A DNA stretch of 64,000 nucleotides from a virus. Every line of letters starts with the position of its first letter. Positions within the stretch are counted from its first letter, which is position 1. The position numbers were made by a program, and so were the translations under genes. The stretch lies in the IMG/VR virus record IMGVR_UViG_3300017971_000007; one strand, 5' to 3'. The notes under the pieces are model-generated. The model saw nothing but the letters and a program-made list of their open reading frames with translations. It made no database searches and was not told the DNA's origin. This document shows positions 1 through 64,000 of this stretch, one piece after another.

Positions 1-37
1 ACCACGTCGTTATATAGATTCTCTTGACTTCTGGCAC
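1..37 (-). CDS. 5' end of a gene running off the window edge (MPEVKRIYITTW...)
   Basis: GGAGGAG Shine-Dalgarno followed by GTG at 37; frame open to position 1. Confidence 0.5.
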   Translation of the reverse strand, partial: MPEVKRIYITTW

Positions 38-52
38 TATTCTCCTCCAAAT

Positions 53-80
53 AAAAAACGGTGTCTCCTGGTGACACCGC
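53..80 (-). terminator. intrinsic terminator
   Basis: stem CGGTGTC/GACACCG (59-65/73-79) followed by a T6 tract on the minus strand. Confidence 0.7.
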
Positions 81-175
81 TACCAATCAGATATTTTGTC
101 TAGTACCTTGGACTGCCTCCTTGTTCATCTATTCCTGCCTGCAGCGAGCTCACCAGGATAACTCGCCAATTAACT

Positions 176-397
176 CTATTTTTGTTTCTTAGTTTGAAGT
201 TTTTTTAGTCTTCTTGAAGCATTTGACCTGTTTGCGTAGGTTCTTACTTTGGTGTTGGTGGATAGTTCTTCTATGGTATGCCCGACAGCGAAGCAGTTTC
301 CTATGGGGTCGTCAGCTATCCATTTGTTTAGCTTATTGTCTTTATGGGCTAAAAGAAATCTCCCAGCAAATTTCCCGTTCTCTATTTTCTGGACCAT
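176..397 (-). CDS. hypothetical basic protein, 73 aa
   Basis: AGGAGG SD upstream of the ATG; same strand as neighbours. Confidence 0.7.
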   Translation of the reverse strand: MVQKIENGKFAGRFLLAHKDNKLNKWIADDPIGNCFAVGHTIEELSTNTKVRTYANRSNASRRLKKLQTKKQK

Positions 398-467
398 TCT
401 GTCCTCCTGGTTCGGTCATAGGCAGTATACAGAGAATGGTGGCTCTAGTGACAGATGTTTCTGTATC

Positions 468-516
468 TGGTCGAGTCCTCAGATATTTTCTCACATTAAA
501 TCTGAGGACTCGACCA
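468..516. repeat. perfect 17-bp inverted repeat with 15-nt loop
   Basis: TGGTCGAGTCCTCAGAT (468-484) / ATCTGAGGACTCGACCA (500-516), intergenic. Confidence 0.9.
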
Positions 517-520
517 CGTT

Positions 521-1087
521 CTAAATAGGTGACCTCATCTCCAACTTCCTAGTTCTGTGCCTGTTCATCTTTACAGTATGTATTATCGCTGTCGGATTCT
601 CTTCCTTGTTCTCAAACAAGACCAACGGTCTGTAATTTTTAGTTTTGACCGAGCTGAACACATACGTATCAGTTTCTCCTTCAAATACAGACCTGTATAT
701 CTGAAGGTATTCGCTTTTTACTCCATTTCTTATGTGGGAGTGGCTGGACGAGAAGACTCTCAGGCCGTACTCACTCACGGCCGCATATTCCTCTTTTCTT
801 GGTATCGATTCCCAGGCAAGGTCCATGGTTCCACACCCCAAAAGTATGCCCGTCCATCCTCTTTTATATATGTGCCAGATTATGTCACTGTACGCTCTGG
901 AGTTAGAGGCCATAAAGTCGGCAGCAGCCTCCAATTCATTGAGTTCCGGGCATAGTTGGATGTGTTGCTTCTTAACACAGAACCCAAACACCCAATTGAA
1001 TATAAATAGGCTATCTCCCTGTTCTATTGCGAAGAAAGGGAATTCCGTGAAGCTAAGTAAAGTTTCCATCGTGTCTCTAGTTAGCAT
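521..1087 (-). CDS. hypothetical protein, 188 aa
   Basis: AGGAGG SD; promoter motif at 1113-1143. Confidence 0.8.
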   Translation of the reverse strand: MLTRDTMETLLSFTEFPFFAIEQGDSLFIFNWVFGFCVKKQHIQLCPELNELEAAADFMASNSRAYSDIIWHIYKRGWTGILLGCGTMDLAWESIPRKEEYAAVSEYGLRVFSSSHSHIRNGVKSEYLQIYRSVFEGETDTYVFSSVKTKNYRPLVLFENKEENPTAIIHTVKMNRHRTRKLEMRSPI

Positions 1088-1112
1088 TGCTTCCTCCTAC
1101 TGATTTCTCTAC

Positions 1113-1143
1113 TCTTATACCGACAAAGAATTTGTTATTTTGG
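1113..1143 (-). promoter_or_regulatory. phage promoter motif copy 1
   Basis: ccAAAATAACaaattctttgtcgGTATAAGA upstream of SD+ATG (spacing slightly off consensus). Confidence 0.7.
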
Positions 1144-1150
1144 AGGAACG

Positions 1151-1357
1151 ATGAAGATAGACATAGATTTGGACATCACGGCCGAGGAATTCAAGGAATT
1201 GGCTAAAAAGGATAAGGTAGCGGCTGGAAGGAAATTGAGAAATGAGGTCATGAGATTCAGTGATTATCTGGTCTCAAACGGAGTTTCGCCTCTGGCTGAA
1301 TGGGAAATGGTACTAATCATCGAATTTTTGGGAAAAAAGATAGTCGAGGGATCTTGA
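1151..1357 (+). CDS. hypothetical protein, 68 aa
   Basis: GGAGG SD; protein-like composition. Confidence 0.7.
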   Translation: MKIDIDLDITAEEFKELAKKDKVAAGRKLRNEVMRFSDYLVSNGVSPLAEWEMVLIIEFLGKKIVEGS

Positions 1358-1459
1358 CTTTTGCGATCTTGGCGTCACTATATGGGTGTAATGAAGATTC
1401 TCCTACGTAGATTCCCCGCCTGAAGGATTGGCGGGTCTTCTGTAGGAAGGAGGTTCGCC

Positions 1460-1645
1460 ATGATCAGATGTGAAAAATGTGGTGGTTTTGCGACTCCGGG
1501 ATTGGCAGGCTTGCATGGCAATCCTTTAGTACCTCTGTGTCTACAATGCACGAAAGAGGTGCTAGAAAAAATGGAGAATGCGGAGAAATCCCCCAAACCT
1601 GAAGTAGTCGATGAATGGGCCAGAGTACTGGCTCTTGTTGCATAG
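1460..1645 (+). CDS. small C4 zinc-finger protein (CEKC...CLQC)
   Basis: AAGGAGG SD; two CxxC pairs; possible sigma70 promoter TTGACT-N16-CACTAT at 1354-1381. Confidence 0.7.
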   Translation: MIRCEKCGGFATPGLAGLHGNPLVPLCLQCTKEVLEKMENAEKSPKPEVVDEWARVLALVA

Positions 1646-1764
1646 CTAAAAAATACTCCTGTATTTATCTTAATTACGACTACCAATTAGATAACCAAAA
1701 ACATCCCATACACAAACCACTGTTTCATTATCACAACACTCCTTTTGTGCACTTTCACGGGAAT

Positions 1765-2331
1765 TAAAAACACGCGCATACTCGAAACCAGTATACGAGC
1801 GTTCCGACCCCGGTTTGTCCTCTCACACTGTCATCTTCGCTTCTTAGCACGGACGGACGTGCTTAGTTGCTCAGACGACGGTGCCCGTCGAGAGGAGCGG
1901 GGCCTATAGCCCTCGCATCGGTATCCAGGAACAGAGAGAAAGCCAGAAAGGCTTTCTTGTAGCTTTAAGACACTGCGCATCTGAGCTCGCTACGTACTCG
2001 GATGAGGAGGGACTCTCCCAGAGCGTTCGAGGTTCGTCCTCTTGCTCTCGCGCCGTGCTATCCCCGGAAATACCTCTCGGCATTTCTTGTATAGCTCTAG
2101 CCTCGGCCAGGCTGCTGGATTCCTGTCCAGCTCAGTCCTACCCTGCTTGACGTCACATGTGAAAGCCTTCATGTGACGCGGCGCTTGGACAGCACCCACT
2201 CCGTGACTGCGTAATCTTCACAATTACGCGGCCTCCCGTTTCACGGGGACGGCGGTACTACTGCCTGCTTGATGAGCCCGTTTAGCAGAACGGCGGTGGC
2301 TTAGGGCTCTCCCACAGGGTCCGGCTCCGGA
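1765..2331 (-). ncRNA. candidate large structured ncRNA (~560 nt), family not recognised
   Basis: no credible ORF; more than 10 hairpins including GAAAUGCC-GAGA-GGUAUUUC (2086-2067); 5'/3' ends can pair; ends in a terminator hairpin plus U tract. Confidence 0.6.
1766..1797 (-). terminator. intrinsic terminator closing the 3636->1770 transcript
   Basis: CGUAUACU-ggtttcg-AGUAUGCG followed by cgtgTTTTT. Confidence 0.6.
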
Positions 2332-3180
2332 TTAAACCAGGGCGGCCTTGACCATCTCCAAGGCTTCGCCTGCATCCACGCCCTCGGCCAACTTCGCGAT
2401 GAAGCCGCCTTTGTGGGCGAAGATAACCCGGGAATCGTCACTCAATCGGCTGAAGTCCACCCGTGGGTGGTCATCATACCGATAGAGCGCCCAACTCTCA
2501 CCAGCTCGATCACTTTTGGTAATCGAGAAGGCGACGTCTGGGCATTCTCGGGCGCGGTATTGAGCCATCGCCTTCGAAAGTTCGAAGGTTATAGTCTCTT
2601 CCGCTATGAAGCCCTGAAGGTCGTCAACTTCAACCACCTTGGCCAGCTCCCGGATAGACGAATGCACTTTACTGTAATCGTCTATCCTGGCGAGGAGATC
2701 CATTCCGAAGTCGACTAGGAATTCCGTAACGGAATCCCCCATCTCGTCTCCGAATTCCTCTCGCGCACCGAACCATCCGATTAGGACGGTTTCGATTGGG
2801 GAGAAGATCTCCTCAGGGAGCTTTTCCATCCCCAGAGCCTTGGCCGTTACAAACGGTCCCTTGGAGTCCAAGAGAACGGTTGTTCGGTACCAGCTCTGAA
2901 GCTGGAAATGCTCCTCTAATCCAAGATGCCGAACGAATAGCGACAATGCGCATTCTGGATCGGCATCCCGAGGGAGCTGGTGGTGGTCGAAGTTTAGCCG
3001 CTCCGGTTCATGACGCCCGCCGCAGTCGAGCACAAGGACTTCAGCGTCCTCAAGCTCTTCTTGCGTGGGGTCACGCCGGAAGACCGGCACGCACCCGTAC
3101 AGGGCAAGCGCGATTGCGACGGATAGAAAGTCGTCGCGGTGCGCTGCACCGGGGTGCGTGATGATCTTTTTGATCATCAT
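2332..3180 (-). CDS. MYG1/UPF0160-family DHH phosphoesterase (putative exonuclease)
   Basis: motifs IITHPGAAHRDD, VLDCGGRHEPERLNFDHHQ and C-terminal FAHKGGFIA match the MYG1 family pattern. Confidence 0.8.
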   Translation of the reverse strand: MMIKKIITHPGAAHRDDFLSVAIALALYGCVPVFRRDPTQEELEDAEVLVLDCGGRHEPERLNFDHHQLPRDADPECALSLFVRHLGLEEHFQLQSWYRTTVLLDSKGPFVTAKALGMEKLPEEIFSPIETVLIGWFGAREEFGDEMGDSVTEFLVDFGMDLLARIDDYSKVHSSIRELAKVVEVDDLQGFIAEETITFELSKAMAQYRARECPDVAFSITKSDRAGESWALYRYDDHPRVDFSRLSDDSRVIFAHKGGFIAKLAEGVDAGEALEMVKAALV

Positions 3181-3182
3181 TT

Positions 3183-3444
3183 CGACCTAGCACCGAGACG
3201 TTGGTGCTGCGCTCGTCTATTTACCTCGACGAGTGAGGCAGTCCCAAAACCGGGGGAGAACTCCGGTATACTGAGTTGACCAGACTCAGCAGTTTACACG
3301 CGTTTCATCCCGCTGGTATTGCCAGGAATCCCCGCGATCTCCTCTTTCCCCTTTTTTGCTGCCGGGGGACATCGGCTTCTGTTCCCACGCCCTAGCTCGC
3401 GTCGGGCGCGGCGGGACTGATTACCCGCAGTGCGGCCTCAGAGC
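3183..3444 (-). ncRNA. candidate structured RNA / leader (~260 nt) upstream of the MYG1-like gene
   Basis: about 8 hairpins; long-range pairs 3419-3413 with 3245-3239 and 3440-3435 with 3239-3234; no credible ORF. Confidence 0.5.
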
Positions 3445-3636
3445 CTACTCTTCGCAAGAGCAGCTCTCCCACCGTTCTTTACACGAACGGCAGTAGAGAA
3501 CTGCTTGGAAAGAGTTGACTCCGACTGGCTCGTTCCTGACATAGCAGGTCGAGTTCCAGTCGACCACCCCGATGCCCTCGGGGTGGTTCTCGGCCAAATC
3601 CTCTCTGAATTCAGAGGGGATTTCTTTCTGTTTCAT
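3445..3636 (-). CDS. small Cys-rich hypothetical protein, 63 aa
   Basis: CRSC...CSC; starts 7 nt downstream of promoter motif copy 2. Confidence 0.6.
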   Translation of the reverse strand: MKQKEIPSEFREDLAENHPEGIGVVDWNSTCYVRNEPVGVNSFQAVLYCRSCKERWESCSCEE

Positions 3637-3643
3637 TCATATA

Positions 3644-3673
3644 TCTTATACAGAAAACTGCGTATATTTTTGC
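3644..3673 (-). promoter_or_regulatory. phage promoter motif copy 2
   Basis: gcAAAAATATACgcagttttctGTATAAGA. Confidence 0.75.
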
Positions 3674-3681
3674 GTATAGCT

Positions 3682-3700
3682 AAAAAAGGGGTTTCCCCCT
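3682..3700 (-). terminator. intrinsic terminator
   Basis: AGGGG-GAAA-CCCCT followed by a T tract, right after the stop at 3704. Confidence 0.6.
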
Positions 3701-3703
3701 ATT

Positions 3704-3928
3704 TTATTTATATGGTCCGAGCACGACCGAGTCGTGCTCATATTCCGGAGTTTTGAAACACTCCGGAATAATTCCAGACTGGGTATTTGAAAATACCCAG
3801 TCTGCCTCCTCTGCTAGATATATATAATCTAAGTCAACTAACTCTAAATATACTTCATCATAGTCGGCCAGTCCGACTATGACTTCATCCTCTCCCCCAG
3901 GAGCTGTGATGATGTCATACACCTTCAT
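3704..3928 (-). CDS. acidic hypothetical protein, 74 aa (start revised to 3928, MKVYDII...)
   Basis: GGAGGT SD and promoter motif immediately upstream of ATG 3928. Confidence 0.7.
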   Translation of the reverse strand: MKVYDIITAPGGEDEVIVGLADYDEVYLELVDLDYIYLAEEADWVFSNTQSGIIPECFKTPEYEHDSVVLGPYK

Positions 3929-3943
3929 TTTTACCTCCATAAA

Positions 3944-3973
3944 TCTTATACAGATATTCGCGTATGATTTATA
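3944..3973 (-). promoter_or_regulatory. phage promoter motif copy 3
   Basis: tataAATCATACgcgaatatctGTATAAGA. Confidence 0.6.
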
Positions 3974-3979
3974 GAAGCT

Positions 3980-4019
3980 AAAAATATGGAGGGGGAAGAT
4001 GCCGGAAACCCCCTCCATA
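3980..4019 (-). terminator. intrinsic terminator
   Basis: 11-bp stem TATGGAGGGGG/CCCCCTCCATA followed by TTTT. Confidence 0.7.
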
Positions 4020-4023
4020 AATC

Positions 4024-4563
4024 TTATCCAAATATGTGGTCGACTATCTTTATGGCGAGTATACGCCTAAACTGTCTATCGTCTAACATTTTGTCGATTT
4101 CTCTATGCGTTAGGAGATCTGCTATTGTTATTTCATGGCCTGATATATCATACTCCGCCATAAAACTATCAACCCCGCCTTTACACAATTTTTCAACGGC
4201 CCAATTGTATTCTAGTGTTATATCTTTGTACGTTTCTAATATTTTAGTTAAGTTATCTTTTTTAGTGTATTGAGTAATTAATTTATTTTCGGATTTTTTT
4301 CTCAGCTTTTCAGAGAAGTAATCCGCCCACACTTTCCCATCATCAAACCAGTCTATTATTGAGATTCCTTCCTCGCAATGATACACGAATTCGTTTTCTT
4401 GGGCGCACACGGCGTCTGGTAAGACAGCGTCAATGTACTCCTCGGAAAACGCTTCTACGGTGTTCCCTCTGCGTCTCCAGTATAGATTGCAGTTGGGGTC
4501 TGCGGTCCACCCGTCGACAATTTCTCCCACAGCGTATCTCGGATCCTCATAGTCAGACCACAT
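4024..4563 (-). CDS. hypothetical protein, 179 aa
   Basis: ORF coupled to the upstream gene (1-nt gap) and followed by a terminator. Confidence 0.75.
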   Translation of the reverse strand: MWSDYEDPRYAVGEIVDGWTADPNCNLYWRRRGNTVEAFSEEYIDAVLPDAVCAQENEFVYHCEEGISIIDWFDDGKVWADYFSEKLRKKSENKLITQYTKKDNLTKILETYKDITLEYNWAVEKLCKGGVDSFMAEYDISGHEITIADLLTHREIDKMLDDRQFRRILAIKIVDHIFG

Positions 4564-4564
4564 T

Positions 4565-5227
4565 CTATCTACCCATCCGTATCTGTTGAGGTGGAAATGT
4601 AGGTCCCCTTTTTGATATATTTTTTAGAGCGCTGCAGAAATACGACTCTCTGCAGCGCTCGTCCGCCGTTTCCGTTACAAGCCTCCCGTACCTCTTCTCC
4701 GTTTCCATCAGCAGGAAACGGCGGATATCTACGTGCGCCCACTTGTAATCAGCCATCAGCTTCACTTTTTTAGTGAACTCCTGCCCGTCCGATGAGAACC
4801 AAGACAGTTCCACTGTCTTATTTTTTATAAAATCTTCTCCGTTCAAATTTTCCCAATTTCTGAGATAGTGTATTATGCAGGAAATTGAGTTTGATAGAAT
4901 AACAGTATTGTCGTCTGCGATGACAAACGGACCTTCACTAGGTCCATGAGACTTAATCGGTACGTATATCCTGTATCCGTCTACTCGGATATGACGTTGT
5001 TCTGCGGCATCGGTTCTGTAATAACCCACTTCCAGGAGGTCATTCTCACTAGTGGGCGGGTTCAGGTAACCCGCTCCGCTAAGTCCGGTTATTGATGTAT
5101 AGTACTGCTCTCCTCCATATAGGTTATGCATAACCTCTCGATCATGCTCATAGTGCCATACACGGTTATCTTTGAGAGATACGAAGCAGCTGGATTCTCC
5201 GCCTTTGTAGTTTACATCGATTCTCAT
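4565..5227 (-). CDS. hypothetical protein, 220 aa
   Basis: AAGGAG SD; promoter motif copy 4 upstream. Confidence 0.8.
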   Translation of the reverse strand: MRIDVNYKGGESSCFVSLKDNRVWHYEHDREVMHNLYGGEQYYTSITGLSGAGYLNPPTSENDLLEVGYYRTDAAEQRHIRVDGYRIYVPIKSHGPSEGPFVIADDNTVILSNSISCIIHYLRNWENLNGEDFIKNKTVELSWFSSDGQEFTKKVKLMADYKWAHVDIRRFLLMETEKRYGRLVTETADERCRESYFCSALKNISKRGPTFPPQQIRMGR

Positions 5228-5259
5228 TTTTTCTCCTTGTTGTTTTTTGGTTACATAAT

Positions 5260-5289
5260 TCTTATACCGATAAATCAGTATTTTTTTGG
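5260..5289 (-). promoter_or_regulatory. phage promoter motif copy 4
   Basis: ccAAAAAAATACtgatttatcgGTATAAGA. Confidence 0.75.
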
Positions 5290-5296
5290 ATGAGTT

Positions 5297-5500
5297 AAAA
5301 AATTTCGAGTGCCCTTTTCACGACAACCCTGGATCGGTTTCCCGTCACTGATTGTCAGGCACTCGTGGCTGCCGTCGGCTTGGTGGATGTCCTCCACTCC
5401 TTAGGCCCCCTTCGGGCATCTCTGCCGGGGACGACATCCGTTACCAGATGCGGTCGTCTCCAACAAGCCTGCGCTGTCCACATCCTCAAAGGGAGGACAT
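5297..5500 (-). ncRNA. candidate stand-alone sRNA (~200 nt)
   Basis: own promoter motif (5504-5533), three GNRA-capped hairpins, 8-bp 3' closing stem, then U6; no SD+ORF. Confidence 0.65.
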
Positions 5501-5503
5501 AGG

Positions 5504-5533
5504 TCTTATAACGAAAAAGTCATACTTTTTTCA
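5504..5533 (-). promoter_or_regulatory. phage promoter motif copy 5 (points into a non-coding stretch)
   Basis: tgAAAAAAGTATgactttttcgTTATAAGA. Confidence 0.65.
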
Positions 5534-5684
5534 CCTTCCCCATGATGGGATTTTCTACATACTCGAACCATTCTTTATAATCTTCGAGACATTGCTCATG
5601 AAAAAAACATTTTTTCCCTGTTAAATCCACTCTAATGACTGCATCTTTTCCGACTTCTTTTTTGCACCAATGACATTTATCCAT
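5520..5684 (-). CDS. small zinc-finger protein, 54 aa (start revised to 5684, MDKCHWC...)
   Basis: AAGGAG SD; CxxC...HxxC. Confidence 0.7.
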   Translation of the reverse strand: MDKCHWCKKEVGKDAVIRVDLTGKKCFFHEQCLEDYKEWFEYVENPIMGKVKKV

Positions 5685-5696
5685 CGTCTGCTCCTT

Positions 5697-5865
5697 AGCA
5701 AAAAAGAAGCCGTGCACTTGGGCGTTTTGGATGGCAAGCAATCATCCCTGTGATTGCAGTCTGTGCACGGCTTCTATGCGTTTATCAGCCCTGCTTTCCC
5801 AAGCAGGTAAGTTCACGCGTTCTCGTCAGCCTTTTTTGGGGAGTGCGGCTTACTTCACTCCATCT
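5697..5865 (-). ncRNA. candidate structured RNA / attenuator-like leader (~170 nt)
   Basis: 13-bp perfect stem 5705-5717/5763-5775 enclosing a 7-bp hairpin and followed by U5; CCUGCUU-GGGA-AAGCAGG hairpin at 5807-5790. Confidence 0.5.
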
Positions 5866-5883
5866 ATTTATTTTCTAAAGAAT

Positions 5884-5900
5884 GAGGAGACGGTCTCCTC
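5884..5900. terminator. hairpin, probable terminator after the gene ending at 5916
   Basis: GAGGAGAC-G-GTCTCCTC with AT-rich flanks. Confidence 0.5.
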
Positions 5901-5915
5901 GTTTTATTGCACTTT

Positions 5916-6230
5916 TCAACGAGTGCATCTGCGACTCTCCGTTTTTATAATCTCTTCCAGTCTAAATTTAAACAGTGACGGAGACGTATTCGCCAGCGCG
6001 AACTCCGCCTCCGTCAAGGCGTAGATCTCCCCCCCTTCCGTTTCGAAGAAGAAGGGGTCGGAAATAGGCTGACCAGTGGAATCGAAAAACGACTCCACTG
6101 GGACGTTGAGACCGTCTTCGGTCTCAACGTGAGTTGCGGTCTTCGGTTTAAAGGCCGCTTTCACGGCCCCGTATGATTTCAGATAAGGGGCCGCAATCGC
6201 AGCCCCCAGAATACATAGTTCGATGAGCAT
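5916..6230 (-). CDS. hypothetical protein with hydrophobic N-terminus (start revised to 6230)
   Basis: AAAGGAG SD and promoter motif copy 6 upstream of ATG 6230. Confidence 0.75.
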   Translation of the reverse strand: MLIELCILGAAIAAPYLKSYGAVKAAFKPKTATHVETEDGLNVPVESFFDSTGQPISDPFFFETEGGEIYALTEAEFALANTSPSLFKFRLEEIIKTESRRCTR

Positions 6231-6247
6231 GTTTTCTCCTTTATAGC

Positions 6248-6277
6248 TCTTATACCTACACAAACGTTTATTTTTCG
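6248..6277 (-). promoter_or_regulatory. phage promoter motif copy 6
   Basis: cgAAAAATAAACgtttgtgtagGTATAAGA. Confidence 0.75.
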
Positions 6278-6302
6278 GGCGCTTGTGTGCTAACTTAGAC
6301 GT

Positions 6303-9300
6303 ATGCCTATTTCAAGTACAGAAATTAATAGTTTGATGGCCGGGCAGAACCAGATGTTCGGAACCGCCGTGTCTTCATTCGGTCCGATGGATGCTCCCGG
6401 AGTTAGCGAATACAATACCGGTACCCAGGCCGCTCCATCTATGATAGCTGGAGCAGCTACCTTCGGAGCTCCGATTGCCATGGGAATTGGGGGAATGATG
6501 GGAGGACCTATTGGCGGGATGTTGGACCCAACAACAGGAGCTCTTAGGGGATTTGGTAGGGGAGTTGGATGGAGATCTGGAGCGGGTTTTGGGGCGAATA
6601 TAGGGAATGTGTTTAGAGGAGGGGTAGGAGGAATAGCTAGGGGTGTTGGAATGGGGGCACTAGGATTCCTTCCAGGAGCGGCAATATACGGGGCTGCGAA
6701 CTATGCCGCAGGTCAGATGGTGGAAGGTGCCCAATTCCAAAACCAAATGGGTTCTTTTCTGCAAAGAAACTTCAGATTTACTAACCCAGCCAGCGAAACC
6801 GGATACGGGTTCGGGACCTCTCAGAGACAGCAAATAGGAAGGATGGTTCAGGAGATGGGCATCAAGGACGTGATGTCTACTCCCCAGGAATTGATGAACA
6901 TCATGAAGGGCGGGACCCAAATGGGGTTGTTCCGTGGAATTCAAGATGCCAGACAATTCAAGAACCGATTTAAGGAAGTCAAGGACACTCTCCAAGAGAT
7001 AGCTCAGACATTTAATAGTACATTGTCTGATGCCCTTCCGTTTCTAGGACAAGCCCGCCAAATGGGATTTTGGACTCCACAAGATATTACCAAGCACGCT
7101 GGTCAGGTTAGACAGGTACAATCTGCGACCGGCATGAATGCTCAACAGGTCCAACAAACAATGGCTGTCGGTGCTCAGATGGTTAGGTCAATAGGAGGGA
7201 CCGGTCAGCAGGGTGCACAGATGATGGCCCGGGCGCACATGATGGCGGGCTCGGCCGCATTTGGGAACGTTGTATCTGAGCGAGAACTTGGGGAGGCTGG
7301 ATTTGGGATAGGCGAGCAAGGGACCATGAACTTAGGCAATATGCTTGGTGGTCTAAGCGCAAGATTTGCCAGGGGCAGAACCGGACGATGGGCATTGGCT
7401 GCCATGATGAATAGAGAAGGTACTGGTTTAGACCCTGCTGCCCTAGCCGCATTTACGTCAGGCGGTCTTAGTATCGGAAGAATAGGTTCTCTAGCCAGAA
7501 GAAATGTTGGTGGGGGAAGAGCATACAAATTTGTGCAGAATGAGGAGGAACTCCGCGGACAACTCGCCCAAGCCGGCCCACAAGCTGCTTTGGGAATTGT
7601 ACAGTCTCTAGCCGGTCAAAGACTTTGGGGGGAGGGCGATAGAGACAAGTTGGTCACAAATAGAGTTATTCGGAGATTCTTTGGAGGAACCAAGAGGCAG
7701 GCGGAGATAATCGCCAAAATGGCTAGAGAGATGCCCCGTATTATGGCCATTCAATCTGCCCGTTCAGAATCTTCGTTAGACGCTCAAGAGCGTCAACGAG
7801 AGCAGATGATGAATAACACCTATGAGGGATTTAAAAGGAAGATAGGGCAATGGTGGAGCCAGAATGTAGATGGTCCGCTCCAACAAGCTGGAGCTGAAAT
7901 CAGCAATACTGTCGGCCGGTCCTATCAAAATTTTGTGGATAAGTTGACGGGACAGAGAGGAAGAGGGCTTGGTGTAAGCCCGGCTGCTGTCCGCTCGATG
8001 GTGAGGGCGGCTCAGACTGGAAATCTTGAGTACATCCAGGAGACGATGGCTGGTCCCGGAGCCATGCAGGAATTTCTTGGAGGAGCCGGCGGAGGTGTCG
8101 GGATGGAGGCTGCAGAAAGAATGAGGAACTTAGGGTTTAGCCCGACCCAAACAGAGCAGTTATTCGGGGCCAGGGGCATGGGAATAGCCAACGCCATAGC
8201 TCCTGGAATTGGTGGACTGGCGGTTATGGGAATGAACAAAATCGCTTCTGCCTTTGGATATGGACAGGAATTCGGTGCCGGACAGATAGATGAGATGCGC
8301 GGACTAACCCAGGGCAGTCGTGGAATTGTTGGAGCTGGATCTGCTAAGGCACTAGGATTCGGAACCACTGAGGCCATGACTGAGGCTTTGGGAGGTACTG
8401 GGGCCAGGAACATACAGACGTTTTTAAGAAGCTCAGAAGTCCAGCGCATGCGCATGCGCATGGGAATGGGGACCCTAAGCGAATCAGACAGGATGAAGTA
8501 TGCCCGGGGAGTGCTTCAGAGAGTTCAAGCTGGAGCTGCGGGAGAAGCTGCTCAAAGATTGGTTTCTGGATTAAGTGAGAGACAGGCTTTAGCCAGATTG
8601 ATGGCCGCTCAAGGAAAAGTTGGTGGTGAGTTCACTGCATTAGGTGATATGGGAGCTGGTATCGGAGAAGGAAATATAAGAGAGAGGATAGCGGAAGCAC
8701 AGGAACAGGCTGACCAGGGTCTGGCAGAAGTTCTTGGAGGAGGCTCGGCTATGGGCGGACTACTAGGAAGGGCAGGGGCTGCAATCGCCGGTTTAGCGAC
8801 TGCTCCATTTGGCGGCGCAGGTCTACTAAAAAGAGCGTTTGAAGGTGGCGAGAAACCTACCGAGGCCGGAATAGAGGAACTCAGAAAAGATCCACGCGGG
8901 GCTGAGGCATTCCGCCTTTTTCACAGCGCAGAAGAAGCTGAAAAAGATGGAGACATGGATAAGGCCAGGGCTTTAAGAGAGAAAGCCAGAGGTCGGATGA
9001 GTGAATTGGCCCAGGATACAGAATCTGGGATATCCAAGTCTGCTAGGTCAGCGGCTATTCTCTTAGGAGATGCCTCAGACCCGAGATCTAAGGCAGCTGC
9101 TAAAGCATCTGCTAATATCGGTCTCGGTATAAAAACATCCAACAGTCATATGTTTGCTAAGCAATTAGCTAGAAGGCGTAGGAGGGTAGTTGAGCAATTA
9201 GGCGGGGAGGGAGGACAGGGCAGGTTTAATCTGATGCAATTGGCTGGAAAAGATTCTGAGATTGGTAAGGCTTTGTCTAGTGCTCTGCGAGTGGGGACAG

Positions 9301-9980
9301 AGAAAGACCCTATAACAGCTAAAGAACACGTCACCCAGATGACAAACTTAGCCAGATTAGCCATAGAGGACCCCGACAAGGCTGCCAGGATGGCGGCTCT
9401 TCTACAACAAGAGGGTTTGGCTGGGACTGAATTGGAATACATTCTCTCTGGGGCCGGAAGAGTATCCACTATGGCAGAGTTGGGGATATCAGCAGAGGCC
9501 GAGGAAGGACTCGCCACTGGCGGAAGAAGGGGGTTAGGAAAAGCGCGAAAAGGTCTCAAGGCAATGCTCACTGGAATGGGACTTGGAGGCATAGATCAGA
9601 AGACGATAACAGGCCTCATACGTGGAGATGAGACCGCTAAGGAAACATTCACCGAGATAATGAGGTCTAAGAGATTCGGAGACCCAGATATCAAAAAATT
9701 CATTGAGGAGGCCCGCGGGGGACTGACAGAGGCGGAGATGAGAAGTAGAGGAGCTGGATTGCTTGTTGGTGGGGGAGTAACCACTCACAGTGAGCAAGTT
9801 GCCAAGGAAGCCGGTCTTAAGAAAGGCGAGCTTCATCTAACTGGCAGAGAAGGTTCTTCTAAAGGAATGCATGAGACATTAAAAGTTCACACTGTATATT
9901 TTAGGCAGATGGTAGATGCCCTAGGAAAAATATCCAGAAACGAGAAAATCACAAAGAAGGGTCCGGAAGGAGAAGAATAA
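6303..9980 (+). CDS. probable tail tape measure protein, 1225 aa
   Basis: long Gly/Ala/Met-rich helical protein with hydrophobic Gly-rich segments, directly upstream of baseplate genes. Confidence 0.65.
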   Translation: MPISSTEINSLMAGQNQMFGTAVSSFGPMDAPGVSEYNTGTQAAPSMIAGAATFGAPIAMGIGGMMGGPIGGMLDPTTGALRGFGRGVGWRSGAGFGANIGNVFRGGVGGIARGVGMGALGFLPGAAIYGAANYAAGQMVEGAQFQNQMGSFLQRNFRFTNPASETGYGFGTSQRQQIGRMVQEMGIKDVMSTPQELMNIMKGGTQMGLFRGIQDARQFKNRFKEVKDTLQEIAQTFNSTLSDALPFLGQARQMGFWTPQDITKHAGQVRQVQSATGMNAQQVQQTMAVGAQMVRSIGGTGQQGAQMMARAHMMAGSAAFGNVVSERELGEAGFGIGEQGTMNLGNMLGGLSARFARGRTGRWALAAMMNREGTGLDPAALAAFTSGGLSIGRIGSLARRNVGGGRAYKFVQNEEELRGQLAQAGPQAALGIVQSLAGQRLWGEGDRDKLVTNRVIRRFFGGTKRQAEIIAKMAREMPRIMAIQSARSESSLDAQERQREQMMNNTYEGFKRKIGQWWSQNVDGPLQQAGAEISNTVGRSYQNFVDKLTGQRGRGLGVSPAAVRSMVRAAQTGNLEYIQETMAGPGAMQEFLGGAGGGVGMEAAERMRNLGFSPTQTEQLFGARGMGIANAIAPGIGGLAVMGMNKIASAFGYGQEFGAGQIDEMRGLTQGSRGIVGAGSAKALGFGTTEAMTEALGGTGARNIQTFLRSSEVQRMRMRMGMGTLSESDRMKYARGVLQRVQAGAAGEAAQRLVSGLSERQALARLMAAQGKVGGEFTALGDMGAGIGEGNIRERIAEAQEQADQGLAEVLGGGSAMGGLLGRAGAAIAGLATAPFGGAGLLKRAFEGGEKPTEAGIEELRKDPRGAEAFRLFHSAEEAEKDGDMDKARALREKARGRMSELAQDTESGISKSARSAAILLGDASDPRSKAAAKASANIGLGIKTSNSHMFAKQLARRRRRVVEQLGGEGGQGRFNLMQLAGKDSEIGKALSSALRVGTEKDPITAKEHVTQMTNLARLAIEDPDKAARMAALLQQEGLAGTELEYILSGAGRVSTMAELGISAEAEEGLATGGRRGLGKARKGLKAMLTGMGLGGIDQKTITGLIRGDETAKETFTEIMRSKRFGDPDIKKFIEEARGGLTEAEMRSRGAGLLVGGGVTTHSEQVAKEAGLKKGELHLTGREGSSKGMHETLKVHTVYFRQMVDALGKISRNEKITKKGPEGEE

Positions 9981-9981
9981 A

Positions 9982-10227
9982 ATGGGTATCAGGAGATTAG
10001 ATGGAACTAATAAGATACCGGTTAGGAATGAGGCTTTCTTCAGAGTTCCTATCCGGGACGGGACGATTAGGACTGTTATTGTCAGGGACCTTCTGGCAGT
10101 CGAGGACCCTTATTTGAAATTAGTTCGGGCGAAGCTTTATACTGTTCTTACGGGGGATGATTTTAAGGCTGAGATAACGGACAGGTCCATAAAGGATGAC
10201 CTGATTAAATCAAATATCCAGATTTAG
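9982..10227 (+). CDS. hypothetical virion-module protein, 81 aa
   Basis: tightly coupled ORF. Confidence 0.7.
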   Translation: MGIRRLDGTNKIPVRNEAFFRVPIRDGTIRTVIVRDLLAVEDPYLKLVRAKLYTVLTGDDFKAEITDRSIKDDLIKSNIQI

Positions 10228-10235
10228 GAGAGCGT

Positions 10236-10325
10236 ATGGAAGAGTTTCTGAAAAGTCTGGTTCCGTTGATAGAAGTTTTGACGGCATTGGCTATCACTGC
10301 CTTATTAATTAGTTGGTGTAAATAA
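10236..10325 (+). CDS. 29-aa single-pass membrane peptide (MEEFLKSLVPLIEVLTALAITALLISWCK), absent from the ORF track
   Basis: AGGAG SD; fills the gap exactly; TAATG overlap with the next gene. Confidence 0.65.
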   Translation: MEEFLKSLVPLIEVLTALAITALLISWCK

Positions 10326-11758
10326 TGTCCACGTATATCGAAATGAGAACAGATGGATTCGCCAGAAACCTTGACTCAATTGTGGAGACCGAGGCGTTAG
10401 ATTATTCAGGGGTCAGACGTCCATTACGAGGCGTTGAGATAAAAGATGACACCTACGCGATCATCAAAGTGCTTCGTTCTGATGGGTCGGAAGTAGCTTT
10501 GACTGATGCCGGTTCCAAAAGAACGGCCTCTAGCGCCAGCGCTAGGTCCTTGAGGAATCTTAAATCAAACCCAAAGGCCGACTTAGACCAGCCCCCAGCG
10601 GGGTCGACCTTCAATTACAGCAATTTCATTGCCCAGAGAGTTGTGGATTCCAGGGCAGAGAAACAACAAATCATTGAAACATTTGGGGAGCCGTATATTT
10701 TCTTCTACGGAGAGAAGCCCAGGATTATGAATGTCCAGGGCCTTCTCATGAACACCGCGGATTTCAACTGGAAGAATGAATTCTGGAAGAACTACGAAAA
10801 TTACCTTCGCGGGACGAAGCTGGTGGAGCTAGATGCTAGAGTGTATTTCTACTTCGATGACCAGATTGTCGAGGGTTACTTATTAGATGCTTCAGCGTCC
10901 CATGATGCAAGTCTCCCTTATCAAGTTCCCTTCCAATTTACTTTGTTTGTTACGTCTCATACATATCTTAGTCTTATCGATGACACTGGTATGTATCCCG
11001 TCTCCGCAAATGTACGGGTTCCAGTCGATAATCTCAGGGACAAAGACAATTTAGATAACACCATCAAACAGCTTAGGGCCAGGATGGATTCCTTAAGACC
11101 GGATGAACTCCTTAGCACAACATGGGCAGTACAACAGGCGGCAGAAAAAGCTGCAGGGGGAGTAATCGGAAAACAGGCAATTATGAGTGCCGTCATAAGC
11201 GGATTGTCTGATTTTGAGGCAAAGACGGTAGCTTTTTTTGAGAATATCAAAACCTACTTCTATGGCCGTAGGATGGTTGTTCCGAAGGGAATAGCGGGTT
11301 CAGAAAATCTTACTTCTCGAGCCGAATTTGCGAATAAGGCAACATTTCCTGGAGAACCTATAGAGAGAGACTTGCCGCTGAGAACTTTCATCTCGGATAA
11401 TGTCGATGAATATATCGGTGGATGGGCCTATGACTTGCCAAAGTCTGTCATGGAGGAAGATATAGACCTAAACGAGATATACGAAGAAGATATTGAGAAA
11501 GCCTTACTAGCTCAGTTAGCTTCCATGGGAGTAGATATTAGCGACCCCACTCCGGCCCAGAATTGGAGGTCGAGCCTGACTCATACTCTGACAAAAACGG
11601 CGGATAGGATAGATTTCTATGCCGGTCTCGGTCGAGGCGTAACAACGAGTCTGAGAGAGAAGGCATTCCAGGCAGCGGATTTGGCTCAGTCCGTACCTAG
11701 CTTGCTACAAGCTCCTGTTGGGGCCTTAAAGGCTACGGTGCCGTTCTACATTCCTTAG
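10325..11758 (+). CDS. virion structural protein, possibly tail-tube-fold baseplate/tube initiator, 477 aa
   Basis: position after the tape measure; beta-rich N-terminal half (ETFGEPYIFFYGEKPR...). Confidence 0.45.
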   Translation: MSTYIEMRTDGFARNLDSIVETEALDYSGVRRPLRGVEIKDDTYAIIKVLRSDGSEVALTDAGSKRTASSASARSLRNLKSNPKADLDQPPAGSTFNYSNFIAQRVVDSRAEKQQIIETFGEPYIFFYGEKPRIMNVQGLLMNTADFNWKNEFWKNYENYLRGTKLVELDARVYFYFDDQIVEGYLLDASASHDASLPYQVPFQFTLFVTSHTYLSLIDDTGMYPVSANVRVPVDNLRDKDNLDNTIKQLRARMDSLRPDELLSTTWAVQQAAEKAAGGVIGKQAIMSAVISGLSDFEAKTVAFFENIKTYFYGRRMVVPKGIAGSENLTSRAEFANKATFPGEPIERDLPLRTFISDNVDEYIGGWAYDLPKSVMEEDIDLNEIYEEDIEKALLAQLASMGVDISDPTPAQNWRSSLTHTLTKTADRIDFYAGLGRGVTTSLREKAFQAADLAQSVPSLLQAPVGALKATVPFYIP

Positions 11759-11767
11759 GAGACGAAC

Positions 11768-12175
11768 ATGGAAGTTAGTAAACTAGCCGGGATATTCGAT
11801 GAGTTAGAGAAAATATCCGCGACTGTGTTAATGAAAGAGCTGACCCCGGCGGCCAAAAAGTTTATGAACAGGCTGACGGGATTTAGTGGTGTCGAAAAAC
11901 ATGCTCCTCCCACAGCCAGAAAATTGAAAAAGCTGTTAACAGGCCCAGGCTCCCCCCCTCTCACTACCGGAATCTCACACTCCAAATCCCTCACGGATAA
12001 GGCTGTAAAGGAGCAGAGCAGGAAGGTGTTTGAGGATGTATTATCCAAATCCGGTAAAGTTTATAAGAGAGGGGTCCCATCCAAGGCCGAAAAAATATTA
12101 CCGAAAAAAGTCAGCACAAAAGTAACAGAAGTCATGCCGATTTCACCGAGTATTGTGGGAAAGATTCCTGAATAA
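11768..12175 (+). CDS. basic protein with N-terminal IFDELEKISA motif
   Basis: AGGAG SD; motif shared with other ORFs in the window. Confidence 0.75.
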   Translation: MEVSKLAGIFDELEKISATVLMKELTPAAKKFMNRLTGFSGVEKHAPPTARKLKKLLTGPGSPPLTTGISHSKSLTDKAVKEQSRKVFEDVLSKSGKVYKRGVPSKAEKILPKKVSTKVTEVMPISPSIVGKIPE

Positions 12176-15100
12176 ATGGCACAAGGTCATCATCTAAGAA
12201 TTAGGTTGTTTTTGGAGGGCGTCGAAGTTCCTGTGGTCGCCACCTCCATACAGGTTGCGGCTAATGTCCCGGCTACAGCCTCCATTCAGGTAATAGCTAC
12301 AGATAAGGTACTGGACCTCCTCCCAAGAACAGTTATTCACCTTTTTTATTATGACTATGTGGAAGCTGGGCACGTGGCTCTAGACAGAAAGAAGGCCAAT
12401 CTCTCCAAAGAGAGTTACGAAGACTGGTTCAATTCCAGATACAAGCTCTTATTTATGGGGGAACTAGTAACTATAAAATTCCAGAAGCAGACCGGCCAGA
12501 GAGCAGTTGTACTAGAATGCGCAGATTTCTCCAATTACTGGGATACAACTTTCCAATACAACTTCAATGGGTCCTTGTTTGGTGGAAGAAGGAAGGCAGC
12601 ATTTATTGGGGCGAATAGTAATTTCTTTACAAGCCCGCTGGGTCACGGAACAGGAACTATTTCCAGGCTGTTGAATGGAAGGTCGGTTAACTTCCCAGAG
12701 CTCCGCGGTCTCCTAGCAGGAGTGGTGAGGATGCTAGAGGCGATTGGCGGGAGCTATTACGGTAAGAATACGTTTAGGGGATGTAACGATTTCACATCTA
12801 TCGCAGAACTAAGACTAAAAATCCTTCAACAAATTACTGCCGCTGAAAAAGATACTAGTACGGCGAAGCTATTCGCCAGGAAATCATTTAATGCCTGGAT
12901 GAATAGGTCCACTCAGAGTCTAGGGCAGTTAGTCAGTTTCAGGGGTTTAGTGAAGACGTGTTTTGGTTTCATCTTTCATGAAGTTTATCCTTGCCCGGTA
13001 GCCAAATATGTCCCAGCCGGAAACAGGTCAGAAACCAGAAAATGGAATGTGGGATTACATCAATCAAACAAATACGCCGGTTTTGCTGCAAAAGCTAGGA
13101 ATTCACTAAATCTAGTCAACACAGCCAGGGAATGGCTCGGGAATTGGAGACAGGCTGTAGCTGGAGACGGGAACCCTCCAGCGTTTGCATCGGCTTATGT
13201 TAGGTCGTGGATAGCGGCAGAAAAATCAGTCAATGAGCTGTATGCTCTTGGAGCGGCGACTGCACCAAAAGGAGCTCAAAAGGGACTGGCTATAATTAAG
13301 GAGAAAATGGGGAAGATAAGAGCCTTGTCTGTTAATAATGGCTTAATTAGCGCAAATTGGGGACCGGGGTACGGAACCTTAGATAGGAACTATTCCCAGA
13401 TAGATATCGAATATCAGGGCATCATAACTGCTCTGAAAGACATCCTCGGTATCAGATTAGCTAGGAGCAAAAACGTTACGGTAGATACCCAGCCGCGAGT
13501 CAATAATCAGATATTCAGGCCGGATGTATGGTTTACTGCCCCCCCAAGATGTAATGTTCTATTCCCCGAGATGTACAATCAGTTTGATTTTTCCAGACAA
13601 TATCTTCGGGAAGTGTCTAGGATAGAGCTTCAAACCCACAACGAAATTCTAGGCAATGATGCTTTATTTAATGGCAGATACTACGCTCCGAATGTGGAAG
13701 ATGTTCGTAGAGGAGCGAAATTAAGCTCCAGAAGATTTGCTCGCATCATTATGGACCACGAGCTCTATACTGGAATTATCCCTATGTTCGAGAATATGAG
13801 CGAGGCTAATTTATTTGCGATGCGTTCTGGTAAGGTGAATAAATCTGGCGCGAAAGTCAGCTATGCTCAGCGAGCGGTTAACTTCCAGTACTTCAAGTAC
13901 AGATTTGACAGTAGGGCAATGTCTGCCTCTGGAAGATTCAATCCCCAATTTGTAGCCGGATTCCCTTCTCTCATCATAGACAGACCGATGACTCAGAAGG
14001 ACTTATTAATTTCCTCGTTACCAACTGCAGAGCAGATAAAAGCTTTGGAGGATGCCGGAAAGACCGTCGGGGAAAATACCAGCAGGGGAGAAATTCTTAA
14101 GGAATTGGTAGGTCCGCAATATCTTGGAGTGTGCGCTTCGTTGTCCCATGTCGTATCTCAGGGCGGGGGAATCACGAGCTATCAATTCATGCAAGCGAGA
14201 GTGCATAGGGAGAGTACGGAATTTCTGGGGGTGGATAAGGTAGATACGTACAAGCAGGTCGGTCCAGGTATCACTGACACGATAGTTGCTACTCCAGAGG
14301 GAAGCCCTCCAAAAATAGGAGGGCGCGGCCCAAAAGGGGGAAAGATAACCAGAATTATTCCTATGTCATCTTTTGTAAAAGGAAGGATTTTCCCAGTTCT
14401 CGGTAATGGGACCCGTGTAATCATCGGCGAACTTTATCCAGAACCGACATATAAGCCGGCATATTTCGAGATTTTTCAAGACAGAAGCATAATGCTTAAA
14501 GCAGAAGCTTATTCTGTCAAAGAAGGGTATACGAGATATGTGAAATCCGGACAGGCAGATCTTCCCATGGAAGAGGCGGTGGCCCCGCCGTGGATTTGGG
14601 ATGGGTGGAGAGTTCCCAAAATCAACGAAACATATGATCAGATATTGGGAACGACTTCCATAACAGATATTTCTGGATACAGCGCGATGCAGACTGATGA
14701 ATCAGGAGCTCAAAGATTTTATGTAGGAGACGACCAACAAGCTGTAATCCAAGACCAGAACGATGTCTACGCATCTGGAAAAGGTAAAAGGTCTATTGCC
14801 TCCAAAACCGATACCAGGAGCCAGGAAATAAATAAGGCTAAGAAAAATAGCAAATCGCTGTTCCTAATGGATAACGAACTTACTGTAGAAAATTCTGTGG
14901 ATTATTTGGTCAGGGCCTATAGTTTTGTGAAGGCAAACAATCTGGATGTCGGGGATTTTCTTAAGTCGTATGGATGGCGTCCCGTGGCTACGATGGTTGA
15001 TATTCTTGGAGGCCAGGACCTTGAGATAAAACAGGTCACTAGAAAAGCGAGGAAGGTAGTAAAGCAGAAATTTCTGAAGAAGGAAGCCGTTGTCGTAACA

Positions 15101-15463
15101 TACGGTTTGGAGGAAAAAGACCCTATATACCCGTTTGAAGTGACTCCTAAGTCGTATCTCCCGAAGGATTTTAATACAGAGACTGAGGTCCTGGCCAAGG
15201 CTGTATACGGTACTAGGTACGTCACCAAGCTCGTAGACCAAATTGGATATGAGGCCGTAGGGAAAGAAGGATTTCACAGTCGCGCCTACGGAGATGTTGA
15301 GGACCTATTTGGGTTGGTAAGCCCGACAGTTAAAAAGGTCCTTCGGCTGTCTCAAGGGAAACAGAGAAAGGTAGCAGCTCGATTGGATGTGAGGAAGAGA
15401 AGAAGGGCGGCAGTTAAATTGTACGTGGCTGAATTAACACATTCCAAGGGATTGCTCGGGTAG
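12176..15463 (+). CDS. probable baseplate hub-like protein, 1095 aa
   Basis: N-terminus RLFLEGVEVPV...PATASIQV...LFMGE resembles the first barrel of hub (gp27/VgrG-type) proteins; synteny. Confidence 0.5.
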   Translation: MAQGHHLRIRLFLEGVEVPVVATSIQVAANVPATASIQVIATDKVLDLLPRTVIHLFYYDYVEAGHVALDRKKANLSKESYEDWFNSRYKLLFMGELVTIKFQKQTGQRAVVLECADFSNYWDTTFQYNFNGSLFGGRRKAAFIGANSNFFTSPLGHGTGTISRLLNGRSVNFPELRGLLAGVVRMLEAIGGSYYGKNTFRGCNDFTSIAELRLKILQQITAAEKDTSTAKLFARKSFNAWMNRSTQSLGQLVSFRGLVKTCFGFIFHEVYPCPVAKYVPAGNRSETRKWNVGLHQSNKYAGFAAKARNSLNLVNTAREWLGNWRQAVAGDGNPPAFASAYVRSWIAAEKSVNELYALGAATAPKGAQKGLAIIKEKMGKIRALSVNNGLISANWGPGYGTLDRNYSQIDIEYQGIITALKDILGIRLARSKNVTVDTQPRVNNQIFRPDVWFTAPPRCNVLFPEMYNQFDFSRQYLREVSRIELQTHNEILGNDALFNGRYYAPNVEDVRRGAKLSSRRFARIIMDHELYTGIIPMFENMSEANLFAMRSGKVNKSGAKVSYAQRAVNFQYFKYRFDSRAMSASGRFNPQFVAGFPSLIIDRPMTQKDLLISSLPTAEQIKALEDAGKTVGENTSRGEILKELVGPQYLGVCASLSHVVSQGGGITSYQFMQARVHRESTEFLGVDKVDTYKQVGPGITDTIVATPEGSPPKIGGRGPKGGKITRIIPMSSFVKGRIFPVLGNGTRVIIGELYPEPTYKPAYFEIFQDRSIMLKAEAYSVKEGYTRYVKSGQADLPMEEAVAPPWIWDGWRVPKINETYDQILGTTSITDISGYSAMQTDESGAQRFYVGDDQQAVIQDQNDVYASGKGKRSIASKTDTRSQEINKAKKNSKSLFLMDNELTVENSVDYLVRAYSFVKANNLDVGDFLKSYGWRPVATMVDILGGQDLEIKQVTRKARKVVKQKFLKKEAVVVTYGLEEKDPIYPFEVTPKSYLPKDFNTETEVLAKAVYGTRYVTKLVDQIGYEAVGKEGFHSRAYGDVEDLFGLVSPTVKKVLRLSQGKQRKVAARLDVRKRRRAAVKLYVAELTHSKGLLG

Positions 15464-15498
15464 TTGCCATAACCTAAACACAGGGGTTAGAGTAAGAT

Positions 15499-15945
15499 AT
15501 GGATATAACAGCATTAGAGGGTTTGTTTGATGAGGTCATAAAGATTGCGGCATCTAAAAGGATGGCTTCGTATATGCAGTCACGAACCGGCACGAGACCA
15601 ATTCGAGTACAGACTCTTTTGGATAAAGAAAATAATCAAACACAACAACCTGATTTGACGATTCAGGAACCGGATACTCAACCTATAGATAAAGAAGCTG
15701 CAGAAGAGGGATGGCAAGAAAAGACAATCCGTCCCTTTGCCGTCGCCAGACCTTATGTGGCTAGCGCTGCCAAAGGAGCTGTCCCAGGTTCCATTATCGG
15801 TACGGTATTAGGCGGAGGGAAAGCCGGGAAGATGACTTTGATTGGAGCCGGGGTTGGAGCAGGTCTAGGAACTCTGGATGCGGCTTTGCAAAAATGGGCC
15901 AAAGATAATCCGAGACAAGCCAAAAAAGCTCTAAAAGGAGTATGA
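15499..15945 (+). CDS. protein with N-terminal LFDEVIKIA motif and C-terminal glycine-zipper segment
   Basis: ORF; GSIIGTVLGGG...GAGVGAGLG. Confidence 0.75.
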   Translation: MDITALEGLFDEVIKIAASKRMASYMQSRTGTRPIRVQTLLDKENNQTQQPDLTIQEPDTQPIDKEAAEEGWQEKTIRPFAVARPYVASAAKGAVPGSIIGTVLGGGKAGKMTLIGAGVGAGLGTLDAALQKWAKDNPRQAKKALKGV

Positions 15946-16457
15946 TGAGGAAGGTAGCTGAACCTCCCCCGCCAAAGGGTGTATCCTCTAGTGAATGGGA
16001 CAGGATACTGTCCGGTCCTCCAAAGAAAGGAACTACAATGCCTGGAAATTTTGGACCTGGCGGAAAGTGGATTCATGACCGTGCTCACCGAATAATGTCT
16101 GAATCACCTGACACAAAAAAAGAGACTGCCTATGCTGTAGCTACTCAGCAGGCCCATAAAGTCGGAAAAAGTCCCAAGGGATTTAAGACGTCTGCTGGTG
16201 TACAGGAAGCCAAACAAAAGTATGGACTTCCAAAAAAAGAATATCAGAAAACCGCTATGCTGGCCGGATTCTTCGACGAGTTGAGTAAATTATCAGCTAT
16301 GGGGATGGATTTGAGGATGAAAGGTCCTGGAGGTGTAAAGAGGCCGCCATTTCCGACTGAGGGGTCCAAAGCATTAGCGAATCAAAAATTAAAGCAGACT
16401 TCCAAGCCTATAAGTCCGCCAAATGTAACTCTTAAATCAGTCACTACGAGGGTGTAA
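15942..16457 (+). CDS. basic protein with internal FFDELSKLSA motif
   Basis: AAAGGAG SD; ATGA overlap. Confidence 0.75.
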   Translation: MMRKVAEPPPPKGVSSSEWDRILSGPPKKGTTMPGNFGPGGKWIHDRAHRIMSESPDTKKETAYAVATQQAHKVGKSPKGFKTSAGVQEAKQKYGLPKKEYQKTAMLAGFFDELSKLSAMGMDLRMKGPGGVKRPPFPTEGSKALANQKLKQTSKPISPPNVTLKSVTTRV

Positions 16458-16458
16458 T

Positions 16459-17004
16459 ATGACTGTTTCAGCAGAAAGATTTATTAACTTCATAAAACAG
16501 GCCAAGCAGGATAATCCCGGAGAAATGAGCGATGTCTCTGGAGAGCAGAACCCAGAGCCGCACGCTATCAAGTATCCAGAAGATGACAGCATGAACGGGA
16601 ATAGACCAGGTCAAGAGTCTCTCACAGGCGGCGCAGAGAGTGAGGCGCGGGAAGGAAAGACTGACTATCTTCGCGAGGCCTTCGAGAATTTTGATTCTGG
16701 TGCAAAGGAAACTGGAGATGTTCTAAACGAGGCCCTGGATAGTTTCGGAGATGAGAGCAACGTTCTGTCCAAACCTCAAACAGAAGTTGCTGGGGAGAAG
16801 TATAGTTCAGCAATAGGTGAGGCGTTTTTGGATGAGTTGTCCAGAATTAAGGAAGCTGGAGGATTGGTCGGTAAGATGCTGACGCATAATATCACTCCAG
16901 GTTCTGGTCCTATTCACAAGAGACTGGTGAAAGGTTTCAAAGGTTTAGGACAATTGGTGAAGTCTCAAGTTAAGCGTCACGGTGCGAAGGGCGCAATAGA
17001 CTGA
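16459..17004 (+). CDS. acidic-then-basic protein with FLDELSRIKEA motif
   Basis: coupled ORF; charge switches from acidic to basic at the motif. Confidence 0.75.
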   Translation: MTVSAERFINFIKQAKQDNPGEMSDVSGEQNPEPHAIKYPEDDSMNGNRPGQESLTGGAESEAREGKTDYLREAFENFDSGAKETGDVLNEALDSFGDESNVLSKPQTEVAGEKYSSAIGEAFLDELSRIKEAGGLVGKMLTHNITPGSGPIHKRLVKGFKGLGQLVKSQVKRHGAKGAID

Positions 17005-17007
17005 GAA

Positions 17008-17772
17008 ATGAACCCATTAGACGAAGCATATGAACTTCTCGAAAAAGAGGCTATGGCGAAAAAGCCTCTTACTCCACGCGCCCAGAAAGAAATTCAACTG
17101 TGGCATGACTGGAACAATAGCGGAAGAAAGCCTGATAAATTACGCCCGCTGTTAAAATCATTAGACCCTCTCATCAAAAACAAGCAGAGGTTGTACGAAA
17201 ATAGGTTGAGGGATATTCCTCCACCTGCTATCGCGGCGGAGTTCCAGGACCAGGCCGTAAACGCTATCAAGACCTTTGACCCGAATAGAGCTCAGCTTAA
17301 TACGTGGGTGAATAGTCAACTACGTAAGGTCAACAGATTTGTTGATACATACAGGAATACGGCGAGAATTGGGGAGAAGCGTATCAATCAAATAACTCAA
17401 TTCCAGAACGCGGAATCTCAACTAAAAGATGAACTTGGTAGATCCCCAACTGCATTTGAAATATCAGATTTCGCCAAACTTCCTCTTGGAGATGTCCAGA
17501 AGCTTCAATCGGAGATAAGGAGGACATATCCTACGAGTCAATTCGGCGATGCCAGTCCAGCGGCTGTAGTTCCTTCAAAAACAGATCATATCATGCGTCT
17601 TCTTCCTTATGAACTTACGCCGGAAGAAAACGCGGTGTTTGAGTATGTCTACGGAGTGGGAGGGAAACCAAGTCTCAGCACGAACGAGATAGCAAAAAAA
17701 TTAAATGTCAGCGCTCCAAAAATCTCAAGGCTGAAGCAGAATATCGCTAAAAAGTGGGGTGAATACGAATGA
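17008..17772 (+). CDS. sigma-70 family RNA polymerase sigma factor (regions 2-4, FliA/SigF-like size)
   Basis: region 2 AIKTFDPNRAQLNTWV; region 3 ELGRSPTAFEISD; region 4 HTH LSTNEIAKKLNVSAPKISRLKQ. Confidence 0.85.
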   Translation: MNPLDEAYELLEKEAMAKKPLTPRAQKEIQLWHDWNNSGRKPDKLRPLLKSLDPLIKNKQRLYENRLRDIPPPAIAAEFQDQAVNAIKTFDPNRAQLNTWVNSQLRKVNRFVDTYRNTARIGEKRINQITQFQNAESQLKDELGRSPTAFEISDFAKLPLGDVQKLQSEIRRTYPTSQFGDASPAAVVPSKTDHIMRLLPYELTPEENAVFEYVYGVGGKPSLSTNEIAKKLNVSAPKISRLKQNIAKKWGEYE

Positions 17773-17981
17773 CAAAAGCAGCCAGAGACGCAAGGCTTGA
17801 TGAATTAGAAAAAGCTAGTAAAGATTACGGAGAAAAGAAGCTGGAGCAGTTAGACTATGAAGCCCAGTTTCTAGAATCTGTAATCAATAGCAGAACCGGT
17901 GCCGGTCAGCTTGCTGATCAAGGGATATTCGGTTCTGTTGATTTACTGGCTGATTCGATAAAGCAATTTTTGGAGGGATAA
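17769..17981 (+). CDS. hypothetical protein, 70 aa
   Basis: ATGA-type overlap; contains RLDELEKAS. Confidence 0.65.
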   Translation: MTKAARDARLDELEKASKDYGEKKLEQLDYEAQFLESVINSRTGAGQLADQGIFGSVDLLADSIKQFLEG

Positions 17982-18277
17982 TGACTGAACAACGTGACGA
18001 GAAAGTCGATGGCGGCGGTAGTTTCGTGATGACAGAAATGGAAGTCCTTCGTGTAAGATTAGCGACTTCCGAGACAGAGATAGTAGCGAGGCAGATAGAG
18101 AAGCATCAATCTGAAATTAAGTATCTGGCTCTGAGAATCAAGGAATTGAATCAAGAGCTATCAAAAAAGAAAGCGAATGAACAAGAAACTATTTCCTCTC
18201 TGTTCTTATCGAGAGGTCTTGGTAGTTGTAAGATAGTCGGTGTCAAGGCCAACATCATCTCATACGAAAAAATTTAG
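17981..18277 (+). CDS. coiled-coil hypothetical protein, 98 aa
   Basis: GGAGG SD; TAATG overlap. Confidence 0.7.
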   Translation: MTEQRDEKVDGGGSFVMTEMEVLRVRLATSETEIVARQIEKHQSEIKYLALRIKELNQELSKKKANEQETISSLFLSRGLGSCKIVGVKANIISYEKI

Positions 18278-18315
18278 TTCCTCCTTCGAGGTATCTCCTT
18301 TTACAATTAGATATT

Positions 18316-18606
18316 ATGGCGGTAACAGTACGAAGAAGAGATCCGTTAGAAGATAGGATAAGGGAGAATATCCTCCTAACCGGAGCATACGATAACTCAA
18401 ATTTAGTGTTCTATCTTCCGGAGTTAGCTGTCCATAATCCTCCCAAGCGACAGGTGAAAATTGTTCATTGTGGAAGATGGGTACAGCCTACAGAGTACGA
18501 GGTGTTGGAGATCGTTCCTGGGAGCGGATTGTATAATAGGATTAAATTGAGGTTCCCTCCGGGACCCACAAGTAGACTGTACGGACATTACGTTACTGCA
18601 GTCTAG
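18316..18606 (+). CDS. small structural protein, 96 aa
   Basis: ORF; similar in pattern to the C-terminal domain of the next gene. Confidence 0.6.
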   Translation: MAVTVRRRDPLEDRIRENILLTGAYDNSNLVFYLPELAVHNPPKRQVKIVHCGRWVQPTEYEVLEIVPGSGLYNRIKLRFPPGPTSRLYGHYVTAV

Positions 18607-18618
18607 AAGGAGTTTTAG

Positions 18619-20802
18619 ATGCCAGTTTATCCAGGACGTATTGACCAACGGTATGACATTAAAGGGTCCTTGAATGTAGACCAAGCCAAGACCCTGTCCG
18701 AAGAGAATGCTAGTACCGGTCCGGAGGTTTCAACTGGGACCGGTGACAGTATTACGATGGATGGCAGCGAAGCCACACTTGTCGATGCCGGGGCCACATT
18801 TACTGATGACATCATCGGTGATTTCATTACCATCGCAGGTGCTACTAACGGCGGTAATAATGGAACATTTATGGTGGAAAGTAGGGTTAGTGGGACTAGT
18901 ATCACATATACCAACGCCTCGGGCGTAACCGAGACGAGTTCTTTCACGTGGACTATCAATCGACCCTACTCTCTTGAAGACGACCTCAATTTTGAGAGAA
19001 CAGACAGAAAATTAATCAAAGGGACGACAAACTACTACGATGACGTTCCCACGTATCAGCGGCCAAGTGCTATCGGGACAGATGTTCCGGCGAATTTGAC
19101 GAATATCGCCGGAAACACTCTCGATGCCAAAACAGAAGTTATTCCAGTCAAGCAGCCTGGAATAAAACTTCGCCCGGATATCACAGACACAGACGGAAAT
19201 GTTCTTGTTTCTGATGAGACTTTTTCTACGACCAACTACCATTTCGTGGCAGACGATCTCGGTTCATTCATCACATTGACCGACGGTACGGCTGTCGGGG
19301 CCACCGGAACCTACAGAATCAAGACCGTGACTGACGGACAGACTGTCGAGCTCGAAGGCCTGGCGGCGACCGGTGCCGGAACAGTCACATGGAAACTTGA
19401 ATCTGATTTGAAAGAGGTACTGTCCAGCAGAAGTTACGCGGATGCGGTGGACCGGAGAGGAGTTCCGATTGCGGATTCCGGAGCATATGACGAAACGAAC
19501 TACGATGCTACGTACGTTGAGATCATAAACGCCAATCCTCTCGGGACTCCTGTAGAGGAAGACGGGGACATTATCTTCGGTCGCAGTTTTGGCGATGAGA
19601 AGGATTCTGGTTCTGGTAATGAAGGAACTAGATTCTTTGTCCAACTTCTGACCGGAGATAATGATGGAACCGCGACTGACAGTAGCCTGGAAGATATCTC
19701 AGGGAAATCGGGGACGGCAGCCAGTGTCACTAACGCTGCCAATACTATCACCGGAGTTGTCGGAGCCCAGCAATCGACAGGTACTGGGGATTCAGTAACG
19801 GCAGCTGATGGAAACAACAAACAGACTCTGGCTGATTCCGGGGCCACGTTCAGTGCCGCCGATATCGGGAGAGTCATTACCATCTCCGGAATGACCAACC
19901 CCAATAACAACGGCGCATTCCTTATCACTGATTATATCGATGCCAACACCATCAAATTTATCAATGCGAGCGGCGGGGCAGAAACTAGTGCCTTTACCTG
20001 GACAATCAATACCAGAGTTGCTACCGAGGCCGATATCGGTAGGTACATTACCGTCTTCGATACCGGAGTTGATGGAAATCAACGACACGCGCTCATTACG
20101 GCCTTTGCCGAAGGTCAGTACACTGTAAGCGGTTCGGCATTTGCTACCGACGCCAATGACGGTTCAATCAAATGGCAGCTTTCTCGTCACCCCGGAACTT
20201 GGGATTTCTACAACGGTGACAGATACCGTAAGGATGAAGTTCCTGAGACTGCTGGCAGAAGAATCCTCATCGGCGGGATTGTCGGTGATGCGGAATTGAC
20301 GGCCGACGTTTCAGAAATCAGGGAATTTCTGGGGGCCGCTGATGGGGATACTGCACCGTCACTGTCCAATACCGGCAACTACTACCCGTTCAGTGATATC
20401 CCCAATCCATCTGATTCTGATGTTGAGGAAGCTCTTAATATCCTGAATAGGGAAATCGGTTCCAGAGATTATAGCGGGACTATATTGACAGATGGACAGT
20501 CTGTCACGGACAGTCTCCAGGCTTTGTCTACTGCTATTGAGAGCGCGAATATGGTGAGGACTATCGAACGCCTGACTTCTGGAATTTCGAAGTACTCCTT
20601 GCATACTCTTCCTGGGAGTATCTCTTATACACTGGACGGGACGAATAATGGGCGGAACATGATCGTGGTTTGGAGAAAACAAATCAGGGTTCCTGGTTCT
20701 GTAGCTAATAACGACGACTATGAAGAATACAGCACAACTCAGATTCGCCCATTTGAAAACATCATCATCGGAGACGCTGTAGAATACTGGATCTATAACT
20801 AA
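18619..20802 (+). CDS. acidic Thr/Gly-rich virion protein with repeated ~78-aa beta modules, 727 aa
   Basis: AAGGAG SD; modules at 18730-18960 and 19774-20010. Confidence 0.8.
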   Translation: MPVYPGRIDQRYDIKGSLNVDQAKTLSEENASTGPEVSTGTGDSITMDGSEATLVDAGATFTDDIIGDFITIAGATNGGNNGTFMVESRVSGTSITYTNASGVTETSSFTWTINRPYSLEDDLNFERTDRKLIKGTTNYYDDVPTYQRPSAIGTDVPANLTNIAGNTLDAKTEVIPVKQPGIKLRPDITDTDGNVLVSDETFSTTNYHFVADDLGSFITLTDGTAVGATGTYRIKTVTDGQTVELEGLAATGAGTVTWKLESDLKEVLSSRSYADAVDRRGVPIADSGAYDETNYDATYVEIINANPLGTPVEEDGDIIFGRSFGDEKDSGSGNEGTRFFVQLLTGDNDGTATDSSLEDISGKSGTAASVTNAANTITGVVGAQQSTGTGDSVTAADGNNKQTLADSGATFSAADIGRVITISGMTNPNNNGAFLITDYIDANTIKFINASGGAETSAFTWTINTRVATEADIGRYITVFDTGVDGNQRHALITAFAEGQYTVSGSAFATDANDGSIKWQLSRHPGTWDFYNGDRYRKDEVPETAGRRILIGGIVGDAELTADVSEIREFLGAADGDTAPSLSNTGNYYPFSDIPNPSDSDVEEALNILNREIGSRDYSGTILTDGQSVTDSLQALSTAIESANMVRTIERLTSGISKYSLHTLPGSISYTLDGTNNGRNMIVVWRKQIRVPGSVANNDDYEEYSTTQIRPFENIIIGDAVEYWIYN

Positions 20803-20854
20803 AAAAAGAAACGGTACGTGAGACGACCTCACCAGCTACCGTGTTTCTTTTTTT
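20801..20854. terminator. bidirectional terminator between convergent genes
   Basis: A7-GAAAC-GGTA...TACC-GT-GTTTC-T7. Confidence 0.7.
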
Positions 20855-20873
20855 GTCAGCCATTAATTCCGCA

Positions 20874-21083
20874 TCAGAGCAGGTGTTTCACCAGCTCTGA
20901 TGTTGTCTGGGGGAGTCCCTCCTCCCGTTCACCTGAGTGAACGGGGTTCGAGATCCCAGTTCCGCGCCATTTAAACCAGACTCCGTGGTTCTCGATGTAC
21001 TCTACATCCCAGATGCTGGTTGGCTTCCAATCCCGACCATTCAAATAATTTACAATTACCAAATTCATCAAAACTTTCTTCAT
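20874..21083 (-). CDS. hypothetical protein, 69 aa (start revised to 21083)
   Basis: AAAGGAG SD and promoter motif copy 7. Confidence 0.7.
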   Translation of the reverse strand: MKKVLMNLVIVNYLNGRDWKPTSIWDVEYIENHGVWFKWRGTGISNPVHSGEREEGLPQTTSELVKHLL

Positions 21084-21109
21084 TATTTTCTCCTTTTCTG
21101 ATTCATTAT

Positions 21110-21139
21110 TCTTATACAGAAAAAGGTGTATATTTTTGC
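21110..21139 (-). promoter_or_regulatory. phage promoter motif copy 7
   Basis: gcAAAAATATACacctttttctGTATAAGA. Confidence 0.75.
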
Positions 21140-21151
21140 AAATAACGTTTC

Positions 21152-21181
21152 TTGACATAGGGAGATGCAGATTCGTAGTAT
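21152..21181 (+). promoter_or_regulatory. sigma70-type promoter, probably yielding a leaderless mRNA
   Basis: TTGACA-N18-TAGTAT, ATG 6 nt later, no SD. Confidence 0.6.
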
Positions 21182-21187
21182 CTCTCT

Positions 21188-21430
21188 ATGTTTTCTAAAA
21201 AAGCAGATCTCAGTTTCAATCAAATAAAACCCCTGAATCATAAGGGACAGCCTAACGAGGACTATCCAAAAGATAGAGTTTGCAAGTCCGGTCATGTAGC
21301 CGCTGAGGGTGCCGTATTCTATGACGTAGGTGGAGATGCACTACCCAGAAGACTTTGGGGAAAGTATTGTGAGTTTTGCGTAAAAGTGGCTCAGGCTAGA
21401 GCTAGACAACGTAGGAGTAATGATGTCTGA
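21188..21430 (+). CDS. small putative zinc-binding protein (CKSGH...CEFC)
   Basis: ORF downstream of the promoter. Confidence 0.65.
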   Translation: MFSKKADLSFNQIKPLNHKGQPNEDYPKDRVCKSGHVAAEGAVFYDVGGDALPRRLWGKYCEFCVKVAQARARQRRSNDV

Positions 21431-22091
21431 AAATAGAGGAGCAGGATTAAGAGAGAACTTTCTTCGGCTGCAATCTAATCTGGATTCTTTTTTCCAGGCC
21501 GGTGGAGGGGGGAAAGAGGATTTTAGAAGTTTCTGTTACAGACTACTAAGGAATTTTGAGAATGAGATTGTCAAGAACAGGAACCAAATAACCAAGCTAA
21601 AATCAGAGATCTCATTCTGTGAAGCCACGATGAAGGCCTGCGAGACCCAAGCTAATCTAATCGTCAGTATGGTGACGATTATGGCCAATACTCAGAAAAA
21701 AGGCCTTGCCCAAGAGAAAGCCAAAAAACAAGAGGACTATTTTGGAGATAGACCCCTTACAGATAAGGAGATGCTGGAGAAGGTTTGTTCCTGCTTGTGC
21801 CAGGATGAGGAGGACATGGCCAAATGTGACTGTCCCTGCCATGATGGGAAGCCATGTGGTAACGAAGAGTGTAAGGTCTGTTATTCTCCCGATAAAAGTG
21901 GCAAAATTATTGTGTTGAGGGATAAAGCCAAGAAGAAAACTAAGAAAAAGACCTCGACAAAGAAAACTTCCAAAAGGAAGAAGAAATGCCCGGAGGAATC
22001 ACAAACAAAGACATCGAAGACGGATCTATCATCGATGCCGAAGAACTCGCCTCAGACGGAACCTCAGAGTACAACACCGGGGTCTCAGTAG
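21420..22091 (+). CDS. coiled-coil + Cys-cluster + Lys-rich protein, 223 aa
   Basis: AGGAG SD; CSCLC...CDCPCH...C...CKVC. Confidence 0.7.
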   Translation: MMSENRGAGLRENFLRLQSNLDSFFQAGGGGKEDFRSFCYRLLRNFENEIVKNRNQITKLKSEISFCEATMKACETQANLIVSMVTIMANTQKKGLAQEKAKKQEDYFGDRPLTDKEMLEKVCSCLCQDEEDMAKCDCPCHDGKPCGNEECKVCYSPDKSGKIIVLRDKAKKKTKKKTSTKKTSKRKKKCPEESQTKTSKTDLSSMPKNSPQTEPQSTTPGSQ

Positions 22092-22714
22092 TATCAACTA
22101 CTGCATCTACCAAAGAGGTACTGTTTACTGGTACCAATCTCTACCTAATCCGAGACAAAGACGCCAGAGCCGAATCAGGAGACAAGATAGTTCTGTCCGG
22201 GACTACCGGAGCTGATGGTACATACACCATCGATGAGGTTCTTACAGATACGAAAGTAACTGTAGTCGAATCTATAAATGATTCTACTGGAGGTACGGCA
22301 TCCTTTAGGTACCCGCCCGGGGCATCGAAAGTCGGGGTAGACCCGTCCAGTATAGCTGGAACATCCGCGACGAATGTTCAGCAAGTTCTTGAAGAGATAA
22401 GTGCTGGAAGTGGATGGGGTGAGGACGACCATGAAAATGCTGATACACTGGTACATGAAATCGCTGAAGATAGTGAGGGAGTCATCACGTACAACTCCGA
22501 TGGCGAGGTAACTAATGTTGTTATTAGGGATCAATCAGATACCCCCAAAATAAGAGAAGTAGATATCACGTGGTCAGACGGAGAAATCTCTTCTTTTACT
22601 GAGACTCAGTATAAAGGTGATGGAAGCGAAAAATATCACCTAGACACTACTCTATCTAAAGATGGGGATGGGAACATAATTGGGTGGTCAACAGATAAGG
22701 TGATTCCGACATGA
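21986..22714 (+). CDS. acidic virion structural protein, 242 aa
   Basis: contains a diverged beta module (GDKIVLSGTTGADGTYTIDEV). Confidence 0.7.
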   Translation: MPGGITNKDIEDGSIIDAEELASDGTSEYNTGVSVVSTTASTKEVLFTGTNLYLIRDKDARAESGDKIVLSGTTGADGTYTIDEVLTDTKVTVVESINDSTGGTASFRYPPGASKVGVDPSSIAGTSATNVQQVLEEISAGSGWGEDDHENADTLVHEIAEDSEGVITYNSDGEVTNVVIRDQSDTPKIREVDITWSDGEISSFTETQYKGDGSEKYHLDTTLSKDGDGNIIGWSTDKVIPT

Positions 22715-23280
22715 GTGTTGTTACTATAGTTGCTGCATCCCCTTTTACGATCCGTTCGAATCGTATTAGATATGCAGATTTTTATAAAAATCCGTCCTCG
22801 ACTACATACTATGTCCTCGTCGATTTGGATAATGGCGGCAGTTCATATAGCCATACCTACTCTGCTGGGAAATGGATAAAAATAGTCAGGACTGAGGGTT
22901 CTCTAGTTAAAGCGAAAGTTGCGGATGTATGGGACTCAAAATTGGGGGTCATTGTCTCCATAGACGGTACATCTGCAAACGTTATCTGGATAAATCCCGG
23001 CTCCATACAAGCCAGAGATACCGGAAAATTTGAGGGACGTTCTAGCGTCTCTTTCTTTGTGGACCCCGTACCTCTGGAAGTATCAGCTGGCGATCTGTCG
23101 GACATGGCTGCTGGTAATGAGGAGACTGGGATAACTGCCATCAATACCGGAATAACTTTGAAGGACGTTAAAGATGTGGATGTCACTCCAGCAGTAGGAG
23201 ATCTGATATTGAAAGCAACAAGAACTAGTGGAACCGGTTCTGCTGAGATAAGTCTTCTAGCCGGGTATTTGGTGATGTAA
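22711..23280 (+). CDS. structural protein, 189 aa
   Basis: ATGA overlap; beta-rich. Confidence 0.7.
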   Translation: MSVVTIVAASPFTIRSNRIRYADFYKNPSSTTYYVLVDLDNGGSSYSHTYSAGKWIKIVRTEGSLVKAKVADVWDSKLGVIVSIDGTSANVIWINPGSIQARDTGKFEGRSSVSFFVDPVPLEVSAGDLSDMAAGNEETGITAINTGITLKDVKDVDVTPAVGDLILKATRTSGTGSAEISLLAGYLVM

Positions 23281-24650
23281 TGGCTAGAAGAGATAATGAA
23301 CCGTTTGGCGGAGTCCTGTTATACGATGCCTATGATAATCCAATAACCTACAGGCACGGGGATTCTGTAGATTCTGAGAGTTCTGCCATAGCTATTGGTG
23401 GAAGAGATTCATCCTCCCTATTCAGATGGATTAGAACCGATAGATACGGGAATATCCAATCAACTCCATCAGAAAATACCCAGTCAGCTTTCGGAGAGAC
23501 TAAGGTTTCCGAGCCATACCAACTTGCTAATCTGCTGTTCAAGTACAACATCGACCCCCTGGCTTGGGGGACGGATGTTGTCGGCAGTGCAACCGTAACT
23601 CATGTCGCAGCAAAATCCGCGGCTCAGTTATACGTGTCCTCAGCTGATGCGGATAACGCGAGGTTGAGAACTCACGACTATTACCAATACAGATTCGGTC
23701 TAGGGTTATTTGTCAGACTCAATGTCTGGCATTCTGATGAAGGCCAGACAAACCAGGTCAGAGAGTGGGGTATCTTCACTGAAAATGATGGCCTACTCTG
23801 GAAGTTAGATGGTACGGCTTTAAAGATAGTCGTTCGGACTTCAACCAGTGGGTCCCCAGTGGAGACGGTCTATACTCAGGCGAATTGGAGCAATGATCCC
23901 ATGGACGGGACAGGTCCCAGCGGCCTAGACTTGGATATAACCAAAAATAGCACCTACGAAATACAGTTTCAGTGGGGGGCCGGGATAATCAACTTTTTCA
24001 TTGACGGTGTGTTAACTCACAAAATCGAGGGATTCAACAAAAACGCCAGTCCGTTTATGCAGACAGCAGATTTACCGATATCATTCTCCATGAAAAATAA
24101 CGGAGCGTCCACTGCCGGATACATGTATACATGTGGCTCGGCAGCGATGATAGAAAGCGGAGAAGATCTTCCAGATTATTCATTCGGGGCCTATATACCG
24201 TCATATGTCCTTGTCAGTCCAACCGAACGTCCTATTCTGTCCATAAGACCTAAATTAACGTTTAACGGTATTGAGAATAGAATGAGGGTAATTCCAGTAC
24301 TAGGGAAAATAGCCAATGACGGGAAACGAGCTAGCTATAGGGTCATATTAGACGGAACATTAGGGGGAGGAACTAATTTTAATTCCGTCGCAGATGATTC
24401 GGGAGTCGAGTTTGATTATGAATCAACTACTATAAGTGGGGGATTGACGATGCTGGCCGGTCTACTTCCACAGGCAATAGATTCTGACGAAATAAAATTA
24501 TCGATGCTGTTCCATGACGTAAGTAGAGCATTAAGAAGAGAAGCGTTTACGTCGAATGTAAATACCCTGACGATAACAGCAAAAAATGATGGTTCCAGTG
24601 GCGGTGATGTTGAAATGAGAGCATCCATAAATTGGTGGGAAAGCAGATGA
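23280..24650 (+). CDS. structural protein with probable lectin-like beta-sandwich, 456 aa
   Basis: YEIQFQWGAGIINFFIDG pattern typical of ConA-like folds. Confidence 0.55.
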   Translation: MARRDNEPFGGVLLYDAYDNPITYRHGDSVDSESSAIAIGGRDSSSLFRWIRTDRYGNIQSTPSENTQSAFGETKVSEPYQLANLLFKYNIDPLAWGTDVVGSATVTHVAAKSAAQLYVSSADADNARLRTHDYYQYRFGLGLFVRLNVWHSDEGQTNQVREWGIFTENDGLLWKLDGTALKIVVRTSTSGSPVETVYTQANWSNDPMDGTGPSGLDLDITKNSTYEIQFQWGAGIINFFIDGVLTHKIEGFNKNASPFMQTADLPISFSMKNNGASTAGYMYTCGSAAMIESGEDLPDYSFGAYIPSYVLVSPTERPILSIRPKLTFNGIENRMRVIPVLGKIANDGKRASYRVILDGTLGGGTNFNSVADDSGVEFDYESTTISGGLTMLAGLLPQAIDSDEIKLSMLFHDVSRALRREAFTSNVNTLTITAKNDGSSGGDVEMRASINWWESR

Positions 24651-25405
24651 GCGACGGATATCCAATAACGACTCTAGATGCTCCAAAAGAGAGCGACAAG
24701 AAAATAGTCTTTGTTAATAGTCCGGCTAGAGAGGGTTCATATACGTGGCTGACTGGAAGAGGTGATGATCTGGACCCGGAGTCCGGTTCCGGGCGTGGAG
24801 AAGGTCAACAGCTTTATCTTAACTTCACCGGGGCCGGCGAAAATACTGTCACTATCCAATTCAACGAAGCAGTGGAAATACATGACGCTCAACTAAGTTG
24901 GAGACCCGTAGATAATTGGGGATTTAATGATGAATGGAGCGCCTATCTGTATCTTCCAGCTACGACTATTGTCGAAAACGGTGGCGGGACCGGAAATTGT
25001 GACAGAGTAGAAATAATACCTAGTTCCGGCTTATACATCATTGTCCCGGCAGCTGGAGATGGCGCATATGATGTGGATTTAGATGAAGCTGTACCTATCC
25101 CCGATGGCAAGACAGCGAGTAGTCCTGATTCCACAGGTTATTGGGATGTCGATAAGTACTGGTCTGAGGAGGTGACGGTCAATGCAGCTGGAGACGGTGA
25201 ATTCAACTTCTACACCTTTCCCGCCGAATTTTATTTTTGTAAGAGAATGAATTGTGGACATCCTCGCGGGTTCTGGGACTTAGATGCCTACAAAGCAGAA
25301 TGGTTATCTTCGAAATGGCAATTCAAACTATTTGTCGACAAAAACACGGATAGTGCAGGGGAGATAGGCGGATACGTCATGGTTTTCAGACCAGGAGCAA
25401 TATAA
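24647..25405 (+). CDS. acidic structural protein (start revised to ATG 24647)
   Basis: ATGA overlap with the upstream stop. Confidence 0.7.
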   Translation: MSDGYPITTLDAPKESDKKIVFVNSPAREGSYTWLTGRGDDLDPESGSGRGEGQQLYLNFTGAGENTVTIQFNEAVEIHDAQLSWRPVDNWGFNDEWSAYLYLPATTIVENGGGTGNCDRVEIIPSSGLYIIVPAAGDGAYDVDLDEAVPIPDGKTASSPDSTGYWDVDKYWSEEVTVNAAGDGEFNFYTFPAEFYFCKRMNCGHPRGFWDLDAYKAEWLSSKWQFKLFVDKNTDSAGEIGGYVMVFRPGAI

Positions 25406-26043
25406 TGAGCGATCTAAGAATAGGATTCTCTGTTTCGGATTCTATCGTGTCTAAAATAGTCTTATGGGGGTCCGGTGCCGAGGTAGATATCAGCCATTCC
25501 CTATTTATAGCGAAGACTGTGTTCGTTCCATCTACTTTGCATATTTCTGCTTTAGATTACGGTCATGTTGACAATGCAGGAATAAAGGGCGGTTTCGTGG
25601 ACTACTTGACTGTCGGTGCAGAAGGCAGCGGCGTAGATTGGGTACCAAAAAAACAATTCTCAGAGAATAACAGTCTGAAAGCTGAGTTTGATATATTAGG
25701 AGATAGGCAGAAGCTTATCGAAGTAATAAAAACAGTTTCCACTAAATACGGAAATGCCCCGTATGATCATCTAGCGGCAGGAGGGGTCGGGATAAAACAC
25801 AGATTAAAGTGGTTATGGAGAAAAATCGGAAGATGGTTTCGCTCTAAGCTAAGCAAGAATTCTGTCACGTGCACGGAATTGGTTATTCGTCCTCTACAAA
25901 AAGTCGGGTATCAAGGTGTTCAACTTCTGGACCCCGAGCTGACAACAGCCCCAGAGCTCATGAAAGCCCTCTATCTAGCCAAGGACGAGTTTAGATTAGT
26001 CAGAGCCACTAGAGACGTTATGGATTATTTGGAGAGTCTGTAA
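25405..26043 (+). CDS. permuted papain-like NlpC/P60 (YiiX/YaeF-type) enzyme
   Basis: N-terminal SH (ISHS), PYD motif and C-terminal CTELV: His before Cys, as in permuted NlpC/P60. Confidence 0.65.
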   Translation: MSDLRIGFSVSDSIVSKIVLWGSGAEVDISHSLFIAKTVFVPSTLHISALDYGHVDNAGIKGGFVDYLTVGAEGSGVDWVPKKQFSENNSLKAEFDILGDRQKLIEVIKTVSTKYGNAPYDHLAAGGVGIKHRLKWLWRKIGRWFRSKLSKNSVTCTELVIRPLQKVGYQGVQLLDPELTTAPELMKALYLAKDEFRLVRATRDVMDYLESL

Positions 26044-26583
26044 ATGTCCGTTAATGGAAAAGTTGGCAGCCCGGTTCAAATTGTGATGATTCTGGAGGAT
26101 GGGGTAGAGAATCATTATCCACAGGCAGAAATATACGATGCTGGAGGGACTGTCCCGTTAAGCGTTGTGGATTTGGAGCACAAAGCAAAGGGGAGATACG
26201 AAGGGTCGTGGACTCCCAGTTCAGTGGGGACCTACTCTTCACATTTTTTTGTTTACACGGATATAGCCCATACTGTGGAAAGCATTGCCTACTTCCGGGA
26301 AGTGGAGCAGATTTTCGTAACATCCTCTGACGTAGATGATTTAGCTGCCGCAATTCTCAGGGTCTTGGGCCTGTCTCACGAGAACGCTTTCATCGACAAC
26401 ACCAATTTCTCTGCTAACGGCCAGCTTATAAGTGCAAGGATTAGGATATTCGATTCCAAGGCAAATGCCGAGTTGGCGACTGATGGAGGGACAGAAACGA
26501 CTGGTTTGGTAGCCACATATAGTATGACAGCGGATTACGAAGGTCTTGGAAGATTGAAGTCTTATAGGTACTTAAAGGATTAA
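26044..26583 (+). CDS. structural protein, Ig-like N-terminus, 179 aa
   Basis: GRYEGSWTPSSVGTY strand pattern. Confidence 0.6.
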   Translation: MSVNGKVGSPVQIVMILEDGVENHYPQAEIYDAGGTVPLSVVDLEHKAKGRYEGSWTPSSVGTYSSHFFVYTDIAHTVESIAYFREVEQIFVTSSDVDDLAAAILRVLGLSHENAFIDNTNFSANGQLISARIRIFDSKANAELATDGGTETTGLVATYSMTADYEGLGRLKSYRYLKD

Positions 26584-26585
26584 AA

Positions 26586-26894
26586 ATGAGCATATGCGCT
26601 ACGAGTTTAGTGACGAACGGATTCATCTGCTGCCAGATAGCAGAAGACCAACTTGTCAGTTGTGACAAGCCGGAAATACCAAGCATACTGGAGGTCAGAC
26701 CTAGACTAAGATATGCAGTGAAGCAGGTAGAGCCGGAAGCTGATGAACCGATAATAGTGGCTTCTAGGGAATTAGTACCGACTATCGTAGGGAAAGAACA
26801 GCCTCCCTCTACCCCAGAGCCGGATGACGCGCCGGCAAATACTTCAGCTTTCGAGTTAAGACCGACAATAACTTCGGCCAAAGAAGAAGAATAA
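26586..26894 (+). CDS. hypothetical Pro/Glu-rich protein, 102 aa
   Basis: coupled ORF; internal repeat E(V/L)xPx(L/I). Confidence 0.6.
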   Translation: MSICATSLVTNGFICCQIAEDQLVSCDKPEIPSILEVRPRLRYAVKQVEPEADEPIIVASRELVPTIVGKEQPPSTPEPDDAPANTSAFELRPTITSAKEEE

Positions 26895-27847
26895 TGGCGA
26901 CTATAAAACTTACCATCTACGTTTCGAATATAGATAATGTTTTGACACTGTATGACACCATGCAGGTCAGACGTTCCGCCACAGCTCCTCCAGCAGCGGA
27001 CCTAGTCTTCCTGACGGATACGACGGCTGCACCGGCCGAGCTCGTCGGTACTGAGGAGGGTCCGTTTATCTTAAACGGGAAAACCATGACCCTTAAGATA
27101 AACGGTACGGAGATGTCCGTGACGTTCGTGTCCCCAGACCCTATAGCTATTCCCGATGTCATTGACGAGCTGAATACTGCGTTCGGAGGGGCCGGCCTTC
27201 CAGCTACAGCCTCAGATGATGGAACAGGGAAACTGAAAATTGAGACAGATGATAGCGGAACTCAATTTACTATCGAGATGATTAGCGGGACAGCTCTTTC
27301 AGTTCTTGGATTTAGTATCGGGGATAAGGATAACGGAGAGGCGGCTCATATACCATTGGTTGCCGGAACCACGAGCTATGAATTCGATGATGGAAGCGGA
27401 CAACCAAGTTATTATTACTCGACGAGATTTTTTAATACCGCAAACGGTACGTACAGTGCCTGGTCAGACTGGATTCAGGGCCAGACAGTATCTGCAGTCG
27501 ATTCCGTTAATCTCATTATCGGAAAAATAAAATTGTCCGACCTGGACGGAAACGCACTATCTGGGGTGAAGGTCGTCATAGCCAATGCCTGGGAAGTACA
27601 GAAAGTCAACGGCTATGGAATTTTTGGAAGGTCCATCAGTATCGAAACCGATAGTACCGGCCAAGCTGAAACGACTTTGGTTAAGGGATCCAAAGTCGAT
27701 GTTATCATTTCCGGGACTTCAATCATCAGAAGGATAGTTGTGCCTAGCACTGGTACAGAGTTTGACTTACTGGATGATAGTCTGGTTGTAGCAGACGAGT
27801 TCGAAATCCAGAGACCGGATATCCCATATGCCGTCAGAAGATCGTAA
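26894..27847 (+). CDS. structural protein, 317 aa
   Basis: TAATG overlap; contains the DELNTAFG...ALSVLGF module also seen in the 29639 and 33559 products. Confidence 0.7.
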   Translation: MATIKLTIYVSNIDNVLTLYDTMQVRRSATAPPAADLVFLTDTTAAPAELVGTEEGPFILNGKTMTLKINGTEMSVTFVSPDPIAIPDVIDELNTAFGGAGLPATASDDGTGKLKIETDDSGTQFTIEMISGTALSVLGFSIGDKDNGEAAHIPLVAGTTSYEFDDGSGQPSYYYSTRFFNTANGTYSAWSDWIQGQTVSAVDSVNLIIGKIKLSDLDGNALSGVKVVIANAWEVQKVNGYGIFGRSISIETDSTGQAETTLVKGSKVDVIISGTSIIRRIVVPSTGTEFDLLDDSLVVADEFEIQRPDIPYAVRRS

Positions 27848-28394
27848 AGAATTCCATATCGAGAAAGGTAAGCAGGCCACGGTTGACTCATTTTTCGATG
27901 AGTTAGAGAAAATATGCGGAGTAGATTTGTCAGCGAAAATTTTTCTGAGAGAAAAAATAGCTGGGGTAGGTTTGGATATACACGGATATAGAAAAGATCC
28001 GTTCAATCCTCCGAAAAAACTAGTAGATGTGTATGAAGGAGACACTAGTTCTGCCAGAATAGATTGGCAGGACAATAACAGACAAAAAACTAAATTCGAT
28101 AACGAGTCTGGTCGCGGATATAAATTACATCTGGACAACCTACTAGGAGTGAGATGGGATAAACGCGATTTTTCTAGATTCAGCCAACCCAGTAAGTTTT
28201 TAGATAAAGCTACAGATGAGGCTTATACTGACACTCCCGTAAGCAGGAATCTATCTAGAAATGAAGTGCGTGATTTGATTCAGGATTATTCAAACAGGTC
28301 TGGAAACCATCCATATGAAAAGGCCTTCGTGAATAAAGCTAAGGAACTACTCAAAAACAGAGGCGTGAAATTTATCAGATTGGAATATGAATAA
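27828..28394 (+). CDS. charged protein with SFFDELEKIC motif
   Basis: ORF inserted between two structural genes; shares the motif. Confidence 0.7.
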   Translation: MPSEDRKEFHIEKGKQATVDSFFDELEKICGVDLSAKIFLREKIAGVGLDIHGYRKDPFNPPKKLVDVYEGDTSSARIDWQDNNRQKTKFDNESGRGYKLHLDNLLGVRWDKRDFSRFSQPSKFLDKATDEAYTDTPVSRNLSRNEVRDLIQDYSNRSGNHPYEKAFVNKAKELLKNRGVKFIRLEYE

Positions 28395-29335
28395 TGGCAA
28401 GTGAGACAGTAAGGATTTTTGTGGTAGATCAGGAAACCCCGACTCCTGGAGCAATAGAGGATGTGCTCGTTAGAGTCTTCGATTCCACGGGCTCGACTTT
28501 CATTACCCAGAATACGACCACGCTCGTGGGATCAGATGCTATCGCGGACTTTACTTTAGATGGGGATGACCCTCCGATAGAGTATCAGGTACGACTGTCC
28601 AAAGTCGGTGTCGCGTTTGATGGATTATTAGGGGATGATAGCAAGACACCTCAATTGATAGAGGTGTACAGCCCTCCAGCGAATGCTCCGAGCGGAACCA
28701 ATGATTTCATTGTCAAAGGACAGACATTCGTCAGGCCGACAGCCGCAGATGATAAATTGTGTAGGGTAAGCGGATTCTTTAAAAGAGGGGACTCTTTACC
28801 TTATCCGAATCTGGATATTATATTCATTCCGCTATTCAATCCGACAATCGTTTCCGGTAACGCTGTAATGGGAGGTCAGATAGTTGCTAGGACGGACGAG
28901 GATGGGTACATCGAAGTAGATTTATACAGAGGCGGCACATATTCGGCTATTATCGAAACATTAGAAGATAATGCTATGGAATTGGTCGTCCCTGATAGTT
29001 CGTCATTCAATATCGTGGATCTAATCTTCCCGGTCGTGAAAGAAGTGATATTTAATCCGTCGTCTGTTAATCTGGCGGTGGGAGGCACCGAGGAAATAGT
29101 TCCTACGGTTACTGCATCTAATACAGTCGTACTGGAGGGAGCAGCTCCAGCCGACGTGGAATACGTTGTTGATGATGAGTCAATAGCTACGGTCCTGGTT
29201 ATGGATGACAGGCTCGTTATAACCGGCGTATCCGCTGGGACAACTCAATTGAGCGCATCTAGGAAAGATAGTTCCATTGTAGTTGTTCCGGATTCAGGAA
29301 TTGTGCAGACTCCTTTGTCTGTTGTTGTGAGTTAA
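28394..29335 (+). CDS. structural protein with C-terminal Ig-like (Big_2-type) domain
   Basis: PSSVNLAVGGTEEI...DESIATV...ITGVSAGTTQLSA. Confidence 0.7.
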   Translation: MASETVRIFVVDQETPTPGAIEDVLVRVFDSTGSTFITQNTTTLVGSDAIADFTLDGDDPPIEYQVRLSKVGVAFDGLLGDDSKTPQLIEVYSPPANAPSGTNDFIVKGQTFVRPTAADDKLCRVSGFFKRGDSLPYPNLDIIFIPLFNPTIVSGNAVMGGQIVARTDEDGYIEVDLYRGGTYSAIIETLEDNAMELVVPDSSSFNIVDLIFPVVKEVIFNPSSVNLAVGGTEEIVPTVTASNTVVLEGAAPADVEYVVDDESIATVLVMDDRLVITGVSAGTTQLSASRKDSSIVVVPDSGIVQTPLSVVVS

Positions 29336-29351
29336 TGAAAGATGACCAAGG

Positions 29352-29642
29352 ATGTTGTTGGATGACGAAAGAGGGGTGAAATTACTTCTGGCCTCAATTA
29401 TCAGAAGAGCCGCTTACGACATAGCGCTGTACAAAAACGACTCCCGCCTAAACTTCAGATTGATAGCAAAACATGCTTACGACTGGATGTTCGAGGATAT
29501 AACTCCAGATTGTAGATTGGATAGATTCACCGCTTTCTTGAATATATGTGAAGTTCTAGGAATAAGCCCGGAAAAGATAAGAAGAGATACCCTCAAGATG
29601 CAGCGCACGGACGTTTCCAGAATTGACAGGGGAAAGCTATGA
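29352..29642 (+). CDS. helical hypothetical protein, 96 aa
   Basis: ORF; ATGA overlap with the next gene. Confidence 0.65.
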   Translation: MLLDDERGVKLLLASIIRRAAYDIALYKNDSRLNFRLIAKHAYDWMFEDITPDCRLDRFTAFLNICEVLGISPEKIRRDTLKMQRTDVSRIDRGKL

Positions 29643-32539
29643 GTAATTTTACCGACCTTGAGCTAAAAGACGCGGTAAGCAAGTTCGTAAAGTCTGAAAT
29701 AAAGACCCTGCGGACTGATTTAGGACCAATTGATGTTGATTATGTATATGACGAGGTTAAAGAGTTTGCGGCTTCAACCTTCTTATATGATTCAAGCTCC
29801 ATCTTCTACCTTCTCTCTCTTTCAGCTAACCGAATCAATCGAGATGTTCTTCTAGGAATAGAATATCTTGAGGAGATGATAACGGCGATAGGGGAGCTAG
29901 GAAGGGATACTAAGAAGATAACCCAAACTAGTTTGCTAGAAGATGCTGCATCTTCTCTGTCAGATGTTGAGAGATCAATCAACGAGAAAAATGTTGTCGG
30001 AAGTTCACAATTTAACAGATACAACCGGAATGTCGACAGATTTATAAACAATTCCCTATTGCCGAATGTCAGAAGATTCAGCGGCCAATCGTTTCCCAAC
30101 CTCTATGAAATATCTAGAACTCCGCAGGAGGCGAGGACGTATTTAAAAAATACGATACCGGCGCTAAAAGAGATTCACGGCAATGTCATCGATGAGGTTG
30201 AACAGGTAAGACAGTCGCTGTCGGAGCTCATATCACTAAATCTCCCAATTATAGCCGTTAAGAACAGTGCAAGGAATGTAAGACTGGACTTGCGTTCCAT
30301 AAAGAAGGAGCTAGATGCAGAGGATGTAGATGGGGCGATTGGATTGGCTAGAGATGCTTTTCTTAGAATAAATGCCGGAAAAGCTGTAGTTAATAACTTA
30401 ATGAACTTCAATGACCCGAGAGAGGTTCTGATGAGTTCATCGAGCTCTAGCTCCGACAGGGCGGCCGCGGTATACCCATCAAATAGCTCTACTCCAGCAA
30501 AGATAATTTCCGCATATTCCGGTCCGTTTCACATAATACCTAGTGCTCAGGATGAATTCTTGCTGTCAGCGAATAGCGGGCTAGAGCAGAGTGTTACGTT
30601 GTCACCTCTCCCTCCAGCTTCTATATCCGGATATTTAGGAGAGACGTTCGATATTCATACGGCTCAGAAAGCTAATTTGTCCTGCTCAGCCGGACCATAT
30701 ACTATTCCAGCTTCTCCAAACAACGTGTTCGAAATCTATGTCGATGGGCTGGGATATAGAGTTACTCTCACATCAGGCTCTAGGACTGCCGCGCAGGTAA
30801 CTGCCGAGGTTAATCTAGCAACAAAAATAAACGGGGACCCGGGTACGTTTGACGATGTAGCAACGGCGTTAGACGATTCAGGAACACTCAAATTCGAACA
30901 CGATACATTAGGAGACGGCTCTATAGTTATAGGCGAACAGAATACGCTGAATTCAAGCTTAGGGCTCACAGACGGAAGAGACTCAAATGATGATACACAC
31001 CCAGACTACGAGCAGAGTAGGGGGGTGGACGCAAACAATGTCATCAGATTTTTAGTCGACGATATCAATTTTGTGGAGGTATCCCTTTCTCAGGATATTG
31101 CTAAGACAGCATCACAGATAGCATCGGAAATAGTAGCGGCATCTGCTTTAATTGACGCCGAGGAACTGGAAGTAGAAGCTTCACCATCTAACATCAAGGT
31201 CCTGAAGGTATCCTCCAAATCGTATGGAGATGGCTCTTTCATAGCTCTTTCTCCGAATACTCAAATCCATTTGGATTGTATGGAGACATTGGGTTTCACC
31301 GAAAATCAGGAGTCCAGGTCCAGTTACGTAAGTTCTGATGATGTTGCGCAGGACATCGATACCATGGGAGGAGTTTCCTCGTATGCCGTTGATGAGATAT
31401 TGAGTTCAGGGGACAGCGGAACTGCGGAATATACTGGATTGCTGTACAGATTATCTCTTCCGTCAGGTTCTCTATCAGGTAATGAGAATACGTACAACAA
31501 ACTCAGAATAACTGGGGGACCTAATACCGGATGGTATCCAATAACAGACGTAGAGATTCTCCCATCCAGGGAATACGTCTATGTCGGCCGCCCTTTTAAT
31601 ACATCAACTGGGGATGGGTCCCAAAATCAAGCATGGGAAATACATCAGAACTCAGTAGTAATAGAGTCTGACGACGTCTCAACATTCTCTTCGTTGGTAC
31701 CTGGATTGGGGAACGCGAACGCAGAATTAGGGATTCAGACACAGGCTGTAGGTAGTGTGTCTGGGGTCAGAATAACTGACGGAGGTTCGTATCTAAGGTT
31801 CTCTAGATATGATGTTAGAGCCGGTGATATCCTGACTCTCGTTAGTCCGGTAAGCAGTGTCCACACAATAACAGAAGTTGCTGACGATGGTTATCGATTA
31901 GAAGTAGACCCGGAGGTCCCATCTGATTTGGTATCAAATCAATACAAAATAGAGAATTCAGGTCTTACGGCCTATAACCAATTCATCGAGGACCTCAACA
32001 ATTGGGAATCGACAGAACTTGAACCTTCTAAGTTTGAGGAAAATCTGAACGAGCTTGAGAGGGTCTTAAATCCAATTTTAATCTACAGCAAACCTTCAGC
32101 AGCGTTGAGGAACGATGCTTCAAATAGCTGTTCCACTCTGAAAAGTATTTATTCCTCACTAAGCGCTATTCTTGCCTCGTATTCTGTATCGGATATAGAG
32201 AGAATTGATGCCTTATTGGATATGCTACAGGAAAGGGGGCTGGATAGAGCATACGATCTCTTGCTTCTGGGATACATCGAGGACTTCTTCAATCTGAATA
32301 AAGACAGCGCATCTTACGGAGGAAACCTCCTGGAAAAGATGAGGTCGGTGGCGGTTAATGATGTACCGACAGGAAGAGCGAGCTTTGAAGATAATATGGA
32401 TGAGAGGCTGGTTTCGACTCATGAAGACCCTGACGCGGACTTGGATTTTTCCGACCAGGACAATGAATCTATAATAAGTGAGTTAGACGACCTGGCAGAT
32501 TTAGACGAGGACCCGAGTATACTCAGGAGAGCTTATTAA
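29639..32539 (+). CDS. large baseplate-associated structural protein, 966 aa
   Basis: helical termini flanking repeated beta modules (TAAQVTAEVN, TASQIASEI). Confidence 0.6.
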   Translation: MSNFTDLELKDAVSKFVKSEIKTLRTDLGPIDVDYVYDEVKEFAASTFLYDSSSIFYLLSLSANRINRDVLLGIEYLEEMITAIGELGRDTKKITQTSLLEDAASSLSDVERSINEKNVVGSSQFNRYNRNVDRFINNSLLPNVRRFSGQSFPNLYEISRTPQEARTYLKNTIPALKEIHGNVIDEVEQVRQSLSELISLNLPIIAVKNSARNVRLDLRSIKKELDAEDVDGAIGLARDAFLRINAGKAVVNNLMNFNDPREVLMSSSSSSSDRAAAVYPSNSSTPAKIISAYSGPFHIIPSAQDEFLLSANSGLEQSVTLSPLPPASISGYLGETFDIHTAQKANLSCSAGPYTIPASPNNVFEIYVDGLGYRVTLTSGSRTAAQVTAEVNLATKINGDPGTFDDVATALDDSGTLKFEHDTLGDGSIVIGEQNTLNSSLGLTDGRDSNDDTHPDYEQSRGVDANNVIRFLVDDINFVEVSLSQDIAKTASQIASEIVAASALIDAEELEVEASPSNIKVLKVSSKSYGDGSFIALSPNTQIHLDCMETLGFTENQESRSSYVSSDDVAQDIDTMGGVSSYAVDEILSSGDSGTAEYTGLLYRLSLPSGSLSGNENTYNKLRITGGPNTGWYPITDVEILPSREYVYVGRPFNTSTGDGSQNQAWEIHQNSVVIESDDVSTFSSLVPGLGNANAELGIQTQAVGSVSGVRITDGGSYLRFSRYDVRAGDILTLVSPVSSVHTITEVADDGYRLEVDPEVPSDLVSNQYKIENSGLTAYNQFIEDLNNWESTELEPSKFEENLNELERVLNPILIYSKPSAALRNDASNSCSTLKSIYSSLSAILASYSVSDIERIDALLDMLQERGLDRAYDLLLLGYIEDFFNLNKDSASYGGNLLEKMRSVAVNDVPTGRASFEDNMDERLVSTHEDPDADLDFSDQDNESIISELDDLADLDEDPSILRRAY

Positions 32540-32908
32540 ATGCCGAAACCGCCAAATAAAAAAGCTGTAGCTCCCGAAGCGAAGAAGACGAAACTAAATA
32601 TTCAGATTCGGGAGATAATGAATGATGCATACGCTTTCGTGCTCGGGGAAAAGTTCACTGCCAGTGTTTCTTCAGTGACTTTGGAAACCCTTATGCGGGA
32701 GAGGATAGAGCAGATAAAAGGGACAGAGGGGAAGACGTCCATAAGGTTGAATATGAAAGATAGGGTAGAAAGGTTAATGGATAGAATTAGCCAGGCAGTG
32801 ACTACTGCCAAAAGTCTCCCTCCAAGTGCTTTTAGCTTGTCTGCCGAGGATAAGACCAAAGGGAACGTGAATACGTCTCTAGAAGGAGACGAGGAGATAC
32901 CTCTATAA
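32540..32908 (+). CDS. hypothetical protein, 122 aa
   Basis: coupled ORF. Confidence 0.65.
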   Translation: MPKPPNKKAVAPEAKKTKLNIQIREIMNDAYAFVLGEKFTASVSSVTLETLMRERIEQIKGTEGKTSIRLNMKDRVERLMDRISQAVTTAKSLPPSAFSLSAEDKTKGNVNTSLEGDEEIPL

Positions 32909-33558
32909 TGGACATAAAAGTAACGTATCTGCAGGATGTCATCCCCGTTTCTCAAGTAACGAATATCCAGAATGTTGTTCCGAGAACTCTGGATGTGAGG
33001 GGGCCTGATTTGAGGAACGCATCTAGGGTCGAGGTCAATGAGGTTGTGGCACCGTCTTTCATGATTCTGAACAAACACAGGATGTTGGTCCAGGTGCCAT
33101 CAAGCCAAGAAAAAGAAATCATAAAAAGTATAGCCGTTCTAAGTAATTACTTTACTAGGACGAGTTCCAGTAAAGTAAATTTTGAGTTTACTTTGAATCC
33201 GAAGAAGACGGAGGGACTAGAAAAACTTATTCAGTCTTTCATCCTCTACCTATTCAGAACACCGGGGACCGACGCCTGGTATCCGAATTCAGGCGGAGGC
33301 ATACAAAAGATAGTCGGGGCTAACTTTTCGAGATCAAATGCCAGTGGCGTGACAGCCGCCTTTACTACCTCTGTCCACAGAACTAGATCACAATTAATTG
33401 CTCTTCAATCCATTAACAACAAATTAAAAGCCAGTGAAAAACTAGCTGCCGCTAATGTCCTCTCTGCAGTGTACAGCGCGGAACTGACTGCGTTGTTGGC
33501 TAGAGTAGAAATAATATCCCAATCCGGGGAACGGGCTGCAGTAGGAATGGAGTTATAA
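32908..33558 (+). CDS. gp25/GpW-like baseplate wedge protein
   Basis: GLEKLIQSFILYLFRTPGTDAWYPNSGGGI motif; directly precedes the baseplate J-like gene. Confidence 0.65.
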   Translation: MDIKVTYLQDVIPVSQVTNIQNVVPRTLDVRGPDLRNASRVEVNEVVAPSFMILNKHRMLVQVPSSQEKEIIKSIAVLSNYFTRTSSSKVNFEFTLNPKKTEGLEKLIQSFILYLFRTPGTDAWYPNSGGGIQKIVGANFSRSNASGVTAAFTTSVHRTRSQLIALQSINNKLKASEKLAAANVLSAVYSAELTALLARVEIISQSGERAAVGMEL

Positions 33559-36500
33559 ATGCCAGGAACTACAGATTTAAAAGAATTTGTCGAGGAAAGA
33601 CTTCTAGCGTATGACCCGGACATAGACATTACTGATGATTCTCCAGCTCAAATCACTATCATCGACCCCATAGTTAGAAGATTTACTCCAGACCCGTTTG
33701 AAATGGACATAGAGTCGTTCATAAGGGCGAGGTTGGAGCAGGAATACCCCGGTTTAAACGCCGACGAGGGTGAGGCCTTGGCCGACCTTCTTATAAAGCC
33801 TGTCGAGGCGTTACTCGATCCAATAATCAGGGAAGTGCAGTTTCTGAGAAACAACAAGTCTCTATCTGACCCAGAGATATTATCTCCTCAGGAAGCTGAT
33901 TCTCTGATGGGAAATATTTTCGTGAGAAGGAACAGAGGTGGTCTGTCTGTGGGGGTGGTTAGAATATGGTTTAATTCTCCGACAGCCGTTTTCGTGACAG
34001 TAGGCAACGTCGCTTCCACGGGAGACGGTCTTAATTTCATACCTTCATCTCCCCAATCGATATCAGCGGAACAGATGATGTTCAATCAGGACGGGAATCT
34101 GTTCTATATGGACGTATCGTTTCAAGCAGAGCAGGAGGGAGACGAGTACAACGTCGAACCGCGGACAATAACCAGCATCTCTAATCTTCCTGCAGCTGTT
34201 AAGGTTCGGAACCTCTATCGCTTTAGGGACGGGACTCCAGAAGAATCTACTCTAGCTTTTATCGATAGAGGGGAAAACAGCCTCACTGAAAGGTCGCTGG
34301 TAGTCCCCCGCGGTGTGTTAGCTACCTTATTCGACCAGTTTGGAGAGCTCCAGCATATCCAAGTAGTCGGATTCAACGACCCGGAGATGATGAGGGATGT
34401 GTTGAAGGGAGGAGGACTGGGAAGCGCTATCATATACGGCGTAGATGGAGCCTCATCTGATGACGGGGACGGGGATGGATACTCCGATATATTCGAAAGT
34501 GCGGGCGGAGGGTTTATAGAGAACATCGGACCTGTCGGTTCTGTGTCCGATTTCGTTCTCATAATTGAAGACAAGGACTATCCGATTCTGGAAGTTATTA
34601 GTGACACGATGCTAAAAGTTGGGGCATCGTTTGTTCTTGGCTCAGACCCGATAGAACCTCCACCTCATCCCGATATGCCGGATAATTTATCCGGGGCTCA
34701 GTTTCTGATAAGAAAGTCCTTGATAAATCTCTCAGATATTCCTGGTGGGATATTTAAAGTAGTGACATCCAATGGAATCCTTACTGTAAGAAATGATGAG
34801 GTACACATCGGGGGATGCACCGATTTCTATATCAGAGGGACTTCTCTAGAAGAAAGTGAGCAGGTACTAGAAGCTGTCACTGATGAGCAACCTCTCATGG
34901 AAGGCCTGACTCTGGACACGAAAGTGACAGGACTTCCGGAAGATGTTGTTCGAGATCTTTCACTAGATTCTAACAATAATTTCTTAACTAATGGTGTTCA
35001 GCCTGGTCATACTCTCGTCATAGAAACAGATGCCGGTAGTGCCGGTACATATCACATAATCAAGGTCTCACCAGATGGAGCCATCAATACTCTGCAGGTA
35101 GACCCTGCTCCTCCAGCTACCGTCTCCAATCAAAAATACAAGATAGTAGACAATATAGATGTAAATCTTGTTGAACCGAAGACAGTGAGGGGAAGTGGGA
35201 CAGACCTGAAAACTGTTATGGGGAGTACCCAAGTTTCCACAGTCAGTGAAGTGGACTTCGATCAATTAGGAGTCGAGCAAGGAGATGTCCTTAGAATATC
35301 CGGGGAGTCTGTGAACGCCGGTGATTATAACGTCGAGCAAATTGTGGGGACCGGTAACATATCTCTGGTTCTGGGAACTCCATTAAGGAAAACCTCCAGC
35401 TCAGAGACTTGGCAGGTATTCAAGGCCCAGGAAGTTATGAATCTGCCTACAATCAGAATAACCAGTTTAGAGTTATTGGATAGTTCCAAACAACCGACCG
35501 GAGAGACTATCCCGTATGCTGACCCGATTGATATCCAATCGTATGCTTTCTCAAATATGGGAATCGGGGAAAAGATTCAAGTCAATGACGCGGTAATCGG
35601 GATACTGTCCGAACCCATAATCACCCCTTCTCTTCTGGACGGTAAGGCGCTGAAATTTACTATAAATAACGGGACTATCATAACCATAACATTCAGCGGA
35701 ATCACTACAGTACAGGACGCTGTAGATCAGATAAATGCGGGCTCGTCTGGATACAATATTGCTGCCGTGTACGAGACAGACGAAGGGACGAGATTGTCCA
35801 TCCGTTCTAGAAACAATTGGATTCAGATAAATCCATACGGTTCTGCTAACGAAGTCTTTGGGTTCTCGGCGACAGTTTCTGAGGATAACAGGCAGCTGAA
35901 GAGTGAATCTGTCTCAGATTGGACAGCTGAGTCTTTGGACATAGAAGCTGAATCCGATGTTGTCTATATACTGACCGGTTCAAACATAGAATTCTGGTAC
36001 ATTCATGCCGTGGAGGAAAACAGGTTACTAATTTCCAGAGTCGAAGATGGGAGGGCGGTATTCCCTCTAACCGATAGCAGGGCCAGCTCCAGAATAGGTT
36101 CCAGGTCTTTCGGAAAACTTAGATGCTATTTTCTTGAGCCTACTTCGTTCGAGGTAAGAGGCTCGTACAGAAAAGCAGCCATCAGTGACTACAGCCCGAA
36201 CACAATCTACGGGAGCATTGTAAGAGATGAGCCCGCAAGAACAGAATTTTCATTGGATGTATTCGGAGATGAATCAGCGTTTTATAAATTCTTTCCAGAC
36301 CCGACTCTGCAGCATCAGGTCCTGCCGGCTACAGAGGAGCAGGTTCCAGACAATCTACTAATAAACCAGATTGGGGATAAATTTGTTGAGAGTGAAAACG
36401 CTCCAGCTTCCGGGATAGGAAAGGATTCAAGAAGCGACGAAATAGATTTCCTCCTAAGAGAGATTCTCCCAGGGGATATCCTAGAGATAACATATCAGCC

Positions 36501-37689
36501 CATTCAGGGAACGGCTGATATAAGGGCCACTCCGACGGGTACAATTGACTACGACCCAGATACAGGAAATATCGTTACGAAAACTCTTGTTATTTCTATG
36601 GAGAACGGACCAGATAAGACTGTTACATTCTCTGCAGAAGTAGATGGGCCAGATAGATTAGCCGCGGAAATAAATAACCAACTTGGAGAGACCATAGCTT
36701 ATGTAGAAACGGAGTCAGTTAGCGGAGAGAAGTATCTCAGATTAGAGGCGGACTTCTTTTTCAACGTCAGGTCCGCTGGGACAGCAAATTCGGTATTAGG
36801 CCTTTCGTATTTAAACAACTACGCTCAGGCCAGAGGAAAATATGTCATATCTGATGCCGGGTATGTATCAGGATCAACATCCAATCACATGAGACTGAGT
36901 ATCAGCCATCCAATCGATTCAAGTCCTGGCGCATGGACAGGATTCGATTCCACTCAGATTGGACCGTCCCAACATTTTAAAATCTACAGGCCTGGTGTCC
37001 AGAGAGTTAGTTCTACAGAAATGCAGGATAATGTGGACGGGACTCTTTATTACGCGGATATAGAGGTTGTGTCCGAAGGCCCTGGAGATGAATTCAATAT
37101 CGATGCCGACCTTCAACTTGATGTAGATGATCATAAATCTGACGGATATACGCTGTATAATACCGACGAGAACATGGCATTTTCAGAATTTGAAGACATT
37201 AGGATGATTCTTAGCAGAAGATTCCTAACTCCCGGTTCGACGGATTCGCCAGAAAATATGACCCTGATTTCCCAACAAAACATCCAGATCAATTACGAGC
37301 GTTCATCTTTAGTAGAGCAGATACAGAGTTTCGCGAACTCAGATTTGGACAGAGTTCTGAATGCGAGTATCCTTGTCAGACATCTTGTTCCTCATTTCAT
37401 ACAATTTGAGCTGAATTATTCTGGCGGGTCCCAATCATCAGTAGTCGAATCAGACATCACGGACTTAATAGATGGGCTGCTTCCGGATGAGATTCTGGAA
37501 TCCTCCGCCATCGCAGAATTAGTCAGAAAAAGGGGAGCATCGAGGGTAGAAATGCCTATAGATATGATTGGGGTGGTTCATCAAATTGATAGGAAGATAC
37601 GGGCGATGAGATCTCAGGATTTTATAAGCAGAGGCAGACTTTCTACATTCATCTCTGACAATATCCAGATAACTAGGGAATCGATTTAG
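33559..37689 (+). CDS. baseplate J-like (gp6-type) protein with large internal insertions, 1376 aa
   Basis: N-terminal J-like motifs (AEQEGDEYNVEPRTIT, GTPEESTLAFIDR); a second copy near the C-terminus (SEGPGDEFNID). Confidence 0.75.
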   Translation: MPGTTDLKEFVEERLLAYDPDIDITDDSPAQITIIDPIVRRFTPDPFEMDIESFIRARLEQEYPGLNADEGEALADLLIKPVEALLDPIIREVQFLRNNKSLSDPEILSPQEADSLMGNIFVRRNRGGLSVGVVRIWFNSPTAVFVTVGNVASTGDGLNFIPSSPQSISAEQMMFNQDGNLFYMDVSFQAEQEGDEYNVEPRTITSISNLPAAVKVRNLYRFRDGTPEESTLAFIDRGENSLTERSLVVPRGVLATLFDQFGELQHIQVVGFNDPEMMRDVLKGGGLGSAIIYGVDGASSDDGDGDGYSDIFESAGGGFIENIGPVGSVSDFVLIIEDKDYPILEVISDTMLKVGASFVLGSDPIEPPPHPDMPDNLSGAQFLIRKSLINLSDIPGGIFKVVTSNGILTVRNDEVHIGGCTDFYIRGTSLEESEQVLEAVTDEQPLMEGLTLDTKVTGLPEDVVRDLSLDSNNNFLTNGVQPGHTLVIETDAGSAGTYHIIKVSPDGAINTLQVDPAPPATVSNQKYKIVDNIDVNLVEPKTVRGSGTDLKTVMGSTQVSTVSEVDFDQLGVEQGDVLRISGESVNAGDYNVEQIVGTGNISLVLGTPLRKTSSSETWQVFKAQEVMNLPTIRITSLELLDSSKQPTGETIPYADPIDIQSYAFSNMGIGEKIQVNDAVIGILSEPIITPSLLDGKALKFTINNGTIITITFSGITTVQDAVDQINAGSSGYNIAAVYETDEGTRLSIRSRNNWIQINPYGSANEVFGFSATVSEDNRQLKSESVSDWTAESLDIEAESDVVYILTGSNIEFWYIHAVEENRLLISRVEDGRAVFPLTDSRASSRIGSRSFGKLRCYFLEPTSFEVRGSYRKAAISDYSPNTIYGSIVRDEPARTEFSLDVFGDESAFYKFFPDPTLQHQVLPATEEQVPDNLLINQIGDKFVESENAPASGIGKDSRSDEIDFLLREILPGDILEITYQPIQGTADIRATPTGTIDYDPDTGNIVTKTLVISMENGPDKTVTFSAEVDGPDRLAAEINNQLGETIAYVETESVSGEKYLRLEADFFFNVRSAGTANSVLGLSYLNNYAQARGKYVISDAGYVSGSTSNHMRLSISHPIDSSPGAWTGFDSTQIGPSQHFKIYRPGVQRVSSTEMQDNVDGTLYYADIEVVSEGPGDEFNIDADLQLDVDDHKSDGYTLYNTDENMAFSEFEDIRMILSRRFLTPGSTDSPENMTLISQQNIQINYERSSLVEQIQSFANSDLDRVLNASILVRHLVPHFIQFELNYSGGSQSSVVESDITDLIDGLLPDEILESSAIAELVRKRGASRVEMPIDMIGVVHQIDRKIRAMRSQDFISRGRLSTFISDNIQITRESI

Positions 37690-37994
37690 TCTTTTTTGAG
37701 GATAGGAATTCTCGGTTCGATAGCCTTACTGATGTTCCCTATCCTAATTGTTATGCCTGTCCTCGGATCGAACTGCTCGCCACAAGCAATACACTCCATA
37801 TCAAATTTTGGAAGTATGCCGTCTTGCTGAAACATTCTGTGGAAGTCGCCTATCTTTTTGCAGGTCCCTCCACATCTGGGACAATTTTGCGATGCATAGA
37901 ATTTGGAATCTGCTTCCGCAGCTGGGGTAATGACGTCCTCCGCTCCTTCTAGCAGCTTCTTAGTTTCCTCTTCGTCTAGAAATTTCAAATGCAT
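37686..37994 (-). CDS. zinc-ribbon protein (CPRC...CIAC), 102 aa
   Basis: two CxxC pairs; promoter TTGAAA-N16-TAATGT 6 nt before the ATG. Confidence 0.7.
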   Translation of the reverse strand: MHLKFLDEEETKKLLEGAEDVITPAAEADSKFYASQNCPRCGGTCKKIGDFHRMFQQDGILPKFDMECIACGEQFDPRTGITIRIGNISKAIEPRIPILKKD

Positions 37995-38091
37995 GATGTT
38001 ACATTAACAAATGTGGATTGTTTTTCAATATTTAAGAAGTTCGGTTTCTTAGGATGTCGTTAATTCTGTACTATTTATGAAGAGGTAGTTT

Positions 38092-39318
38092 ATGTCGCAT
38101 GTTTACCAAAATGGCTTACTTCTAACGAGCCCGGCTTCTCAGGCAAATGGACGGACCTGGTCCAAATGGTTTTACATGACACTCACTGAGTGTTTAGGTT
38201 TAACCGTTGTCGACAAAGACACTAACGGACGATGGGACTCTACAAAGGGCTCAGGCTCTAGCGGTGCTACAGTCACATCGTATCCAGCCAACTTCGACAT
38301 AACGGGAGATGGCTACAATTTCACGACTGCAGATGAAGGTCGATATATTACGATAAGCGGCTTTACTGGCGAATTCTCCAACAGAAATGCTACTTATAGA
38401 ATTCTTAAGTATGTTTCCTCAAAAGTCGTCATTTTGGATATTCTAAGAAGCTGTCACTCAGAAGGGCTCCCCCCAACTTTCACAGGCCTAACTTGGAAAC
38501 TATGGGCGGCAGACACGACCGATTGTCCAGATGCCGGCGATTGGTTTGTCTATCCCGGGACCGGTCTCCAAGCTGGTGGCTTTACTTTCCATGTGAAAGT
38601 CACAGTCGGTATTTCTGGAACCTACACCTGCTACTTTCCACAATTTGAAGTCGGTCCCTACGGTGACTGGAATCCAGGGACTGACGCCTGGGGGAGTGCC
38701 AGGCATATCGACTATGGATTCATTAACAAGGACAATTCCATCTATCAAGTCGATGAGTCTTTCGTCATAGCTAGCATGAGTGAAGACTGCCTCACGGTTA
38801 TGACCAGGACCCTGGATAATTACAAATCCTGGCATGTTACTTATATTGGAGAAATAGACGTCGCTGACGACGTAACAGATACACGCCCAGTCGTCATCAT
38901 TCAAGGTTCAAATGGCGATGGAGATCTTGATAACATCATCGGCTACGGCCTGGATTCTTCAAATACCGACATCTATAAAGGCGCACGTTGGCTTTCTGCG
39001 GATGATGATACACTGACCGTTACGGGCTATCTCTGCACATACCAAGTACGGCCAGAGGCCGATGAGAGCATGGTCAGTGGCCAACACCGCAGTAAGAGCT
39101 CTCTGACTGGCAATAATTATGATGGATTCTTCACCCTCGAATGTAGGGATTGGGCGACGAACGGGGAGCTACGAGGAGTCACTAGAATCTTAGGCATGTC
39201 AAATGACGGAAACATGCGTGGAATACGTATGTTGGAAGGTTCTAGATTGCACGTTTTCGGAGGCCTATCATTGGCCTGGCACAACTCTAATATCTCAGAC
39301 CCGAGGATAGCGAGTTAA
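38092..39318 (+). CDS. putative tail/receptor-binding protein, paralogue A
   Basis: similar along its length to 40637-41929. Confidence 0.6.
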   Translation: MSHVYQNGLLLTSPASQANGRTWSKWFYMTLTECLGLTVVDKDTNGRWDSTKGSGSSGATVTSYPANFDITGDGYNFTTADEGRYITISGFTGEFSNRNATYRILKYVSSKVVILDILRSCHSEGLPPTFTGLTWKLWAADTTDCPDAGDWFVYPGTGLQAGGFTFHVKVTVGISGTYTCYFPQFEVGPYGDWNPGTDAWGSARHIDYGFINKDNSIYQVDESFVIASMSEDCLTVMTRTLDNYKSWHVTYIGEIDVADDVTDTRPVVIIQGSNGDGDLDNIIGYGLDSSNTDIYKGARWLSADDDTLTVTGYLCTYQVRPEADESMVSGQHRSKSSLTGNNYDGFFTLECRDWATNGELRGVTRILGMSNDGNMRGIRMLEGSRLHVFGGLSLAWHNSNISDPRIAS

Positions 39319-39321
39319 AAG

Positions 39322-40623
39322 ATGGGATATAAATACATTCGCTCACTTCACTTGTTTGATTCTGATACCTGGAGACGAGCACAACAAAAAGCTACCTGCT
39401 TGTTTCTAAGAGATTGTTGCGGATGGACAAATTTTGCGCAAAATATCATCTCTTCCGGTAGTTTTAATAACGTTGCCGGAGATGGTGTAGAGTATGTTGG
39501 CACGGATGGCCGATTTGACGGCACAGATTGGGTTCTAACTGCAGACTCCTCAACTCCGTTTTCTCCGACTGATGTCACGAAGCTTATACTGATTAATGCT
39601 CCTGATTCCTCGGTGACATGCGGCGTATATACGATTAAAGAATACATTTCTTCGTCACAGGTAAAGATTGATTACAGGGCGGACCCAACGAGTGAATTTC
39701 CTCCTTCAAATCTTGGAGGAACGGCCATCACTTACAAGGTCTGGGCATATAATTATCAATCCCCCGCCTCAAACGGTGATTATTGGAGACTAGAATCTCC
39801 AGACGCATCCAATTGGGCCATTGAATGGCGTTATTATAATGCGGATGAAGCTTGGATTCGTGTGGCAGTGGACGGCAGTTGGGCCGGTAGTAAGATTCTT
39901 GGAGGGGATAATAATACTGAAAATGACCTTAATTTCGGTATTGACCACGGGGAAGGTCATATCTTTTTTAATGTTATTGCTGAAGACAACGGGGAATTGC
40001 TATTGGTGACGAATACACACTACAATACGCAGTACAGCAAATATACGTATGATCACGCTTCTGCCTTCATGGTTAATAAGTTTATGCCGCATTCAGGAAT
40101 TACGTTAGCTGACGAGGAAAAAATCGCGTTATTCGGGCAAAAGACCAGAAAAAAAGAATGGATGTGGGAGCGTATAAGCGATAATTATCGACTAACGCGT
40201 TTTAGGTCGTGGAGTAATTATCACTCTACCTACCTGACAGGGTATGTCTCTGAAGGTATTAATTATAGAGAGACTAGTGCTATAACCCACAAATCCAATT
40301 GGCCTAACTCATTCAGAGACACAAAATACAGAAGTTATGATTTTGTAGGACCTCTAGCTAATAAAATTGGGGATGTGCTAATAACTGATGATCTGAACAA
40401 TAATGAGCTGAAATATCAAAAACTAGGAACAGCCCAACATTATTATGTAACTCCGCCAGTTTTCGTGAATTTTGGCGCGGGTGAGGCGGAGATAAGTACT
40501 CAAGCTTGCTCTGTCCCCCATAAGACACTTTCCAAGACCTCAAGTACATCAAAAGGTGTTTTAACATGCCCCTGCGGCTGGGCTTTTCCATGGCCTGAGG
40601 ACATATCGTTTATTCTTTTTTAA
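39322..40623 (+). CDS. putative tail/receptor-binding protein, paralogue B
   Basis: similar to 41939-43552 (RVAVDGSWAGSKI vs RVAVDGSFAGSKI). Confidence 0.6.
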   Translation: MGYKYIRSLHLFDSDTWRRAQQKATCLFLRDCCGWTNFAQNIISSGSFNNVAGDGVEYVGTDGRFDGTDWVLTADSSTPFSPTDVTKLILINAPDSSVTCGVYTIKEYISSSQVKIDYRADPTSEFPPSNLGGTAITYKVWAYNYQSPASNGDYWRLESPDASNWAIEWRYYNADEAWIRVAVDGSWAGSKILGGDNNTENDLNFGIDHGEGHIFFNVIAEDNGELLLVTNTHYNTQYSKYTYDHASAFMVNKFMPHSGITLADEEKIALFGQKTRKKEWMWERISDNYRLTRFRSWSNYHSTYLTGYVSEGINYRETSAITHKSNWPNSFRDTKYRSYDFVGPLANKIGDVLITDDLNNNELKYQKLGTAQHYYVTPPVFVNFGAGEAEISTQACSVPHKTLSKTSSTSKGVLTCPCGWAFPWPEDISFILF

Positions 40624-40636
40624 GGAGCTACCGTAT

Positions 40637-41929
40637 ATGGAAATTTACCAAAACGGTCTACCTCTCGTAACTCCAGACGGTGTTGCAGATTCTACCGGGC
40701 GCACATACAGTAAATGGCTATACCAGACTCTTAGAGTTAGTGGATGGACGATTGTTGATTCATCTGGTACGGCTTGGACTTCTTACAAAGGAGTTGGTGT
40801 TGCCGGTAAAACTGTTCTCAATGAACCTTCGCAATTCGACACATCAGTTGACGCCTCTTATGTATTTACTTCTGCTGATGTCGGAAGGTATATAACAATT
40901 TATGGATTTATAGCTCCGTATACACACATTAACGGTACTTGGAGAATCTTGAAGGTCTTATCGGATTACGTTATAGAGCTTGATATCCTTAGAGGGGTGC
41001 ATGATTCCGGTCTTCCTAATAGCCCAATAGTCACTGGTCTGACATGGGAATTTTGGGCAGCAGATGCAACAGATTGTCCAGCTACTAATGATCGGATAGT
41101 TGCACGAGGCGAAGGTATTACTCGCGCTGCGCCGTATAATTTTGATGTCCATATCAGAGTAACGGCTATCGGAAGTGACGCCGGAGCGACCTACAATTCG
41201 TGCTTTCCTGCTTATATTGTAGGCCCGTACGGAAATTGGAATGCTGGAAGCCACGATTGGGATGATTCTCGACACACTAGTGAAAGAGCCTCTGGAGGAA
41301 GTGGATTTTTAAGAGAGGTCGATGAAGCCTTGATTTTTTGTTGTGTGGATACTGACAGTTTTGCTGTAGTTATCAGAGAAGTGAACAGTTACGAAAACAC
41401 TGCCTGGAATTATGTCAACGTAGGAGAATTCACGCCGATATTCCCCGAAGCGTTGGATCCCAAGCCTGTTGCTGTATGGACGGGGAGTAATTATTGGCGA
41501 ACAGATGGCGGCAGAGACGCGTCAGCTCTTGGTTATGGTTTGGATACCGGAGGCCAGTTGTACAACGGTGTTCGATACTTAAAATGGCCTGATGAAGTGG
41601 ATACTGTCACCGGTTACGTTTATTTAGATGCTATTAGAGCATATTTTGGCACTTACGGTTATGCAACTCCAGTTATCGGCGGTGCGCACAGACTAAAAGA
41701 TCCAGTTAGCGATAGAATCTATTATCAGAAATTAGTTATCGGCACTCTTGAAAATTCCAGTGGCGCTGGAGAGTACAGGGGGTCAATTAAGAAAATGAAA
41801 TATATTAGTCACACGTATCATCAGCTCGTACACGGAACTAATTCAGCGGAACTTGCTCTCGGTACCGGTATAACGATGAAATGGCACGGAGCTACTATAC
41901 ACAATACGAACATCGACTATCGGGGATAG
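40637..41929 (+). CDS. putative tail/receptor-binding protein, paralogue A'
   Basis: AAGGAG SD; YQNGL...GRTYSKW, WAADATDCP and VGPYGNWN shared with A. Confidence 0.6.
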   Translation: MEIYQNGLPLVTPDGVADSTGRTYSKWLYQTLRVSGWTIVDSSGTAWTSYKGVGVAGKTVLNEPSQFDTSVDASYVFTSADVGRYITIYGFIAPYTHINGTWRILKVLSDYVIELDILRGVHDSGLPNSPIVTGLTWEFWAADATDCPATNDRIVARGEGITRAAPYNFDVHIRVTAIGSDAGATYNSCFPAYIVGPYGNWNAGSHDWDDSRHTSERASGGSGFLREVDEALIFCCVDTDSFAVVIREVNSYENTAWNYVNVGEFTPIFPEALDPKPVAVWTGSNYWRTDGGRDASALGYGLDTGGQLYNGVRYLKWPDEVDTVTGYVYLDAIRAYFGTYGYATPVIGGAHRLKDPVSDRIYYQKLVIGTLENSSGAGEYRGSIKKMKYISHTYHQLVHGTNSAELALGTGITMKWHGATIHNTNIDYRG

Positions 41930-41938
41930 AGGGAGTCA

Positions 41939-43552
41939 ATGACTTACATCAGAGAAGTGAATCCGTCTTCTGCTTTCGAATTTGGACTTAAAGCTCTAGC
42001 TCTCCAGCTTTATTATATCGAGGGTTTTGGCAGTCAGACCGAGGATGTTGATATCTACGGCGTGGGGGATTCTGTAACAGACCCCGACGGCGCAAACAAG
42101 CAGACATTAACTGATGCCGCCGGGAAATTTGTTGCTGCTGATGTGGGTAGGTCTATAACTGTTTCTGGTATGACTAACCCGAATAACAACAACACCTTCA
42201 CTATCACTGATTATGTCTCTGGTACCCAAATCAAGTACGTGAACGCGGCAGGTGGGGCAGAAACTAGTGCATTTGATTGGGTCATCAGTATCTCTGACGC
42301 CAGTTATTTTTCAACAGAGAAGAACGGTTCTAATGGGGAGATAAATCTTACAGGCTCTGACTTCAATTTTAAGGACGCAACTGCTAGCCTGTTCGTTGTC
42401 GGGGATGAAGGGAAGTGGTTGCTCCTTTGTGATAATGCCACGAGTTCCGGGACAGGGGATTCAGTTTCTGCGCCAGTGGCAGGGGAGCAAACTCTAACAG
42501 ATGCTGCCGGTCTTTTTGTCGCATCAGACGATGGACGTCTGATTGCCATTAGCGGTATGACGAATCCGAGAAACAATGGTGTCTTCCTCGTCACGTATAT
42601 CAGTGCCACGCAAGTCAAGTACGTCAATCCTACAGGCGGGGCTGAGACGGCAGACTTTTCGTGGTCTATAAGCTCTAGAATAAGTGGAATTTATAAAATT
42701 AGCACCTACGTAGATGCAACTACTGTTACTATCGATTTAAGGAGTGGGGCGACTGAATATCCGACACAAAGAGTCTCTCCCGATGACGATATCGTCTGGC
42801 ATGTTTTGGCTGAGGATTATCAACTGCCTAATAGAGACACTCAATGGTTCCGACTGACAACCCCGCATGCCTACGGATGGGCCGTAGAGATCCAAAGAAA
42901 TACGGGCTCGACATACGTGGGGGCGACAGCCAGGGTGGCTGTAGATGGAAGCTTTGCCGGTTCCAAAATCATAGGCCCGGTTTACTTCGGCGCGAATAGT
43001 ACGGATGAAGTCTGGTTTTATGCCAGCATCTCTCCCGAGAAAATAATCTTTCCGTTCCACAACGTCACGGATTCCAATTGGGGTGGTTTCATCGTGTCTC
43101 ATCTTGAGGCCCTAGAAAGCTCGGAAAAGGCTAACGAGAGCAAAATAGCTCTCATGGGCGACGCCAATTCTGACTACAACCAGTGGGGCAATAACTGGAC
43201 GTTTGGGTGGAGCATCGATGACGTAAATGGCGGCTACACCTGGAATTACGGTCAATCCATGCGATGCTCCGCATGCGATTTGTCTTACCGAAATTCTACC
43301 GAGAGCCTTCGCAGGCAAAGCGGGCGCGGAATGAACAAGAGAACCGGAAAATATGACTTAGTCAGGGCGCTATTCATTCAAGACCGCAACAATGACAGCG
43401 GATATTATGAAAGACTTGGTGCCTTGCTTGGTTTTTATGTAAGTCCAGCTATAGCAGAAAAAACAGCAATTGATAATGTGTGGACTAAAAATAAATTCCA
43501 TATTACTAGCGGCCTTGTAATGGATTGGCCTGGATACACTCCGCAGCACTAA
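41939..43552 (+). CDS. putative tail/receptor-binding protein, paralogue B' with two inserted ~77-aa modules
   Basis: modules at 42056-42289 and 42443-42673. Confidence 0.6.
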   Translation: MTYIREVNPSSAFEFGLKALALQLYYIEGFGSQTEDVDIYGVGDSVTDPDGANKQTLTDAAGKFVAADVGRSITVSGMTNPNNNNTFTITDYVSGTQIKYVNAAGGAETSAFDWVISISDASYFSTEKNGSNGEINLTGSDFNFKDATASLFVVGDEGKWLLLCDNATSSGTGDSVSAPVAGEQTLTDAAGLFVASDDGRLIAISGMTNPRNNGVFLVTYISATQVKYVNPTGGAETADFSWSISSRISGIYKISTYVDATTVTIDLRSGATEYPTQRVSPDDDIVWHVLAEDYQLPNRDTQWFRLTTPHAYGWAVEIQRNTGSTYVGATARVAVDGSFAGSKIIGPVYFGANSTDEVWFYASISPEKIIFPFHNVTDSNWGGFIVSHLEALESSEKANESKIALMGDANSDYNQWGNNWTFGWSIDDVNGGYTWNYGQSMRCSACDLSYRNSTESLRRQSGRGMNKRTGKYDLVRALFIQDRNNDSGYYERLGALLGFYVSPAIAEKTAIDNVWTKNKFHITSGLVMDWPGYTPQH

Positions 43553-43564
43553 AAGGATTAAAAG

Positions 43565-46324
43565 ATGGCAGTTCCAACTGTAACATCAGCAACGGTTGAA
43601 GGCGTTAAAGAGAAGGTCTACACTCTCGCAGATTTACCTGTGACCGTGAATTTAAATGGTGCGGCTACAGAATCTCCTACTGGATACGAATGGTCTATTC
43701 GTAATAATAATCCTGATTCTACAAACGAAGGCGGGGTTCCAGAAGCAGCAAGTGGTTTGCTGTCAGGAGTACACGGGGATTTTACCAATGGCTTGTCTAC
43801 GACTCTGGCATCCTCTATTACGCTGAGCCAACCAGGAGCTTATAAATTCTCTCTGCGTGCGCAAAACGGGGAAGGTTGGAGTGACCCCACGTATTATGGT
43901 GATAGGGGAGATTGTGAATGCATCGTACGGATAAAGAATGAGTACGGTAGTGAGAGAGTCGCACCAAATGAATTTCGTTATGAGAACACTCTCAACGCGC
44001 TTCTTGACACATTAGAAGAGAATGCCATTGGATCCTCATCTCCCATATTCATCCCTTCTCTTTGGATAAAACCAGAAACACCCCATGCTGAGGATGACGA
44101 ATTTGAATCTGAAACATTGAGTGGATGGACTGAAAGCTTTACTGCTTCAGCATCTGCGATAGACCCTTATGCTAAATTTGCATCTGGAGACCCTCGTAGA
44201 GTAGTTCACACAAAGCCATATAGAAGTTGGTATTTAATACAGCCGCCAGCGGATTCTACTCCATATTTTTTGCACAAGGCTGTGACAATACCAACAAATG
44301 CGTTTTTTTGGTTTAGGGTATCTGCTTTTGATCGTACTGCCGCAACATCCAATAACGATGCGTCATTTAATTTTTCTATCTGGGCATCCTCTGGCGGAGT
44401 TCCAGATGAAAATGAAAGAATTGTATTATACGCTAATGAGGTTGATGGCTCTGATTTCAGGTTTCAATTTGATATTGTAAATGGAGGGGTCCCTAATAAT
44501 ATAACGAATGGTTCCGACAGACATCAAAAAGGACAAACATTTGAATTTTTCGGCATTCAAAAGTTTGGTAATACTTTTCATGCCTGGGCATTAACAAACT
44601 CTGGACAGAGATTATACATAGGAAGCGGAAATTACACTGGTGGCGCTACTTTAGATAGAATAGGATTTAGATTTACTAACACAGATTCATCAAGTGACCC
44701 CGGAAATGCTATCATGGGTGTTGATTTCTTCCGTATGGTAGAATCTTCTACCTATTTTCCAGGATACGGCGTTCTAGACATCCCCGGTGCTAATTATTCC
44801 AAACCTGAAAACATCCCCATCCTTTCTTATAATTCGGCCTCCGTTGTCGATATTCAATCTGCGCCTGGAGCCTCATCCGTCCTTCGTGCCGTGCTTAATG
44901 ATGGTTTACGTCGTACGGCTGTTTCCCCTCTGACAGTTGATTTGACGACTTCTGGGCGTGGTGGATTGGATACAGGTTCTGTTGCAGCGAATAAACTATA
45001 CCACATTTACTTAATTCCAGATGCAGCCGGTTCAGGGCTAAGTGCTGTAGCATCACTATCTGGTGTAATAAGCGGAGGACCTACAGGTTTTACCGCCTGG
45101 AGATACTTAGGATTTGTAGCGACTGACGGGTCTACTTTCATTTACCGCTTTCAGCAAACCGGAAGTTTATTCACGTTTACTGATATAGAGGGTATAGCAG
45201 TAAGAGCTGGTAGCGCTGTCGGACCGGATGTTTCAGAGATCACTACTGACATGTCTGATTATTTTCCGGAGACAGGAGCGATGGCAATCTTCCGTGTGCA
45301 TATGAACGGAAGAACGATGAGTAGTACTGAATATACTCTTTCTATTAGAAGTACTACCGGCAATGATGGATTTAAACCCTATGCAAATGACGGAGATGTT
45401 TTTTCGATTGCTTCTCCGCCAATTCCTATTATTACACAGCAAACACTATACAGTATCTTAGAACGTGGTTCCGGCTCATCCAATTTAGATAGCTATTCGC
45501 TACGTCTTAAAGGAATAGTTGATGGCGCGTTATCCTCCTCCGAGGCCCAACTCCAAGCCAAATCCCCTCTTACGACAAAGGGGGATATCTACACATTCGA
45601 TACAGAAGAGACCAGATTGTCTATAGGTTCCGACAATCAAATTTTAACCGCAGACTCATCCGTTCCTGAAGGCGTAAAATGGGCAGATAAGTATTTTTAC
45701 AGCTTTGAGGATAATTTCGATGATTCGAGCCTTAATGCAATATGGACACCTACAGCTCCAGGCAGCTCTTCTGTCGTTGAAGGCTCAGATGGAGTTGTGC
45801 TAACGGCCGACGGCGATGATGACCCACAAATAGCAATGTCCTTACCGGCGGGGATAACAAATAGAAATTGGATTGCTCAAGTACACCTTACTGTGAGTTG
45901 GACGGGTAGCCCTGGTAATGCTGGAGTTCACTTCTTACGCATAAATGGTTATGGAGGCGGTGTCGCTAAATTTATGCGCTTTGGCGTGCGCTATTTTCTA
46001 GTCGACGGCCATCACCTTCGCGTCAGTGACGACGGTGCGAATGCTGATTCCGCGTTCTCAGTGGCCTCTGCCGTATGGCTCAGAATTCGAAAGCTTGGGG
46101 ATGAAGTCCGTACTGATTACTACGAAGGCGCAGCCACGGTTGATGTAGATGGCGAAGGCCGCTGGATTGAAAACGACTCGTCAAAAGCCTGGTATGTGGT
46201 ACCTAAATCAGGTACCTATGAATACCCAGTGTCGTACACAGAGTTGGTATTACAGGCAACCCAGTCAACAGATAATCCAGGGGCTATAGCCATATTCAGA
46301 AAATTTAAGCTGCATGTGTTCTAA
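43565..46324 (+). CDS. multidomain tail fibre with two lectin-like domains, 919 aa
   Basis: PKD-like N-terminus; DDEFESETLSGW and EDNFDDSSLNAIW domain starts; fibre motifs LDTGSVAANKLYHIY and LTTKGDI...GSDNQILTADS. Confidence 0.65.
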   Translation: MAVPTVTSATVEGVKEKVYTLADLPVTVNLNGAATESPTGYEWSIRNNNPDSTNEGGVPEAASGLLSGVHGDFTNGLSTTLASSITLSQPGAYKFSLRAQNGEGWSDPTYYGDRGDCECIVRIKNEYGSERVAPNEFRYENTLNALLDTLEENAIGSSSPIFIPSLWIKPETPHAEDDEFESETLSGWTESFTASASAIDPYAKFASGDPRRVVHTKPYRSWYLIQPPADSTPYFLHKAVTIPTNAFFWFRVSAFDRTAATSNNDASFNFSIWASSGGVPDENERIVLYANEVDGSDFRFQFDIVNGGVPNNITNGSDRHQKGQTFEFFGIQKFGNTFHAWALTNSGQRLYIGSGNYTGGATLDRIGFRFTNTDSSSDPGNAIMGVDFFRMVESSTYFPGYGVLDIPGANYSKPENIPILSYNSASVVDIQSAPGASSVLRAVLNDGLRRTAVSPLTVDLTTSGRGGLDTGSVAANKLYHIYLIPDAAGSGLSAVASLSGVISGGPTGFTAWRYLGFVATDGSTFIYRFQQTGSLFTFTDIEGIAVRAGSAVGPDVSEITTDMSDYFPETGAMAIFRVHMNGRTMSSTEYTLSIRSTTGNDGFKPYANDGDVFSIASPPIPIITQQTLYSILERGSGSSNLDSYSLRLKGIVDGALSSSEAQLQAKSPLTTKGDIYTFDTEETRLSIGSDNQILTADSSVPEGVKWADKYFYSFEDNFDDSSLNAIWTPTAPGSSSVVEGSDGVVLTADGDDDPQIAMSLPAGITNRNWIAQVHLTVSWTGSPGNAGVHFLRINGYGGGVAKFMRFGVRYFLVDGHHLRVSDDGANADSAFSVASAVWLRIRKLGDEVRTDYYEGAATVDVDGEGRWIENDSSKAWYVVPKSGTYEYPVSYTELVLQATQSTDNPGAIAIFRKFKLHVF

Positions 46325-46333
46325 GAGGCTGTT

Positions 46334-48208
46334 ATGGGTTTCGGTACAACATTTGGTTCAACATTAGGCGCTGATGGAGGCGCGGCAGAAGGTTTTACGC
46401 CCGAAGAAGCAACACCTCATATCCCAACATTGACATCGGTAATCGGGCTGAACATGTCGGCCGGAGCTCCAGTCCATGAGGACCTCGGCTGGCAACGCCT
46501 TCTGAGTACACCGCTTAATGTAGCCGATACTCTCGAATCGGACGTAGATGAGCGAAGTTTCGCAGACGCCTCCTGGCAGCGGTTGTTATCCACCCCCTTA
46601 AATGTTGCCGACACATTGGAGTCTGATGTAGATGAGCGGTCCTTTAAGGACGCTTCTTGGCAACGGCTTCTTTCGACTTCCCTGAATGTAGCCGACACAC
46701 TGGAATCTGATGAAGAACCATCGCGACCATTTATAGATGGTCTGTCCCCGTGTACCATAGGTTCGGAATTCAGAAACAGCGCTCTGGCTGCAGCAAAAAT
46801 AAATTCCTCAGATCTTCTTGAGGTCATTACTCCTGCCCCTGGCGGTTCTGGGAGTGCGGGAGACACTGTCATTATCCCGTGCGGGGACAGGGTCCCGGAA
46901 TGGTATGGAACGAATCCAGAAATTGGGCAATCCCAGCCGGCTAATACTCCTGCTGGTTTGGATGACTTAAAAACTATAATTACCGTGAATAGTGCCGTGA
47001 TATACAAGAATGGGTCGGCGTTGGGAGGATGGACGGTAGATAAACCAGCAAACAATATCAAGGGATTTAATTACGGACTGACAGGTCCTGGAGGAATACT
47101 TCCTCTCGGTTTGGTCACTATCGGCGTCTACTTAGAGGGAGTCAGAAGCGACTATTTCGAATACTCGTTTACGTCCTTGGAGGGGGATCCCCCGTATATA
47201 ACAAATCAAGACCCGGCACCGTCAGATACCGGAGTTCCTAGAGATAAGGTCTTGTATCTGGAAGTCGTAGATGACGTATCTGGAGTAGACCTCAGTCAAA
47301 CCGATTTATACGTAGAGGGAAATCTGGCTTTTGTCGGAGCGACAAGTACCTTCGTTGCTCCATATAATGGGGCCTCGTCTGCAGTAGCTTCTATAGCTAA
47401 GGGATACAGCTTTTACGTACACAAGACGTCGGATTGGGAATCATACAAAGAAATATCTGTAGGAGCGGAGTCTAAGGACGGAAGCGGTAATATCCTGGAA
47501 TTGGCTGCGTCGACCTACTATTTCAGGATAGAAGATTACGAGGCCCCTACATTCCACAACGAATCTCCGACTGGTGTCGGTGCTAGCAAAACAACATCTA
47601 TATTCGTTGAAATCAGGGAGACATCCGGAATAGGAGTCAATACCGCAGAAATTAACGCCAATGTTAGTGGTATCTCTGCTGTCATAGGCGGCGTGTTTCA
47701 GGCTGGTTTTTCTGGATCCATCGTCCCGAACGCGTTCAACGGGTACAATCTTACGATAGACAAGGATACTGATTACGCCTCATTCGCGAGTATCCCTGTG
47801 TCAATATCAGCTAAGGACCTGAGCGGAAATTTGGGGTCCATAAACTGGACTTTCCAGGTCGAGGACTATCTAGGCCCCCTTATTCTGCCAATAAATCCGA
47901 TAAATGGGCAGATTCAAGTAGCTATAACAGAGAATATATCCGTGAATTTAAACGATGAAGATTCTATAGATATGGCTACTGTTGTGATAGAAGTGGATAA
48001 AACAGGGACAGGGACATCATTTGAGGTGGCGTTTACAGGAGGCTCCTTTACACCGGATTTTGACGGCCCGAGCTCTATGATTGCTCCAGACGGCACCCCA
48101 GACGATGTCTATATCATCATAGATCCGGTGAACCTATTGCCTCCGAATACTCTCATCTATGTTAGGATTACGGCAAGAGACCCAACAGGGAATAACGAGC
48201 GCTTGTAA
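46334..48208 (+). CDS. structural protein with a 28-aa triple repeat and tandem Ig-like domains, 624 aa
   Basis: repeats DPPYITNQDP / EAPTFHNESP / LGPLILPINP mark Ig-like domains. Confidence 0.7.
   Translation: MGFGTTFGSTLGADGGAAEGFTPEEATPHIPTLTSVIGLNMSAGAPVHEDLGWQRLLSTPLNVADTLESDVDERSFADASWQRLLSTPLNVADTLESDVDERSFKDASWQRLLSTSLNVADTLESDEEPSRPFIDGLSPCTIGSEFRNSALAAAKINSSDLLEVITPAPGGSGSAGDTVIIPCGDRVPEWYGTNPEIGQSQPANTPAGLDDLKTIITVNSAVIYKNGSALGGWTVDKPANNIKGFNYGLTGPGGILPLGLVTIGVYLEGVRSDYFEYSFTSLEGDPPYITNQDPAPSDTGVPRDKVLYLEVVDDVSGVDLSQTDLYVEGNLAFVGATSTFVAPYNGASSAVASIAKGYSFYVHKTSDWESYKEISVGAESKDGSGNILELAASTYYFRIEDYEAPTFHNESPTGVGASKTTSIFVEIRETSGIGVNTAEINANVSGISAVIGGVFQAGFSGSIVPNAFNGYNLTIDKDTDYASFASIPVSISAKDLSGNLGSINWTFQVEDYLGPLILPINPINGQIQVAITENISVNLNDEDSIDMATVVIEVDKTGTGTSFEVAFTGGSFTPDFDGPSSMIAPDGTPDDVYIIIDPVNLLPPNTLIYVRITARDPTGNNERL
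46490..46711 (+). repeat. ~2.6 tandem copies of an 84-nt unit encoding WQRLLSTPLNVADTLESDVDERSFADAS
   Basis: units start at 46490, 46574 and 46658. Confidence 0.95.
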
Positions 48209-51200
48209 TGCCAGTAACCTATAGTTTCACTACCGAATCAATAACCGTTCCAACTTCCGACGATTTTCCATGTTTCGACATCACAGAAGGAGGAATGCCT
48301 TATTTCAGTCTCTATTCTGGGGTTGGGGTAAGCCGGGGGGCTCCATGGACGGATGTGGATGGCGACGACTTCGTCATGACCAGCGATGATAGTATAGAAA
48401 CGATAGTAACTATAAGCCTGCCCATAGGACAGAAGTTCACTCTAGAGACTCAATTTAAACCGACCGACCTTCCGCATGATCTAAGCGCTCTCGATAAGGG
48501 AAGGTTCTTTATCGCTGTTTTTGATGCCCAAGATAATGCCGGCGGGGTTCTCCTATCCAAGACCGGATTGGCTATAGTTTCCTCATACGGAAACACCGTC
48601 ATGCCGATATTCGACAGCAATGGAATTGTGGAAGAGGGAGACGATTACTATACCCTAAGAATGGTGGTGGACGGGACCAGCAACGTAATGGATTTATACA
48701 TTACGAAGACCGCGGAGTTGGATGAGACTGGACATCAACTCAGATACACGACAGCAGCCCCAATTACCCCTTCCGGGACCCCAGACCAAGTTCGGATTGA
48801 AGTACTAGGTCATCCGAGCAAGATAACGAAGGTAGCGTTTACTACCATGAGAGTGAACTGCGTTGACCTTCTGATTCCAAATAAACGTCCCATCGCGGAT
48901 ACCGGGCAGGACCAGACCGCGTCTCTCGGTTCAATTGTTGGATTGGACGGCACAAGAAGTTACGACCCTGAGGGGGAGGAACTGACCTACAAATGGTTTC
49001 TGTTTGCAGCGCCTAGCGGCTCGTCATACAGACAAGATGGAACCGGGGGATTCAGTCAAGATGACGGTGATTCTGACGGATATACGACTATATTCGAGGA
49101 GACAGGGAATCCATGGAGCGTAGAGAACTCCCCGAGTCTCCAGCCAGGTGACCTTCTAATAGTCGGCGGAAATCAATTCGAAGTAGCTGCTACAAATTGG
49201 ACATATAACTCATCAACCCAATTATATGAAAGAGATGTTGGGTTTGATTCAAATAAGCTGATTCTGGTTAAGGATATTTTGCCTGATGACTTGTCGAGTT
49301 CGGCATGGACGTTGTATCACCAGACAACTTTCTTCGATGATAGAACGGACCCACAACCAGGATTCGTTCCAGACATCTACGGGATGTACGGGATTCAACT
49401 CATCGTAAATGACGGTCAACTGGATAGTCTTCCCGACCAGGGTCTAGTGAATGTCGCAGAAACGAACATCGCTTTCGGATATATCCCTGACGTTAATTTC
49501 ATATGGGATTATCTGTCTGACGCCTGGGACATGTATTATGACAGAGGTCCCATAACAACTATATGGTCATCCATAGCTCAGATTGCATCGAACATCCTTT
49601 TAACAGCCTGGCAACTGGATTACGCCAAAAGTCTTGTTGATATCCAAAGACGTTTTCAAAGAAGATGGCTGAACTACGGGACGTTTCTGGAAGAGCCTTC
49701 CCTTTACAAGGATGACGTGGACCTGAAGCTGGTAAGAGGCAGAATTATTAGTGGAGAACTTAGCACCTCCATAGTATTCACTGAACCCGTGGAATTGATT
49801 CTAGTAAGGGATGGGATGACTACATTCACTGTATCTCTATCCGGGACAATGCACGTGTCAGAGATTGTGGATGCCATTAACTCCGCCTTAGGTGAATCAT
49901 TAGCCACTACCAAGACCGCCTCATACGATGAATTTGTTGTGGTAGACATGCCTGTAACGGTATTTATCTATCTGGAATATAGCAAATTGCTGGTCGTGGA
50001 TAAGAGCGGTTCGGCGAATTCATACCTCGGATTTAGTACTGAAGAAGACACAGAGAATCGATTCCTGGGATGGAATGGGGAGATAGGCTCGTCCGTTAAA
50101 GCTTTGGACCTAGATGGATTTCCTGCGCTGATTTTTGATTTCACTGAAGAAGACATTGAGAGGCAGGACCTTCTAATTTTTGAGGACAAGGGATTCGAGA
50201 TTCAGAAAGTTGCGGGAGCGACAGAGCTAACTACGCTTCAGGACCTATCCCTTAGCTACAATCCATCTCATGACAGGTCTGAAACATGGGAAATAAGCTC
50301 GTTCATCCGTTCAAAGACAACGAACTTCACTAATGAGCTAGTTAAATTCGGGGATATCGTAACGATAGAAGCGAGGAAGACTGGGGAATTAACCTGGACA
50401 GAATTAACCTGTCTGGTCACAGGTGCTAGAGGAAACACTCTGGGATTTAATCCACGGCCGTTGTATGAACTGGCCGGTGAGGATGATATCTCCGACTATG
50501 AGGTGTCGTTGATTGGAGTCCGTAGGACAAAATCAATCCCAGTGGATGACCTAGTTATCAGCATTCCCAGGCTCCAGGAAATAATACTAGACCCTCCATC
50601 ATTCCTCTCTGAAAACAGAGATTATAGAATCTACAAAGAAGATGACATAAACGGGATACATTTCGAGAACGTCTTTAGCTTCGACTCCCCTCCTCCGGAT
50701 TATCTGTGGGCGGAGACTACATATTTAGACAATAGGCCTATGATAGAGACTAATTTTGGGAAAGCCGTAGATTTCACAGTAGAGAATCTGGATACGAGAA
50801 CAGATGATTTAGATTATCTGTCCGCGGTACAAGGCCTATGGTATGCATTCTTTAACGGCCCCAGCTTGTGGAGAGTCAGAGTAGGAATCCAAATTCTACT
50901 AGGACTTCCGTTTGCAGAAGTTGACGGAATAGTCACTGATATAAATGAGACATACAACGCCGCGACCATAAGAATTCTCATCCAAGATAAATCAGATTCC
51001 TCTGTCATCCGCTCGTACTTCATACCCCGGAGCGTGAATATGGAGGAGGATGGGGAATCCATGATAGAGGTGAATCCTTCTACAGGCGTTGAGTATGTTG
51101 TCGGGGATGAGGTAGAGCAATTTTCCCCCTTATCAAAAGGTGTGGAGGTCGCTGATTGGATAAAAAGCGAGGATTGGTGGTCTAGATATCATGGGCAGGG

Positions 51201-51792
51201 AGTCCTTCGTGAGCTAGATAAGTTCTTTCATCATCTGGCTATTGCAGATGTCGACGTGTTCAATATCGCCAATCTGGTGTTCGCTATAGATTTTCTGAAA
51301 ACCATAAAACCTCACTACACGTTCCCGTTTTGGGTAATATTCAAAAGACTCTCCCCAGATACGATAAGTACGACAGATTATTTGCAGATGCACGGAACAA
51401 AGTATCTGTTCGACCATCCTGCGTGCGCCAAACAGATAACCGACCAGGGAGTTGGGGGAGCTTACCGGTTCGATGATGTCGATGGAGTTGGGGTCGTTAA
51501 CTGGGCTTATGACGGTGACCCATTGGGCGGGAGTACCAAGCCGATGTTTCTCTATGACAGGAAGCGGTTATGCCCTGACGAGGAAATCCATGTCATCATG
51601 ATTGGATATTTCTCTGGAGGAATTTTCCCGTTTGATTGGATTTGGGCGTTCGATGATGGAGGCGGGGAGGATATAATCCCGCTATCCGGCCCGGTGGCAA
51701 CTTATCCTCCTCCATACGGTCCGGTTGTCGGAGCAATCAAATTTGATACATCGTATGGTGCAGGCTGGTATACTCGTGGTAAGAAATTGTAG
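48208..51792 (+). CDS. baseplate wedge-type protein with PKD-like domain, 1194 aa
   Basis: PIADTGQDQT...LDGTRSYDPEGEELTYKW; C-terminal FLKTIKPHYT resembles the gpI/gp7-like KPAH motif. Confidence 0.6.
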   Translation: MPVTYSFTTESITVPTSDDFPCFDITEGGMPYFSLYSGVGVSRGAPWTDVDGDDFVMTSDDSIETIVTISLPIGQKFTLETQFKPTDLPHDLSALDKGRFFIAVFDAQDNAGGVLLSKTGLAIVSSYGNTVMPIFDSNGIVEEGDDYYTLRMVVDGTSNVMDLYITKTAELDETGHQLRYTTAAPITPSGTPDQVRIEVLGHPSKITKVAFTTMRVNCVDLLIPNKRPIADTGQDQTASLGSIVGLDGTRSYDPEGEELTYKWFLFAAPSGSSYRQDGTGGFSQDDGDSDGYTTIFEETGNPWSVENSPSLQPGDLLIVGGNQFEVAATNWTYNSSTQLYERDVGFDSNKLILVKDILPDDLSSSAWTLYHQTTFFDDRTDPQPGFVPDIYGMYGIQLIVNDGQLDSLPDQGLVNVAETNIAFGYIPDVNFIWDYLSDAWDMYYDRGPITTIWSSIAQIASNILLTAWQLDYAKSLVDIQRRFQRRWLNYGTFLEEPSLYKDDVDLKLVRGRIISGELSTSIVFTEPVELILVRDGMTTFTVSLSGTMHVSEIVDAINSALGESLATTKTASYDEFVVVDMPVTVFIYLEYSKLLVVDKSGSANSYLGFSTEEDTENRFLGWNGEIGSSVKALDLDGFPALIFDFTEEDIERQDLLIFEDKGFEIQKVAGATELTTLQDLSLSYNPSHDRSETWEISSFIRSKTTNFTNELVKFGDIVTIEARKTGELTWTELTCLVTGARGNTLGFNPRPLYELAGEDDISDYEVSLIGVRRTKSIPVDDLVISIPRLQEIILDPPSFLSENRDYRIYKEDDINGIHFENVFSFDSPPPDYLWAETTYLDNRPMIETNFGKAVDFTVENLDTRTDDLDYLSAVQGLWYAFFNGPSLWRVRVGIQILLGLPFAEVDGIVTDINETYNAATIRILIQDKSDSSVIRSYFIPRSVNMEEDGESMIEVNPSTGVEYVVGDEVEQFSPLSKGVEVADWIKSEDWWSRYHGQGVLRELDKFFHHLAIADVDVFNIANLVFAIDFLKTIKPHYTFPFWVIFKRLSPDTISTTDYLQMHGTKYLFDHPACAKQITDQGVGGAYRFDDVDGVGVVNWAYDGDPLGGSTKPMFLYDRKRLCPDEEIHVIMIGYFSGGIFPFDWIWAFDDGGGEDIIPLSGPVATYPPPYGPVVGAIKFDTSYGAGWYTRGKKL

Positions 51793-51801
51793 AGGTACTC
51801 G

Positions 51802-52509
51802 ATGATTTTAAGAGATTATCCGTTAAAACCTGACGGTCTACTAATCCCAAGTAATCTTGAAATTATAACTAGGGTAAGAGGCAAGAAAGTTAGGAATCAT
51901 TGCCGTAAATTTCACAATATTTGGGTCGATCTCGGGAGGGAGTATCTTGCTCGGGTTGTAGCACCGAATGATACCCTAGATGATCACTATAACGAGCCTC
52001 CAAGAGAGTTCGTGATGTATTACGGAGTCGGTATAGGGGGAATTCATCAGACAAACCCGGCAGCGTACCAATCTCCTCTTTCTGTGGATTATCCTCCAGC
52101 TCATGCAAGCGGATTGCCCGGGAATCCTGGTAATAGCTTTGAGGATGATGACCTGACTATCGCTTATCTAGAGAGGCCCGTAAAAATACATCAATCAAGT
52201 TACATCTGGCTGGATAACGTAATCACACCAGTCACGTTCTTAAACAATAGTCGGACTGTAAGATTAGATCATCTATTCACAGTCACGGATATCAATAACG
52301 CGAGGACTCCAGCGTATGACCTGGTTCCGATAAGCGAGGTTTGTCTGTGTCTATCAACACAGGACCCTGACGCGACGAACGTCTATGATTCAGGAGCCCC
52401 GAATTATGTCGGAGCTGGAAGACCTCAAATATTGGCGTATAAACCATTCAGCCCGATACCCGTGACTCTGAACTTCTCGTTGGAGTTCAGATGGGAACTG
52501 AGATTTTAG
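51802..52509 (+). CDS. baseplate / tail-fibre attachment (collar-like) protein, 235 aa
   Basis: NIWVDLGREYLA...GVGIGG...ISEVCL...LEFRWELRF pattern. Confidence 0.55.
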   Translation: MILRDYPLKPDGLLIPSNLEIITRVRGKKVRNHCRKFHNIWVDLGREYLARVVAPNDTLDDHYNEPPREFVMYYGVGIGGIHQTNPAAYQSPLSVDYPPAHASGLPGNPGNSFEDDDLTIAYLERPVKIHQSSYIWLDNVITPVTFLNNSRTVRLDHLFTVTDINNARTPAYDLVPISEVCLCLSTQDPDATNVYDSGAPNYVGAGRPQILAYKPFSPIPVTLNFSLEFRWELRF

Positions 52510-52518
52510 GAGAGTAGA

Positions 52519-55500
52519 ATGACCTTACCTCATCCAAAAGATGAAACTAATCCTGGTGATTTCTTTTATCCAGGAGCTCCAGATATCCAATTTGCTGATA
52601 CTCCCGGTCCAGCCGGTTCAAGAGCAGTGGAATTCGGAGAAGATGGATTATCTTCTGCCATAAATCGAGGATTCTACGCTCTCTTAAAAAACATAGAGTA
52701 TGTCTATAATCCCCTTGCAACGGACTTGGCTCGTCCGTCGTTTGTATCCTGGACCCCGGCTGGCGGAAGCGGTGTCTCATATACATTCACCGGCGTAAAT
52801 CTGTTTGTGGGGCATGCAGATTTATACCTGCCGGAAACTCAAGCCATCAGAGACAGCCTAATAGGCGTATTAGATGGGAATTATAACGAGCTCATAGACC
52901 CGACAACTGGCGATAAAATCGTTGTTAAAGAGATAAAAAACAACGGTGACACGGCCACGGTTGTCGGGACTGAATTCTATGACGGTGGAGCTATCGTAAG
53001 GTTCAAAAGAGTTCATCCGGTGACTGGGGTATCCGGATCGGATTACACTATCCCGGACGGGACTGCTGTACGATTTGCTGTCGGGGTTAGAGCAATCTTA
53101 GAAAATATTCCCGACGTCACGGAAGGGAAATATCTCCAGGATATGATGTACAAGGGATTCCCGAGAGGTGTATCGGAAATCCATGCCTCATCGTTCGTGC
53201 GCGACGGCTCCAGGAAGATGCTTGGGGACATCAACATGGACTCCAATGATATCAACAACGCCGTCATAATTAATAGCAAGTCCGCGACCCCGGCCGAGGA
53301 TTTGGATATAAGAGGCTCCAACAATCTTCTCCTAAGCGCATTGGATGCCGATGCTACTGGTACCGAAGGCCTTATAAAGATTGACGACAGGCTTCTTACG
53401 TCGGCAATAAATTTCAACGACTCCGAACCATCTGTGTATGCCCCTGACTCCATAAACACGAGCGTGCTGGGGGCATTAAATAGTCACGGTAGGCAGATTG
53501 AGGCCCTGTCCGGAGTAAATCTTATTTCCTACGCCTTCTATTTCAATGATGCTACGGGAGAGATAACCTGGGATGACATTATCTACAGTGTCGGAGGAGA
53601 GATTAGGAAAATAGATGCTGCTGGAGCTGGAAGCGGTTTCACCCCCACTTTATCGGATACGGACCTGTACCTGGTCATAGACTCCACGGGAGCCATAAAC
53701 GATAGGGAAGTATCTACGGGATTCTCTTTCGGGGACATCGCCCTTTACAACATCTATTACGATTCCGGGACCCCAGAGTATTCGTACAAGACGAGTCTCA
53801 CGAGATATTTCAGCACCAAATCAGATGCTCTACAACTTACCGTAGGATACAAGCCTGGTTCGGATTTCGGTGATTTGCAGAAGGCTTTGGATTTTGTGGC
53901 TCATCTTGGGACCACGTACTATATGCCGGGAGTTCCGTCCATAAAAATTCTGGACTATGTACTGTGCGGCAGCACTATCGAGGTAAAGTCCGATGTCCGG
54001 ATATTTGGTTCGTATCAAGACAGCACTATCTATACCCAAGCAAATGCAGCTAATGATGGAATCAATTGCGGAAATTATCGAGTCATTATCGAGAATCTGA
54101 CTCTAAGACCTCAATACGCCAGTGCCGATGGAGGAAACGCGATTTTGAATCCTGGTAGTGGCAGTATCATACGCGACGTCTCTGTGGACGCCTCAGTCAG
54201 CAATTACAGGTACGCGTATATAGTAAAAGTTGATGGGGCGGCCAGAAAGAATATTCTGATAGATAATATCTACACGGTCGATGAGGTCATTCGCGGATTT
54301 GTGGATACTAATTCTGACGCCGAGAACGTGAAAATAAGGAATTGCAACTTCAGACTCGCCGGGGTCCTTATGTCTGGCAACCCGATAATATCTCTGGCTG
54401 GGAGTAATTGTACGGTCGAAGGATGTTATATCTGGGATGCGTACGAGGACCTTATCAGAATCGGGCATAACGGTCTTGTGAAAGACTGTATTCTGCAGAT
54501 GAATTTAGGCGCTAACGGTTATCCGATTGTCGTGAAAAAGTTCGTGACTGGTACAGGAATTCACACAGCGCGGATCGTTAACTGTTCCACAACAAATGGA
54601 TTCTATTCTATATACATAGACTATAACTCCGAGACGAACATTTTCCTTGATGTTGAGATAAACGGATGCACATTTGTCGGGCAGAATTTAGCTCTCTATT
54701 CCAAGTACCCGGTTGCCACGTTGGCCGAGGAAAGCTTAATTAAGTTCATCAATAACTACGTGGAAGGTGGGTACAGGTCTCTGTATTTGGAAAATACAGA
54801 ACGAGTAATCATAGAAGGAAACCACTTTGAATCCGTTCCCTCAGATTCCATCCTTTACATTACTGGAAGCACGAAAGTGACGTTTGACGGAAATACCGTC
54901 TCTGACTGGCCTACGTACGGAATTGCGTATCTAAGTTCTGATACGAATAGTTACTGCAGTATCACAAACAATGTGTTTGTGAATAAGACCGACGGAGGTT
55001 CAAGAACTTGTATCTATTCGACGGGCGTGAATTGCTCCGTTAAAAATAATCTGTTTTTAAATGATACAGGAGTGGAGGCTGATGAGTGGGTGACAATAGA
55101 AGACTACGTCCGTGGGTGTACGGTGGATGGAAATGTATTTGATAAGACGAAGACGCATTCTGTTAAAGCAGACGATACACTGGACGCTGGTAATGAAAAG
55201 GGGTTTCTGGTTTCAAATAACTATTTCATGGGTGTTGGTGAAAACGGCTCAGCCGTTATAGTTCACGGGTTTGAGGGGAGCATAATATCTAGTAATTCAT
55301 TCGTTCCTCCCGCTCTCTCTTCTGCTTCTGGCGCAGCAATAGAAATAGGCAGAAGAAGTGACTCTGCCTTGTATAAAGGAGATGAGACATTAATAATAAA
55401 CAATATAATTTCAGAATATAGAGGGAAAGGTAGAGATTGGGCCAGTAATCTGGCTTCTACGATAAACCTCTTTACTAGAAATTCGGATTATCCAGTAAAC

Positions 55501-56139
55501 TGCTCGATATCGAATAATATATTGATATCGTGTGGGTCTGATACCGATTCAAAGGACTGTAAGGTGATACGTTCTGATGGGTACTGTGATATATCATTGA
55601 ATTACATATACAATCCGAAAGGGCCTGGTTCGGGCGGGAGTTTGGCGGTTATAGAATTCGGAGAATATTCTAGAGTTTGTAATAATCACATTAAAGCTAA
55701 CGCCTTATATTTAGCTCGAGACACTACTCTTCTGAGAATAAGCGGCGAGTTCAGCAAAATTTCTGATAATTATGTAATGGTGACGGCTTCACGGGAATTA
55801 AATTTATTGCGCGGAATATCTCAATACTTGGGGAGCTCTGGTATTGGAGACGATGCAGAAAATTGTATGATATCTAATAATTTTATTGTTGTGGACGATA
55901 CTAATGTAATCACCGGAACGGCTGCTTCTATCTATTTACCTATAGCAGCAGATTACATTCAATTGCTCGGAAATAGAGCCACTGGAGATATAGATGCGGC
56001 GAATTTAAGTACATACTCCATAGTTATAGGAAATATGGGAGACACAATCTCCGCCTTACCGCAGGCAGTTACTGCGGATGATGCTAGTGCGGGCGGAACT
56101 AAAGGCGGAAATAGGCAGACAGCAGGAGGACCACTATAG
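52519..56139 (+). CDS. tailspike with right-handed parallel beta-helix (pectate-lyase-like), 1206 aa
   Basis: AGGAG SD; many I.NN.F / V.GN.F repeats after DFGDLQKALD. Confidence 0.75.
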   Translation: MTLPHPKDETNPGDFFYPGAPDIQFADTPGPAGSRAVEFGEDGLSSAINRGFYALLKNIEYVYNPLATDLARPSFVSWTPAGGSGVSYTFTGVNLFVGHADLYLPETQAIRDSLIGVLDGNYNELIDPTTGDKIVVKEIKNNGDTATVVGTEFYDGGAIVRFKRVHPVTGVSGSDYTIPDGTAVRFAVGVRAILENIPDVTEGKYLQDMMYKGFPRGVSEIHASSFVRDGSRKMLGDINMDSNDINNAVIINSKSATPAEDLDIRGSNNLLLSALDADATGTEGLIKIDDRLLTSAINFNDSEPSVYAPDSINTSVLGALNSHGRQIEALSGVNLISYAFYFNDATGEITWDDIIYSVGGEIRKIDAAGAGSGFTPTLSDTDLYLVIDSTGAINDREVSTGFSFGDIALYNIYYDSGTPEYSYKTSLTRYFSTKSDALQLTVGYKPGSDFGDLQKALDFVAHLGTTYYMPGVPSIKILDYVLCGSTIEVKSDVRIFGSYQDSTIYTQANAANDGINCGNYRVIIENLTLRPQYASADGGNAILNPGSGSIIRDVSVDASVSNYRYAYIVKVDGAARKNILIDNIYTVDEVIRGFVDTNSDAENVKIRNCNFRLAGVLMSGNPIISLAGSNCTVEGCYIWDAYEDLIRIGHNGLVKDCILQMNLGANGYPIVVKKFVTGTGIHTARIVNCSTTNGFYSIYIDYNSETNIFLDVEINGCTFVGQNLALYSKYPVATLAEESLIKFINNYVEGGYRSLYLENTERVIIEGNHFESVPSDSILYITGSTKVTFDGNTVSDWPTYGIAYLSSDTNSYCSITNNVFVNKTDGGSRTCIYSTGVNCSVKNNLFLNDTGVEADEWVTIEDYVRGCTVDGNVFDKTKTHSVKADDTLDAGNEKGFLVSNNYFMGVGENGSAVIVHGFEGSIISSNSFVPPALSSASGAAIEIGRRSDSALYKGDETLIINNIISEYRGKGRDWASNLASTINLFTRNSDYPVNCSISNNILISCGSDTDSKDCKVIRSDGYCDISLNYIYNPKGPGSGGSLAVIEFGEYSRVCNNHIKANALYLARDTTLLRISGEFSKISDNYVMVTASRELNLLRGISQYLGSSGIGDDAENCMISNNFIVVDDTNVITGTAASIYLPIAADYIQLLGNRATGDIDAANLSTYSIVIGNMGDTISALPQAVTADDASAGGTKGGNRQTAGGPL

Positions 56140-56140
56140 A

Positions 56141-56473
56141 ATGAATCAGATTGTCGAAATCCTTATAAGTTGGCAGGCTTTGTTGATATCGTTGTCGGTA
56201 TCCACGATTCTGCATCTAATCAAAGCCACGTACTTGTACGACAGGAAATGGTTTAAGGCTTTCATGCCTTTGTATCCTTTCGTACTAGCAGTTGGGATAG
56301 TGCTGATTCCAGGCATAGACCCTCCAGCCCCCATCAAATCCACAGTCCCGGAGATTCTGTACGGAGTCTATGCCGGTTGGTTGTCATCGTTCTCCTTTCA
56401 GCTATTCAAGAGCGTGCTCAAGAAAGGATTCGGTCTGAAAAGTCTGAATACGGATAATGCTGGAGAAGATTAA
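56141..56473 (+). CDS. holin-like membrane protein with 3 TM segments (start revised to 56141)
   Basis: AGGAGG upstream; three hydrophobic segments; basic C-terminus. Confidence 0.55.
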   Translation: MNQIVEILISWQALLISLSVSTILHLIKATYLYDRKWFKAFMPLYPFVLAVGIVLIPGIDPPAPIKSTVPEILYGVYAGWLSSFSFQLFKSVLKKGFGLKSLNTDNAGED

Positions 56474-56768
56474 GAAATACTGGAAATGGTTCGTGGCTGG
56501 TCTAGTATCAGCCACTATCGCTATAATGGGGGTATTGTTGTGGAGGAGAGGAAAGGTCAAAACGGATTCTGTAACCAGCGACAAGGCCGCGGACAAACTT
56601 GAGAAGGACTTAATTGAGATTCAGAAGAAGAAAGAAGACGACCTAAAAAAATTGGAGGAGCAGCGCAAGGATAAGCTCGGTAGGATGTCAGAAGAGCAGC
56701 ATGAAGAGTACGAGAAGTTGAAAAACAAACCCGTAGAGGAAGTTGCCGAATGGATAGACAAGCTCTAG
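56457..56768 (+). CDS. i-spanin-like protein (N-terminal TM + coiled coil)
   Basis: KKYWKWFVAGLVSATIAIMGVLLW followed by a charged helix. Confidence 0.5.
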   Translation: MLEKIKKYWKWFVAGLVSATIAIMGVLLWRRGKVKTDSVTSDKAADKLEKDLIEIQKKKEDDLKKLEEQRKDKLGRMSEEQHEEYEKLKNKPVEEVAEWIDKL

Positions 56769-57514
56769 ACCTATATCCGTCATTCTTTGACGAACTAGAA
56801 AAAATCGCTGACTATAGCACAGCAGCAATTGCGCACGAATTAGGCCATGCTCAAGCTTTTGAGCAAAGCAAGATACCTGTAGGTCTAGATATTGGCGGAA
56901 GGGCGGCGATAAAATTAGTAGGCAATCTCGCATCATACCTTTCGACTCTACAAGGTAAGCCTGGTTTGGCCGCAATCTCATCGTTAGTAGCTGATTCCCC
57001 GACATTAGTAAGTGAGGGAAGAGCAAGTTACAAGGCCTTGAAGTCCCTGAAAGAAATGGGAATCAGTGAAGACGACTACAAGACTACCAGAAAGAATCTA
57101 GCCAAGGCATTCGGGACGTACATGATTCCAGCTGCAGCCAATGCTCTTACTAGAGCCGGTGCCTCGCATTTGATGAAGAAGGGTGTCGTGGGCAGGAGCC
57201 CCGATTCATTGGCTGGGACATTAATGACTGAATCGGTTATCGGTATGTTAGGTTCTGGAGCACTGAAAAAGTCATTCGACAAAACAAGGAAAGACTCGGT
57301 GTTAAGTAGAGAGCAGGTAGAGCAGTTAAAGAAGCAGATGGGAGTAGCTACTGGATTTTACAAGGCCAAGAAATCCCTACAATCAGATGCGTATATGCCT
57401 CCTCAACCAAAAATTCTTAGGAAGCCCATCGAGAGAAGTTTAAAGCCGTACCTGAGAGAGAAATCGAAATCTAAAGAGATTGTAGAAAAAGGCGGAATAT
57501 TGCTTTTGGATTAG
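56750..57514 (+). CDS. SFFDELEKIA-tagged zincin-like metallopeptidase
   Basis: HELGH (HExxH) plus downstream SEGRASYKA (third-ligand ExxA). Confidence 0.65.
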   Translation: MDRQALDLYPSFFDELEKIADYSTAAIAHELGHAQAFEQSKIPVGLDIGGRAAIKLVGNLASYLSTLQGKPGLAAISSLVADSPTLVSEGRASYKALKSLKEMGISEDDYKTTRKNLAKAFGTYMIPAAANALTRAGASHLMKKGVVGRSPDSLAGTLMTESVIGMLGSGALKKSFDKTRKDSVLSREQVEQLKKQMGVATGFYKAKKSLQSDAYMPPQPKILRKPIERSLKPYLREKSKSKEIVEKGGILLLD

Positions 57515-57518
57515 GGCT

Positions 57519-57809
57519 ATGATTACTTCCTTACTTAGTTCCTTTCCGTTGTACGCCGAGCTGGGGAAACTTGGTATTGTCGGCGTTGTTGTGGGCGTTC
57601 TTATCTATTTATTAGTGCAGAGTCGAAAAGAGGTCAGGCATCTGCTTTCCTCGAATGAGAAGTCAGCAACTGACTACATGAAGCACATAGATGAGCTGAC
57701 TAAAATCACAATAGAGACTAATTGGGAGTGCAGTAAGGCCATGACAGTACAGGCTGAGGTCCTGCGCTCATTTGAGAGAATCATCGACGGACAGAGGCGA
57801 GACAAATGA
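57519..57809 (+). CDS. single-TM membrane protein (BhlA-like holin architecture)
   Basis: LGIVGVVVGVLIYLLV followed by a coiled coil. Confidence 0.45.
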   Translation: MITSLLSSFPLYAELGKLGIVGVVVGVLIYLLVQSRKEVRHLLSSNEKSATDYMKHIDELTKITIETNWECSKAMTVQAEVLRSFERIIDGQRRDK

Positions 57810-58117
57810 ACGGTTTCAAGAAAACAATCGAGAGACTTGGACTAGTAGAAAAAGGGGTAATCGATGAACTCAAATTGGGGGGCGAGGAGCTTCTAGATTA
57901 TCTCGTCCAAAAGAAGATACTTGATAGTGAGTATCTTCCAATTATCAAGGAAGTGGCCGAGGATGTAGGAAGCGAGAACCAGCTTCAAGTTCTTAGGGGG
58001 GAACAGAAGATACTGAAGGTTCAGTGCTCTCACGTGATCAAGAAATCGGCGAAGATAATTGCTAGGATGAGAGATGCTCCTATCCCCAAGAAACATGATC
58101 TAGTGGCAGTAAAATGA
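57806..58117 (+). CDS. hypothetical protein, 103 aa
   Basis: ATGA overlaps on both sides. Confidence 0.65.
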   Translation: MNGFKKTIERLGLVEKGVIDELKLGGEELLDYLVQKKILDSEYLPIIKEVAEDVGSENQLQVLRGEQKILKVQCSHVIKKSAKIIARMRDAPIPKKHDLVAVK

Positions 58118-59514
58118 ACTCATCATTCTTCGACGAATTAACAAAGATAGCAGAAGAGCATAAACTACAAGGACATACTAATTTCCAGGGTATTCCGATT
58201 GCCGTAGAGAATAGGAAAGGGTCTGTTAGGAAAGGAACAGATTCTGACGGGAATGAGTGGCGAACGGAGATGAAGTACCCGTACGGGTATGTGAAGGGGA
58301 CGAAGGGGGCTGATGGGGAAGAAATCGATGTCTATGTCGGTCCTAATAAAGAATCCCCTAATGCTTTCGTAGTCCATCAAAAGGACAAGGATACCGGGAA
58401 GTATGACGAGGATAAATGCTTTCTTGGGTTCGATTCCAAGAAAGATACTAGAGAGGCTTTCCTGAAACACTACGACAGCCCGAAATTTTTGGGGCCTATA
58501 TCCAAGGTTCCGATAGAGAAGCTAAAAGAAAAAATAAGAGAAGGTAAGCAGCTGACGAAAATCAGTTCTTGTGTGGAATTTGAGAAAAATGCTGTCGACC
58601 CCCTCACGTTGGCCGGATTAGGGGCCTTGTCCCATGTAGGCGCGAACCTGGCCGTGAAAGCGGGACACGGAACAAAATTTCTTAGGAATGTGAGAAGCGG
58701 AGGTCTAGCCAGAGGAATCCGTTCTGGAATAGAAGGAAAGCCGCAGGGAATCGGAAGCAGGATGCTGGAAACGTGGGCCGGTCCGGAATTGGTGGCCACA
58801 GAGCATGCTGGAAGAGGTATCGGAAAGATATTAAGAGGGAGAACTCCTCATCAGCAAAAAAGAGCACTAAAGAAATTACGAAAAGCCGTGGCTATGAACC
58901 CAAACTTAAAACATACCCCGATAATGGAGGACGTAGTAGGAGGAGTAACTAAGGCAATAGAGGGAGGATTACCGAAAGCTGGACCGGTTAGAGAAGCTGG
59001 AAGGCTTGCAAGAGCTGCCGCATTCGCTCCAGCACCTATTCTGGCCGCGACCGAACCCTCGGCCTTAGTTCATATGGGAATTAATGTGGCCAGAAAGGGT
59101 GTAGCTCAAAGCAAAGCAGGCAAAGAGTTCATGAGAAAGGGTATGAAACGTGGTCTAGTAGAAGGGGGAGCAGATGCTGCTCCTTCTGTTAGGGAGAGGA
59201 TAATGGATGTCCTAGTTTCTCCAGCCGCCTTGCACACAGAACGTATGGGCAGAGCCATGGCGGACCTTCCTGCAACAGCTAGTAAAGAGCAGTTAGCTAG
59301 ATTAACCGGAGCTAGCCATAGTTTGATGGGTCAAAAAAGATTGAGAGGTGCTATCAAGAGGGCACCTAAGGCAGCCGAAGAAAAAATTAAAGGCGAGGCA
59401 AGACAGATTAGAGGCGATATCCAGGAAATGGCCCGTCCGGCTCCAAGGAAGGCTTCTCCAGCACCTTCTGTCGGTGCTACAGATTACGGCATACCATTGG
59501 GAGTAAGATGGTGA
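58114..59514 (+). CDS. SFFDELTKIA-tagged protein: inorganic-pyrophosphatase-like (InPase) domain + basic Gly/Ala-rich region
   Basis: IAVENRKGSVR, YGYVKGTKGADGEEIDVYVG and YDEDKCFLGF motifs of the phage InPase domain. Confidence 0.8.
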   Translation: MNSSFFDELTKIAEEHKLQGHTNFQGIPIAVENRKGSVRKGTDSDGNEWRTEMKYPYGYVKGTKGADGEEIDVYVGPNKESPNAFVVHQKDKDTGKYDEDKCFLGFDSKKDTREAFLKHYDSPKFLGPISKVPIEKLKEKIREGKQLTKISSCVEFEKNAVDPLTLAGLGALSHVGANLAVKAGHGTKFLRNVRSGGLARGIRSGIEGKPQGIGSRMLETWAGPELVATEHAGRGIGKILRGRTPHQQKRALKKLRKAVAMNPNLKHTPIMEDVVGGVTKAIEGGLPKAGPVREAGRLARAAAFAPAPILAATEPSALVHMGINVARKGVAQSKAGKEFMRKGMKRGLVEGGADAAPSVRERIMDVLVSPAALHTERMGRAMADLPATASKEQLARLTGASHSLMGQKRLRGAIKRAPKAAEEKIKGEARQIRGDIQEMARPAPRKASPAPSVGATDYGIPLGVRW

Positions 59515-60083
59515 AAGCAATAACAACCGCGATTATTGTGTATTCTCTCCACATGTTCATGTTCTCCTTTATACACCCGTCAGAGATTGTCGCGCAAGAA
59601 AGGTGTCGTACGCAAAATTATGACAACGCTGACGTAGAGCCTGATTATAGTTGTCCCGGTCCTGGGGAAGATGTCATCATCCCTTCCATGTCGTATAACC
59701 CGTCTAGGGGATTGGTGAGAGGTTCTACTATCCTTCCCATGAACGGAGACAAGATAGTTCTAGGATACGATGCGGTATTAATGGATAAAAACAAGACCAT
59801 CGAACTCGGTCTGACGGTAAAGGGATTGAGGAAATTGAGATGGATGGATTTGAAGTTCGTGAAGAAGATGTTTGAGGTTAATCTCAACGCCGAAAAATCT
59901 GTATTCAATTCGAGATTGGATTTTCAGAAAAGTAGGGTCGAAACGTGCATCAATCAGAGAGATGAGATAAAAAAAGAGCTCGAGAGCTCGAGCAAATGGT
60001 ATAAGAGCTGGCCGGTCGGTGCTATCATAGGGTCAATGGTAACAGCCGCAGTCATGACTGCGGTTTTCGCTGCCGTGGAATAG
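59508..60083 (+). CDS. exported coiled-coil protein with C-terminal TM (possible spanin component)
   Basis: hydrophobic N-terminus; KWYKSWPVGAIIGSMVTAAVMTAVF. Confidence 0.5.
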   Translation: MVKAITTAIIVYSLHMFMFSFIHPSEIVAQERCRTQNYDNADVEPDYSCPGPGEDVIIPSMSYNPSRGLVRGSTILPMNGDKIVLGYDAVLMDKNKTIELGLTVKGLRKLRWMDLKFVKKMFEVNLNAEKSVFNSRLDFQKSRVETCINQRDEIKKELESSSKWYKSWPVGAIIGSMVTAAVMTAVFAAVE

Positions 60084-60100
60084 TCTTAATTAGGTTAGTG

Positions 60101-60133
60101 AGGGGAGTCCGCGAAAACGGACTCCCCTTTTTT
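60101..60133 (+). terminator. strong intrinsic terminator ending the virion module
   Basis: 11-bp stem AGGGGAGTCCG/CGGACTCCCCT followed by T5. Confidence 0.85.
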
Positions 60134-60291
60134 CATTTAATCACTGCATCATTTAGAAGACGGGTTCTTAACTTGGATATTGAATCTAGATTTTTGGTAG
60201 ATATCCCTATCTTATTAGCCAATTTGATGAGCTGTTTCTCAGATAGGGAATAGAATTCGTCTTCGCCTAGTTCGACGAAACTAGGCTCCAC
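60133..60291 (-). CDS. 52-codon ORF, helix-extension-helix (Rho_N/HeH-like); probable -1 frameshift extension of the upstream gene
   Basis: GTG at 60291 to TGA at 60133: MEPSFVELGEDEFYSLSEKQLIKLANKIGISTKNLDSISKLRTRLLNDAVIK. Confidence 0.65.
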   Translation of the reverse strand: MEPSFVELGEDEFYSLSEKQLIKLANKIGISTKNLDSISKLRTRLLNDAVIK

Positions 60292-60300
60292 TACTTTCCC
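60265..60300 (-). other. candidate programmed -1 ribosomal frameshift signal
   Basis: in-frame G GGA AAG (60300-60294), 7-nt spacer, 8-bp hairpin (60286-60265). Confidence 0.65.
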
Positions 60301-60986
60301 TCTTCCTCCTCCTCTTCGAGCTTCTCATTTATTTCTTTGTCCAAATCACTGAATCCGAGATCGTCTGGAGCGTTATCGATGGTCAGAACCTCATCGTTTT
60401 CGAGCCACGAGCCGAGATGGAAAATCATTTCTCTGGCTGCCCATGCATTATCGGCGGATTCTTTCAGAGCCTTAGTTACCTCTTTTCCTCTCGCATCTGC
60501 TGCATCGGAAAGCCCGTCTACGATTTCTCCGATGTCATCGATCTTCTTTTCTTGTCTTGTCAATCGCTCATCAATTTTCTGAAGAATTTGCACCAAATCA
60601 GACTGCTGGCTTGGGGATGAGGCTTTAGAAGACTTTTTGGATCTCTTTTCTTGTCCCTTCTCCTCTTCCTCCTCGTCCTTTGATTCTTCCTCGTCTTTCG
60701 CTTCTTCTTCATCCACTTTTCGTCCGCGTCCCCGTTTTAGCCTGGACCCGCCACTCTTCTCCTTTTTCAGCTTACTCCCTTTCCCCTTCTTCTCCTTCTT
60801 TTCCTTCTTGTCTGATTTTTCGTCTTCTTCCGCAGCCCCTCCGTCTTGGTTTTCGAAGAGCCAATCCTTAAGCTCATCAACTCCCATCTCGTTGGCTTTC
60901 TTGGCGCTGAGACCTAGCTTCTTGACCAAACGCCGGGCTTCAATCCCTGTCATATCATCGATTTCTTCTCGGCTATACTTTGACAT
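60291..60986 (-). CDS. highly charged protein: N-terminal HeH-like domain, K/E-rich linker, coiled coil
   Basis: AAAGGAGG SD; IDDMTGIEARRLVKKLGL...ELKDWL. Confidence 0.75.
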   Translation of the reverse strand: MSKYSREEIDDMTGIEARRLVKKLGLSAKKANEMGVDELKDWLFENQDGGAAEEDEKSDKKEKKEKKGKGSKLKKEKSGGSRLKRGRGRKVDEEEAKDEEESKDEEEEEKGQEKRSKKSSKASSPSQQSDLVQILQKIDERLTRQEKKIDDIGEIVDGLSDAADARGKEVTKALKESADNAWAAREMIFHLGSWLENDEVLTIDNAPDDLGFSDLDKEINEKLEEEEEEGK

Positions 60987-61182
60987 TCTTGCCTCCTTTG
61001 ACCGGTTTCACCAGTATCTGATATGCCGTTTCTCCAGCTATCTGAATTATTTCCTGTCTCGCTTGTATGATATATTCTTCTGTGACTACCCAATCTCCAC
61101 ACCCTTCACAATTCCTAATCTTGTCTATGGTCGCGTCTTTGCATCTGCCCAGCTTGTCGCAGGTTTTGCAAATCTTATTCAT
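60973..61182 (-). CDS. small Cys-rich protein, 69 aa
   Basis: CKTC....C...CEGC; overlapping operon junctions. Confidence 0.65.
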   Translation of the reverse strand: MNKICKTCDKLGRCKDATIDKIRNCEGCGDWVVTEEYIIQARQEIIQIAGETAYQILVKPVKGGKNVKV

Positions 61183-61618
61183 TTCTATCTATCAACTCCC
61201 TATTCTCCAACACACATTCCAAAACCTTCAAATCCGTGCAGTCCCAACAGCATGTATCGCATTGAACTTGGGAGTGGATGAACTTCCAGTATTCGCATAT
61301 CGCTCCCTTTAGAACATTCCTATCTTTGTGTACAGGATTTAATTTGAATTGTTTCGGAGATTCCACTCCTCTTATCAAATCCATGAGTAGTTCCCTGCCC
61401 ATTCCCCTATGAATCACCTTCCACATTTCCTGTTCTTCTTTTAACGGAAGTCCGTGCAGGCACAACTCGACTAACTCACTGTCATTGAATTCATCCCACG
61501 GAATGTATGTTGTAGAATACTCAGTCTTTCCTCCTTTCTTTTTGTACTCCTGAATCAGGCAATATCTCTCATTTGTATGATTTGGTTCAGGAGGGAGTGA
61601 GGGTTCTATTTTACTCAT
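61175..61618 (-). CDS. hypothetical protein with Cys cluster (CDTCCWDC...C)
   Basis: AGGAG SD; ATGA overlap. Confidence 0.7.
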   Translation of the reverse strand: MSKIEPSLPPEPNHTNERYCLIQEYKKKGGKTEYSTTYIPWDEFNDSELVELCLHGLPLKEEQEMWKVIHRGMGRELLMDLIRGVESPKQFKLNPVHKDRNVLKGAICEYWKFIHSQVQCDTCCWDCTDLKVLECVLENRELIDRNE

Positions 61619-62082
61619 GTACCACTCCTAAAACATCTTAGTGATACGTTTACGGAAGGTTCTCTAACGGTCTTGGTTTTTGCGCAAAACAAGACAAAAG
61701 TGGAACTATCATCTATCCCAGTCGCATACTTTATGGCGTCTTCAAGAAGTTTGATTCTATTGCTCAGGTCTATCCTCTTCCATTTTGAAGATGACTTTCC
61801 CTTCTCCCATCCCTTGTTTTGGATATCACTGAATTTGAAGACGAGATACAGACCGTATTGCTCAGATAAAGAGAACTTATTTAAAACGAGGTCACCTGAT
61901 TTGGATATAGTATTTACGGCTCTAGTCCTCCAAGCATATGCCTCTTTGGTCAAAGCTCTACCTTTTCCAGGTATGTTCCTGTATATCTTGTTGCTTGTGG
62001 GAGGCATGGGAAGTTCCACATCAACAACTGTTCTTGACTGGCATATGCCAGTCAAGATTCTGTCTATCTCTTTTTTGACCAT
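61615..62082 (-). CDS. rusA: RusA-family Holliday junction resolvase
   Basis: PMPPTSNKIYR; RIDLSNRIKLLEDAI...GIDDS (DxxNxxKxxxD...DD). Confidence 0.85.
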   Translation of the reverse strand: MVKKEIDRILTGICQSRTVVDVELPMPPTSNKIYRNIPGKGRALTKEAYAWRTRAVNTISKSGDLVLNKFSLSEQYGLYLVFKFSDIQNKGWEKGKSSSKWKRIDLSNRIKLLEDAIKYATGIDDSSTFVLFCAKTKTVREPSVNVSLRCFRSGT

Positions 62083-62747
62083 CTTTCCTCTCTTGTGGAG
62101 CGAGATTCCCCTCTGACTGGTTTCGTGTATTTGGAATCTCTGGAAAATCCAGATACACGTGCTCGTACCCGCTGTCTGTGATTTTCGATGAACGAGGCTC
62201 TATTGCCGTGCCTCTCCCCATCCAATGCAATAGTCACGTTTCTGGATACAGTCTTCAGTGTGGCATCGGCACAATTTACTATCGGCAGCATCAGGTCGTG
62301 CATACACTTCAGTTTCAACAATTCAGAATTAGCGTGGACATATCTCGCATCTACAATCTGTTTCGAGTCTTTCACCTTCTCTGTACCGTCTTTAGCCAAT
62401 CTGACCTTCGCGCTCACGAATTTGAATACCTCCTCAGCCTCCCTCATTCTCGATATCAGACATCCTAGTTGATGAGAGACGTATTCATAATACGTGTGAG
62501 CTACCAGATACAGCTCTCCGAGTTCCTGCCATGTAAGTTGTTGTAAATTTCTCGGTATGTGAGGAGAGCCGTTTTTGAAGAATTGTGAATCAGTGAATCC
62601 AGGTTTCTCCTTGACGTATATCCCCATGCGATGGAGCTCATCCATCGCTCTATCGGATACTCTATAGGAAGCGATTGCATCTGGAATATCCGCGTACGGC
62701 TTTCCGCTCATCAACTTCTTGGCTTTAGGAGAAATCCTATCTCTCAT
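62064..62747 (-). CDS. helical protein, possibly a UvsY-like recombination mediator
   Basis: long amphipathic helices; sits between a nuclease and a resolvase; weak call. Confidence 0.35.
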   Translation of the reverse strand: MRDRISPKAKKLMSGKPYADIPDAIASYRVSDRAMDELHRMGIYVKEKPGFTDSQFFKNGSPHIPRNLQQLTWQELGELYLVAHTYYEYVSHQLGCLISRMREAEEVFKFVSAKVRLAKDGTEKVKDSKQIVDARYVHANSELLKLKCMHDLMLPIVNCADATLKTVSRNVTIALDGERHGNRASFIENHRQRVRARVSGFSRDSKYTKPVRGESRSTREERWSKKR

Positions 62748-63574
62748 TTTCTCTTTCTCCTGAAACCTTCTATTATGGTCTTCTTCCCTCTCGGATTGGG
62801 TTTACAGATATGGAAGTATCTGCACTCATAACAAAACATGCTGCATTCTCTAGGAGGAGGGGAGTTTTCTATGGCGGCCATTCTGACGAACAGTATTTTC
62901 TTGGATATCGCCTTCCATATTTCTGGATCAAATACTAGTGGAAACTCTAGAATAGATGATGTGTTCTTGTTGTAATACAGGATGTTCATCAGAGGGAGGT
63001 CCAAGCACGCCATGTAAAGCGTAGACTGGACAATGTGTTCTGGTTTCGGACCGTTTAGTTTGTCGAATAACTCGGTCTTGATGGATTTGATTTCTAGGCC
63101 GAATCTTATCTGATTCCCTAATTTTATCTCGAATATCCCATCTGTGGTTGAGACTATCTCCAGTCTATTCGCTTCCTGGCTGGTCTTCGGAGAAATGCCT
63201 ACTTCATCATTGAAGTCATATTCTTCGTTCGATCTCCTGGCTATTTCGTTCAAGTAAGCTTGTAGCTGTATATGTATTTGGGTTCCGGTATCGAAAATTC
63301 TCCTATTTCTCGGTTTCGTTCTTTGTACCGGTTCCTCTCCGATGTATCTGTAGTAAAGCATTCTTCCGCATCCCATGGGATATTTCCCACAAAGTGAGTG
63401 CCCGGTAGTCGAGCCTATATCGGATGCACTAAACACATACAAGCTTCTAGAGTTTTCTAGATTGAGGTCATCTAGATGTGAATCAATTCTCGGAAGAAGT
63501 TGGATCTCGGATTTCGCTTCTCTTATTTCTTCTGCGCTCAGTTCCTCCAGTTCTTTTATCGTCCTTACTTTCAT
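62744..63574 (-). CDS. Cas4-like PD-(D/E)XK exonuclease with Fe-S cysteines
   Basis: SASDIG, CGRMLYY, GTQIH, TDG, EIKS, QSTLYM, C-terminal C...CYECRYFHIC. Confidence 0.85.
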   Translation of the reverse strand: MKVRTIKELEELSAEEIREAKSEIQLLPRIDSHLDDLNLENSRSLYVFSASDIGSTTGHSLCGKYPMGCGRMLYYRYIGEEPVQRTKPRNRRIFDTGTQIHIQLQAYLNEIARRSNEEYDFNDEVGISPKTSQEANRLEIVSTTDGIFEIKLGNQIRFGLEIKSIKTELFDKLNGPKPEHIVQSTLYMACLDLPLMNILYYNKNTSSILEFPLVFDPEIWKAISKKILFVRMAAIENSPPPRECSMFCYECRYFHICKPNPRGKKTIIEGFRRKRK

Positions 63575-63998
63575 TAACCATCTCCAGAAATATTTGAAGG
63601 GGAATTACAGCAAAAGATTGCCCGGCTTTCTTGAATTCCACGACCAGAACAGGAATTTCATCTCCTGTAGCTTGGTCAGAGATTTTAGACAAGTAAGAAA
63701 GTTTTAGAGGCCACTGTCTCTCATTGTCCGTGAATTTGTGCTCTATCCTAAGTTTTCCCTGAACTCTTACATCTCCTTTCGCGCCACTCAGTTCCACATT
63801 CCCAGAACCTGGCTGTCTTCTGCCCCCTACAGATTCAGCTAATCTGCTTTCCAGGTCATGAGAACTTCTGATTCTTTGCTTTCTTTCTTTTATCTTGACT
63901 CTATCAGCGGCAGGCTTGGGTGTTATCAAGTTCAATTCAAGCGAGAATTCACTATCCTGTAAACATCGGTGACAGATATAGATTACAGTGTCCGGCAT
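63483..63998 (-). CDS. PD-(D/E)XK nuclease, Hjc-like phage resolvase (start may lie beyond the window)
   Basis: ESRLA...GRRQPGSG...KGDV...IEHK. Confidence 0.7.
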   Translation of the reverse strand: MPDTVIYICHRCLQDSEFSLELNLITPKPAADRVKIKERKQRIRSSHDLESRLAESVGGRRQPGSGNVELSGAKGDVRVQGKLRIEHKFTDNERQWPLKLSYLSKISDQATGDEIPVLVVEFKKAGQSFAVIPLQIFLEMVNESKDDKRTGGTERRRNKRSEIRDPTSSEN

Positions 63999-64000
63999 CT

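Follow-up and report, generated by a model that had tools for sequence, protein, structure and literature searches.

What is encoded by the gene-free, hairpin-rich stretch which interrupts an otherwise gene-dense phage genome? The stretch occupies positions 1765-2331 of the window, i.e., of the whole 64,000-nt DNA sequence analysed here (IMG/VR record IMGVR_UViG_3300017971_000007), which looks like a part of a large phage, having a virion structural protein match and no tRNAs detected by ARAGORN. The initial annotation proposed it as a candidate for a new large structured non-coding RNA of the minus strand, comparing it in size to ROOL and GOLLD. Our data support this proposal with two corrections: only the central ~200 nt belong to a conserved family, and the RNA is not free-standing but is tied to the upstream MYG1 gene, which was not mentioned in that annotation.

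The stretch belongs to a GC-rich island (0.51-0.62 against 0.39-0.44 in the flanks), which is wider than initially reported, extending over about 1765-3640 and including the MYG1 gene. Since the closest MYG1 relatives sit in GC-rich contigs, one can suggest that the module was imported from a GC-richer phage. On the minus strand the island reads as one unit, composed of the following parts:

3631..3670 (-), promoter-like repeat (its promoter role is inferred) overlapping the start codon of the first ORF of the unit; a terminator-like hairpin of the preceding unit lies at 3686-3700.
3445..3636 (-), Cys-rich ORF of 63 aa with no family match, the first gene of the unit; its reality is uncertain.
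3181..3444 (-), spacer of 264 nt upstream of MYG1, not detectably structured.
2332..3180 (-), gene for a MYG1-family (DHH-type) phosphoesterase of 282 aa.
2320..2331 (-), 5' motif of the RNA, starting at the base after the MYG1 stop codon and pairing in this copy with 1803-1813.
2118..2319 (-), lineage-specific 5' expansion of about 200 nt with several hairpins, located where relatives have one short variable hairpin.
1921..2117 (-), conserved core of the RNA family, helices H3 to H8.
2099..2113 (-), H3 hairpin.
2057..2095 (-), H4, with an outer helix (2091-2095 with 2057-2061), a purine-rich internal loop with invariant ACA and GGGG (2062-2065) and an inner 8-bp hairpin with a GAGA loop (2067-2086).
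2020..2048 (-), H5 helix enclosing the small hairpin H5b (2029-2041).
2005..2019 (-), H6 hairpin with the pentaloop AGUCC (2010-2014).
1937..2003 (-), divergent 3' part of the core, with a longer H7-like hairpin (1979-2003) having no free loop for the family's pseudoknot, and a further hairpin at 1937-1957.
1803..1920 (-), lineage-specific 3' extension with a long hairpin (1818-1896) and the 3' strand of the closing helix (1803-1813).
1765..1802 (-), terminator-like hairpin (1775-1797) followed by a U run, taken as the end of the transcript.

Convergent plus-strand ORFs follow the terminator-like hairpin. The promoter-like repeat represents a five-copy direct-repeat family (3631-3670, 3931-3970, 5247-5286, 6235-6274, 21097-21136) of ~40 nt with a TATAAGAT-like box, which lies a few bases before minus-strand start codons and looks like a phage-specific early promoter plus stem-loop cassette boundary. 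The same motif occurs at about 1575-1605 of contig L013, which is probably a relative of this phage.

To find out whether the stretch folds better than expected by chance, we compared it with dinucleotide-preserving shuffles. The minus-strand RNA folds to -245.4 kcal/mol against -204.9 +/- 7.0 for the shuffles (z -5.82, with none of 100 shuffles folding as well), while the plus strand gives z -3.98. Considered by parts, the 5' third gives z -2.0, the central core z -2.3 and the 3' part (1765-1920) z -4.6. The minimum-free-energy fold of the minus strand contains nearly every stem listed in the initial annotation (1846-1863, 1937-1957, 2067-2086, 2114-2131, 2150-2179, 2209-2229, 2235-2247 and 2274-2309) as well as the closing helix between the 5' and 3' ends (2321-2331 with 1803-1813), while the stem at 1876-1890 folds as a part of the longer hairpin at 1818-1896. 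A 9-nt direct repeat is indeed present twice (2272-2264 and 2150-2142), but by a rough estimate about 0.6 such pairs are expected by chance in 567 nt, so it carries no weight. In contrast to the stretch itself, the 264-nt spacer upstream of MYG1 gives z -0.52 (56 of 200 shuffles fold as well), shows no similarity to other loci and has no hit to the covariance models described below.

The stretch is “ORF-free” in the useful sense. Short ORFs of up to 89 aa exist but have no Pfam match, no frame stays open across the related copies, and several copies have stops in all six frames. Moreover, an independent gene caller placed no gene there on a near-identical contig from another assembly (L124, one mismatch in 6177 bases); the 63-aa ORF at 3445-3636 was not called on this contig either.

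No known RNA family was recognised. Rfam 15 gave no hit at gathering score in the whole window, and at E up to 10 across 1500-3800 it gave only scattered chance-level matches, with none to RNase P, tmRNA, ROOL, GOLLD, introns or ribozymes; the related loci, eleven of which were searched, were also negative for these families at the RNA. The method does detect a group I intron elsewhere (RF00028, 63.9 bits, L004 1964-2225), which interrupts a thyX (Thy1) gene in a related phage contig, while the RNA studied here follows a complete gene rather than splitting one. ARAGORN found no tRNA or tmRNA in the window or in any related locus. The AGUCC loop sits in a local 5-bp hairpin and not in a long-range P4-like helix as would be typical for RNase P RNA. 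No match to hammerhead, twister, pistol, hatchet, HDV-like or glmS ribozymes was obtained in the window or in eleven related loci; a CUGAUGAG string at the cut end of the related locus L016 does not support a hammerhead, since the stem order does not fit and Rfam is negative. A small recurring hairpin in L016 (1265-1317) and L013 (about 1830-1870 and 2095-2135), whose loop can pair with a downstream GCU-containing segment, the pairing covarying between copies, also has no Rfam match, so that its preQ1-like reading is not supported.

The upstream protein is assigned to the MYG1/UPF0160 family (Pfam PF03690, 36.4 bits against a cut-off of 22.1). Its residues 5-69, including the N-terminal His/Asp motifs and DHH, align with the solved MYG1 exonuclease, and H9, D16, D52, D65, H66 and H67 are invariant in 16 relatives, although only the N-terminal ~65 residues match the Pfam and PDB sequences. 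MYG1 is a 3'-5' RNA exonuclease (PMC6582341), and its metal-binding, catalytic motifs are intact here.

Importantly, among 465 homologues of this protein, a small clade of eight is 60-66% identical, and for seven of them (L002/L003, L004, L005, L006, L011, L012, L016) the DNA could be read. In each of these loci and in the window, which makes eight loci in total, a related non-coding sequence with a similar CCG-rich 5' motif starts at or within a few bases of the MYG1 stop codon. The flanking genes differ from locus to locus and the small upstream ORFs are not homologous, so MYG1 plus the RNA is the only conserved module. The shortest member, L006, is 217 nt from the stop codon to the U run, and its last helix doubles as the terminator stem.

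A motif scan of IMG/VR revealed a 57-kb GC-rich viral contig (G001) with three more divergent copies at 818-972, 2193-2359 and 3088-3274. Each lies about 95 nt after the stop of a different, unrelated small ORF, and two of them (copies A and B) are followed directly by a strong terminator. This contig also encodes a MYG1 protein, 43% identical to that of the window, 4.3 kb downstream, so the link to MYG1 there is only same-genome. Its first 3700 nt represent an RNA-rich region, with a tandem ~112-nt duplication of a D-arm-less tRNA-like element (about 187-425) and three repeated cassettes of leader, small ORF, RNA core and terminator. An acceptor plus T-arm minihelix follows each core, directly after copies C and A and about 290 nt after copy B (near 1040, 2392, 3560), none of these being called by ARAGORN.

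To define the family, we built a covariance model on ten sequences (R1: 202 positions, 43 pairs), which recovers all copies at 74-209 bits and finds exactly one hit in the window, 1921-2117 on the minus strand (120.8 bits, E 2e-37); a rebuilt model (R2) gives the same picture (115.7 bits). Altogether, eleven distinct copies were revealed in nine genomes or contigs of uncultured phages. Their common core has eight predicted helices plus a pseudoknot: H3, a hairpin; H4, with an outer helix, a purine-rich internal loop with invariant ACA and GGGG and an inner 8-bp hairpin closed by a GNGA-type loop; H5, enclosing a small optional hairpin (H5b), which is absent in two copies of another phage; H6, a 5-bp hairpin with a pentaloop AGUCC identical in all eleven copies; H7, whose loop pairs with a downstream segment to form the pseudoknot; and H8.

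Covariation within this core is strong. Counted over 47 pairs and 11 distinct sequences, 92.5% of cells form standard pairs against 38-45% when the 3' partners are slid by 1-3 columns, 36 pairs have changes on both sides, and the covariation score is 0.68 against 0.09-0.17 for the slid versions, while none of 500 shuffles reaches any observed measure. All five pairs of H3 and 10 of 13 pairs of H4 (96-99% of cells paired) show double changes, H6 is 100% paired with 3 such pairs, and in the pseudoknot 4 of 5 pairs show double changes at 67% pairing, which is limited by alignment shifts. The alignment was fitted to the model, which inflates the pairing percentages somewhat; however, the slid controls and the many independent pair types per position (for example, five types at several H4 and H7 positions) make an artefact unlikely. 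Numerous G-U pairs (for example, columns 42/49, 39/52 and 89/101), which would be A-C mismatches on the other strand, place the RNA on the MYG1 sense strand.

In the window copy, all invariant columns are present and helices H3-H6 fit the family well, while the H7/pseudoknot/H8 part fits the consensus poorly and no pseudoknot is evident. The remaining ~370 nt of the 567 nt, including the ~200-nt insertion at the variable hairpin and the ~120-nt extension after the core, are lineage-specific, and neither addition has detectable relatives; therefore, the comparison with the size class of ROOL and GOLLD holds for this copy only. Other lineages add different modules after the core: L004 (5130-5230), L005, L012 (2050-2150) and L016 (1160-1250) share a second conserved structured domain, and L002, L004, L005 and G001 have T-arm-like minihelices, none of which is found in the window.

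The family is rare. Pattern scans of viral contigs gave false positives inside ORFs (L009, L010, L025, L026) or nothing, the single metagenome scan re-found only the contig of L004, and representative prokaryote genomes gave 0 hits, while 79 hits obtained with a looser pattern were all rejected by the model. GenBank phages showed no blastn match to the RNA and no tblastn match to the protein. Seventeen more distant IMG/VR MYG1 loci (26-47% identity) have no copy within 10 kb, and L001, L007 and L013 also lack it, indicating that MYG1 does not generally need this RNA. A 236-nt gene-free gap after one distant phage MYG1 gene (L111 10931-11166) folds well (z about -5 with simple shuffles) but does not match the family and may be a different RNA.

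We consider it very likely that the stretch 1765-2331 encodes a member of a new structured RNA family. The absence of a spacer or promoter separating it from the stop codon suggests that it is co-transcribed as the 3' tail of the MYG1 message, running from the promoter-like repeat near 3650 to the terminator at 1797-1775, with the function probably carried by the core and the two ends of the enlarged copy clamped by the closing helix. Every copy lies about 0-100 nt after an ORF stop, a terminator follows directly in the window, in L006 and after G001 copies A and B, and all nine genomes with the RNA encode MYG1. Most likely, the RNA represents a structured 3' module which engages the phage's own exonuclease, either stopping the enzyme or binding it, and so protects or autoregulates the messages that carry it; it might also persist as a stable RNA after processing. 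In the absence of expression data the transcript, its ends and any processing are inferred, as is any interaction with MYG1, and we regard a functional link with MYG1 in cis as about as likely as not; the adjacency within one MYG1 subclade could be inherited synteny.

Among the alternatives, the one which survives best, although it remains tentative, is a free trans-acting RNA cut from the message and forming a ribonucleoprotein with MYG1 as a scaffold, adaptor or specificity subunit, as Y RNA tethers Ro60 to PNPase. In addition to the gene linkage, it is supported by the highly conserved unpaired nucleotides (AGUCC, GGGG, ACA), which suit protein recognition, by the three divergent paralogues in G001, as Y RNAs have, and by the T-arm-like modules of several relatives, which could direct tRNA-type processing, one of them giving a sub-threshold YrlA hit. 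However, no promoter or processing site is evident, the window, L006, L011 and L012 have no T-arm module, and most MYG1 genes have no such RNA. A similarly speculative possibility is that the RNA is a dedicated subunit or gate of the exonuclease, encoded at the 3' end of the enzyme's own gene, which would direct, restrain or shield its 3'-5' RNA degradation, for example, sparing marked phage messages while other RNA is degraded.

Somewhat less likely is a 3'-UTR element working independently of MYG1, such as a stabiliser against host 3' exonucleases, a boundary element, or a conserved flank that helps gene cassettes recombine. The location of all copies at the 3' end of an ORF, the three different small ORFs of G001 carrying it in a repeated arrangement, and the position of the window unit between repeated promoter and terminator elements agree with this possibility. 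Nevertheless, a simple hairpin is enough to block host exonucleases, while a 200-nt pseudoknotted fold with invariant loops implies specific recognition, and all nine genomes with the RNA have MYG1.

A new self-cleaving or processing ribozyme, separating the MYG1 message from downstream RNA, is improbable. The gene-RNA cassettes in G001 resemble ribozyme-flanked gene clusters and junction nucleotides are conserved, but no known ribozyme model matches, the core is larger than most small self-cleavers, and the terminator following directly in the window, L006 and two G001 copies means that cleavage is not needed to end the message there. Still less probable is a ligand-binding aptamer acting as a sensor or sponge, for example, for a nucleotide signal that a DHH-type phosphoesterase could degrade. 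The compact fold with invariant internal-loop and loop nucleotides would suit it, and DHH-family enzymes may include cyclic-dinucleotide phosphodiesterases; however, the position at the transcript end with convergent genes downstream gives it nothing to regulate, no alternative terminator/antiterminator pairing was seen, and there is no resemblance to known riboswitch classes. Finally, a decayed gene or chance hairpins in imported GC-rich DNA, although GC-rich DNA folds well in general and the flanking additions have no homologues, are very unlikely and for the core already contradicted by the shuffles, by covariation across 11 copies in different genomic contexts, and by the absence of a conserved frame.

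New structured RNA families with this much covariation are uncommon, and most phage examples still lack a function. The novelty concerns the family and the fold, while the biological role may yet prove ordinary. If the link to MYG1, whose role in phages is unknown, holds, it would show how a phage shields or controls its own messages while carrying an RNA-degrading enzyme, and it would give MYG1-family enzymes an RNA partner; if it fails, the RNA is still a new, compact, pseudoknotted 3'-end module suited to structural study.

Comparison with known systems shows partial similarities. Like Ro60 (Rsr) with Y RNAs or YrlA (RF02553) in bacteria and phages, this is a structured RNA genetically tied to an RNA-decay or RNA-quality-control protein, with several paralogues possible per phage and tRNA-like (T-arm) modules next to some relatives; however, no Ro60/TROVE gene was found among the neighbouring genes, the only YrlA signal (22.8 bits against a gathering score of 69) is in one relative (L002 5117-5223) and outside the conserved core, and the partner here would be a DHH exonuclease. 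ROOL and GOLLD are also phage-borne, large (as this copy is), richly structured and of unknown function, but neither Rfam model matches, only ~200 nt are conserved here, and this RNA is fused to the 3' end of a protein gene. The omega/reRNA of TnpB and IscB share the geometry, in which a structured RNA of 150-250 nt begins at the 3' end of a nuclease gene on the same strand, but the protein here is a DHH phosphoesterase and not a RuvC nuclease, no transposon ends or guide segment were identified, and there is no HEARO or other Rfam match. Clustered hammerhead ribozymes flanking genes in prophage-type regions are similar in their position directly behind a gene and in the repeated gene-RNA cassettes of one relative, while the present RNA has no hammerhead or other ribozyme signature, is much larger, and is followed by a terminator in the window, L006 and G001 copies A and B. 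Stabilising stem-loops and intrinsic terminators of phage messages also lie at the 3' end of the transcript, and in L006 the last family helix is itself the terminator stem, but eight helices, a pseudoknot and invariant unpaired nucleotides are far beyond what termination or simple exonuclease blocking needs.

Follow-up and report, generated by a model that had tools for sequence, protein, structure and literature searches.

A GC-rich predicted transcription unit of an uncultivated phage combines a MYG1-type nuclease gene with a conserved structured RNA

The MYG1/UPF0160 family (PF03690) includes mouse and human Myg1 and the protein of PDB entry 24ah, and the characterised mammalian Myg1 is a 3'-5' RNA exonuclease (PMC6582341). 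The phage protein described here has the family's H-x-G-x-x-H-x-D-D, D-x-G, D-H-H-Q and H-x-G-G-F motifs, but it differs in being phage-encoded and shorter (282 aa versus ~320-330), and its alignment to the Pfam and PDB profiles is confined to the ~65 N-terminal residues. Its gene is also tied to a structured RNA, a tie undescribed for MYG1; among the papers listed that mention both MYG1 and phages, none describes a phage MYG1 enzyme or a MYG1-associated RNA.

On the RNA side, GOLLD and ROOL are, like the RNA reported here, phage-borne and intricately folded with conserved loops, obscure in function, often located near tRNA-like elements and found by comparative analysis. The new core is much smaller (about 120-160 nt), however, forms the direct 3' trailer of protein genes, co-occurs with a specific nuclease subclade and matches no Rfam model, GOLLD and ROOL being presumably represented among those models. 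Exonuclease-resistant or 3'-stabilising RNAs (xrRNAs, terminator and REP hairpins) share with it compactness and a position at the 3' end, and probable tertiary contacts and a proposed exonuclease stop, both predicted here for the new RNA, would be further common traits. In contrast, xrRNAs block the 5'-3' exonuclease Xrn1, and their sequence and structure are unrelated to those of the new RNA.

The window, that is, the whole stretch of DNA that was analysed, comprises 64,000 nucleotides of a phage (IMG/VR record IMGVR_UViG_3300017971_000007). The features of the locus, in the direction of its transcription, are:

3700-3686: terminator-like hairpin upstream of the promoter-like motif
3643-3665, minus strand: promoter-like motif ATACGC-N6-CTGTATAAGAT, a repeated motif of the window phage, just outside the GC-rich island
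3445-3636, minus strand: 63-aa Cys-rich ORF from the ORF list, of uncertain coding status
3234-3444, minus strand: GC-rich non-coding spacer, unique to the window phage
3181-3233, minus strand: MYG1 leader with hairpin A (3233-3212), hairpin B (3208-3189), a weak SD (AGG) and the ATG
2332-3180, minus strand: MYG1-family DHH phosphoesterase gene, 282 aa (281 aa if translation starts at the second ATG)
2114-2331, minus strand: 5' extension of the 3' RNA, rich in hairpins and peculiar to the window phage (folding z -2.5)
1953-2113, minus strand: RNA core with helices P0, P1/P2, P3, P4 and an enlarged P5
1798-1952, minus strand: 3' extension of the RNA, with stable hairpins but no homology, not alignable to relatives
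1765-1797, minus strand: intrinsic-terminator-like hairpin (stem 1797-1775) and U-run (tail CGTGTTTTTA), closing the unit
1151-1357 and 1460-1645, plus strand: ORFs converging on the terminator at 1797-1765

The unit stands out by composition: the island at about 1790-3640 (minus strand) has 57-60% GC, versus 40-45% around it, and 300-nt windows from about 1800 to 3600 have a GC content of 0.53-0.61, compared with 0.39-0.47 on both sides. The promoter-like motif occurs in exact copies at 3665-3643 and 3965-3943 and in a two-mismatch copy at 21131-21109 (all minus strand); five matches were found versus 0.09 expected, and the stretch 3673-3625 is 84% identical to 21139-21095. This phage promoter motif is absent inside the island, and no separate promoter for the RNA is visible in the window. 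At the other end, the hairpin at 1797-1765 is the first terminator-like hairpin after the MYG1 gene on that strand. A first-pass annotation made from the sequence alone had described a GC-richer unit running from a promoter through a MYG1-like gene and a ~560-nt structured RNA to a terminator, and each of these elements is borne out here, the promoter and the terminator as promoter-like and terminator-like sequences.

The island is a predicted transcription unit of foreign-looking composition, at the conserved heart of which lie the MYG1-type gene and the structured RNA. Contigs of relatives have 56-62% GC along their entire length, which was counted in favour of acquisition of the island. A pre-insertion 'empty site' was sought in relatives of the window phage and not found, and the island has no blastn match in INPHARED phages. 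The six ORFs neighbouring it have no PHROGs match, the 179-aa neighbour and the 1225-aa protein of the window have no relatives in IMG/VR, and a tRNA/tmRNA scan found none.

The MYG1-like gene, at 3180-2332 (minus strand), encodes a protein that matches Pfam PF03690 MYG1_exonuc at 36.4 bits (cut-off 22.1) over residues 5-68 alone, a span of 64 residues, and the same N-terminal region matches the MYG1 exonuclease of PDB 24ah (E 1.6e-4). The DHH-type metal-binding motifs (H..H.DD, D.G, DHH and H.GGF) are conserved, and the residues invariant in 56 homologues (H8, D15, D51, D64, H65, H66, D104, H255 and G258) are all present. A two-lobed DHH/DHHA-like fold is predicted over the full length of the protein, based on a confident AF2 model (pLDDT 96.9, pTM 0.90) and on Foldseek, which returned 49 matches at E<=1e-3; those listed are DHH-family enzymes, with PPX1, PggH, NrnA, RecJ and GdpP among them. 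The TM-scores of these matches are low (0.25-0.33), which we attribute to lobe orientation. The protein has no match in PHROGs, NCBIfam or PADLOC. By analogy with other DHH enzymes, the substrates of the phage protein might be nanoRNA or cyclic nucleotides instead of long RNA.

Behind the gene, the 567-nt ORF-free 3' flank folds with a z of -5.8, which none of 100 shuffles reached. Within its core, P1/P2 contains an invariant ACA/GGGG internal loop and a GNRA loop, and P4 carries the invariant loop AGUCC with a G-C closing pair. In the window copy P5 is replaced by a longer hairpin; P0 was read by eye. The core (2113-1953) scores 71.7 bits (E about 1e-20) with R1, a covariance model from six relatives built without the window copy, and 83.5 bits with R2, a model from 11 sequences whose training alignment (A11) includes that copy. 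At the place of the 5' extension the relatives hold a different ~85-nt domain with no similarity to it, and on the 3' side the stretch 1952-1765 folds with a z of -3.7. The rest of the 3' flank has no model match, and with filters off there is no second core copy in positions 1-8000 of the window. An echo of helix P4 at 20906-20924, seen by blastn, gave a weak 9.9-bit model match and was not counted as a member.

Two alignments bear on the fold. In a MAFFT alignment of the six relatives, RNAalifold predicts 62 pairs, 29 of them with compensatory changes. In a model-based alignment of 12 distinct copies, 98.2% of cells are paired (0 of 500 shuffles as high; slid controls 37-52%), and 22 of the 33 pairs have changed on both sides. 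G-U pairs account for 31 of 381 cells, and since these would be A-C mismatches on the opposite strand, the fold is on the sense strand. The unpaired AG, ACA, GAG, GGGG and GAGUCCC are invariant in 12/12 copies, including that of the window. At the gathering threshold, neither the window nor eight related loci have an Rfam 15 match, and permissive searches gave none overlapping the core (E up to 10 for window positions 1400-4100; up to 5 for L033 and L030, two of the related loci). The RNA belongs to an uncatalogued structured-RNA family with six predicted helices, and this new class of complex folded RNA, which comes from large uncultivated phages, is well supported. When 185,579 species genomes were scanned with a pattern, 64 matches resulted, but the covariance model upheld none of them at E<=1; it gave just two short partial matches of ~10 bits, and all 64 were treated as chance.

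The highly conserved unpaired nucleotides in a multi-helix junction would also suit a catalytic RNA, self-cleaving or of another kind, with a role in processing polycistronic early transcripts where genes end. Small ribozymes are known to cluster, and a similar arrangement is seen in two phages (G001 and L001), where repeated copies sit at gene boundaries amid other repeated RNA modules and tRNA-like minihelices. Yet the Rfam ribozyme models have no match, the core is larger than typical self-cleavers and no candidate cleavage site was identified, and we regard a catalytic core as improbable.

The RNA lies directly after the MYG1 stop in 8/8 distinct orthologue loci at >=60% identity (L001, L003, L004, L006, L007, L008, L033 and the window; a ninth, P0007, was left out), and in the seven relatives the fold begins right at the stop codon. 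The 3 kb on either side have almost no similarity between loci, and the gene and its RNA form a conserved unit in otherwise non-syntenic flanks, which supports this part of the first-pass reading. The check suggested with that reading, whether phage MYG1 homologues co-occur with similar flanking RNAs, is positive for the 3' RNA in these eight close loci, but not outside the subclade, where the RNA is absent from the sequence read, nor for a 5' RNA.

More distant phages, G001 and L100, carry the RNA 3-7 kb from MYG1 and behind other small genes. G001, found by an RNA-only pattern, has three RNA copies; its MYG1, of 43% identity, is located downstream at a distance of 4.4 kb from the closest copy. 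Two of the three units begin 7-9 nt beyond the stop of an ORF, and 97 nt separate the third core from such a stop. L100 was picked from the MYG1 tree alone and contains the RNA (98.7 bits) 3 kb upstream of MYG1, its core 104 nt after a 65-aa gene. Across the related phages, the RNA starts at, or about 100 nt past, the stop of MYG1 or of other small genes, always in the orientation of the upstream gene and in 1-3 copies per phage; a terminator follows it in the three G001 copies, in L033 and in the window. The RNA family is autonomous and modular, a portable 3' module that serves other genes too.

On all 10 phage contigs found with the RNA, a MYG1 gene from one and the same subclade lies 0-7 kb away. 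More distant MYG1 homologues have no RNA nearby (L005, L011-L017, L024, L026/L027); for L024 and L026/L027, whose MYG1 is at 55% identity, this holds within the 3-5 kb read. The RNA is likewise absent from the whole records of G002-G005, which have MYG1 and of which G004 and G005 are complete phage genomes. Metagenome and IMG/VR protein scans added few further loci. Part of the co-occurrence may stem from common ancestry within a single phage lineage and not from function.

Such a distribution can be read as that of a dedicated RNA-protein machine, along the lines of the first-pass suggestion of a module in which the nuclease would mature or bind the RNA, possibly for anti-defence. MYG1 and the RNA would then form a stable complex and work as a single system, the RNA being cofactor, guide, inhibitor or specific substrate. 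The genome-level co-occurrence, the successful prediction for L100 and the start of the fold at the MYG1 stop codon in seven relatives speak for this reading. It is nonetheless distinctly unlikely, because the RNA trails unrelated small genes 3-7 kb from MYG1 in G001 and L100, its copy number varies from 1 to 3, and both complete genomes (G004, G005) and contigs (G002, G003) have MYG1 without RNA. Moreover, the window protein is acidic (pI ~5), like the homologues without RNA, and has no extra domain compared with them.

In G001 the RNA units stand alone, occur in several copies and have terminators of their own, which speaks for a trans-acting ncRNA (such as a decoy, a sponge or a regulator, perhaps in counter-defence) with a job unrelated to MYG1 catalysis, the neighbours being co-inherited or co-moved early accessory functions. 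RNAs that bind proteins or ligands typically have complex invariant loops of this sort, and MYG1 neighbourhoods include accessory or counter-defence genes, such as Acb5 and ThyX in L003. However, adjacency to MYG1 is kept in eight loci whose flanks are otherwise unrelated, the same MYG1 subclade is found on 10/10 RNA-bearing phage contigs, and the RNA has no visible promoter of its own in the window; we regard a trans-acting role as rather unlikely.

The position of the RNA also bears on whether the core could be a riboswitch-like aptamer that controls a downstream gene via the following terminator. A ~620-aa gene does lie 260-450 nt beyond the RNA in L100 and in copy 3 of G001, in the latter case with a terminator between. 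All 12 copies, however, lie behind a stop codon and not in a 5' leader, and the window, L003/L004 and L006 offer no downstream target for control, the next gene there being convergent. We consider an aptamer of this kind very improbable.

A type III toxin-antitoxin system was considered and rejected. Such systems have tandem short RNA repeats upstream, with a terminator between the repeats and the endoribonuclease toxin gene. Here, by contrast, one complex fold lies behind the gene, and the nuclease is of the DHH exo-type rather than ToxN/AbiE-like and has no PADLOC match.

The reading we tentatively favour, at a little short of even confidence, is that the RNA is a 3'-end domain of early transcripts, with MYG1 as a 3'-5' exonuclease that either trims the trailer or is the enzyme shielded against. 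Its compact tertiary fold would define or protect the transcript 3' end, or be released as a stable RNA. The phage MYG1, as a putative 3'-5' exoribonuclease, would be the best candidate for trimming the trailer down to the core; alternatively, it may be the nuclease from which the core fold shields phage transcripts. Co-transcription, processing of the RNA and any contact between it and MYG1 are what we infer here.

One argument against this reading is that bacteria need no more than a simple hairpin to hold off 3'-5' exonucleases; the elaborate make-up of the ~140-nt fold and its invariant loops thus hint at a more specialised task for the RNA, for example ligand or protein binding or catalysis. 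A bolder and rather unlikely extension of the 3'-end reading is that RNA and MYG1 are a pair that sorts transcripts, in which carriers of the fold are spared or matured, or that the RNA is a regulator or inhibitor of the DHH nuclease. In the first case, the nuclease would degrade RNAs from the 3' end while fold-bearing phage RNAs survive, amounting to a virus-encoded 'protected 3' end' system. To our knowledge, neither such a system nor an RNA that specifically regulates or inhibits a DHH nuclease has been described. The RNA class comes with a concrete candidate protein partner, which most orphan RNA motifs do not have, and its co-inheritance with one MYG1 subclade, keeping its place amid changing surroundings, offers a route to the role of the nuclease in infection.

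The 5' side of the gene is different. The first-pass annotation had placed MYG1 between two structured RNAs, with a ~260-nt RNA upstream, but the 264-nt 5' flank (3444-3181) has an MFE z of only -0.52, 56 of 200 shuffles fold equally well, and blastn and tblastx find no similarity to relatives except in the stretch right before the ATG. The 5' block is thus neither unusually stable nor kept in relatives, and the first reading is corrected to one conserved RNA, not two. The annotation's alternative was a single large RNA with the ORF in a loop, which would amount to an intron-like RNA formed by pairing between its 5' and 3' halves. In its favour, both flanks are GC-rich and ORF-free. It is almost certainly wrong: the co-folding gain of -9.5 kcal/mol equals that of shuffled 5' flanks (-9.3 +/- 4.0), the 5' flank is unconserved and not unusually stable, no group I or group II intron match was found, and the core lacks an ORF insertion in G001 and L100.

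Further upstream, the reading frame of the 63-aa Cys-rich ORF is present, and its codon-position GC (0.50/0.41/0.67) is mildly coding-like, but it could not be confirmed as a gene: no SD precedes it and a perfect 12-bp hairpin (3623-3596) sits in its first codons. No homologue was found, including by tblastn of related loci, and PHROGs, NCBIfam and PADLOC gave no match. Alternatively, the stretch may belong to a leader of ~456 nt. The adjoining spacer (3234-3444) has flat GC across codon positions and stops in every frame; it has no blastn or tblastx similarity to relatives and no match to model R1, and may be leftover donor sequence.

Of the 5' flank, the conserved unit includes only the last ~45 nt, with the two leader hairpins. 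Relatives share a conserved stretch of about 30-47 nt ahead of the ATG, of which ~27 nt in the window are common to L001/L002 only. RNAalifold on the leader alignment recovers hairpin B only, hairpin A having been read by eye. Hairpin B, at 3208-3189 and adjoining the weak SD as first described, is found in 8/8 orthologue loci, with compensatory changes in two of its seven pairs.

The 567-nt 3′ flank of the MYG1-like gene contains no ORF of note and folds far better than its shuffles (z -5.8). The non-coding stretch from the MYG1 stop codon onward is conserved in six relative loci at 65-77% identity, and RNAalifold on a plain MAFFT alignment predicts 62 pairs, 29 with compensatory changes. Modeling the ~140-nt core by covariance without the window copy (model R1) recovers that copy at 2113-1953 (71.7 bits, E about 1e-20) and gives no second match in window positions 1-8000, even with filters off. 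Across the 12 distinct copies of the final alignment, 98.2% of cells are paired and both sides change in 22 of 33 pairs; none of 500 shuffles scored as high, and slid controls reached 37-52% pairing. A tally of pair types in this alignment gives ~8% of cells as G-U, which assigns the fold to the sense strand. The structural evidence for the family is strong, and the structured RNA that the first-pass annotation had placed in this ~560-nt flank is borne out by fold, model match and covariation. The core consists of these elements:

P0: 5′ hairpin, covariation read by eye
P1/P2: long helix with an invariant ACA/GGGG internal loop, capped by a GNRA loop
P3: variable helix
P4: hairpin with unvarying AGUCC loop and closing G-C pair
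P5: hairpin, enlarged in the window
A-rich tail: after P5

The window trailer also has a hairpin-rich 5′ extension of 218 nt, in place of which relatives carry a different ~85-nt domain, and a 155-nt 3′ extension reaching the terminator. No Rfam 15 model matches the core region in the window or relatives, permissive thresholds included; the family is new and uncatalogued. It is also rare (12 distinct copies on 10 distinct phage contigs), and when 185,579 prokaryote species genomes were scanned with an RNA pattern, the only matches were ones attributed to chance.

Elsewhere in the window, a 617-nt intergenic region has, at 20802-20970 (plus strand), a long hairpin with a U-run and then more hairpins. 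One of these (20906-20924) is identical to P4 at 18 of 19 positions, AGUCC loop included; a T-loop-like GGGGTTCGAGATCCC and a ...GCGCCA end come after it. The element scores only 9.9 bits with an 11-sequence model that includes the window copy (R2) and was not counted as a member.

The RNA lies directly 3′ of MYG1 in all eight readable distinct orthologue loci at at least 60% identity (L001, L003, L004, L006, L007, L008, L033 and the window); a ninth orthologue, protein P0007, yielded no DNA and stands outside the count. Within 3 kb on each side the eight loci share no translated similarity, one rearranged match excepted, so the gene and its RNA have stayed together while their surroundings changed. 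Near MYG1, L003 (5673-7164) encodes ThyX, a member of the Acb5 family (anti-CBASS) and a receiver-domain protein, and the phage contig L026 (2885-3337) has a gene resembling that of ribosomal protein L7/L12.

The MYG1-like ORF (3180-2332, minus strand; 282 aa) exceeds the cut-off for Pfam MYG1_exonuc, with the match confined to the first 64 residues, and a profile built from 13 close homologues hits the PDB MYG1 exonuclease over the same N-terminal region. The DHH-type metal ligands (H8, D15, D51, D64-H65-H66, D104, H255 and G258) are invariant across 56 aligned homologues, the AlphaFold model has a pLDDT of 96.9, and its Foldseek neighbors among the matches listed are all DHH enzymes (PPX1, PggH, NrnA, RecJ, GdpP). 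Sequence and model together point to a divergent yet catalytically intact MYG1/DHH phosphoesterase, in keeping with the initial family assignment.

An RNA-only pattern search of IMG/VR found one phage contig, G001 (also L032), in which a whole-record search located these copies:

822-941: RNA copy
2194-2313: RNA copy
3092-3230: RNA copy

Two of the units begin 7-9 nt past a small-ORF stop, the third core lies 97 nt past one, and all three copies end in a terminator. The MYG1 of G001 is 43% identical, with 4.4 kb separating its gene from the nearest RNA copy upstream. A quick maximum-likelihood tree groups all RNA-linked MYG1 proteins with that of G001 and a few more in a single clade (19 rows, SH-aLRT 85) nested in a 23-row clade (SH-aLRT 97). 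MYG1 of the RNA-less phages G002-G005, of which G004 and G005 are complete genomes, falls outside; the co-occurrence with a flanking RNA, complete at the eight orthologue loci, does not extend beyond the subclade. On the contig of P0016, a homologue in G001's subclade, the RNA was predicted from the tree and then found (98.7 bits). It lies 104 nt past a 65-aa gene, with a 619-aa gene after it and MYG1 3 kb downstream, in the same gene order as in G001. The 55%-identity homologues L024 and L026/27 have no RNA within the 3-5 kb of available DNA. In every copy the module sits at a gene 3′ end.

Positions 1-3600 of G001 are a mosaic of repeated non-coding modules, with a perfect 105-nt tandem duplication (209-418), a 40-nt tandem (3430-3509) and 94% identical leaders before small genes (1714-1790 and 2453-2529). 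On the same strand as RNA copies, and 70-250 nt downstream of them, are tRNA-like minihelices that carry a perfect T-loop motif (GGTTCGAnTCC):

G001 1021-1066 and 2374-2419: tRNA-like minihelices
L001 5148-5158 and 5311-5321: tRNA-like minihelices
L003 5301-5311: tRNA-like minihelix

They combine an acceptor-like stem with a T-arm, one in L001 having a 7-bp acceptor stem and a CCA end. ARAGORN calls no tRNA at these sites, which may be processing signals.

In the window, MYG1 and the RNA are co-oriented; the first terminator-like hairpin after the MYG1 stop is the one at 1797-1765, and the island lacks the phage promoter motif. The fold would be a 3′-end domain of early transcripts that defines or protects the transcript end, or persists as a stable RNA. 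The Myg1 that has been characterised acts as a 3′-5′ RNA exonuclease (PMC6582341); by analogy, the co-inherited phage MYG1 is the natural candidate for trimming the trailer back to its core, or for being blocked there, a reading we hold tentatively. A trans-acting RNA with a job unrelated to MYG1 is somewhat doubtful. A stable RNP of the two is unlikely: copies also stand behind other genes, their number varies, MYG1 phages without the RNA exist, and the window protein is acidic, without an extra domain. That the RNA is a ribozyme is very improbable; a riboswitch, contradicted by the convergent downstream genes, is even more so, and an intron-like RNA is scarcely credible. Among the papers listed for MYG1 and phage, none deals with a phage MYG1 or a MYG1-linked RNA; in MYG1 the new family has a concrete, testable partner.

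The first-pass annotation had sandwiched MYG1 between two RNAs. The 3′ RNA is real, but the 264-nt 5′ flank folds no better than shuffles (z -0.52) and is mostly without homologue, its conserved part being a short leader before the ATG. The hairpin noted there at 3189-3208 does recur in 8/8 loci. The 5′ features are:

3596-3623: perfect 12-bp hairpin, 14 nt past the likely transcription start, in the first codons of the candidate 63-aa ORF
3233-3212, minus strand: hairpin A, seen by eye in the alignment; RNAalifold did not predict it
3208-3189, minus strand: hairpin B, shared by all eight loci, where it shows some covariation; the SD comes next

Read on the plus strand, hairpin 3596-3623 is a terminator-like site. 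The other ~210 nt of the flank have flat codon-position GC, contain stops in every frame and lack homologues; we take them for spacer, perhaps a decayed remnant of the donor. Codon-position GC of the 63-aa ORF is mildly coding-like; the ORF has neither an SD nor a homologue. Ordinary genes lie upstream of MYG1 in relatives, with nothing similar to the window's 63-aa ORF and spacer. Co-folding both flanks gains no more energy than in shuffled controls, so the alternative of a single large RNA with the ORF in a loop fails.

The window appears to belong to a large phage, with ~45% GC, long same-strand ORF rows (a 1225-aa protein at 6303-9980 among them) and no tRNA genes in a tRNA scan. GC is 0.53-0.61 at ~1800-3600 versus 0.39-0.47 on either side, in line with the GC-richer unit first noted. 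Metagenomic contigs of homologues (55-66% protein identity) have 56-62% GC along their whole length, and the island therefore looks like DNA taken up from such phage. The minus strand carries all features of the MYG1-RNA unit, and the promoter and terminator originally proposed for it both have counterparts; the promoter-like motif has five matches versus 0.09 expected:

3665-3643 and 3965-3943, minus strand: exact copies of ATACGC-N6-CTGTATAAGAT
21131-21109, minus strand: third copy, two mismatches
1797-1765, minus strand: terminator-like hairpin with U-run closing the unit

A convergent 61-aa ORF (1460-1645, plus strand) with zinc-ribbon-like CxxC ... CxxC spacing and no family match in PHROGs ends near this terminator. 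At 21095-21139 (minus strand), 49 nt around the third motif copy match 3625-3673 at 84% identity, suggestive of a further leftward early-type transcription start amid a rightward gene block.

What the first reader, a model, noticed from the sequence alone, without database searches (positions are those of the whole stretch)
5297..5533. Stand-alone ~200-nt sRNA with its own promoter, three GNRA tetraloops and an alternative 5' pairing
Seen: promoter copy 5 fires into a stretch with no SD/ORF. On the minus strand there are CAUCUG-GUAA-CGGAUG (5450-5435), GGCA-GAGA-UGCC (5426-5415) and CGG-GAAA-CCG (5344-5335), a 3' domain closed by CGAGUGCC/GGCACUCG (5365-5358/5313-5306), then U6. The first 9 nt AUGUCCUCC can form a local hairpin or pair perfectly with GGAGGACAU (5395-5387); unpaired, CCUCC is an anti-Shine-Dalgarno sequence. 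The next gene has its own promoter, so this is unlikely to be just a leader. Inference: a discrete early sRNA (protein decoy, antisense regulator or RNA-based anti-defence factor).
Basis: partly seen in the sequence, partly recalled or inferred. Interest (0 to 1): 0.72.

Follow-up and report, generated by a model that had tools for sequence, protein, structure and literature searches.

The report
Conserved early small RNA of large phages
The ~200-base stretch is a real, non-coding, tightly folded RNA gene with its own promoter and terminator, and it belongs to a previously undescribed RNA family shared by at least 13 related large uncultivated phages; what the RNA does is still unknown.

Summary
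The RNA folds far better than shuffles (z -4.1) and matches no Rfam family.

New here: the 1225-aa neighbour has homologues in related ~150-190 kb phages. In 12 of them the same position carries a promoter (GTGAAAAAA-N15-TATAAG), a 115-205-nt ORF-free RNA and a U-run. A covariance model built only from the relatives finds window 5321-5357 (31 bits, E~1e-5). It finds nothing in 580 kb of unrelated viral DNA.

The shared core is:
- a terminator stem P1;
- helix P2;
- a conserved AGU/CAG internal loop;
- helix P3 with a bulged A.

14 of 20 core pairs show changes on both sides, and 87% of cells pair (26-47% when slid). In the window, P3 is capped by GAAA where relatives carry an extra hairpin plus GUAAGA.

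No reading frame is conserved and the downstream gene is not conserved. CCUCC and the long-range 5' pairing are window-specific.

Verdict: a genuine stand-alone early sRNA and a new family. It most likely acts through its folded core, probably by binding a protein, and not as an anti-Shine-Dalgarno antisense RNA. Function is inferred only.

The parts
5526..5534 (-). upstream promoter element GTGAAAAAA (-35-like position)
   Evidence: Shared by the seven intergenic promoter copies of the window. Also lies upstream of the homologous RNA in the relatives.
5504..5512 (-). promoter -10-like element GTTATAAGA (TATAAG 5510-5505)
   Evidence: KKTATAAGA occurs 11 times against 2.6 expected.
5478..5502 (-). 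predicted transcript start (about 5500-5497, inferred from spacing) and local 5' hairpin CUAUGUCCUC-CCUUU-GAGGAUGUGG
   Evidence: MFE and centroid structures. A 5' hairpin starting at R-U-G-U-Y-C is predicted at or near the 5' end in most of the 12 family members tested, often capped by GNRA.
5430..5458 (-). hairpin GACGA-ccg-CAUCUG-GUAA-CGGAUG-UCGUC in the window-specific 5' domain
   Evidence: Read directly and present in the MFE and centroid. No covariation is available, because the only other copies are identical.
5415..5426 (-). hairpin GGCA-GAGA-UGCC in the window-specific 5' domain
   Evidence: Read directly. It is not in the MFE structure and is unverified.
5387..5395 (-). GGAGGACAU, a perfect complement of the 5' end AUGUCCUCC (5500-5492)
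   Evidence: Reached by 19 of 2000 shuffles. Not conserved in the relatives.
5358..5365 (-). P1 5' strand CGAGUGCC (closing helix of the conserved core, also the terminator stem)
   Evidence: Pairs with 5313-5306. The P1 strands assigned by eye pair at 7-12 positions (at most one mismatch) in all 12 members tested, with different sequences.
5321..5357 (-). conserved core: P2 GACAAUC (5356-5350) / GGUUGUC (5328-5322); internal loop AGU (5349-5347) / CAG (5331-5329); P3 GACGG (5346-5342) / CCG-a-UC (5337-5332, bulged A5334); GAAA cap (5341-5338)
   Evidence: A covariance model built without the window scores 31 bits, E 9e-6 / 3.4e-7. The rebuilt model scores 34 bits.
5297..5313 (-). P1 3' strand GGCACUCG (5313-5306), AAA, and U6 (5302-5297): intrinsic-terminator-like 3' end
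   Evidence: A U-run follows P1 in the 12 members tabulated and in L117.
5260..5268 (-). separate promoter copy GGTATAAGA for the next gene (220-aa ORF, 5227-4565)
   Evidence: The two other strains of the same phage have A for the first G.

Best explanation
Window 5504-5297 (minus strand) is a stand-alone gene for a stable, structured, non-coding RNA of about 200 nt. It is made from one of the phage's recurrent early-type promoters and ends at its own intrinsic terminator.

It belongs to an undescribed RNA family found at the same genomic position in at least 13 related large phages. The position is beside the divergent start of the structural operon.

The family's invariant part lies inside the terminator hairpin:
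- a closing stem P1 followed by a U-run;
- helix P2;
- a 3x3 internal loop, AGU opposite CAG;
- helix P3 with a bulged A;
- an A-rich cap on P3. In the window this is a plain GAAA tetraloop. In most relatives it is an extra hairpin P4 followed by GUAAGA.

The 5' end folds into a hairpin and is followed by a 5' domain that varies from phage to phage.

The conserved nucleotides are unpaired positions held in a covarying scaffold. They are not a long single-stranded seed. From this I infer that the RNA acts in trans through its three-dimensional fold. The most likely mode is binding, and sequestering or scaffolding, a host or phage protein early in infection.

Shown: the gene-like anatomy, the family, the fold of the core, and the absence of coding.
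Inferred: transcription, stability, and the protein-binding mode of action.
For: Anatomy and thermodynamic stability.

Promoter motif: enriched (11 against 2.6 expected) with a shared extended consensus. The same promoter type sits upstream of every homologue.

Homologues: reached through the neighbouring 1225-aa protein (27-55% identity) and through DNA patterns.

Membership of the window:
- Model R1, built from 11 relatives only, finds the window copy as its only significant window hit (31 bits, E 9e-6).
- It aligns P2, AGU/CAG and P3 exactly, with P4 replaced by 4 nt.
- It gives 0 hits at E<=1 in 580 kb of unrelated viral loci.

Covariation:
- On the sequence-only MAFFT alignment, 83% of cells pair, against 74% when shuffled and 27-51% when slid.
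- On the 13-member model alignment, 87% pair, 14 of 20 pairs change on both sides, and P3 is 98% paired with 4 of 5 pairs compensatory.
- The L117 copy has P4 fully switched, to GUCGC/GCGAC.
- P1 pairs in all 12 members tested, with different sequences, and is followed by a U-run.

Non-coding: the reading frame from the first AUG/GUG falls in all three phases relative to the conserved core. It stops after 4 codons in the window and 13 in L010.

Not a leader: the downstream genes are unrelated, and the window's 220-aa ORF has no homologue at all. The window, L044 and L036 have a new TATAAG promoter directly after the terminator.

Copy number: one copy in a complete 178-kb genome and one in a 149-kb record.

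Known families: no Rfam family, tRNA or tmRNA.
Against: - No transcript data.
- The function has no direct evidence. No partner protein is identified, and no gene co-occurs consistently with the RNA.
- The window's 5' domain (5478-5366) cannot be tested, because the only other copies are 100% identical.
- The window lacks the P4/GUAAGA module, which is the most sequence-conserved part in most relatives. Either that module is dispensable or the window RNA has a reduced or altered function.
- In seven relatives no TATAAG promoter lies between the terminator and the next SD-like site, which leaves room for a cis role there.
- Folding z-scores of six relatives are modest, -0.9 to -2.1.
- One relative with 51% protein identity (L118) lacks the RNA.
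Confidence: 0.55

Rival explanations
1. A cis-acting early regulatory RNA. The structured transcript and its built-in terminator would form an attenuator, or a nut/put-like antitermination site, that decides whether RNA polymerase reads on into the downstream early region. The short RNA would be only the by-product of termination.
For: - It lies directly behind an early promoter and ends in a terminator. The 5' hairpins capped by GNRA loops resemble boxB-type elements (resemblance from memory).
- In L004, L007, L008, L023, L025, L026, L029 and L031 no TATAAG promoter lies between the U-run and the next hairpin + SD-like site.
Against: - The downstream sequence is not conserved between phages, and in several it runs into convergent + strand genes before the next minus-strand operon, which has its own TATAAG promoter.
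- The window, L044 and L036 restart with a promoter at once.
- The conserved structure is the terminator hairpin itself. I saw no obvious antiterminator pairing by eye, but I did not search for one systematically.
- The window's alternative 5' pairing does not touch P1.
Confidence: 0.15
2. A trans-acting base-pairing sRNA. Its 5' CCUCC (anti-Shine-Dalgarno), exposed or hidden by the alternative 5' pairing, would block ribosome binding sites of host or phage mRNAs.
For: - CCUCC at 5495-5491 and a 9-nt alternative partner exist, at a chance level of about 1%.
- Genes of this phage use AAGGAG/GGAGG sites.
- A 3' terminator hairpin plus U-run is the usual 3' end of chaperone-dependent sRNAs (general knowledge).
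Against: - CCUCC is absent from the other 12 family members. Their 5' ends read RUGUYC followed by varied hairpins.
- The long-range pairing is not conserved.
- The only stretches conserved family-wide are 3-5 nt long, too short for a seed.
- CCUCC would pair with any SD and gives no specificity.
Confidence: 0.1
3. A guide or scaffold RNA or a ribozyme, for example a viral sgRNA or omega-RNA-like decoy for an RNA-guided nuclease, or a self-cleaving RNA.
For: - The size, the several GNRA-capped helices and the stand-alone promoter/terminator resemble phage-encoded single-guide RNAs (bioRxiv 10.64898/2026.06.01.729453).
- The window's 12-bp bulged GUAA hairpin superficially resembles a fused repeat:anti-repeat (by eye).
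Against: - That hairpin lies in the non-conserved 5' domain, and short family members lack it.
- The 5' end is conserved and folded, not a variable guide.
- No ribozyme or other Rfam model matches, even at E<=10.
- No nuclease gene is consistently adjacent.
Confidence: 0.05
4. Not an RNA product with a function of its own. It would be an elaborate bidirectional or insulating terminator with a GC-rich spacer, or the 3' UTR of the upstream 54-aa gene, conserved only as a transcription stop.
For: - The conserved core coincides with the terminator hairpin.
- Transcripts of the upstream 54-aa gene, which has no promoter copy of its own, must also run into it.
Against: - A dedicated, conserved promoter sits immediately upstream in all 13 phages and would transcribe only this RNA.
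- Invariant unpaired nucleotides (AGU/CAG, the bulged A, GUAAGA) and a 40-75-nt insert are not needed for termination.
- In the relatives the upstream gene has its own separate terminator.
Confidence: 0.07

Closest known systems
Stand-alone phage-encoded structured decoy RNAs, e.g. viral single-guide RNAs that sequester Cas9 (bioRxiv 10.64898/2026.06.01.729453)
   Same: A phage-encoded small RNA with several helices. The proposed action is binding a protein through its fold.
   Different: No repeat:anti-repeat duplex and no variable guide at the 5' end. No link to CRISPR loci. The partner is unknown. The resemblance is one of kind only.
phi29-type packaging RNA (pRNA, Rfam RF00044)
   Same: A phage RNA of about 120-170 nt made from an early promoter. 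Its secondary structure is conserved with little sequence conservation, and it lies beside the structural/packaging genes.
   Different: No match to the Rfam model. The phage type is unrelated (150-190 kb genomes). The core lies inside an intrinsic terminator. There is no evidence of a packaging role.
lambda nut (boxB) and HK022 put antitermination RNAs
   Same: Structured RNA directly behind early promoters, followed by a terminator, with hairpins carrying GNRA-type loops.
   Different: Those elements act in cis and are not themselves the terminator. Here the conserved fold is the terminator hairpin, and in the window the next gene has its own promoter.
Transcription-terminating (OFF) riboswitches
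   Same: Promoter, conserved aptamer-like fold with invariant unpaired nucleotides, intrinsic terminator.
   Different: There is no conserved downstream gene. I saw no alternative antiterminator pairing by eye, without a systematic search. No Rfam riboswitch matches.
Orphan structured RNA motifs found by comparative genomics in phages and metagenomes (Rfam motifs of unknown function)
   Same: Defined by covariation and genomic context only. Restricted to phages. Function unknown.
   Different: It matches none of the 4227 Rfam 15 models.

Membership tests
Any Rfam 15 family (4227 models, including ribozymes, riboswitches, pRNA, 6S, SRP, tmRNA, known phage motifs) | Score at or above the family's gathering threshold | tested here: not met
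   0 hits in the whole window. On 5200-5620 at E<=10, only Ms_IGR-7 at 16.8 bits (threshold 45) and SAM-III at 13.5 bits. In four relatives only a tRNA elsewhere, and nothing at the RNA.
tRNA / tmRNA | Cloverleaf or tmRNA detected by ARAGORN | tested here: not met
   0 genes in the window.
New phage RNA family defined here (models R1 and R3) | P2, AGU/CAG internal loop and P3 with a bulged A, scored by a covariance model that was built without the window | tested here: met
   Window 5321-5357(-): 31 bits, E 9e-6 and 3.4e-7 with filters off. Zero hits in 580 kb of control DNA.
New phage RNA family defined here (models R1 and R3) | P4 hairpin plus GUAAGA junction inside P3 | tested here: not met
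   The window has GAAA in place of 27 model positions. A model of the P4 module finds no copy elsewhere in the RNA. L117 shows that the sequence of P4 is itself variable.
New phage RNA family defined here (models R1 and R3) | Same genomic context: GTGAAAAAA-N-TATAAG promoter, closing stem P1 + U-run, position next to the divergent start of the 1225-aa gene | tested here: met
Independent sRNA gene | A discrete transcript with defined 5' and 3' ends | not testable with these tools
Promoter and terminator are inferred from sequence and from their conservation.
Terminator-type riboswitch or leader | A conserved regulated gene downstream | tested here: not met
   The downstream sequences are unrelated. 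The window's 220-aa ORF has no homologue.
Anti-Shine-Dalgarno / base-pairing sRNA | A conserved accessible seed (CCUCC or a longer one) | tested here: not met
   CCUCC occurs only in the window. The 5' ends of relatives are RUGUYC + hairpin. The conserved unpaired runs are 3-5 nt.
Cas9-type single-guide RNA | A variable unstructured 5' guide followed by a conserved repeat:anti-repeat duplex | tested here: not met
   The 5' end is conserved and predicted to be folded. The candidate duplex (5458-5430) is absent from short members.
Small protein gene (leaderless ORF from the AUG at 5500) | A reading frame conserved across homologues | tested here: not met
   The frame relative to the conserved core is 0, 1 or 2 in different members. 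It stops after 4 codons in the window.

The most novel reading that the evidence does not exclude
The conserved core (AGU/CAG loop, bulged A, A-rich cap) held in a terminator hairpin would be a high-affinity mimic or decoy. One of the first transcripts of infection would titrate a host defence, RNA-processing or translation factor. The variable 5' domains would tune this to different hosts, and the 5' hairpin/long-range pairing would act as a conformational switch. That would make it a new class of RNA-based anti-host factor, shared by a whole clade of large uncultivated phages.
Probability: 0.15. Interest if true: 0.8.

Novelty: new variant of a known kind. Interest (0 to 1): 0.6.

Why it matters
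Structured RNAs made by lytic phages are few, and most lack any assigned role. This one is transcribed from a dedicated early-type promoter and is kept at one genomic position across phages whose neighbouring protein is only about 42-57% identical (L117 is 57%). Its fold is supported by compensatory changes, and it matches nothing in Rfam.

That gives a concrete, testable object: a 60-nt conserved core, natural minimal and extended variants, and 13 sequences. It can be used to ask what early phage RNAs do, whether decoy, scaffold or regulator, in a clade of large phages that also carry their own sigma factor and RNA polymerase genes.

If it only marks a transcription stop, it is a curiosity. 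If it binds a host factor, it adds an RNA-based take-over or counter-defence mechanism.

Tried and rejected
- **blastn of the region against 50,697 phage records:** no match.
- **Neighbour proteins as handles:**
  - The 220-aa ORF has no homologue other than itself.
  - The 54-aa Zn-ribbon ORF gave one weak, unrelated IMG/VR locus.
  - The 456-aa virion protein gave none in IMG/VR.
- **Other strains of the same phage (L002, L003):** the RNA is 100% identical, so they give no covariation.
- **Paralogues inside the window:** none.
- **nhmmer/blastn of the window RNA against the relatives' loci:** nothing significant. Homology became visible only through position, promoter and structure.
- **Motif patterns in public collections:**
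  - In IMG/VR and in genomes of 185,579 species, most matches were chance hits in coding DNA.
  - There was no genuine copy in any bacterial or archaeal genome.
  - A promoter+5'-end pattern in IMG/VR gave 63 loci, none with the core.
- **A 'relocated P4 module'.** By eye, the window's CCCC[GGCA-GAGA-UGCC]CGAAGGGG-GCCUAAGGA (5430-5398) resembles the relatives' P4+GUAAGA. The P4 model R2 does not detect it, so I rejected it as unsupported.
- **The MAFFT register.** MAFFT aligned the window's CCUGACAAUCAG to P4. I rejected this in favour of the structural register chosen independently by R1.
- **A family-wide 5'-end/GGACGUA pairing:**
  - It forms in 10 of 11 relatives (61 of 66 cells), but with no covariation beyond conservation.
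  - By reading, it is absent in L117.
  - I keep it as a lead only.
- **Resemblances recalled from memory** (sarcin-ricin loop, SRP helix 8, 11-nt GAAA receptor CCUAAG, L11-binding region, K-turn): none fits the conserved positions on inspection, and none is supported by Rfam.
- **Weak R3 hit in G006 (E 0.024):** it lies in apparent coding DNA with no promoter or terminator, so I judged it spurious.
- **The simple terminator scan:** it does not list P1, because its loop limit is 8 nt.

Full report
**1.

Reading the minus strand of 5000-5900 shows every element at the coordinates given:
- the GUAA hairpin at 5450-5435, extended by GACGA/UCGUC to 5458-5430;
- the GAGA hairpin at 5426-5415;
- the GAAA hairpin at 5344-5335;
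- the closing helix CGAGUGCC/GGCACUCG at 5365-5358 / 5313-5306, followed by AAA-U6 (5302-5297);
- the 5' AUGUCCUCC (5500-5492). It can pair locally (hairpin 5502-5478) or perfectly with GGAGGACAU (5395-5387).

The 206-nt RNA folds at -85.9 kcal/mol against -68.6 +/- 4.3 for shuffles (z -4.07). The 3' domain alone gives z -4.51. A 9-nt perfect partner for the first 14 nt arises in about 1% of shuffles. No ORF with a ribosome-binding site lies in the stretch.

**2. The promoter**

KKTATAAGA occurs 11 times in the window against 2.6 expected. The seven intergenic minus-strand copies share a longer consensus: an A-run about 15 nt upstream, then kGTATAAGA, then often ATG three bases later. The copy in front of the RNA, GTGAAAAAA (5534-5526) ... 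GTTATAAGA (5512-5504), fits well. It overlaps the stop codon of the upstream 54-aa ORF. The next gene (220 aa, 5227-4565) has its own copy at 5268-5260.

**3. Known families**

Rfam 15 gives nothing at gathering thresholds in the window. At E<=10 on 5200-5620 it gives only two meaningless weak hits. ARAGORN finds no tRNA or tmRNA. blastn against phage records finds nothing.

**4. Finding relatives**

The window is part of a ~175-kb uncultivated phage (contigs of 174 kb and 36 kb). Two other strains carry an identical RNA. The flanking small proteins are orphans.

The divergently transcribed 1225-aa protein (6303-9980), however, has 38 homologues at 27-55% identity on contigs of up to 190 kb. 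I fetched the DNA around nine of them. Each closer relative shows the same layout:
- a small gene orthologous in position to the window's 104-aa ORF;
- a terminator whose loop holds GTGAAAAAA;
- TATAAG;
- a GC-rich, ORF-free stretch of 120-205 nt;
- a U-run.

A motif shared by these stretches retrieved three more members from metagenome contigs. It retrieved none from genomes of 185,579 bacterial and archaeal species. A profile of the protein's N-terminus retrieved a 13th member from a complete 178-kb IMG/VR genome with terminal repeats.

**5. Is the window's RNA a member?**

Sequence search alone does not link it to the relatives. I built covariance model R1 from the central region of the 11 relatives only, with a structure I assigned by hand.
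- Over 186 kb, R1 finds each relative at 44-87 bits.
- Its only significant window hit is 5321-5357(-), at 31 bits and E 9e-6. With filters off the E-value is 3.4e-7.
- The model's own alignment pairs UGACAAUC with GGUUGUCG (P2). It leaves AGU and CAG unpaired and pairs GACGG with CCG-a-UC (P3). It replaces 27 model positions by the four bases GAAA.
- In 580 kb of unrelated viral loci the model finds nothing at E<=1.

Flank identity to the L026 member is 10 of 10 for UCAGUGACGG and 10 of 10 for CCGAUCCAGG.

**6. The fold of the core**

*Sequence-only MAFFT alignment of the relatives:*
- 83% of cells pair, against 74% in shuffles and 27-51% when partners are slid;
- 9 pairs change on both sides.

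*Model-guided alignment of all 13 members. It leans towards the model, so it should be read together:*
- 87% of cells pair, and 14 of 20 pairs change on both sides;
- the covariation score is 0.435, against at most 0.093 when slid;
- P3 is 98% paired, with forms such as GCCGG/CCGaGC, GACGG/CCGaUC, ACCGG/CCGaGU, GCCUG/CAGaGC, GGUGG/CCAaCC and AGUGG/CCAaCU.

L117 has P4 as GUCGC/GCGAC instead of CCCUG/CAGGG.

The closing stem P1 pairs at 7-12 positions in all 12 members tested. The sequences differ, and a U-run always follows. The P1 strands in that table were assigned by eye.

Independent single-sequence folds of L044, L010, L025 and L026 reproduce the same nested architecture.

The invariant letters are mostly unpaired: UC-AGY before P3, the bulged A, CAG-G after P3, and (G)UAAGA before the 3' strand of P3.

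**7. What differs in the window**

The window's P3 is capped by a GAAA tetraloop. Eleven relatives insert J-P4-GUAAGA there, and L117 inserts a covaried P4 plus CAAGA. The window copy is therefore a natural minimal core.

It also has the largest 5' domain of the family, about 135 nt holding the GUAA and GAGA hairpins. This domain has no counterpart that can be aligned and no variation to test. Its fold remains a prediction.

I looked for a displaced copy of the P4 module in that domain, and the P4 model does not support one.

**8.

- CCUCC is unique to the window. The other 5' ends read RUGUYC and then mostly form hairpins, six of them capped by GNRA.
- The 9-nt long-range pairing is not conserved.
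- In 10 of 11 relatives the 5' UAUGUCC is complementary to the conserved GGACGUA at the P4/junction boundary (61 of 66 cells). Both strands are conserved, there is no covariation beyond that, and by reading L117 lacks it. A 5'-end switch is therefore a lead, not a finding.

**9. Coding and leader readings**

From the first AUG/GUG, several GC-rich members stay open for 40-63 codons. The conserved core falls in all three phases in different members, and the window stops after four codons. It is not a protein gene.

Downstream sequences are unrelated between phages:
- In the window, L044 and L036 a new TATAAG promoter follows at once.
- In others the region runs into convergent + strand genes before the next minus-strand operon, which has its own promoter.

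A dedicated leader for a conserved gene is thus unlikely. A cis role in termination control cannot be excluded where no promoter follows.

**10. Distribution**

- There is one copy in each of the two whole records searched: a complete 178-kb genome and a record estimated 85% complete. It is not at a genome end (51.6 kb of 178 kb).
- It is absent from one relative at 51% protein identity (L118).
- More distant relatives (L027, L119, L120, L121) carry a different promoter-to-terminator RNA of about 100-115 nt at the same place.

**11. Mechanism**

*Shown:* a gene-like unit, a conserved and covarying fold, and no coding.

*Inferred:*
- It is transcribed early from its own promoter and ends at P1.
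- With a 5' hairpin and a 3' terminator hairpin, it should be stable.
- Because conservation sits in unpaired nucleotides displayed by a covarying scaffold, it most likely works as a folded RNA that binds a protein, as a decoy or a scaffold.

I put about 0.85 on 'genuine structured ncRNA gene of a new family'. I put about 0.4-0.5 on 'acts by binding a protein in trans'. The stated confidence of 0.55 is for the whole statement.

**12. Novelty and score**

A new, covariation-supported RNA family restricted to a clade of large uncultivated phages is a solid but not startling result. Many orphan RNA motifs exist, and the function is open. Interest is 0.6. It would be higher if a host target is found.

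As far as its index shows, the scan had not seen this RNA on other DNA. The same stretch was noted once more from an overlapping window.

Noticed in passing
window 1765-2331 and 3183-3460 (minus strand), flanking ORF 2332-3180: Two GC-rich (55-61%) ORF-free blocks flank a 282-aa ORF whose N-terminus matches Pfam MYG1_exonuc (E 5.9e-9). No Rfam family matches either block. The whole unit is much more GC-rich than its surroundings.
   Followed up: partly
window 5697-5865 (minus strand): A structured stretch ending in a long stem + U5 lies just before the SD of the 54-aa Zn-ribbon ORF (5684-5520). That ORF has no promoter copy of its own. A separate hairpin terminator sits at 5900-5884.
   Followed up: no
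window minus strand 1113, 3644, 3944, 5260, 5504, 6248, 21110: A recurrent promoter with an extended consensus, (G/C)AAAAA-N14-16-kGTATAAGA-nnn-ATG. In five of the seven copies an ATG lies at a fixed distance, hinting at a conserved start region or at leaderless starts. A sigma-70-family protein is encoded at 17008-17772 (Pfam r3/r4).
   Followed up: partly
L004 5247-5236(-), L023 1586-1575(-), L029 6797-6808(+), L031 1145-1156(+) and following ~80 nt: A second conserved non-coding motif, AGCGCCGCCCGC-loop-GCGGGUACC ... GGCGCU, lies 40-110 nt downstream of the sRNA in four distinct relatives. It is absent from the window.
   Followed up: partly
L007 ~5010-4985, L008 ~5180-5160, L023 ~1682-1662, L029 ~6738-6758, L031 ~1046-1066: A conserved GC hairpin, GGCCCCGUGUCCAGCGGGGCC, without a U-run follows the sRNA. 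An SD-like site and a short non-conserved ORF come right after it.
   Followed up: no
L044 1480-400 (minus strand): The phage closest to the window's carries a row of at least four further tiny units downstream of the sRNA. Each has a GGTATAAGA promoter, about 100-150 nt with a strong GC hairpin, and a U-run + AGC. At least the first two hold no obvious ORF.
   Followed up: no
L027 2440-2325(-), L119 ~3690-3575(-), L120 ~3665-3550(-), L121 ~3895-3775(-): More distant relatives carry a different ~100-115-nt promoter-to-terminator RNA directly beside the start of the 1225-aa homologue. L027, L119 and L121 share words such as CACCC..CCGG..GAGU(G/A)AG..GGACC. It may be a second RNA family in the same position.
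   Followed up: partly
L004 4169-4797(+), L007 4141-4884(+), L008 4237-4861(+), L010 4423-5119(+): Inside the minus-strand early region the relatives carry two conserved + strand (convergent) small genes: a ~70-aa protein and a 57-88-aa CxxC...CxxC zinc-finger protein. The window lacks them and instead has an apparently unrelated 54-aa Zn-ribbon ORF on the minus strand.
   Followed up: no
L010 4696-4766(+): A tRNA gene (Rfam tRNA, 59.6 bits) lies in the early region of one relative. There is none in the window.
   Followed up: no
window 6303-9980: The 1225-aa Gly/Met/Ala-rich protein, the first + strand gene after the divergent early/structural junction, is a good marker for this phage clade. 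It has 38 homologues on contigs of 4-190 kb and no Pfam domain on record in the precomputed annotations.
   Followed up: partly

Follow-up and report, generated by a model that had tools for sequence, protein, structure and literature searches.

An FFDEL-type peptide on unrelated phage proteins as a candidate capsid-targeting leader in an uncultured myovirus clade

Seven plus-strand ORFs of the window (the whole 64,000-nt stretch of viral DNA analyzed here) share the peptide consensus [GSA]-F-F-D-E-L-E-K-I-[AGS], and the question raised by this locus is what one short peptide does on proteins that are otherwise unlike each other. The phage that bears this tag is uncultured, has a genome of about 175 kb, and has many relatives. 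A sequence-only reading had interpreted the peptide as a capsid-loading tag. We consider the best explanation, at a probability of about 0.6 and on sequence grounds, to be that the tag is a capsid-targeting propeptide comparable to the capsid-targeting sequence (CTS) of T4 in a non-T4 clade. The portability of the tag, its confinement to blocks of structural genes, the basic cargo, the protease fold found in relatives, and the E-K-x-A motif agree with the capsid-loading interpretation, while two of its parts, the bare K-x-A sites and the ORF at 17769, do not.

A six-frame scan of the whole window with the regular expression [FL]DE[LIV]x[KR][IL] returned exactly seven matches, all in plus-strand ORFs (Table 1) and all within 3 nt of the positions reported earlier. 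The tag had been described as lying mostly within the first 30 or so residues or between segments of different character; in five of the tags the first aromatic falls at residues 5 to 22, an N-terminal position, and the other two lie inside their proteins, at residue 110 (ORF 15942) and residue 123 (ORF 16459). The typical leader is an N-terminal, acidic, amphipathic segment of about 18 residues, M-[DE]-x3-[LI]-x-[GSA]-F-F-D-E-L-E-K-I-[AGS]; for the tag itself, the hydrophobic moment as a helix is about 0.47.

Table 1. Tagged ORFs of the window and the sigma factor gene. ORFs with a tag core match the regular expression given in the text; scores are from the tag HMM.
ORF (nt)	Strand	Length (aa)	Tag core or leader (nt)	HMM score (bits)	Description
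11768..12175	+	135	11789-11821	21.5	Tagged gene; leader residues 1-18
15499..15945	+	148	15520-15552	17.4	Tagged gene
15942..16457	+	171	16266-16298 (internal)	20.3	Fusion protein
16459..17004	+	181	16822-16857 (internal)	15.6	Acidic N-terminal part, internal tag, basic 50-aa C-terminal cargo
17008..17772	+		17008-17052 (leader residues 1-15)		Sigma-70-family factor within virion operon (Sigma70 r3/r4, phrog_351)
27828..28394	+	188	27888-27920 (from residue 21)	22.7	Tagged gene
56750..57514	+	254	56780-56812	22.3	Tagged HExxH (zincin-like) protein
58114..59514	+	466	58123-58155	20.5	Tagged InPase-domain protein; E-K-N-A site at 58582-58593

The profile scan that the sequence-only reading had proposed separated tags cleanly from all other sequence. 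With a 16-column HMM made from the tags, the window and five related viral contigs (137 to 193 kb) yielded 47 strong matches (≥14.6 bits), all on the virion-gene strand, and every other match scored ≤8.2 bits; each relative carries 4 to 10 tags. The D and E of the tag are invariant in all 47 strong matches, and the first aromatic is residue 9 in most tags. The tag ends in the four-residue motif E-K-x-A, of which K-I-[AGS] is the conserved part, the residue preceding K being Glu in only 30 of 47. Because the tag codons vary, the GC content of tag-bearing contigs ranges from 0.42 to 0.68, and the DNA pattern of the tag gave 22 matches in the relatives against 0 in the reversed control, selection must act on the peptide. 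FFDELEKI with its N-terminal context was found at about 45 of 48 sites in IMG/VR, compared with 3 of 76 in cellular GTDB genomes, and 19 of 28 tag-bearing contigs have a major capsid protein in common. All 9 tags of the complete relative G005 fall within its structural gene blocks, and the 62 other plus-strand genes have none (P = 0.004); some of the tagged genes are interspersed among scaffold-like genes, e.g., the one at 151112. These sequence comparisons support a tag that is portable and specific to this phage group.

That the sequence following the motif is unrelated from case to case was borne out by clustering of 69 cargo sequences, which fell into 49 BLAST clusters (largest, 9 members) and thus at least 49 BLAST-unrelated families, with distinct Pfam domains among them and no two cargos of the window alike. 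What the cargos share is composition: a pI above 9 in 67 of 70 (96%) versus 40% of background proteins (P = 3e-21), and GxxxGxxxG in 34% versus 10%. With a median length of 107 aa, they are small and basic in the manner of T4-type internal proteins, a likeness of composition alone. The InPase and zincin domains seen on two of the tagged proteins are hallmarks of polyvalent proteins packaged in virions (PMC5512222).

The tagged ORFs differ in how far they can be followed in relatives. The product of ORF 11768 is basic (pI 10.3), and its orthologue in G005 (at 100117) has the same N-terminal tag. ORF 15499, with tagged orthologues in G001, G002, G003, and G005, encodes a Q-S-R-x-G-x-R-P-I-R block that is conserved and, at the C terminus, a glycine zipper, with weak domain matches to Gly-zipper and P22 gp7 C-terminal; its structure model places a helix over residues 4 to 28 at low confidence, and the mean pLDDT of a tagged-protein model was only 51. 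No homologue of ORF 27828 was found among the five relatives. The zincin-like ORF 56750 matches PF04298 at an E value of 3.3e-5, below the curated cutoff, and its homologue in G001 is also tagged. In ORF 58114 the InPase domain occupies residues 17 to 141 (PF18823; E value, 1.5e-45), and in its orthologues the tag stands at a variable distance from that domain or is degenerate. The products of ORFs 27828, 11768, and 58114 each contain one further E-K-x-A-type site downstream of the tag, at residues 42 (E-K-I-A), 43, and 157, respectively. The last of these, VEFEKNA, had been listed as a looser variant of the tag and stands as an E-K-x-A site, between the InPase domain and a basic, Gly/Ala-rich C-terminal part.

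The suggestion that some of these proteins are polyproteins fits one of the internal tags. ORF 15942 consists of a conserved N-terminal part ending in Q-K-T-A, a Met, the internal tag, and a short basic cargo, and its residues 106 to 156 align with the 77-aa product of a tagged gene that stands alone in G002 (49% identity; E value, 3e-12); by sequence comparison, the internal tag marks a fusion of genes that are separate in this relative. No Shine-Dalgarno sequence was found before the internal Met. The tag of ORF 16459 is the weakest of the internal tags. The C-terminal part of the InPase protein was considered as a homologue of a separately tagged gene of G005 and was rejected on comparison.

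Two further ORFs had been put forward as carrying looser variants. The LDELEKAS of the 17769 product is not a tag, because it scores 6.8 bits and its orthologues retain the helix without E-K-x-A. The sigma factor encoded at 17008 likewise lacks the FFDEL tag, and it has an N-terminal extension of its own of about 20 to 25 aa that ends in E-K-E-A and, in 4 of 6 orthologues, in [EQ]-K-x-A. From its sequence this extension is possibly a second type of leader, distinct from the FFDEL tag; it is absent from the sigma factor (gp10) of the cultured Salmonella phage Arash. Bare K-x-A, earlier taken to mark boundaries, shows no enrichment across the window (77 observed versus 67 expected; z = 1.2). The enriched unit is E-K-x-A, at 2- to 3.4-fold (z = 2.3 to 8.7), with no enrichment of composition-matched controls, and its sites cluster in proteins of the head module.

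The window itself does not include the head module, and the data on protease, scaffold, and capsid come from relatives with 43 to 61% identity in the neighboring gene. In G005 the protease gene spans 148304 to 150175; an alignment with 18 orthologues shows invariant His119 and Ser176. The protease model matches T4 gp21 (5jbl) with a Foldseek probability of 0.98 (VIA Z score, 9.0; root mean square deviation, 2.7 Å over 133 residues), with herpesvirus proteases next best (Z scores, 5.5 to 7.3). The Pfam S77 and S78 models gave no match. The relatives encode a capsid maturation protease of the T4 gp21/assemblin fold. Its C-terminal domain is a fused, scaffold-like one, and its gene adjoins those for the major capsid protein and for proteins resembling scaffolds; terminase, portal-like genes, and tail sheath are also encoded. 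An E-K-x-A site near the N terminus of the capsid protein is kept in all relatives. Within the otherwise variable, disordered N terminus of the protease, K47-x-A49 is invariant, the residue before this K not being conserved. From these sequence patterns we infer that E-K-x-A may be a protease cleavage site, although every characterized protease of the gp21 type cuts after Glu, not Ala (PMC5694885).

Under the capsid-targeting explanation, late infection would see the production of about 10 small, strongly basic proteins, each with a leader, many of them with glycine zippers and a few of them enzymes (InPase and the zincin-like protein). Through its invariant face of hydrophobic and acidic residues, the leader would dock the protein onto some conserved part of the prohead during assembly; candidates for that part are the core, the protease's scaffold domain, and the inner surface of the capsid protein. 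The gp21/assemblin-fold protease would then cut at or beside the E-K-x-A that ends the leader, the same motif that recurs in scaffold-like proteins, in the linker and N terminus of the protease, and near the N terminus of the major capsid protein. The freed basic cargo would remain with the DNA and exit with it at infection. Docking, cleavage, the bond cut, and ejection are steps that we infer.

The nearest cultured relative is Arash, which is syntenic and has a capsid protein with 26% identity. Its virions contain RNA polymerase β and β', the sigma factor, and a helicase, among 116 proteins listed as virion proteins by mass spectrometry, a list that may include contaminants (PMC10585845). The head module of Arash is full of hydrophobic-E-K-x-A-[SA] sites, and the FFDEL tag was not found in the 90 kb of Arash examined. 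Since Arash packages a sigma factor and many enzymes without it, the tag is not the sole route into such heads.

This packaging without a tag also suits a different explanation, in which the leader is only a cleavable propeptide, an acidic intramolecular mask that has no role in addressing. It would render basic, membrane-active, or DNA-binding proteins harmless until the head protease or the tagged zincin removed it, and any incorporation into heads would depend on cargo charge or other contacts. An acidic tag on almost uniformly basic cargo, the glycine zippers of many cargos, the E-K-x-A at the end of the tag, and the presence of an HExxH peptidase among the tagged proteins are all in keeping with a mask. 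However, ten residues with three acidic ones cannot neutralize cargos of 50 to 450 residues, and a mask would be expected to covary with its cargo, yet the same tag is found on 49 unrelated families. The F-F-D-E-L core, with its invariant D and E, is moreover far more conserved than E-K-x-A sites outside the tag, which suggests a binding epitope and not just a cut site. We regard the mask as unlikely. We give an equally low chance to the peptide being a docking helix for a partner other than the head, such as a phage-encoded chaperone, RNA polymerase, or sigma factor, some protein of the host, or a complex acting at the membrane or in lysis, with the proteins acting in the producing cell rather than being carried in the virion. 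The location of ORFs 56750 and 58114 among genes for small membrane proteins and of three tagged genes directly before the sigma factor gene would fit such a partner, but the confinement of the G005 tags to structural blocks, some between scaffold-like genes, the enrichment of the end motif in head-module proteins, and the likeness of the cargo to internal or ejection proteins in its basic charge, glycine zippers, InPase, and zincin-like domain argue against it. Descent of a single paralogous family, or chance, without any functional signal is highly improbable, for although some tagged proteins are orthologues or paralogues, as in the nine-member cluster, the 49 unrelated clusters have distinct Pfam domains, all 47 matches lie on one strand against none in reversed DNA, the N-terminal register is fixed, and the N-terminal context is absent from cellular genomes (3 of 76).

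The capsid-targeting propeptide most likely belongs, on analogy, to an already known category, the T4-type head-loading leader, here with an unrelated sequence in a non-T4 clade. In T4 the CTS is present on internal proteins IPI, IPII, and IPIII and on Alt and is cut off by gp21, the prohead protease (Mullaney & Black 1996, reviewed in PMC5694885). Both are short (10 to 20 aa) N-terminal leaders common to otherwise unrelated proteins; both systems have small basic cargo, enzymes in the set, a gp21-fold protease (here in relatives), and a leader-end motif that is also found in scaffold or core proteins and at the N terminus of the capsid protein. In contrast to the CTS, to which it has no sequence similarity and in whose family it is not placed, the tag ends in a putative E-K-x-A site rather than [LI]-x-E, is conserved nearly letter for letter across contigs of 0.42 to 0.68 GC, and also occurs internally at fusion joints; the protease, too, is unlike that of T4 in its fusion to a scaffold-like C-terminal domain. 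The F-D-E inside the tag would formally fit hydrophobic-x-E, but what is conserved at the end of the tag is K-I-[AGS].

Head and ejection proteins of phiKZ, 201phi2-1, and SPN3US are processed by gp175/gp245 at [SAG]-x-E (PMC5694885). These phages resemble the present clade in their large myovirus heads with RNA polymerase and many ejection proteins and in a self-cutting gp21-fold protease with several cleavage sites per substrate; they differ in that their propeptides are long (>100 aa) rather than a shared short tag and are cleaved after Glu. A strictly conserved, portable leader is not known from that group. In herpesviruses, the pUL26 protease-scaffold fusion (assemblin) has (V/L/I)-x-A|S as its cleavage site. 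It has the same protease fold and the same order of protease, flexible linker with cut sites, and scaffold-like domain, and E-K-x-A-[AS], Ala followed by a small residue, would fit its P1 Ala rule, a site resemblance that is only suggestive; pUL26 belongs to an animal virus, with no known cargo-tag system. Cargo-loading peptides of encapsulins also bring unrelated cargo into an HK97-fold shell, but they are usually C-terminal, uncleaved, and of another motif, in shells with no portal, protease, or DNA; the N-terminal position of the tag and the terminase, portal-like genes, tail sheath, and prohead protease of the relatives led us to reject this identity. A double-glycine leader for C39 peptidases was also rejected: such a leader would have Gly-Gly, Gly-Ala, or Gly-Ser at positions -2 and -1, three residues after the conserved Ile, and the tag shows no conservation at +3 and +4 following K-I. 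Polyvalent proteins with InPase and zincin-like domains are predicted to be delivered with phage DNA (Iyer et al. 2017, PMC5512222); the same domains, and in a relative a helicase, occur here on separate, individually tagged small proteins instead of one giant polypeptide.

More tentatively, and at somewhat less than even odds, one near-invariant ten-residue peptide may be the universal head-loading address of a large, widespread uncultured clade of 117- to 200-kb myoviruses, functional also at internal fusion joints and usable as a delivery tag. The injected proteome, some 10 proteins per phage from at least 49 families (pore-forming glycine-zipper peptides, InPase, a zincin-like peptidase, and perhaps helicase), could then be read from sequence, with the sigma factor using a second leader and with an E-K-x-A rule unlike the Glu rule. 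A short, strictly conserved tag is of the kind used in T4 for loading foreign proteins into capsids. If the capsid-targeting explanation is true, the tag would be a second, sequence-unrelated example beside the T4 CTS, in a lineage that carries RNA polymerase and a sigma factor in the virion, and the gp21/assemblin-fold protease would have a new specificity. Should the tag prove to be a head address, a motif search could list what an entire uncultured clade packages and injects, giving a direct handle on proteins of early host takeover and DNA delivery that are otherwise unannotated.

A six-frame scan of the window for [FL]DE[LIV]x[KR][IL] returned exactly seven matches, all in ORFs of the plus strand, which holds nearly all of the long ORFs between 6303 and 60083; the window is a virion-gene region of an uncultured phage. 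This peptide, the FFDEL tag, is N-terminal in five of the seven ORFs (named here by start coordinate) and internal in 15942 and 16459. The sequence-only reading had placed the motifs correctly to within 3 nt and had seen none in tail proteins, and no recognizable tail or fiber protein is tagged; the longest tagged protein has 466 aa, and none longer carries the tag. The 17769 product, which had been listed as a looser variant, was ruled out by comparison with its orthologues. For the large proteins of the window, PHROG and Pfam yielded few matches, and PDB sequence searches with three window proteins found nothing. Four adjacent genes at 38092-43552 (408 to 537 aa) appear to encode paralogous fiber or receptor-binding-like proteins; 38092 and 40637 match one and the same gene of a related contig (G002) at 31% identity, and the four are poorly conserved among relatives.

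With the 1,095-aa product of a neighboring gene as the query, we retrieved five related IMG/VR contigs (G001 to G005) of 137 to 193 kb at 43 to 61% identity, with GC contents from 0.43 to 0.61; tblastn of this protein against GenBank phages gave no match. A degenerate DNA pattern of the core peptide matched 22 times in the relatives, always on the structural-gene strand and with variable codon usage, and a reversed control pattern had no matches in the five. Across the window and the relatives, an HMM of the tag, a scan that the sequence-only reading had called for, gave 47 strong matches (at least 14.6 bits; 4 to 10 per contig), every one on the structural-gene strand, the next best score being 8.2 bits. 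The string FFDELEKI occurs in at least 50 stretches in IMG/VR, and about 45 of the 48 sites listed have a Met 3 to 12 residues upstream and a small residue both before F-F and after K-I. Matches in 596 Gb of cellular genomes were scattered and internal, just 3 of 76 looking N-terminal. Homologues of one major capsid protein are encoded by 19 of 28 tag-bearing contigs (45 to 86% identity), and those rated complete by CheckV span 192 to 202 kb. The FFDEL tag is thus a signal carried by the peptide itself and belongs to a single large clade of phages. A profile search with the tag alignment (5.8 billion proteins, 8,000 candidates scored) mostly returned the input family, under no name other than "hypothetical protein," whatever the source.

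Tagged ORFs, head-module genes, E-K-x-A-rich genes, and counterparts in Salmonella phage Arash (syntenic and weakly homologous, in order)
Genome	Gene	Strand	Feature	E-K-x-A sites
Window	11768	+	Tagged ORF	
Window	15499	+	Tagged ORF	
Window	15942	+	Tagged ORF	
Window	16459	+	Tagged ORF	
Window	27828	+	Tagged ORF	
Window	56750	+	Tagged ORF	
Window	58114	+	Tagged ORF	
G005	121908			seven
G005	139536			three
G005	143316		Terminase, first in head-module gene order	
G005	148304 (L013:8304-10175)		623-aa protein (protease), after terminase	four
G005	150254		Acidic scaffold-like protein	four
G005	151112		Tagged 83-aa gene, between 150254 and 151377	
G005	151377		Low-complexity scaffold-like protein	three
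G005	153406		Major capsid protein (phrog_2522), 72-89% identical among relatives	
Window	6303		Arash gp4 counterpart	
Window	10325		Arash gp6 counterpart	
Window	12176		Arash gp8 counterpart	
Window	17008		Arash gp10 counterpart	
Window	32908		Arash gp12 counterpart	
Window	33559		Arash gp13 counterpart	
Window	48208		Arash gp14 counterpart	

The logo of the 47 tags reads [GAS]-F-[F>L,V,Y]-D-E-L-[E>T,Q,S]-K-I-[A,G,S]. All 47 tags keep D and E, with L and K in 44 and I in 41, and nothing is conserved after the final small residue. The first aromatic is usually residue 9, in a leader that starts with M-[DE]. As a helix the tag is amphipathic (hydrophobic moment, ~0.47, higher than for most shuffled versions of the tag); for the 15499 protein, a model of low confidence shows residues 4 to 28 as a predicted helix and adds little else. 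In G005, a complete relative, an SNF2-type helicase whose gene (L011:600-2012) is flanked by a tagged gene and the InPase gene starts with a variant, L-W-E-E-L-E-K-C-A at about residue 10, that the HMM missed; more divergent tags probably exist.

The internal tags are preceded by Q-K-T-A-M. Residues 106 to 156 of 15942, comprising tag and cargo, match a stand-alone 77-aa tagged gene of G002 (49% identity; E value, 3e-12), and no ribosome-binding site precedes the internal Met of 15942; this internal tag, at least, is thus a fusion joint. The fusion fits the earlier proposal that some effectors are packaged as polyproteins. For the E-K-N-A site of 58114, a tagged InPase-domain protein, split-gene support fell away, its C-terminal part being nonhomologous to the separately tagged G005 gene 103055.

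Seventy tagged proteins were collected, among which Pfam recognized InPase (3), DUF6321 (1), a weak Zn-peptidase match (1), and nothing else. Without the tag, 69 cargos formed 49 BLAST clusters, and BLAST detected no likeness between any two window cargos, in agreement with the initial impression that the sequence after the motif is unrelated from case to case. The cargos have a median length of 107 aa, a pI above 9 in 67 of 70 cases versus 40% of other plus-strand proteins (P = 3e-21), and a composition in which G, A, P, and S are abundant, with GxxxGxxxG in 34% versus 10%. Internal or ejection proteins have such a profile. InPase and zincin-like domains are characteristic of the polyvalent proteins of phages, for which packaging and injection have been predicted (PMC5512222). 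Among orthologous InPase cargos the tag is directly attached, about 100 aa away, or degenerate; the tag is thus portable. All nine G005 tags lie within the two structural gene blocks, with none in the 62 other plus-strand genes (P = 0.004). The 15499-15945 family has an invariant Q-x-R-x-G-x-R-P-I-R block directly after the tag and, downstream, a glycine zipper weakly like the C terminus of the P22 ejection protein gp7.

The head module lies outside the window, and the evidence on it was drawn from the relatives. The Pfam S78 and Phage_capsid models had no match in the five relatives, nor did S77, which likewise found none in control genomes and is therefore uninformative; protease and capsid protein were located via gene order, PHROG matches, and fold. 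Orthologues of the 623-aa protein occur in every one of the 19 contigs tested, and His119 and Ser176 are invariant in their alignment. Its model contains a domain (residues 50 to 272; block-mean pLDDT, ~57 to 94) whose top-ranking PDB structure is T4 gp21, the prohead protease (5jbl; Foldseek probability, 0.98; VIA Z, 9.0; root mean square deviation, 2.7 Å over 133 residues), with herpesvirus proteases next (Z, 5.5 to 7.3). Beyond this domain the model has a disordered linker and then a C-terminal domain of helices, a layout that resembles the herpesvirus protease-scaffold fusion; this prohead protease fused to a scaffold-like domain is found in G005 and orthologues. Two orthologues are longer than 623 aa (L022:1237-5256 of G003, 1,339 aa; L036:11321-14275 of G004, 984 aa), and the added length, which falls inside the protease part, may represent inteins. 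Also in G005, adjacent 391- and 712-aa ORFs after a tagged gene (L012:5597-8911), the first a weak portal match and the second with a LAGLIDADG domain, look like a portal gene that has been split by an intein or a homing endonuclease.

E-K-x-A is enriched 2- to 3.4-fold on the virion strand in all five relatives (z, 2.3 to 8.7); the controls A-x-K-E, K-E-x-A, E-x-K-A, E-K-A-x, D-K-x-A, and Q-K-x-A show no enrichment there. Bare K-x-A, put forward earlier as a boundary mark, is unenriched in the window and was dropped as a signal, as were D-K-x-A and Q-K-x-A. Nontag E-K-x-A sites are concentrated in head-module proteins, which in G005 are those given site counts in the table. The second residue before K is often hydrophobic, and the Ala is in most cases followed by A, S, E, or G. 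In all relatives E-K-I-A is retained around residues 23 to 26 of the capsid protein, and the protease keeps K47-x-A49 within an otherwise variable, disordered N terminus. The window has 10 E-K-x-A sites versus 3.9 expected, one inside a tag core (the zincin-like 56750) and six in tagged proteins or the sigma factor. Because the F-F-D-E-L core is far more conserved than the nontag sites, the tag would seem to have a binding role beyond that of a cut site. There are three candidate cut positions. A herpes-like cut after Ala fits the invariant K-x-A. A cut after the Glu before K is a second candidate; every characterized gp21-type enzyme cuts after Glu (PMC5694885), and here Glu occupies this place in only 30 of 47 tags. 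A cut after the invariant Glu of F-D-E is the third.

The only GenBank phage matches to the capsid protein were Salmonella phage Arash (26% identity) and three Vibrio phages. Mass spectrometry of Arash virions found RNA polymerase beta and beta', sigma factor gp10, a helicase, and many unknown proteins, with published coverage figures too coarse to show cleavage (PMC10585845). The 1,225-aa virion protein at 6303-9980 of the window, which corresponds to gp4, an abundant protein of Arash virions, has a long low-complexity N terminus rich in Gly, Met, and Ala. No FFDEL-type tag was present in the 90 kb of Arash examined, and in its head module the proteins encoded upstream of the capsid gene have many hydrophobic-E-K-x-A-[SA] sites. 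There are about 14 in gp218 to gp225 (OQ632216, L219/L220), and in the Arash capsid protein K-E-A takes the place of the E-K-I-A of the uncultured clade. Thus, heads of this lineage are packed with many proteins, and E-K-x-A is older than the FFDEL tag. The sigma-70-family gene 17008-17772 lies inside the virion operon of the window, and its product has an N-terminal extension of about 20 to 25 aa, ending in E-K-x-A, that is missing from the syntenic Arash sigma factor; the window sigma factor may be packaged through a second type of leader.

The T4 principle has been known since 1996 (PMC5694885), and in phiKZ-like phages head proteins are processed much as in T4. The tag sequence, putative site, and phage lineage differ from those systems, and we found no description of them in the profile search or in a full-text literature search for the motif, which returned no relevant paper. 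The most economical reading of the FFDEL tag is a putative system like the T4 capsid targeting sequence, in which the leader would dock cargo into the prohead during assembly, a cut at or near E-K-x-A by the gp21-fold protease would take the leader off, and the basic cargo would remain with the DNA.
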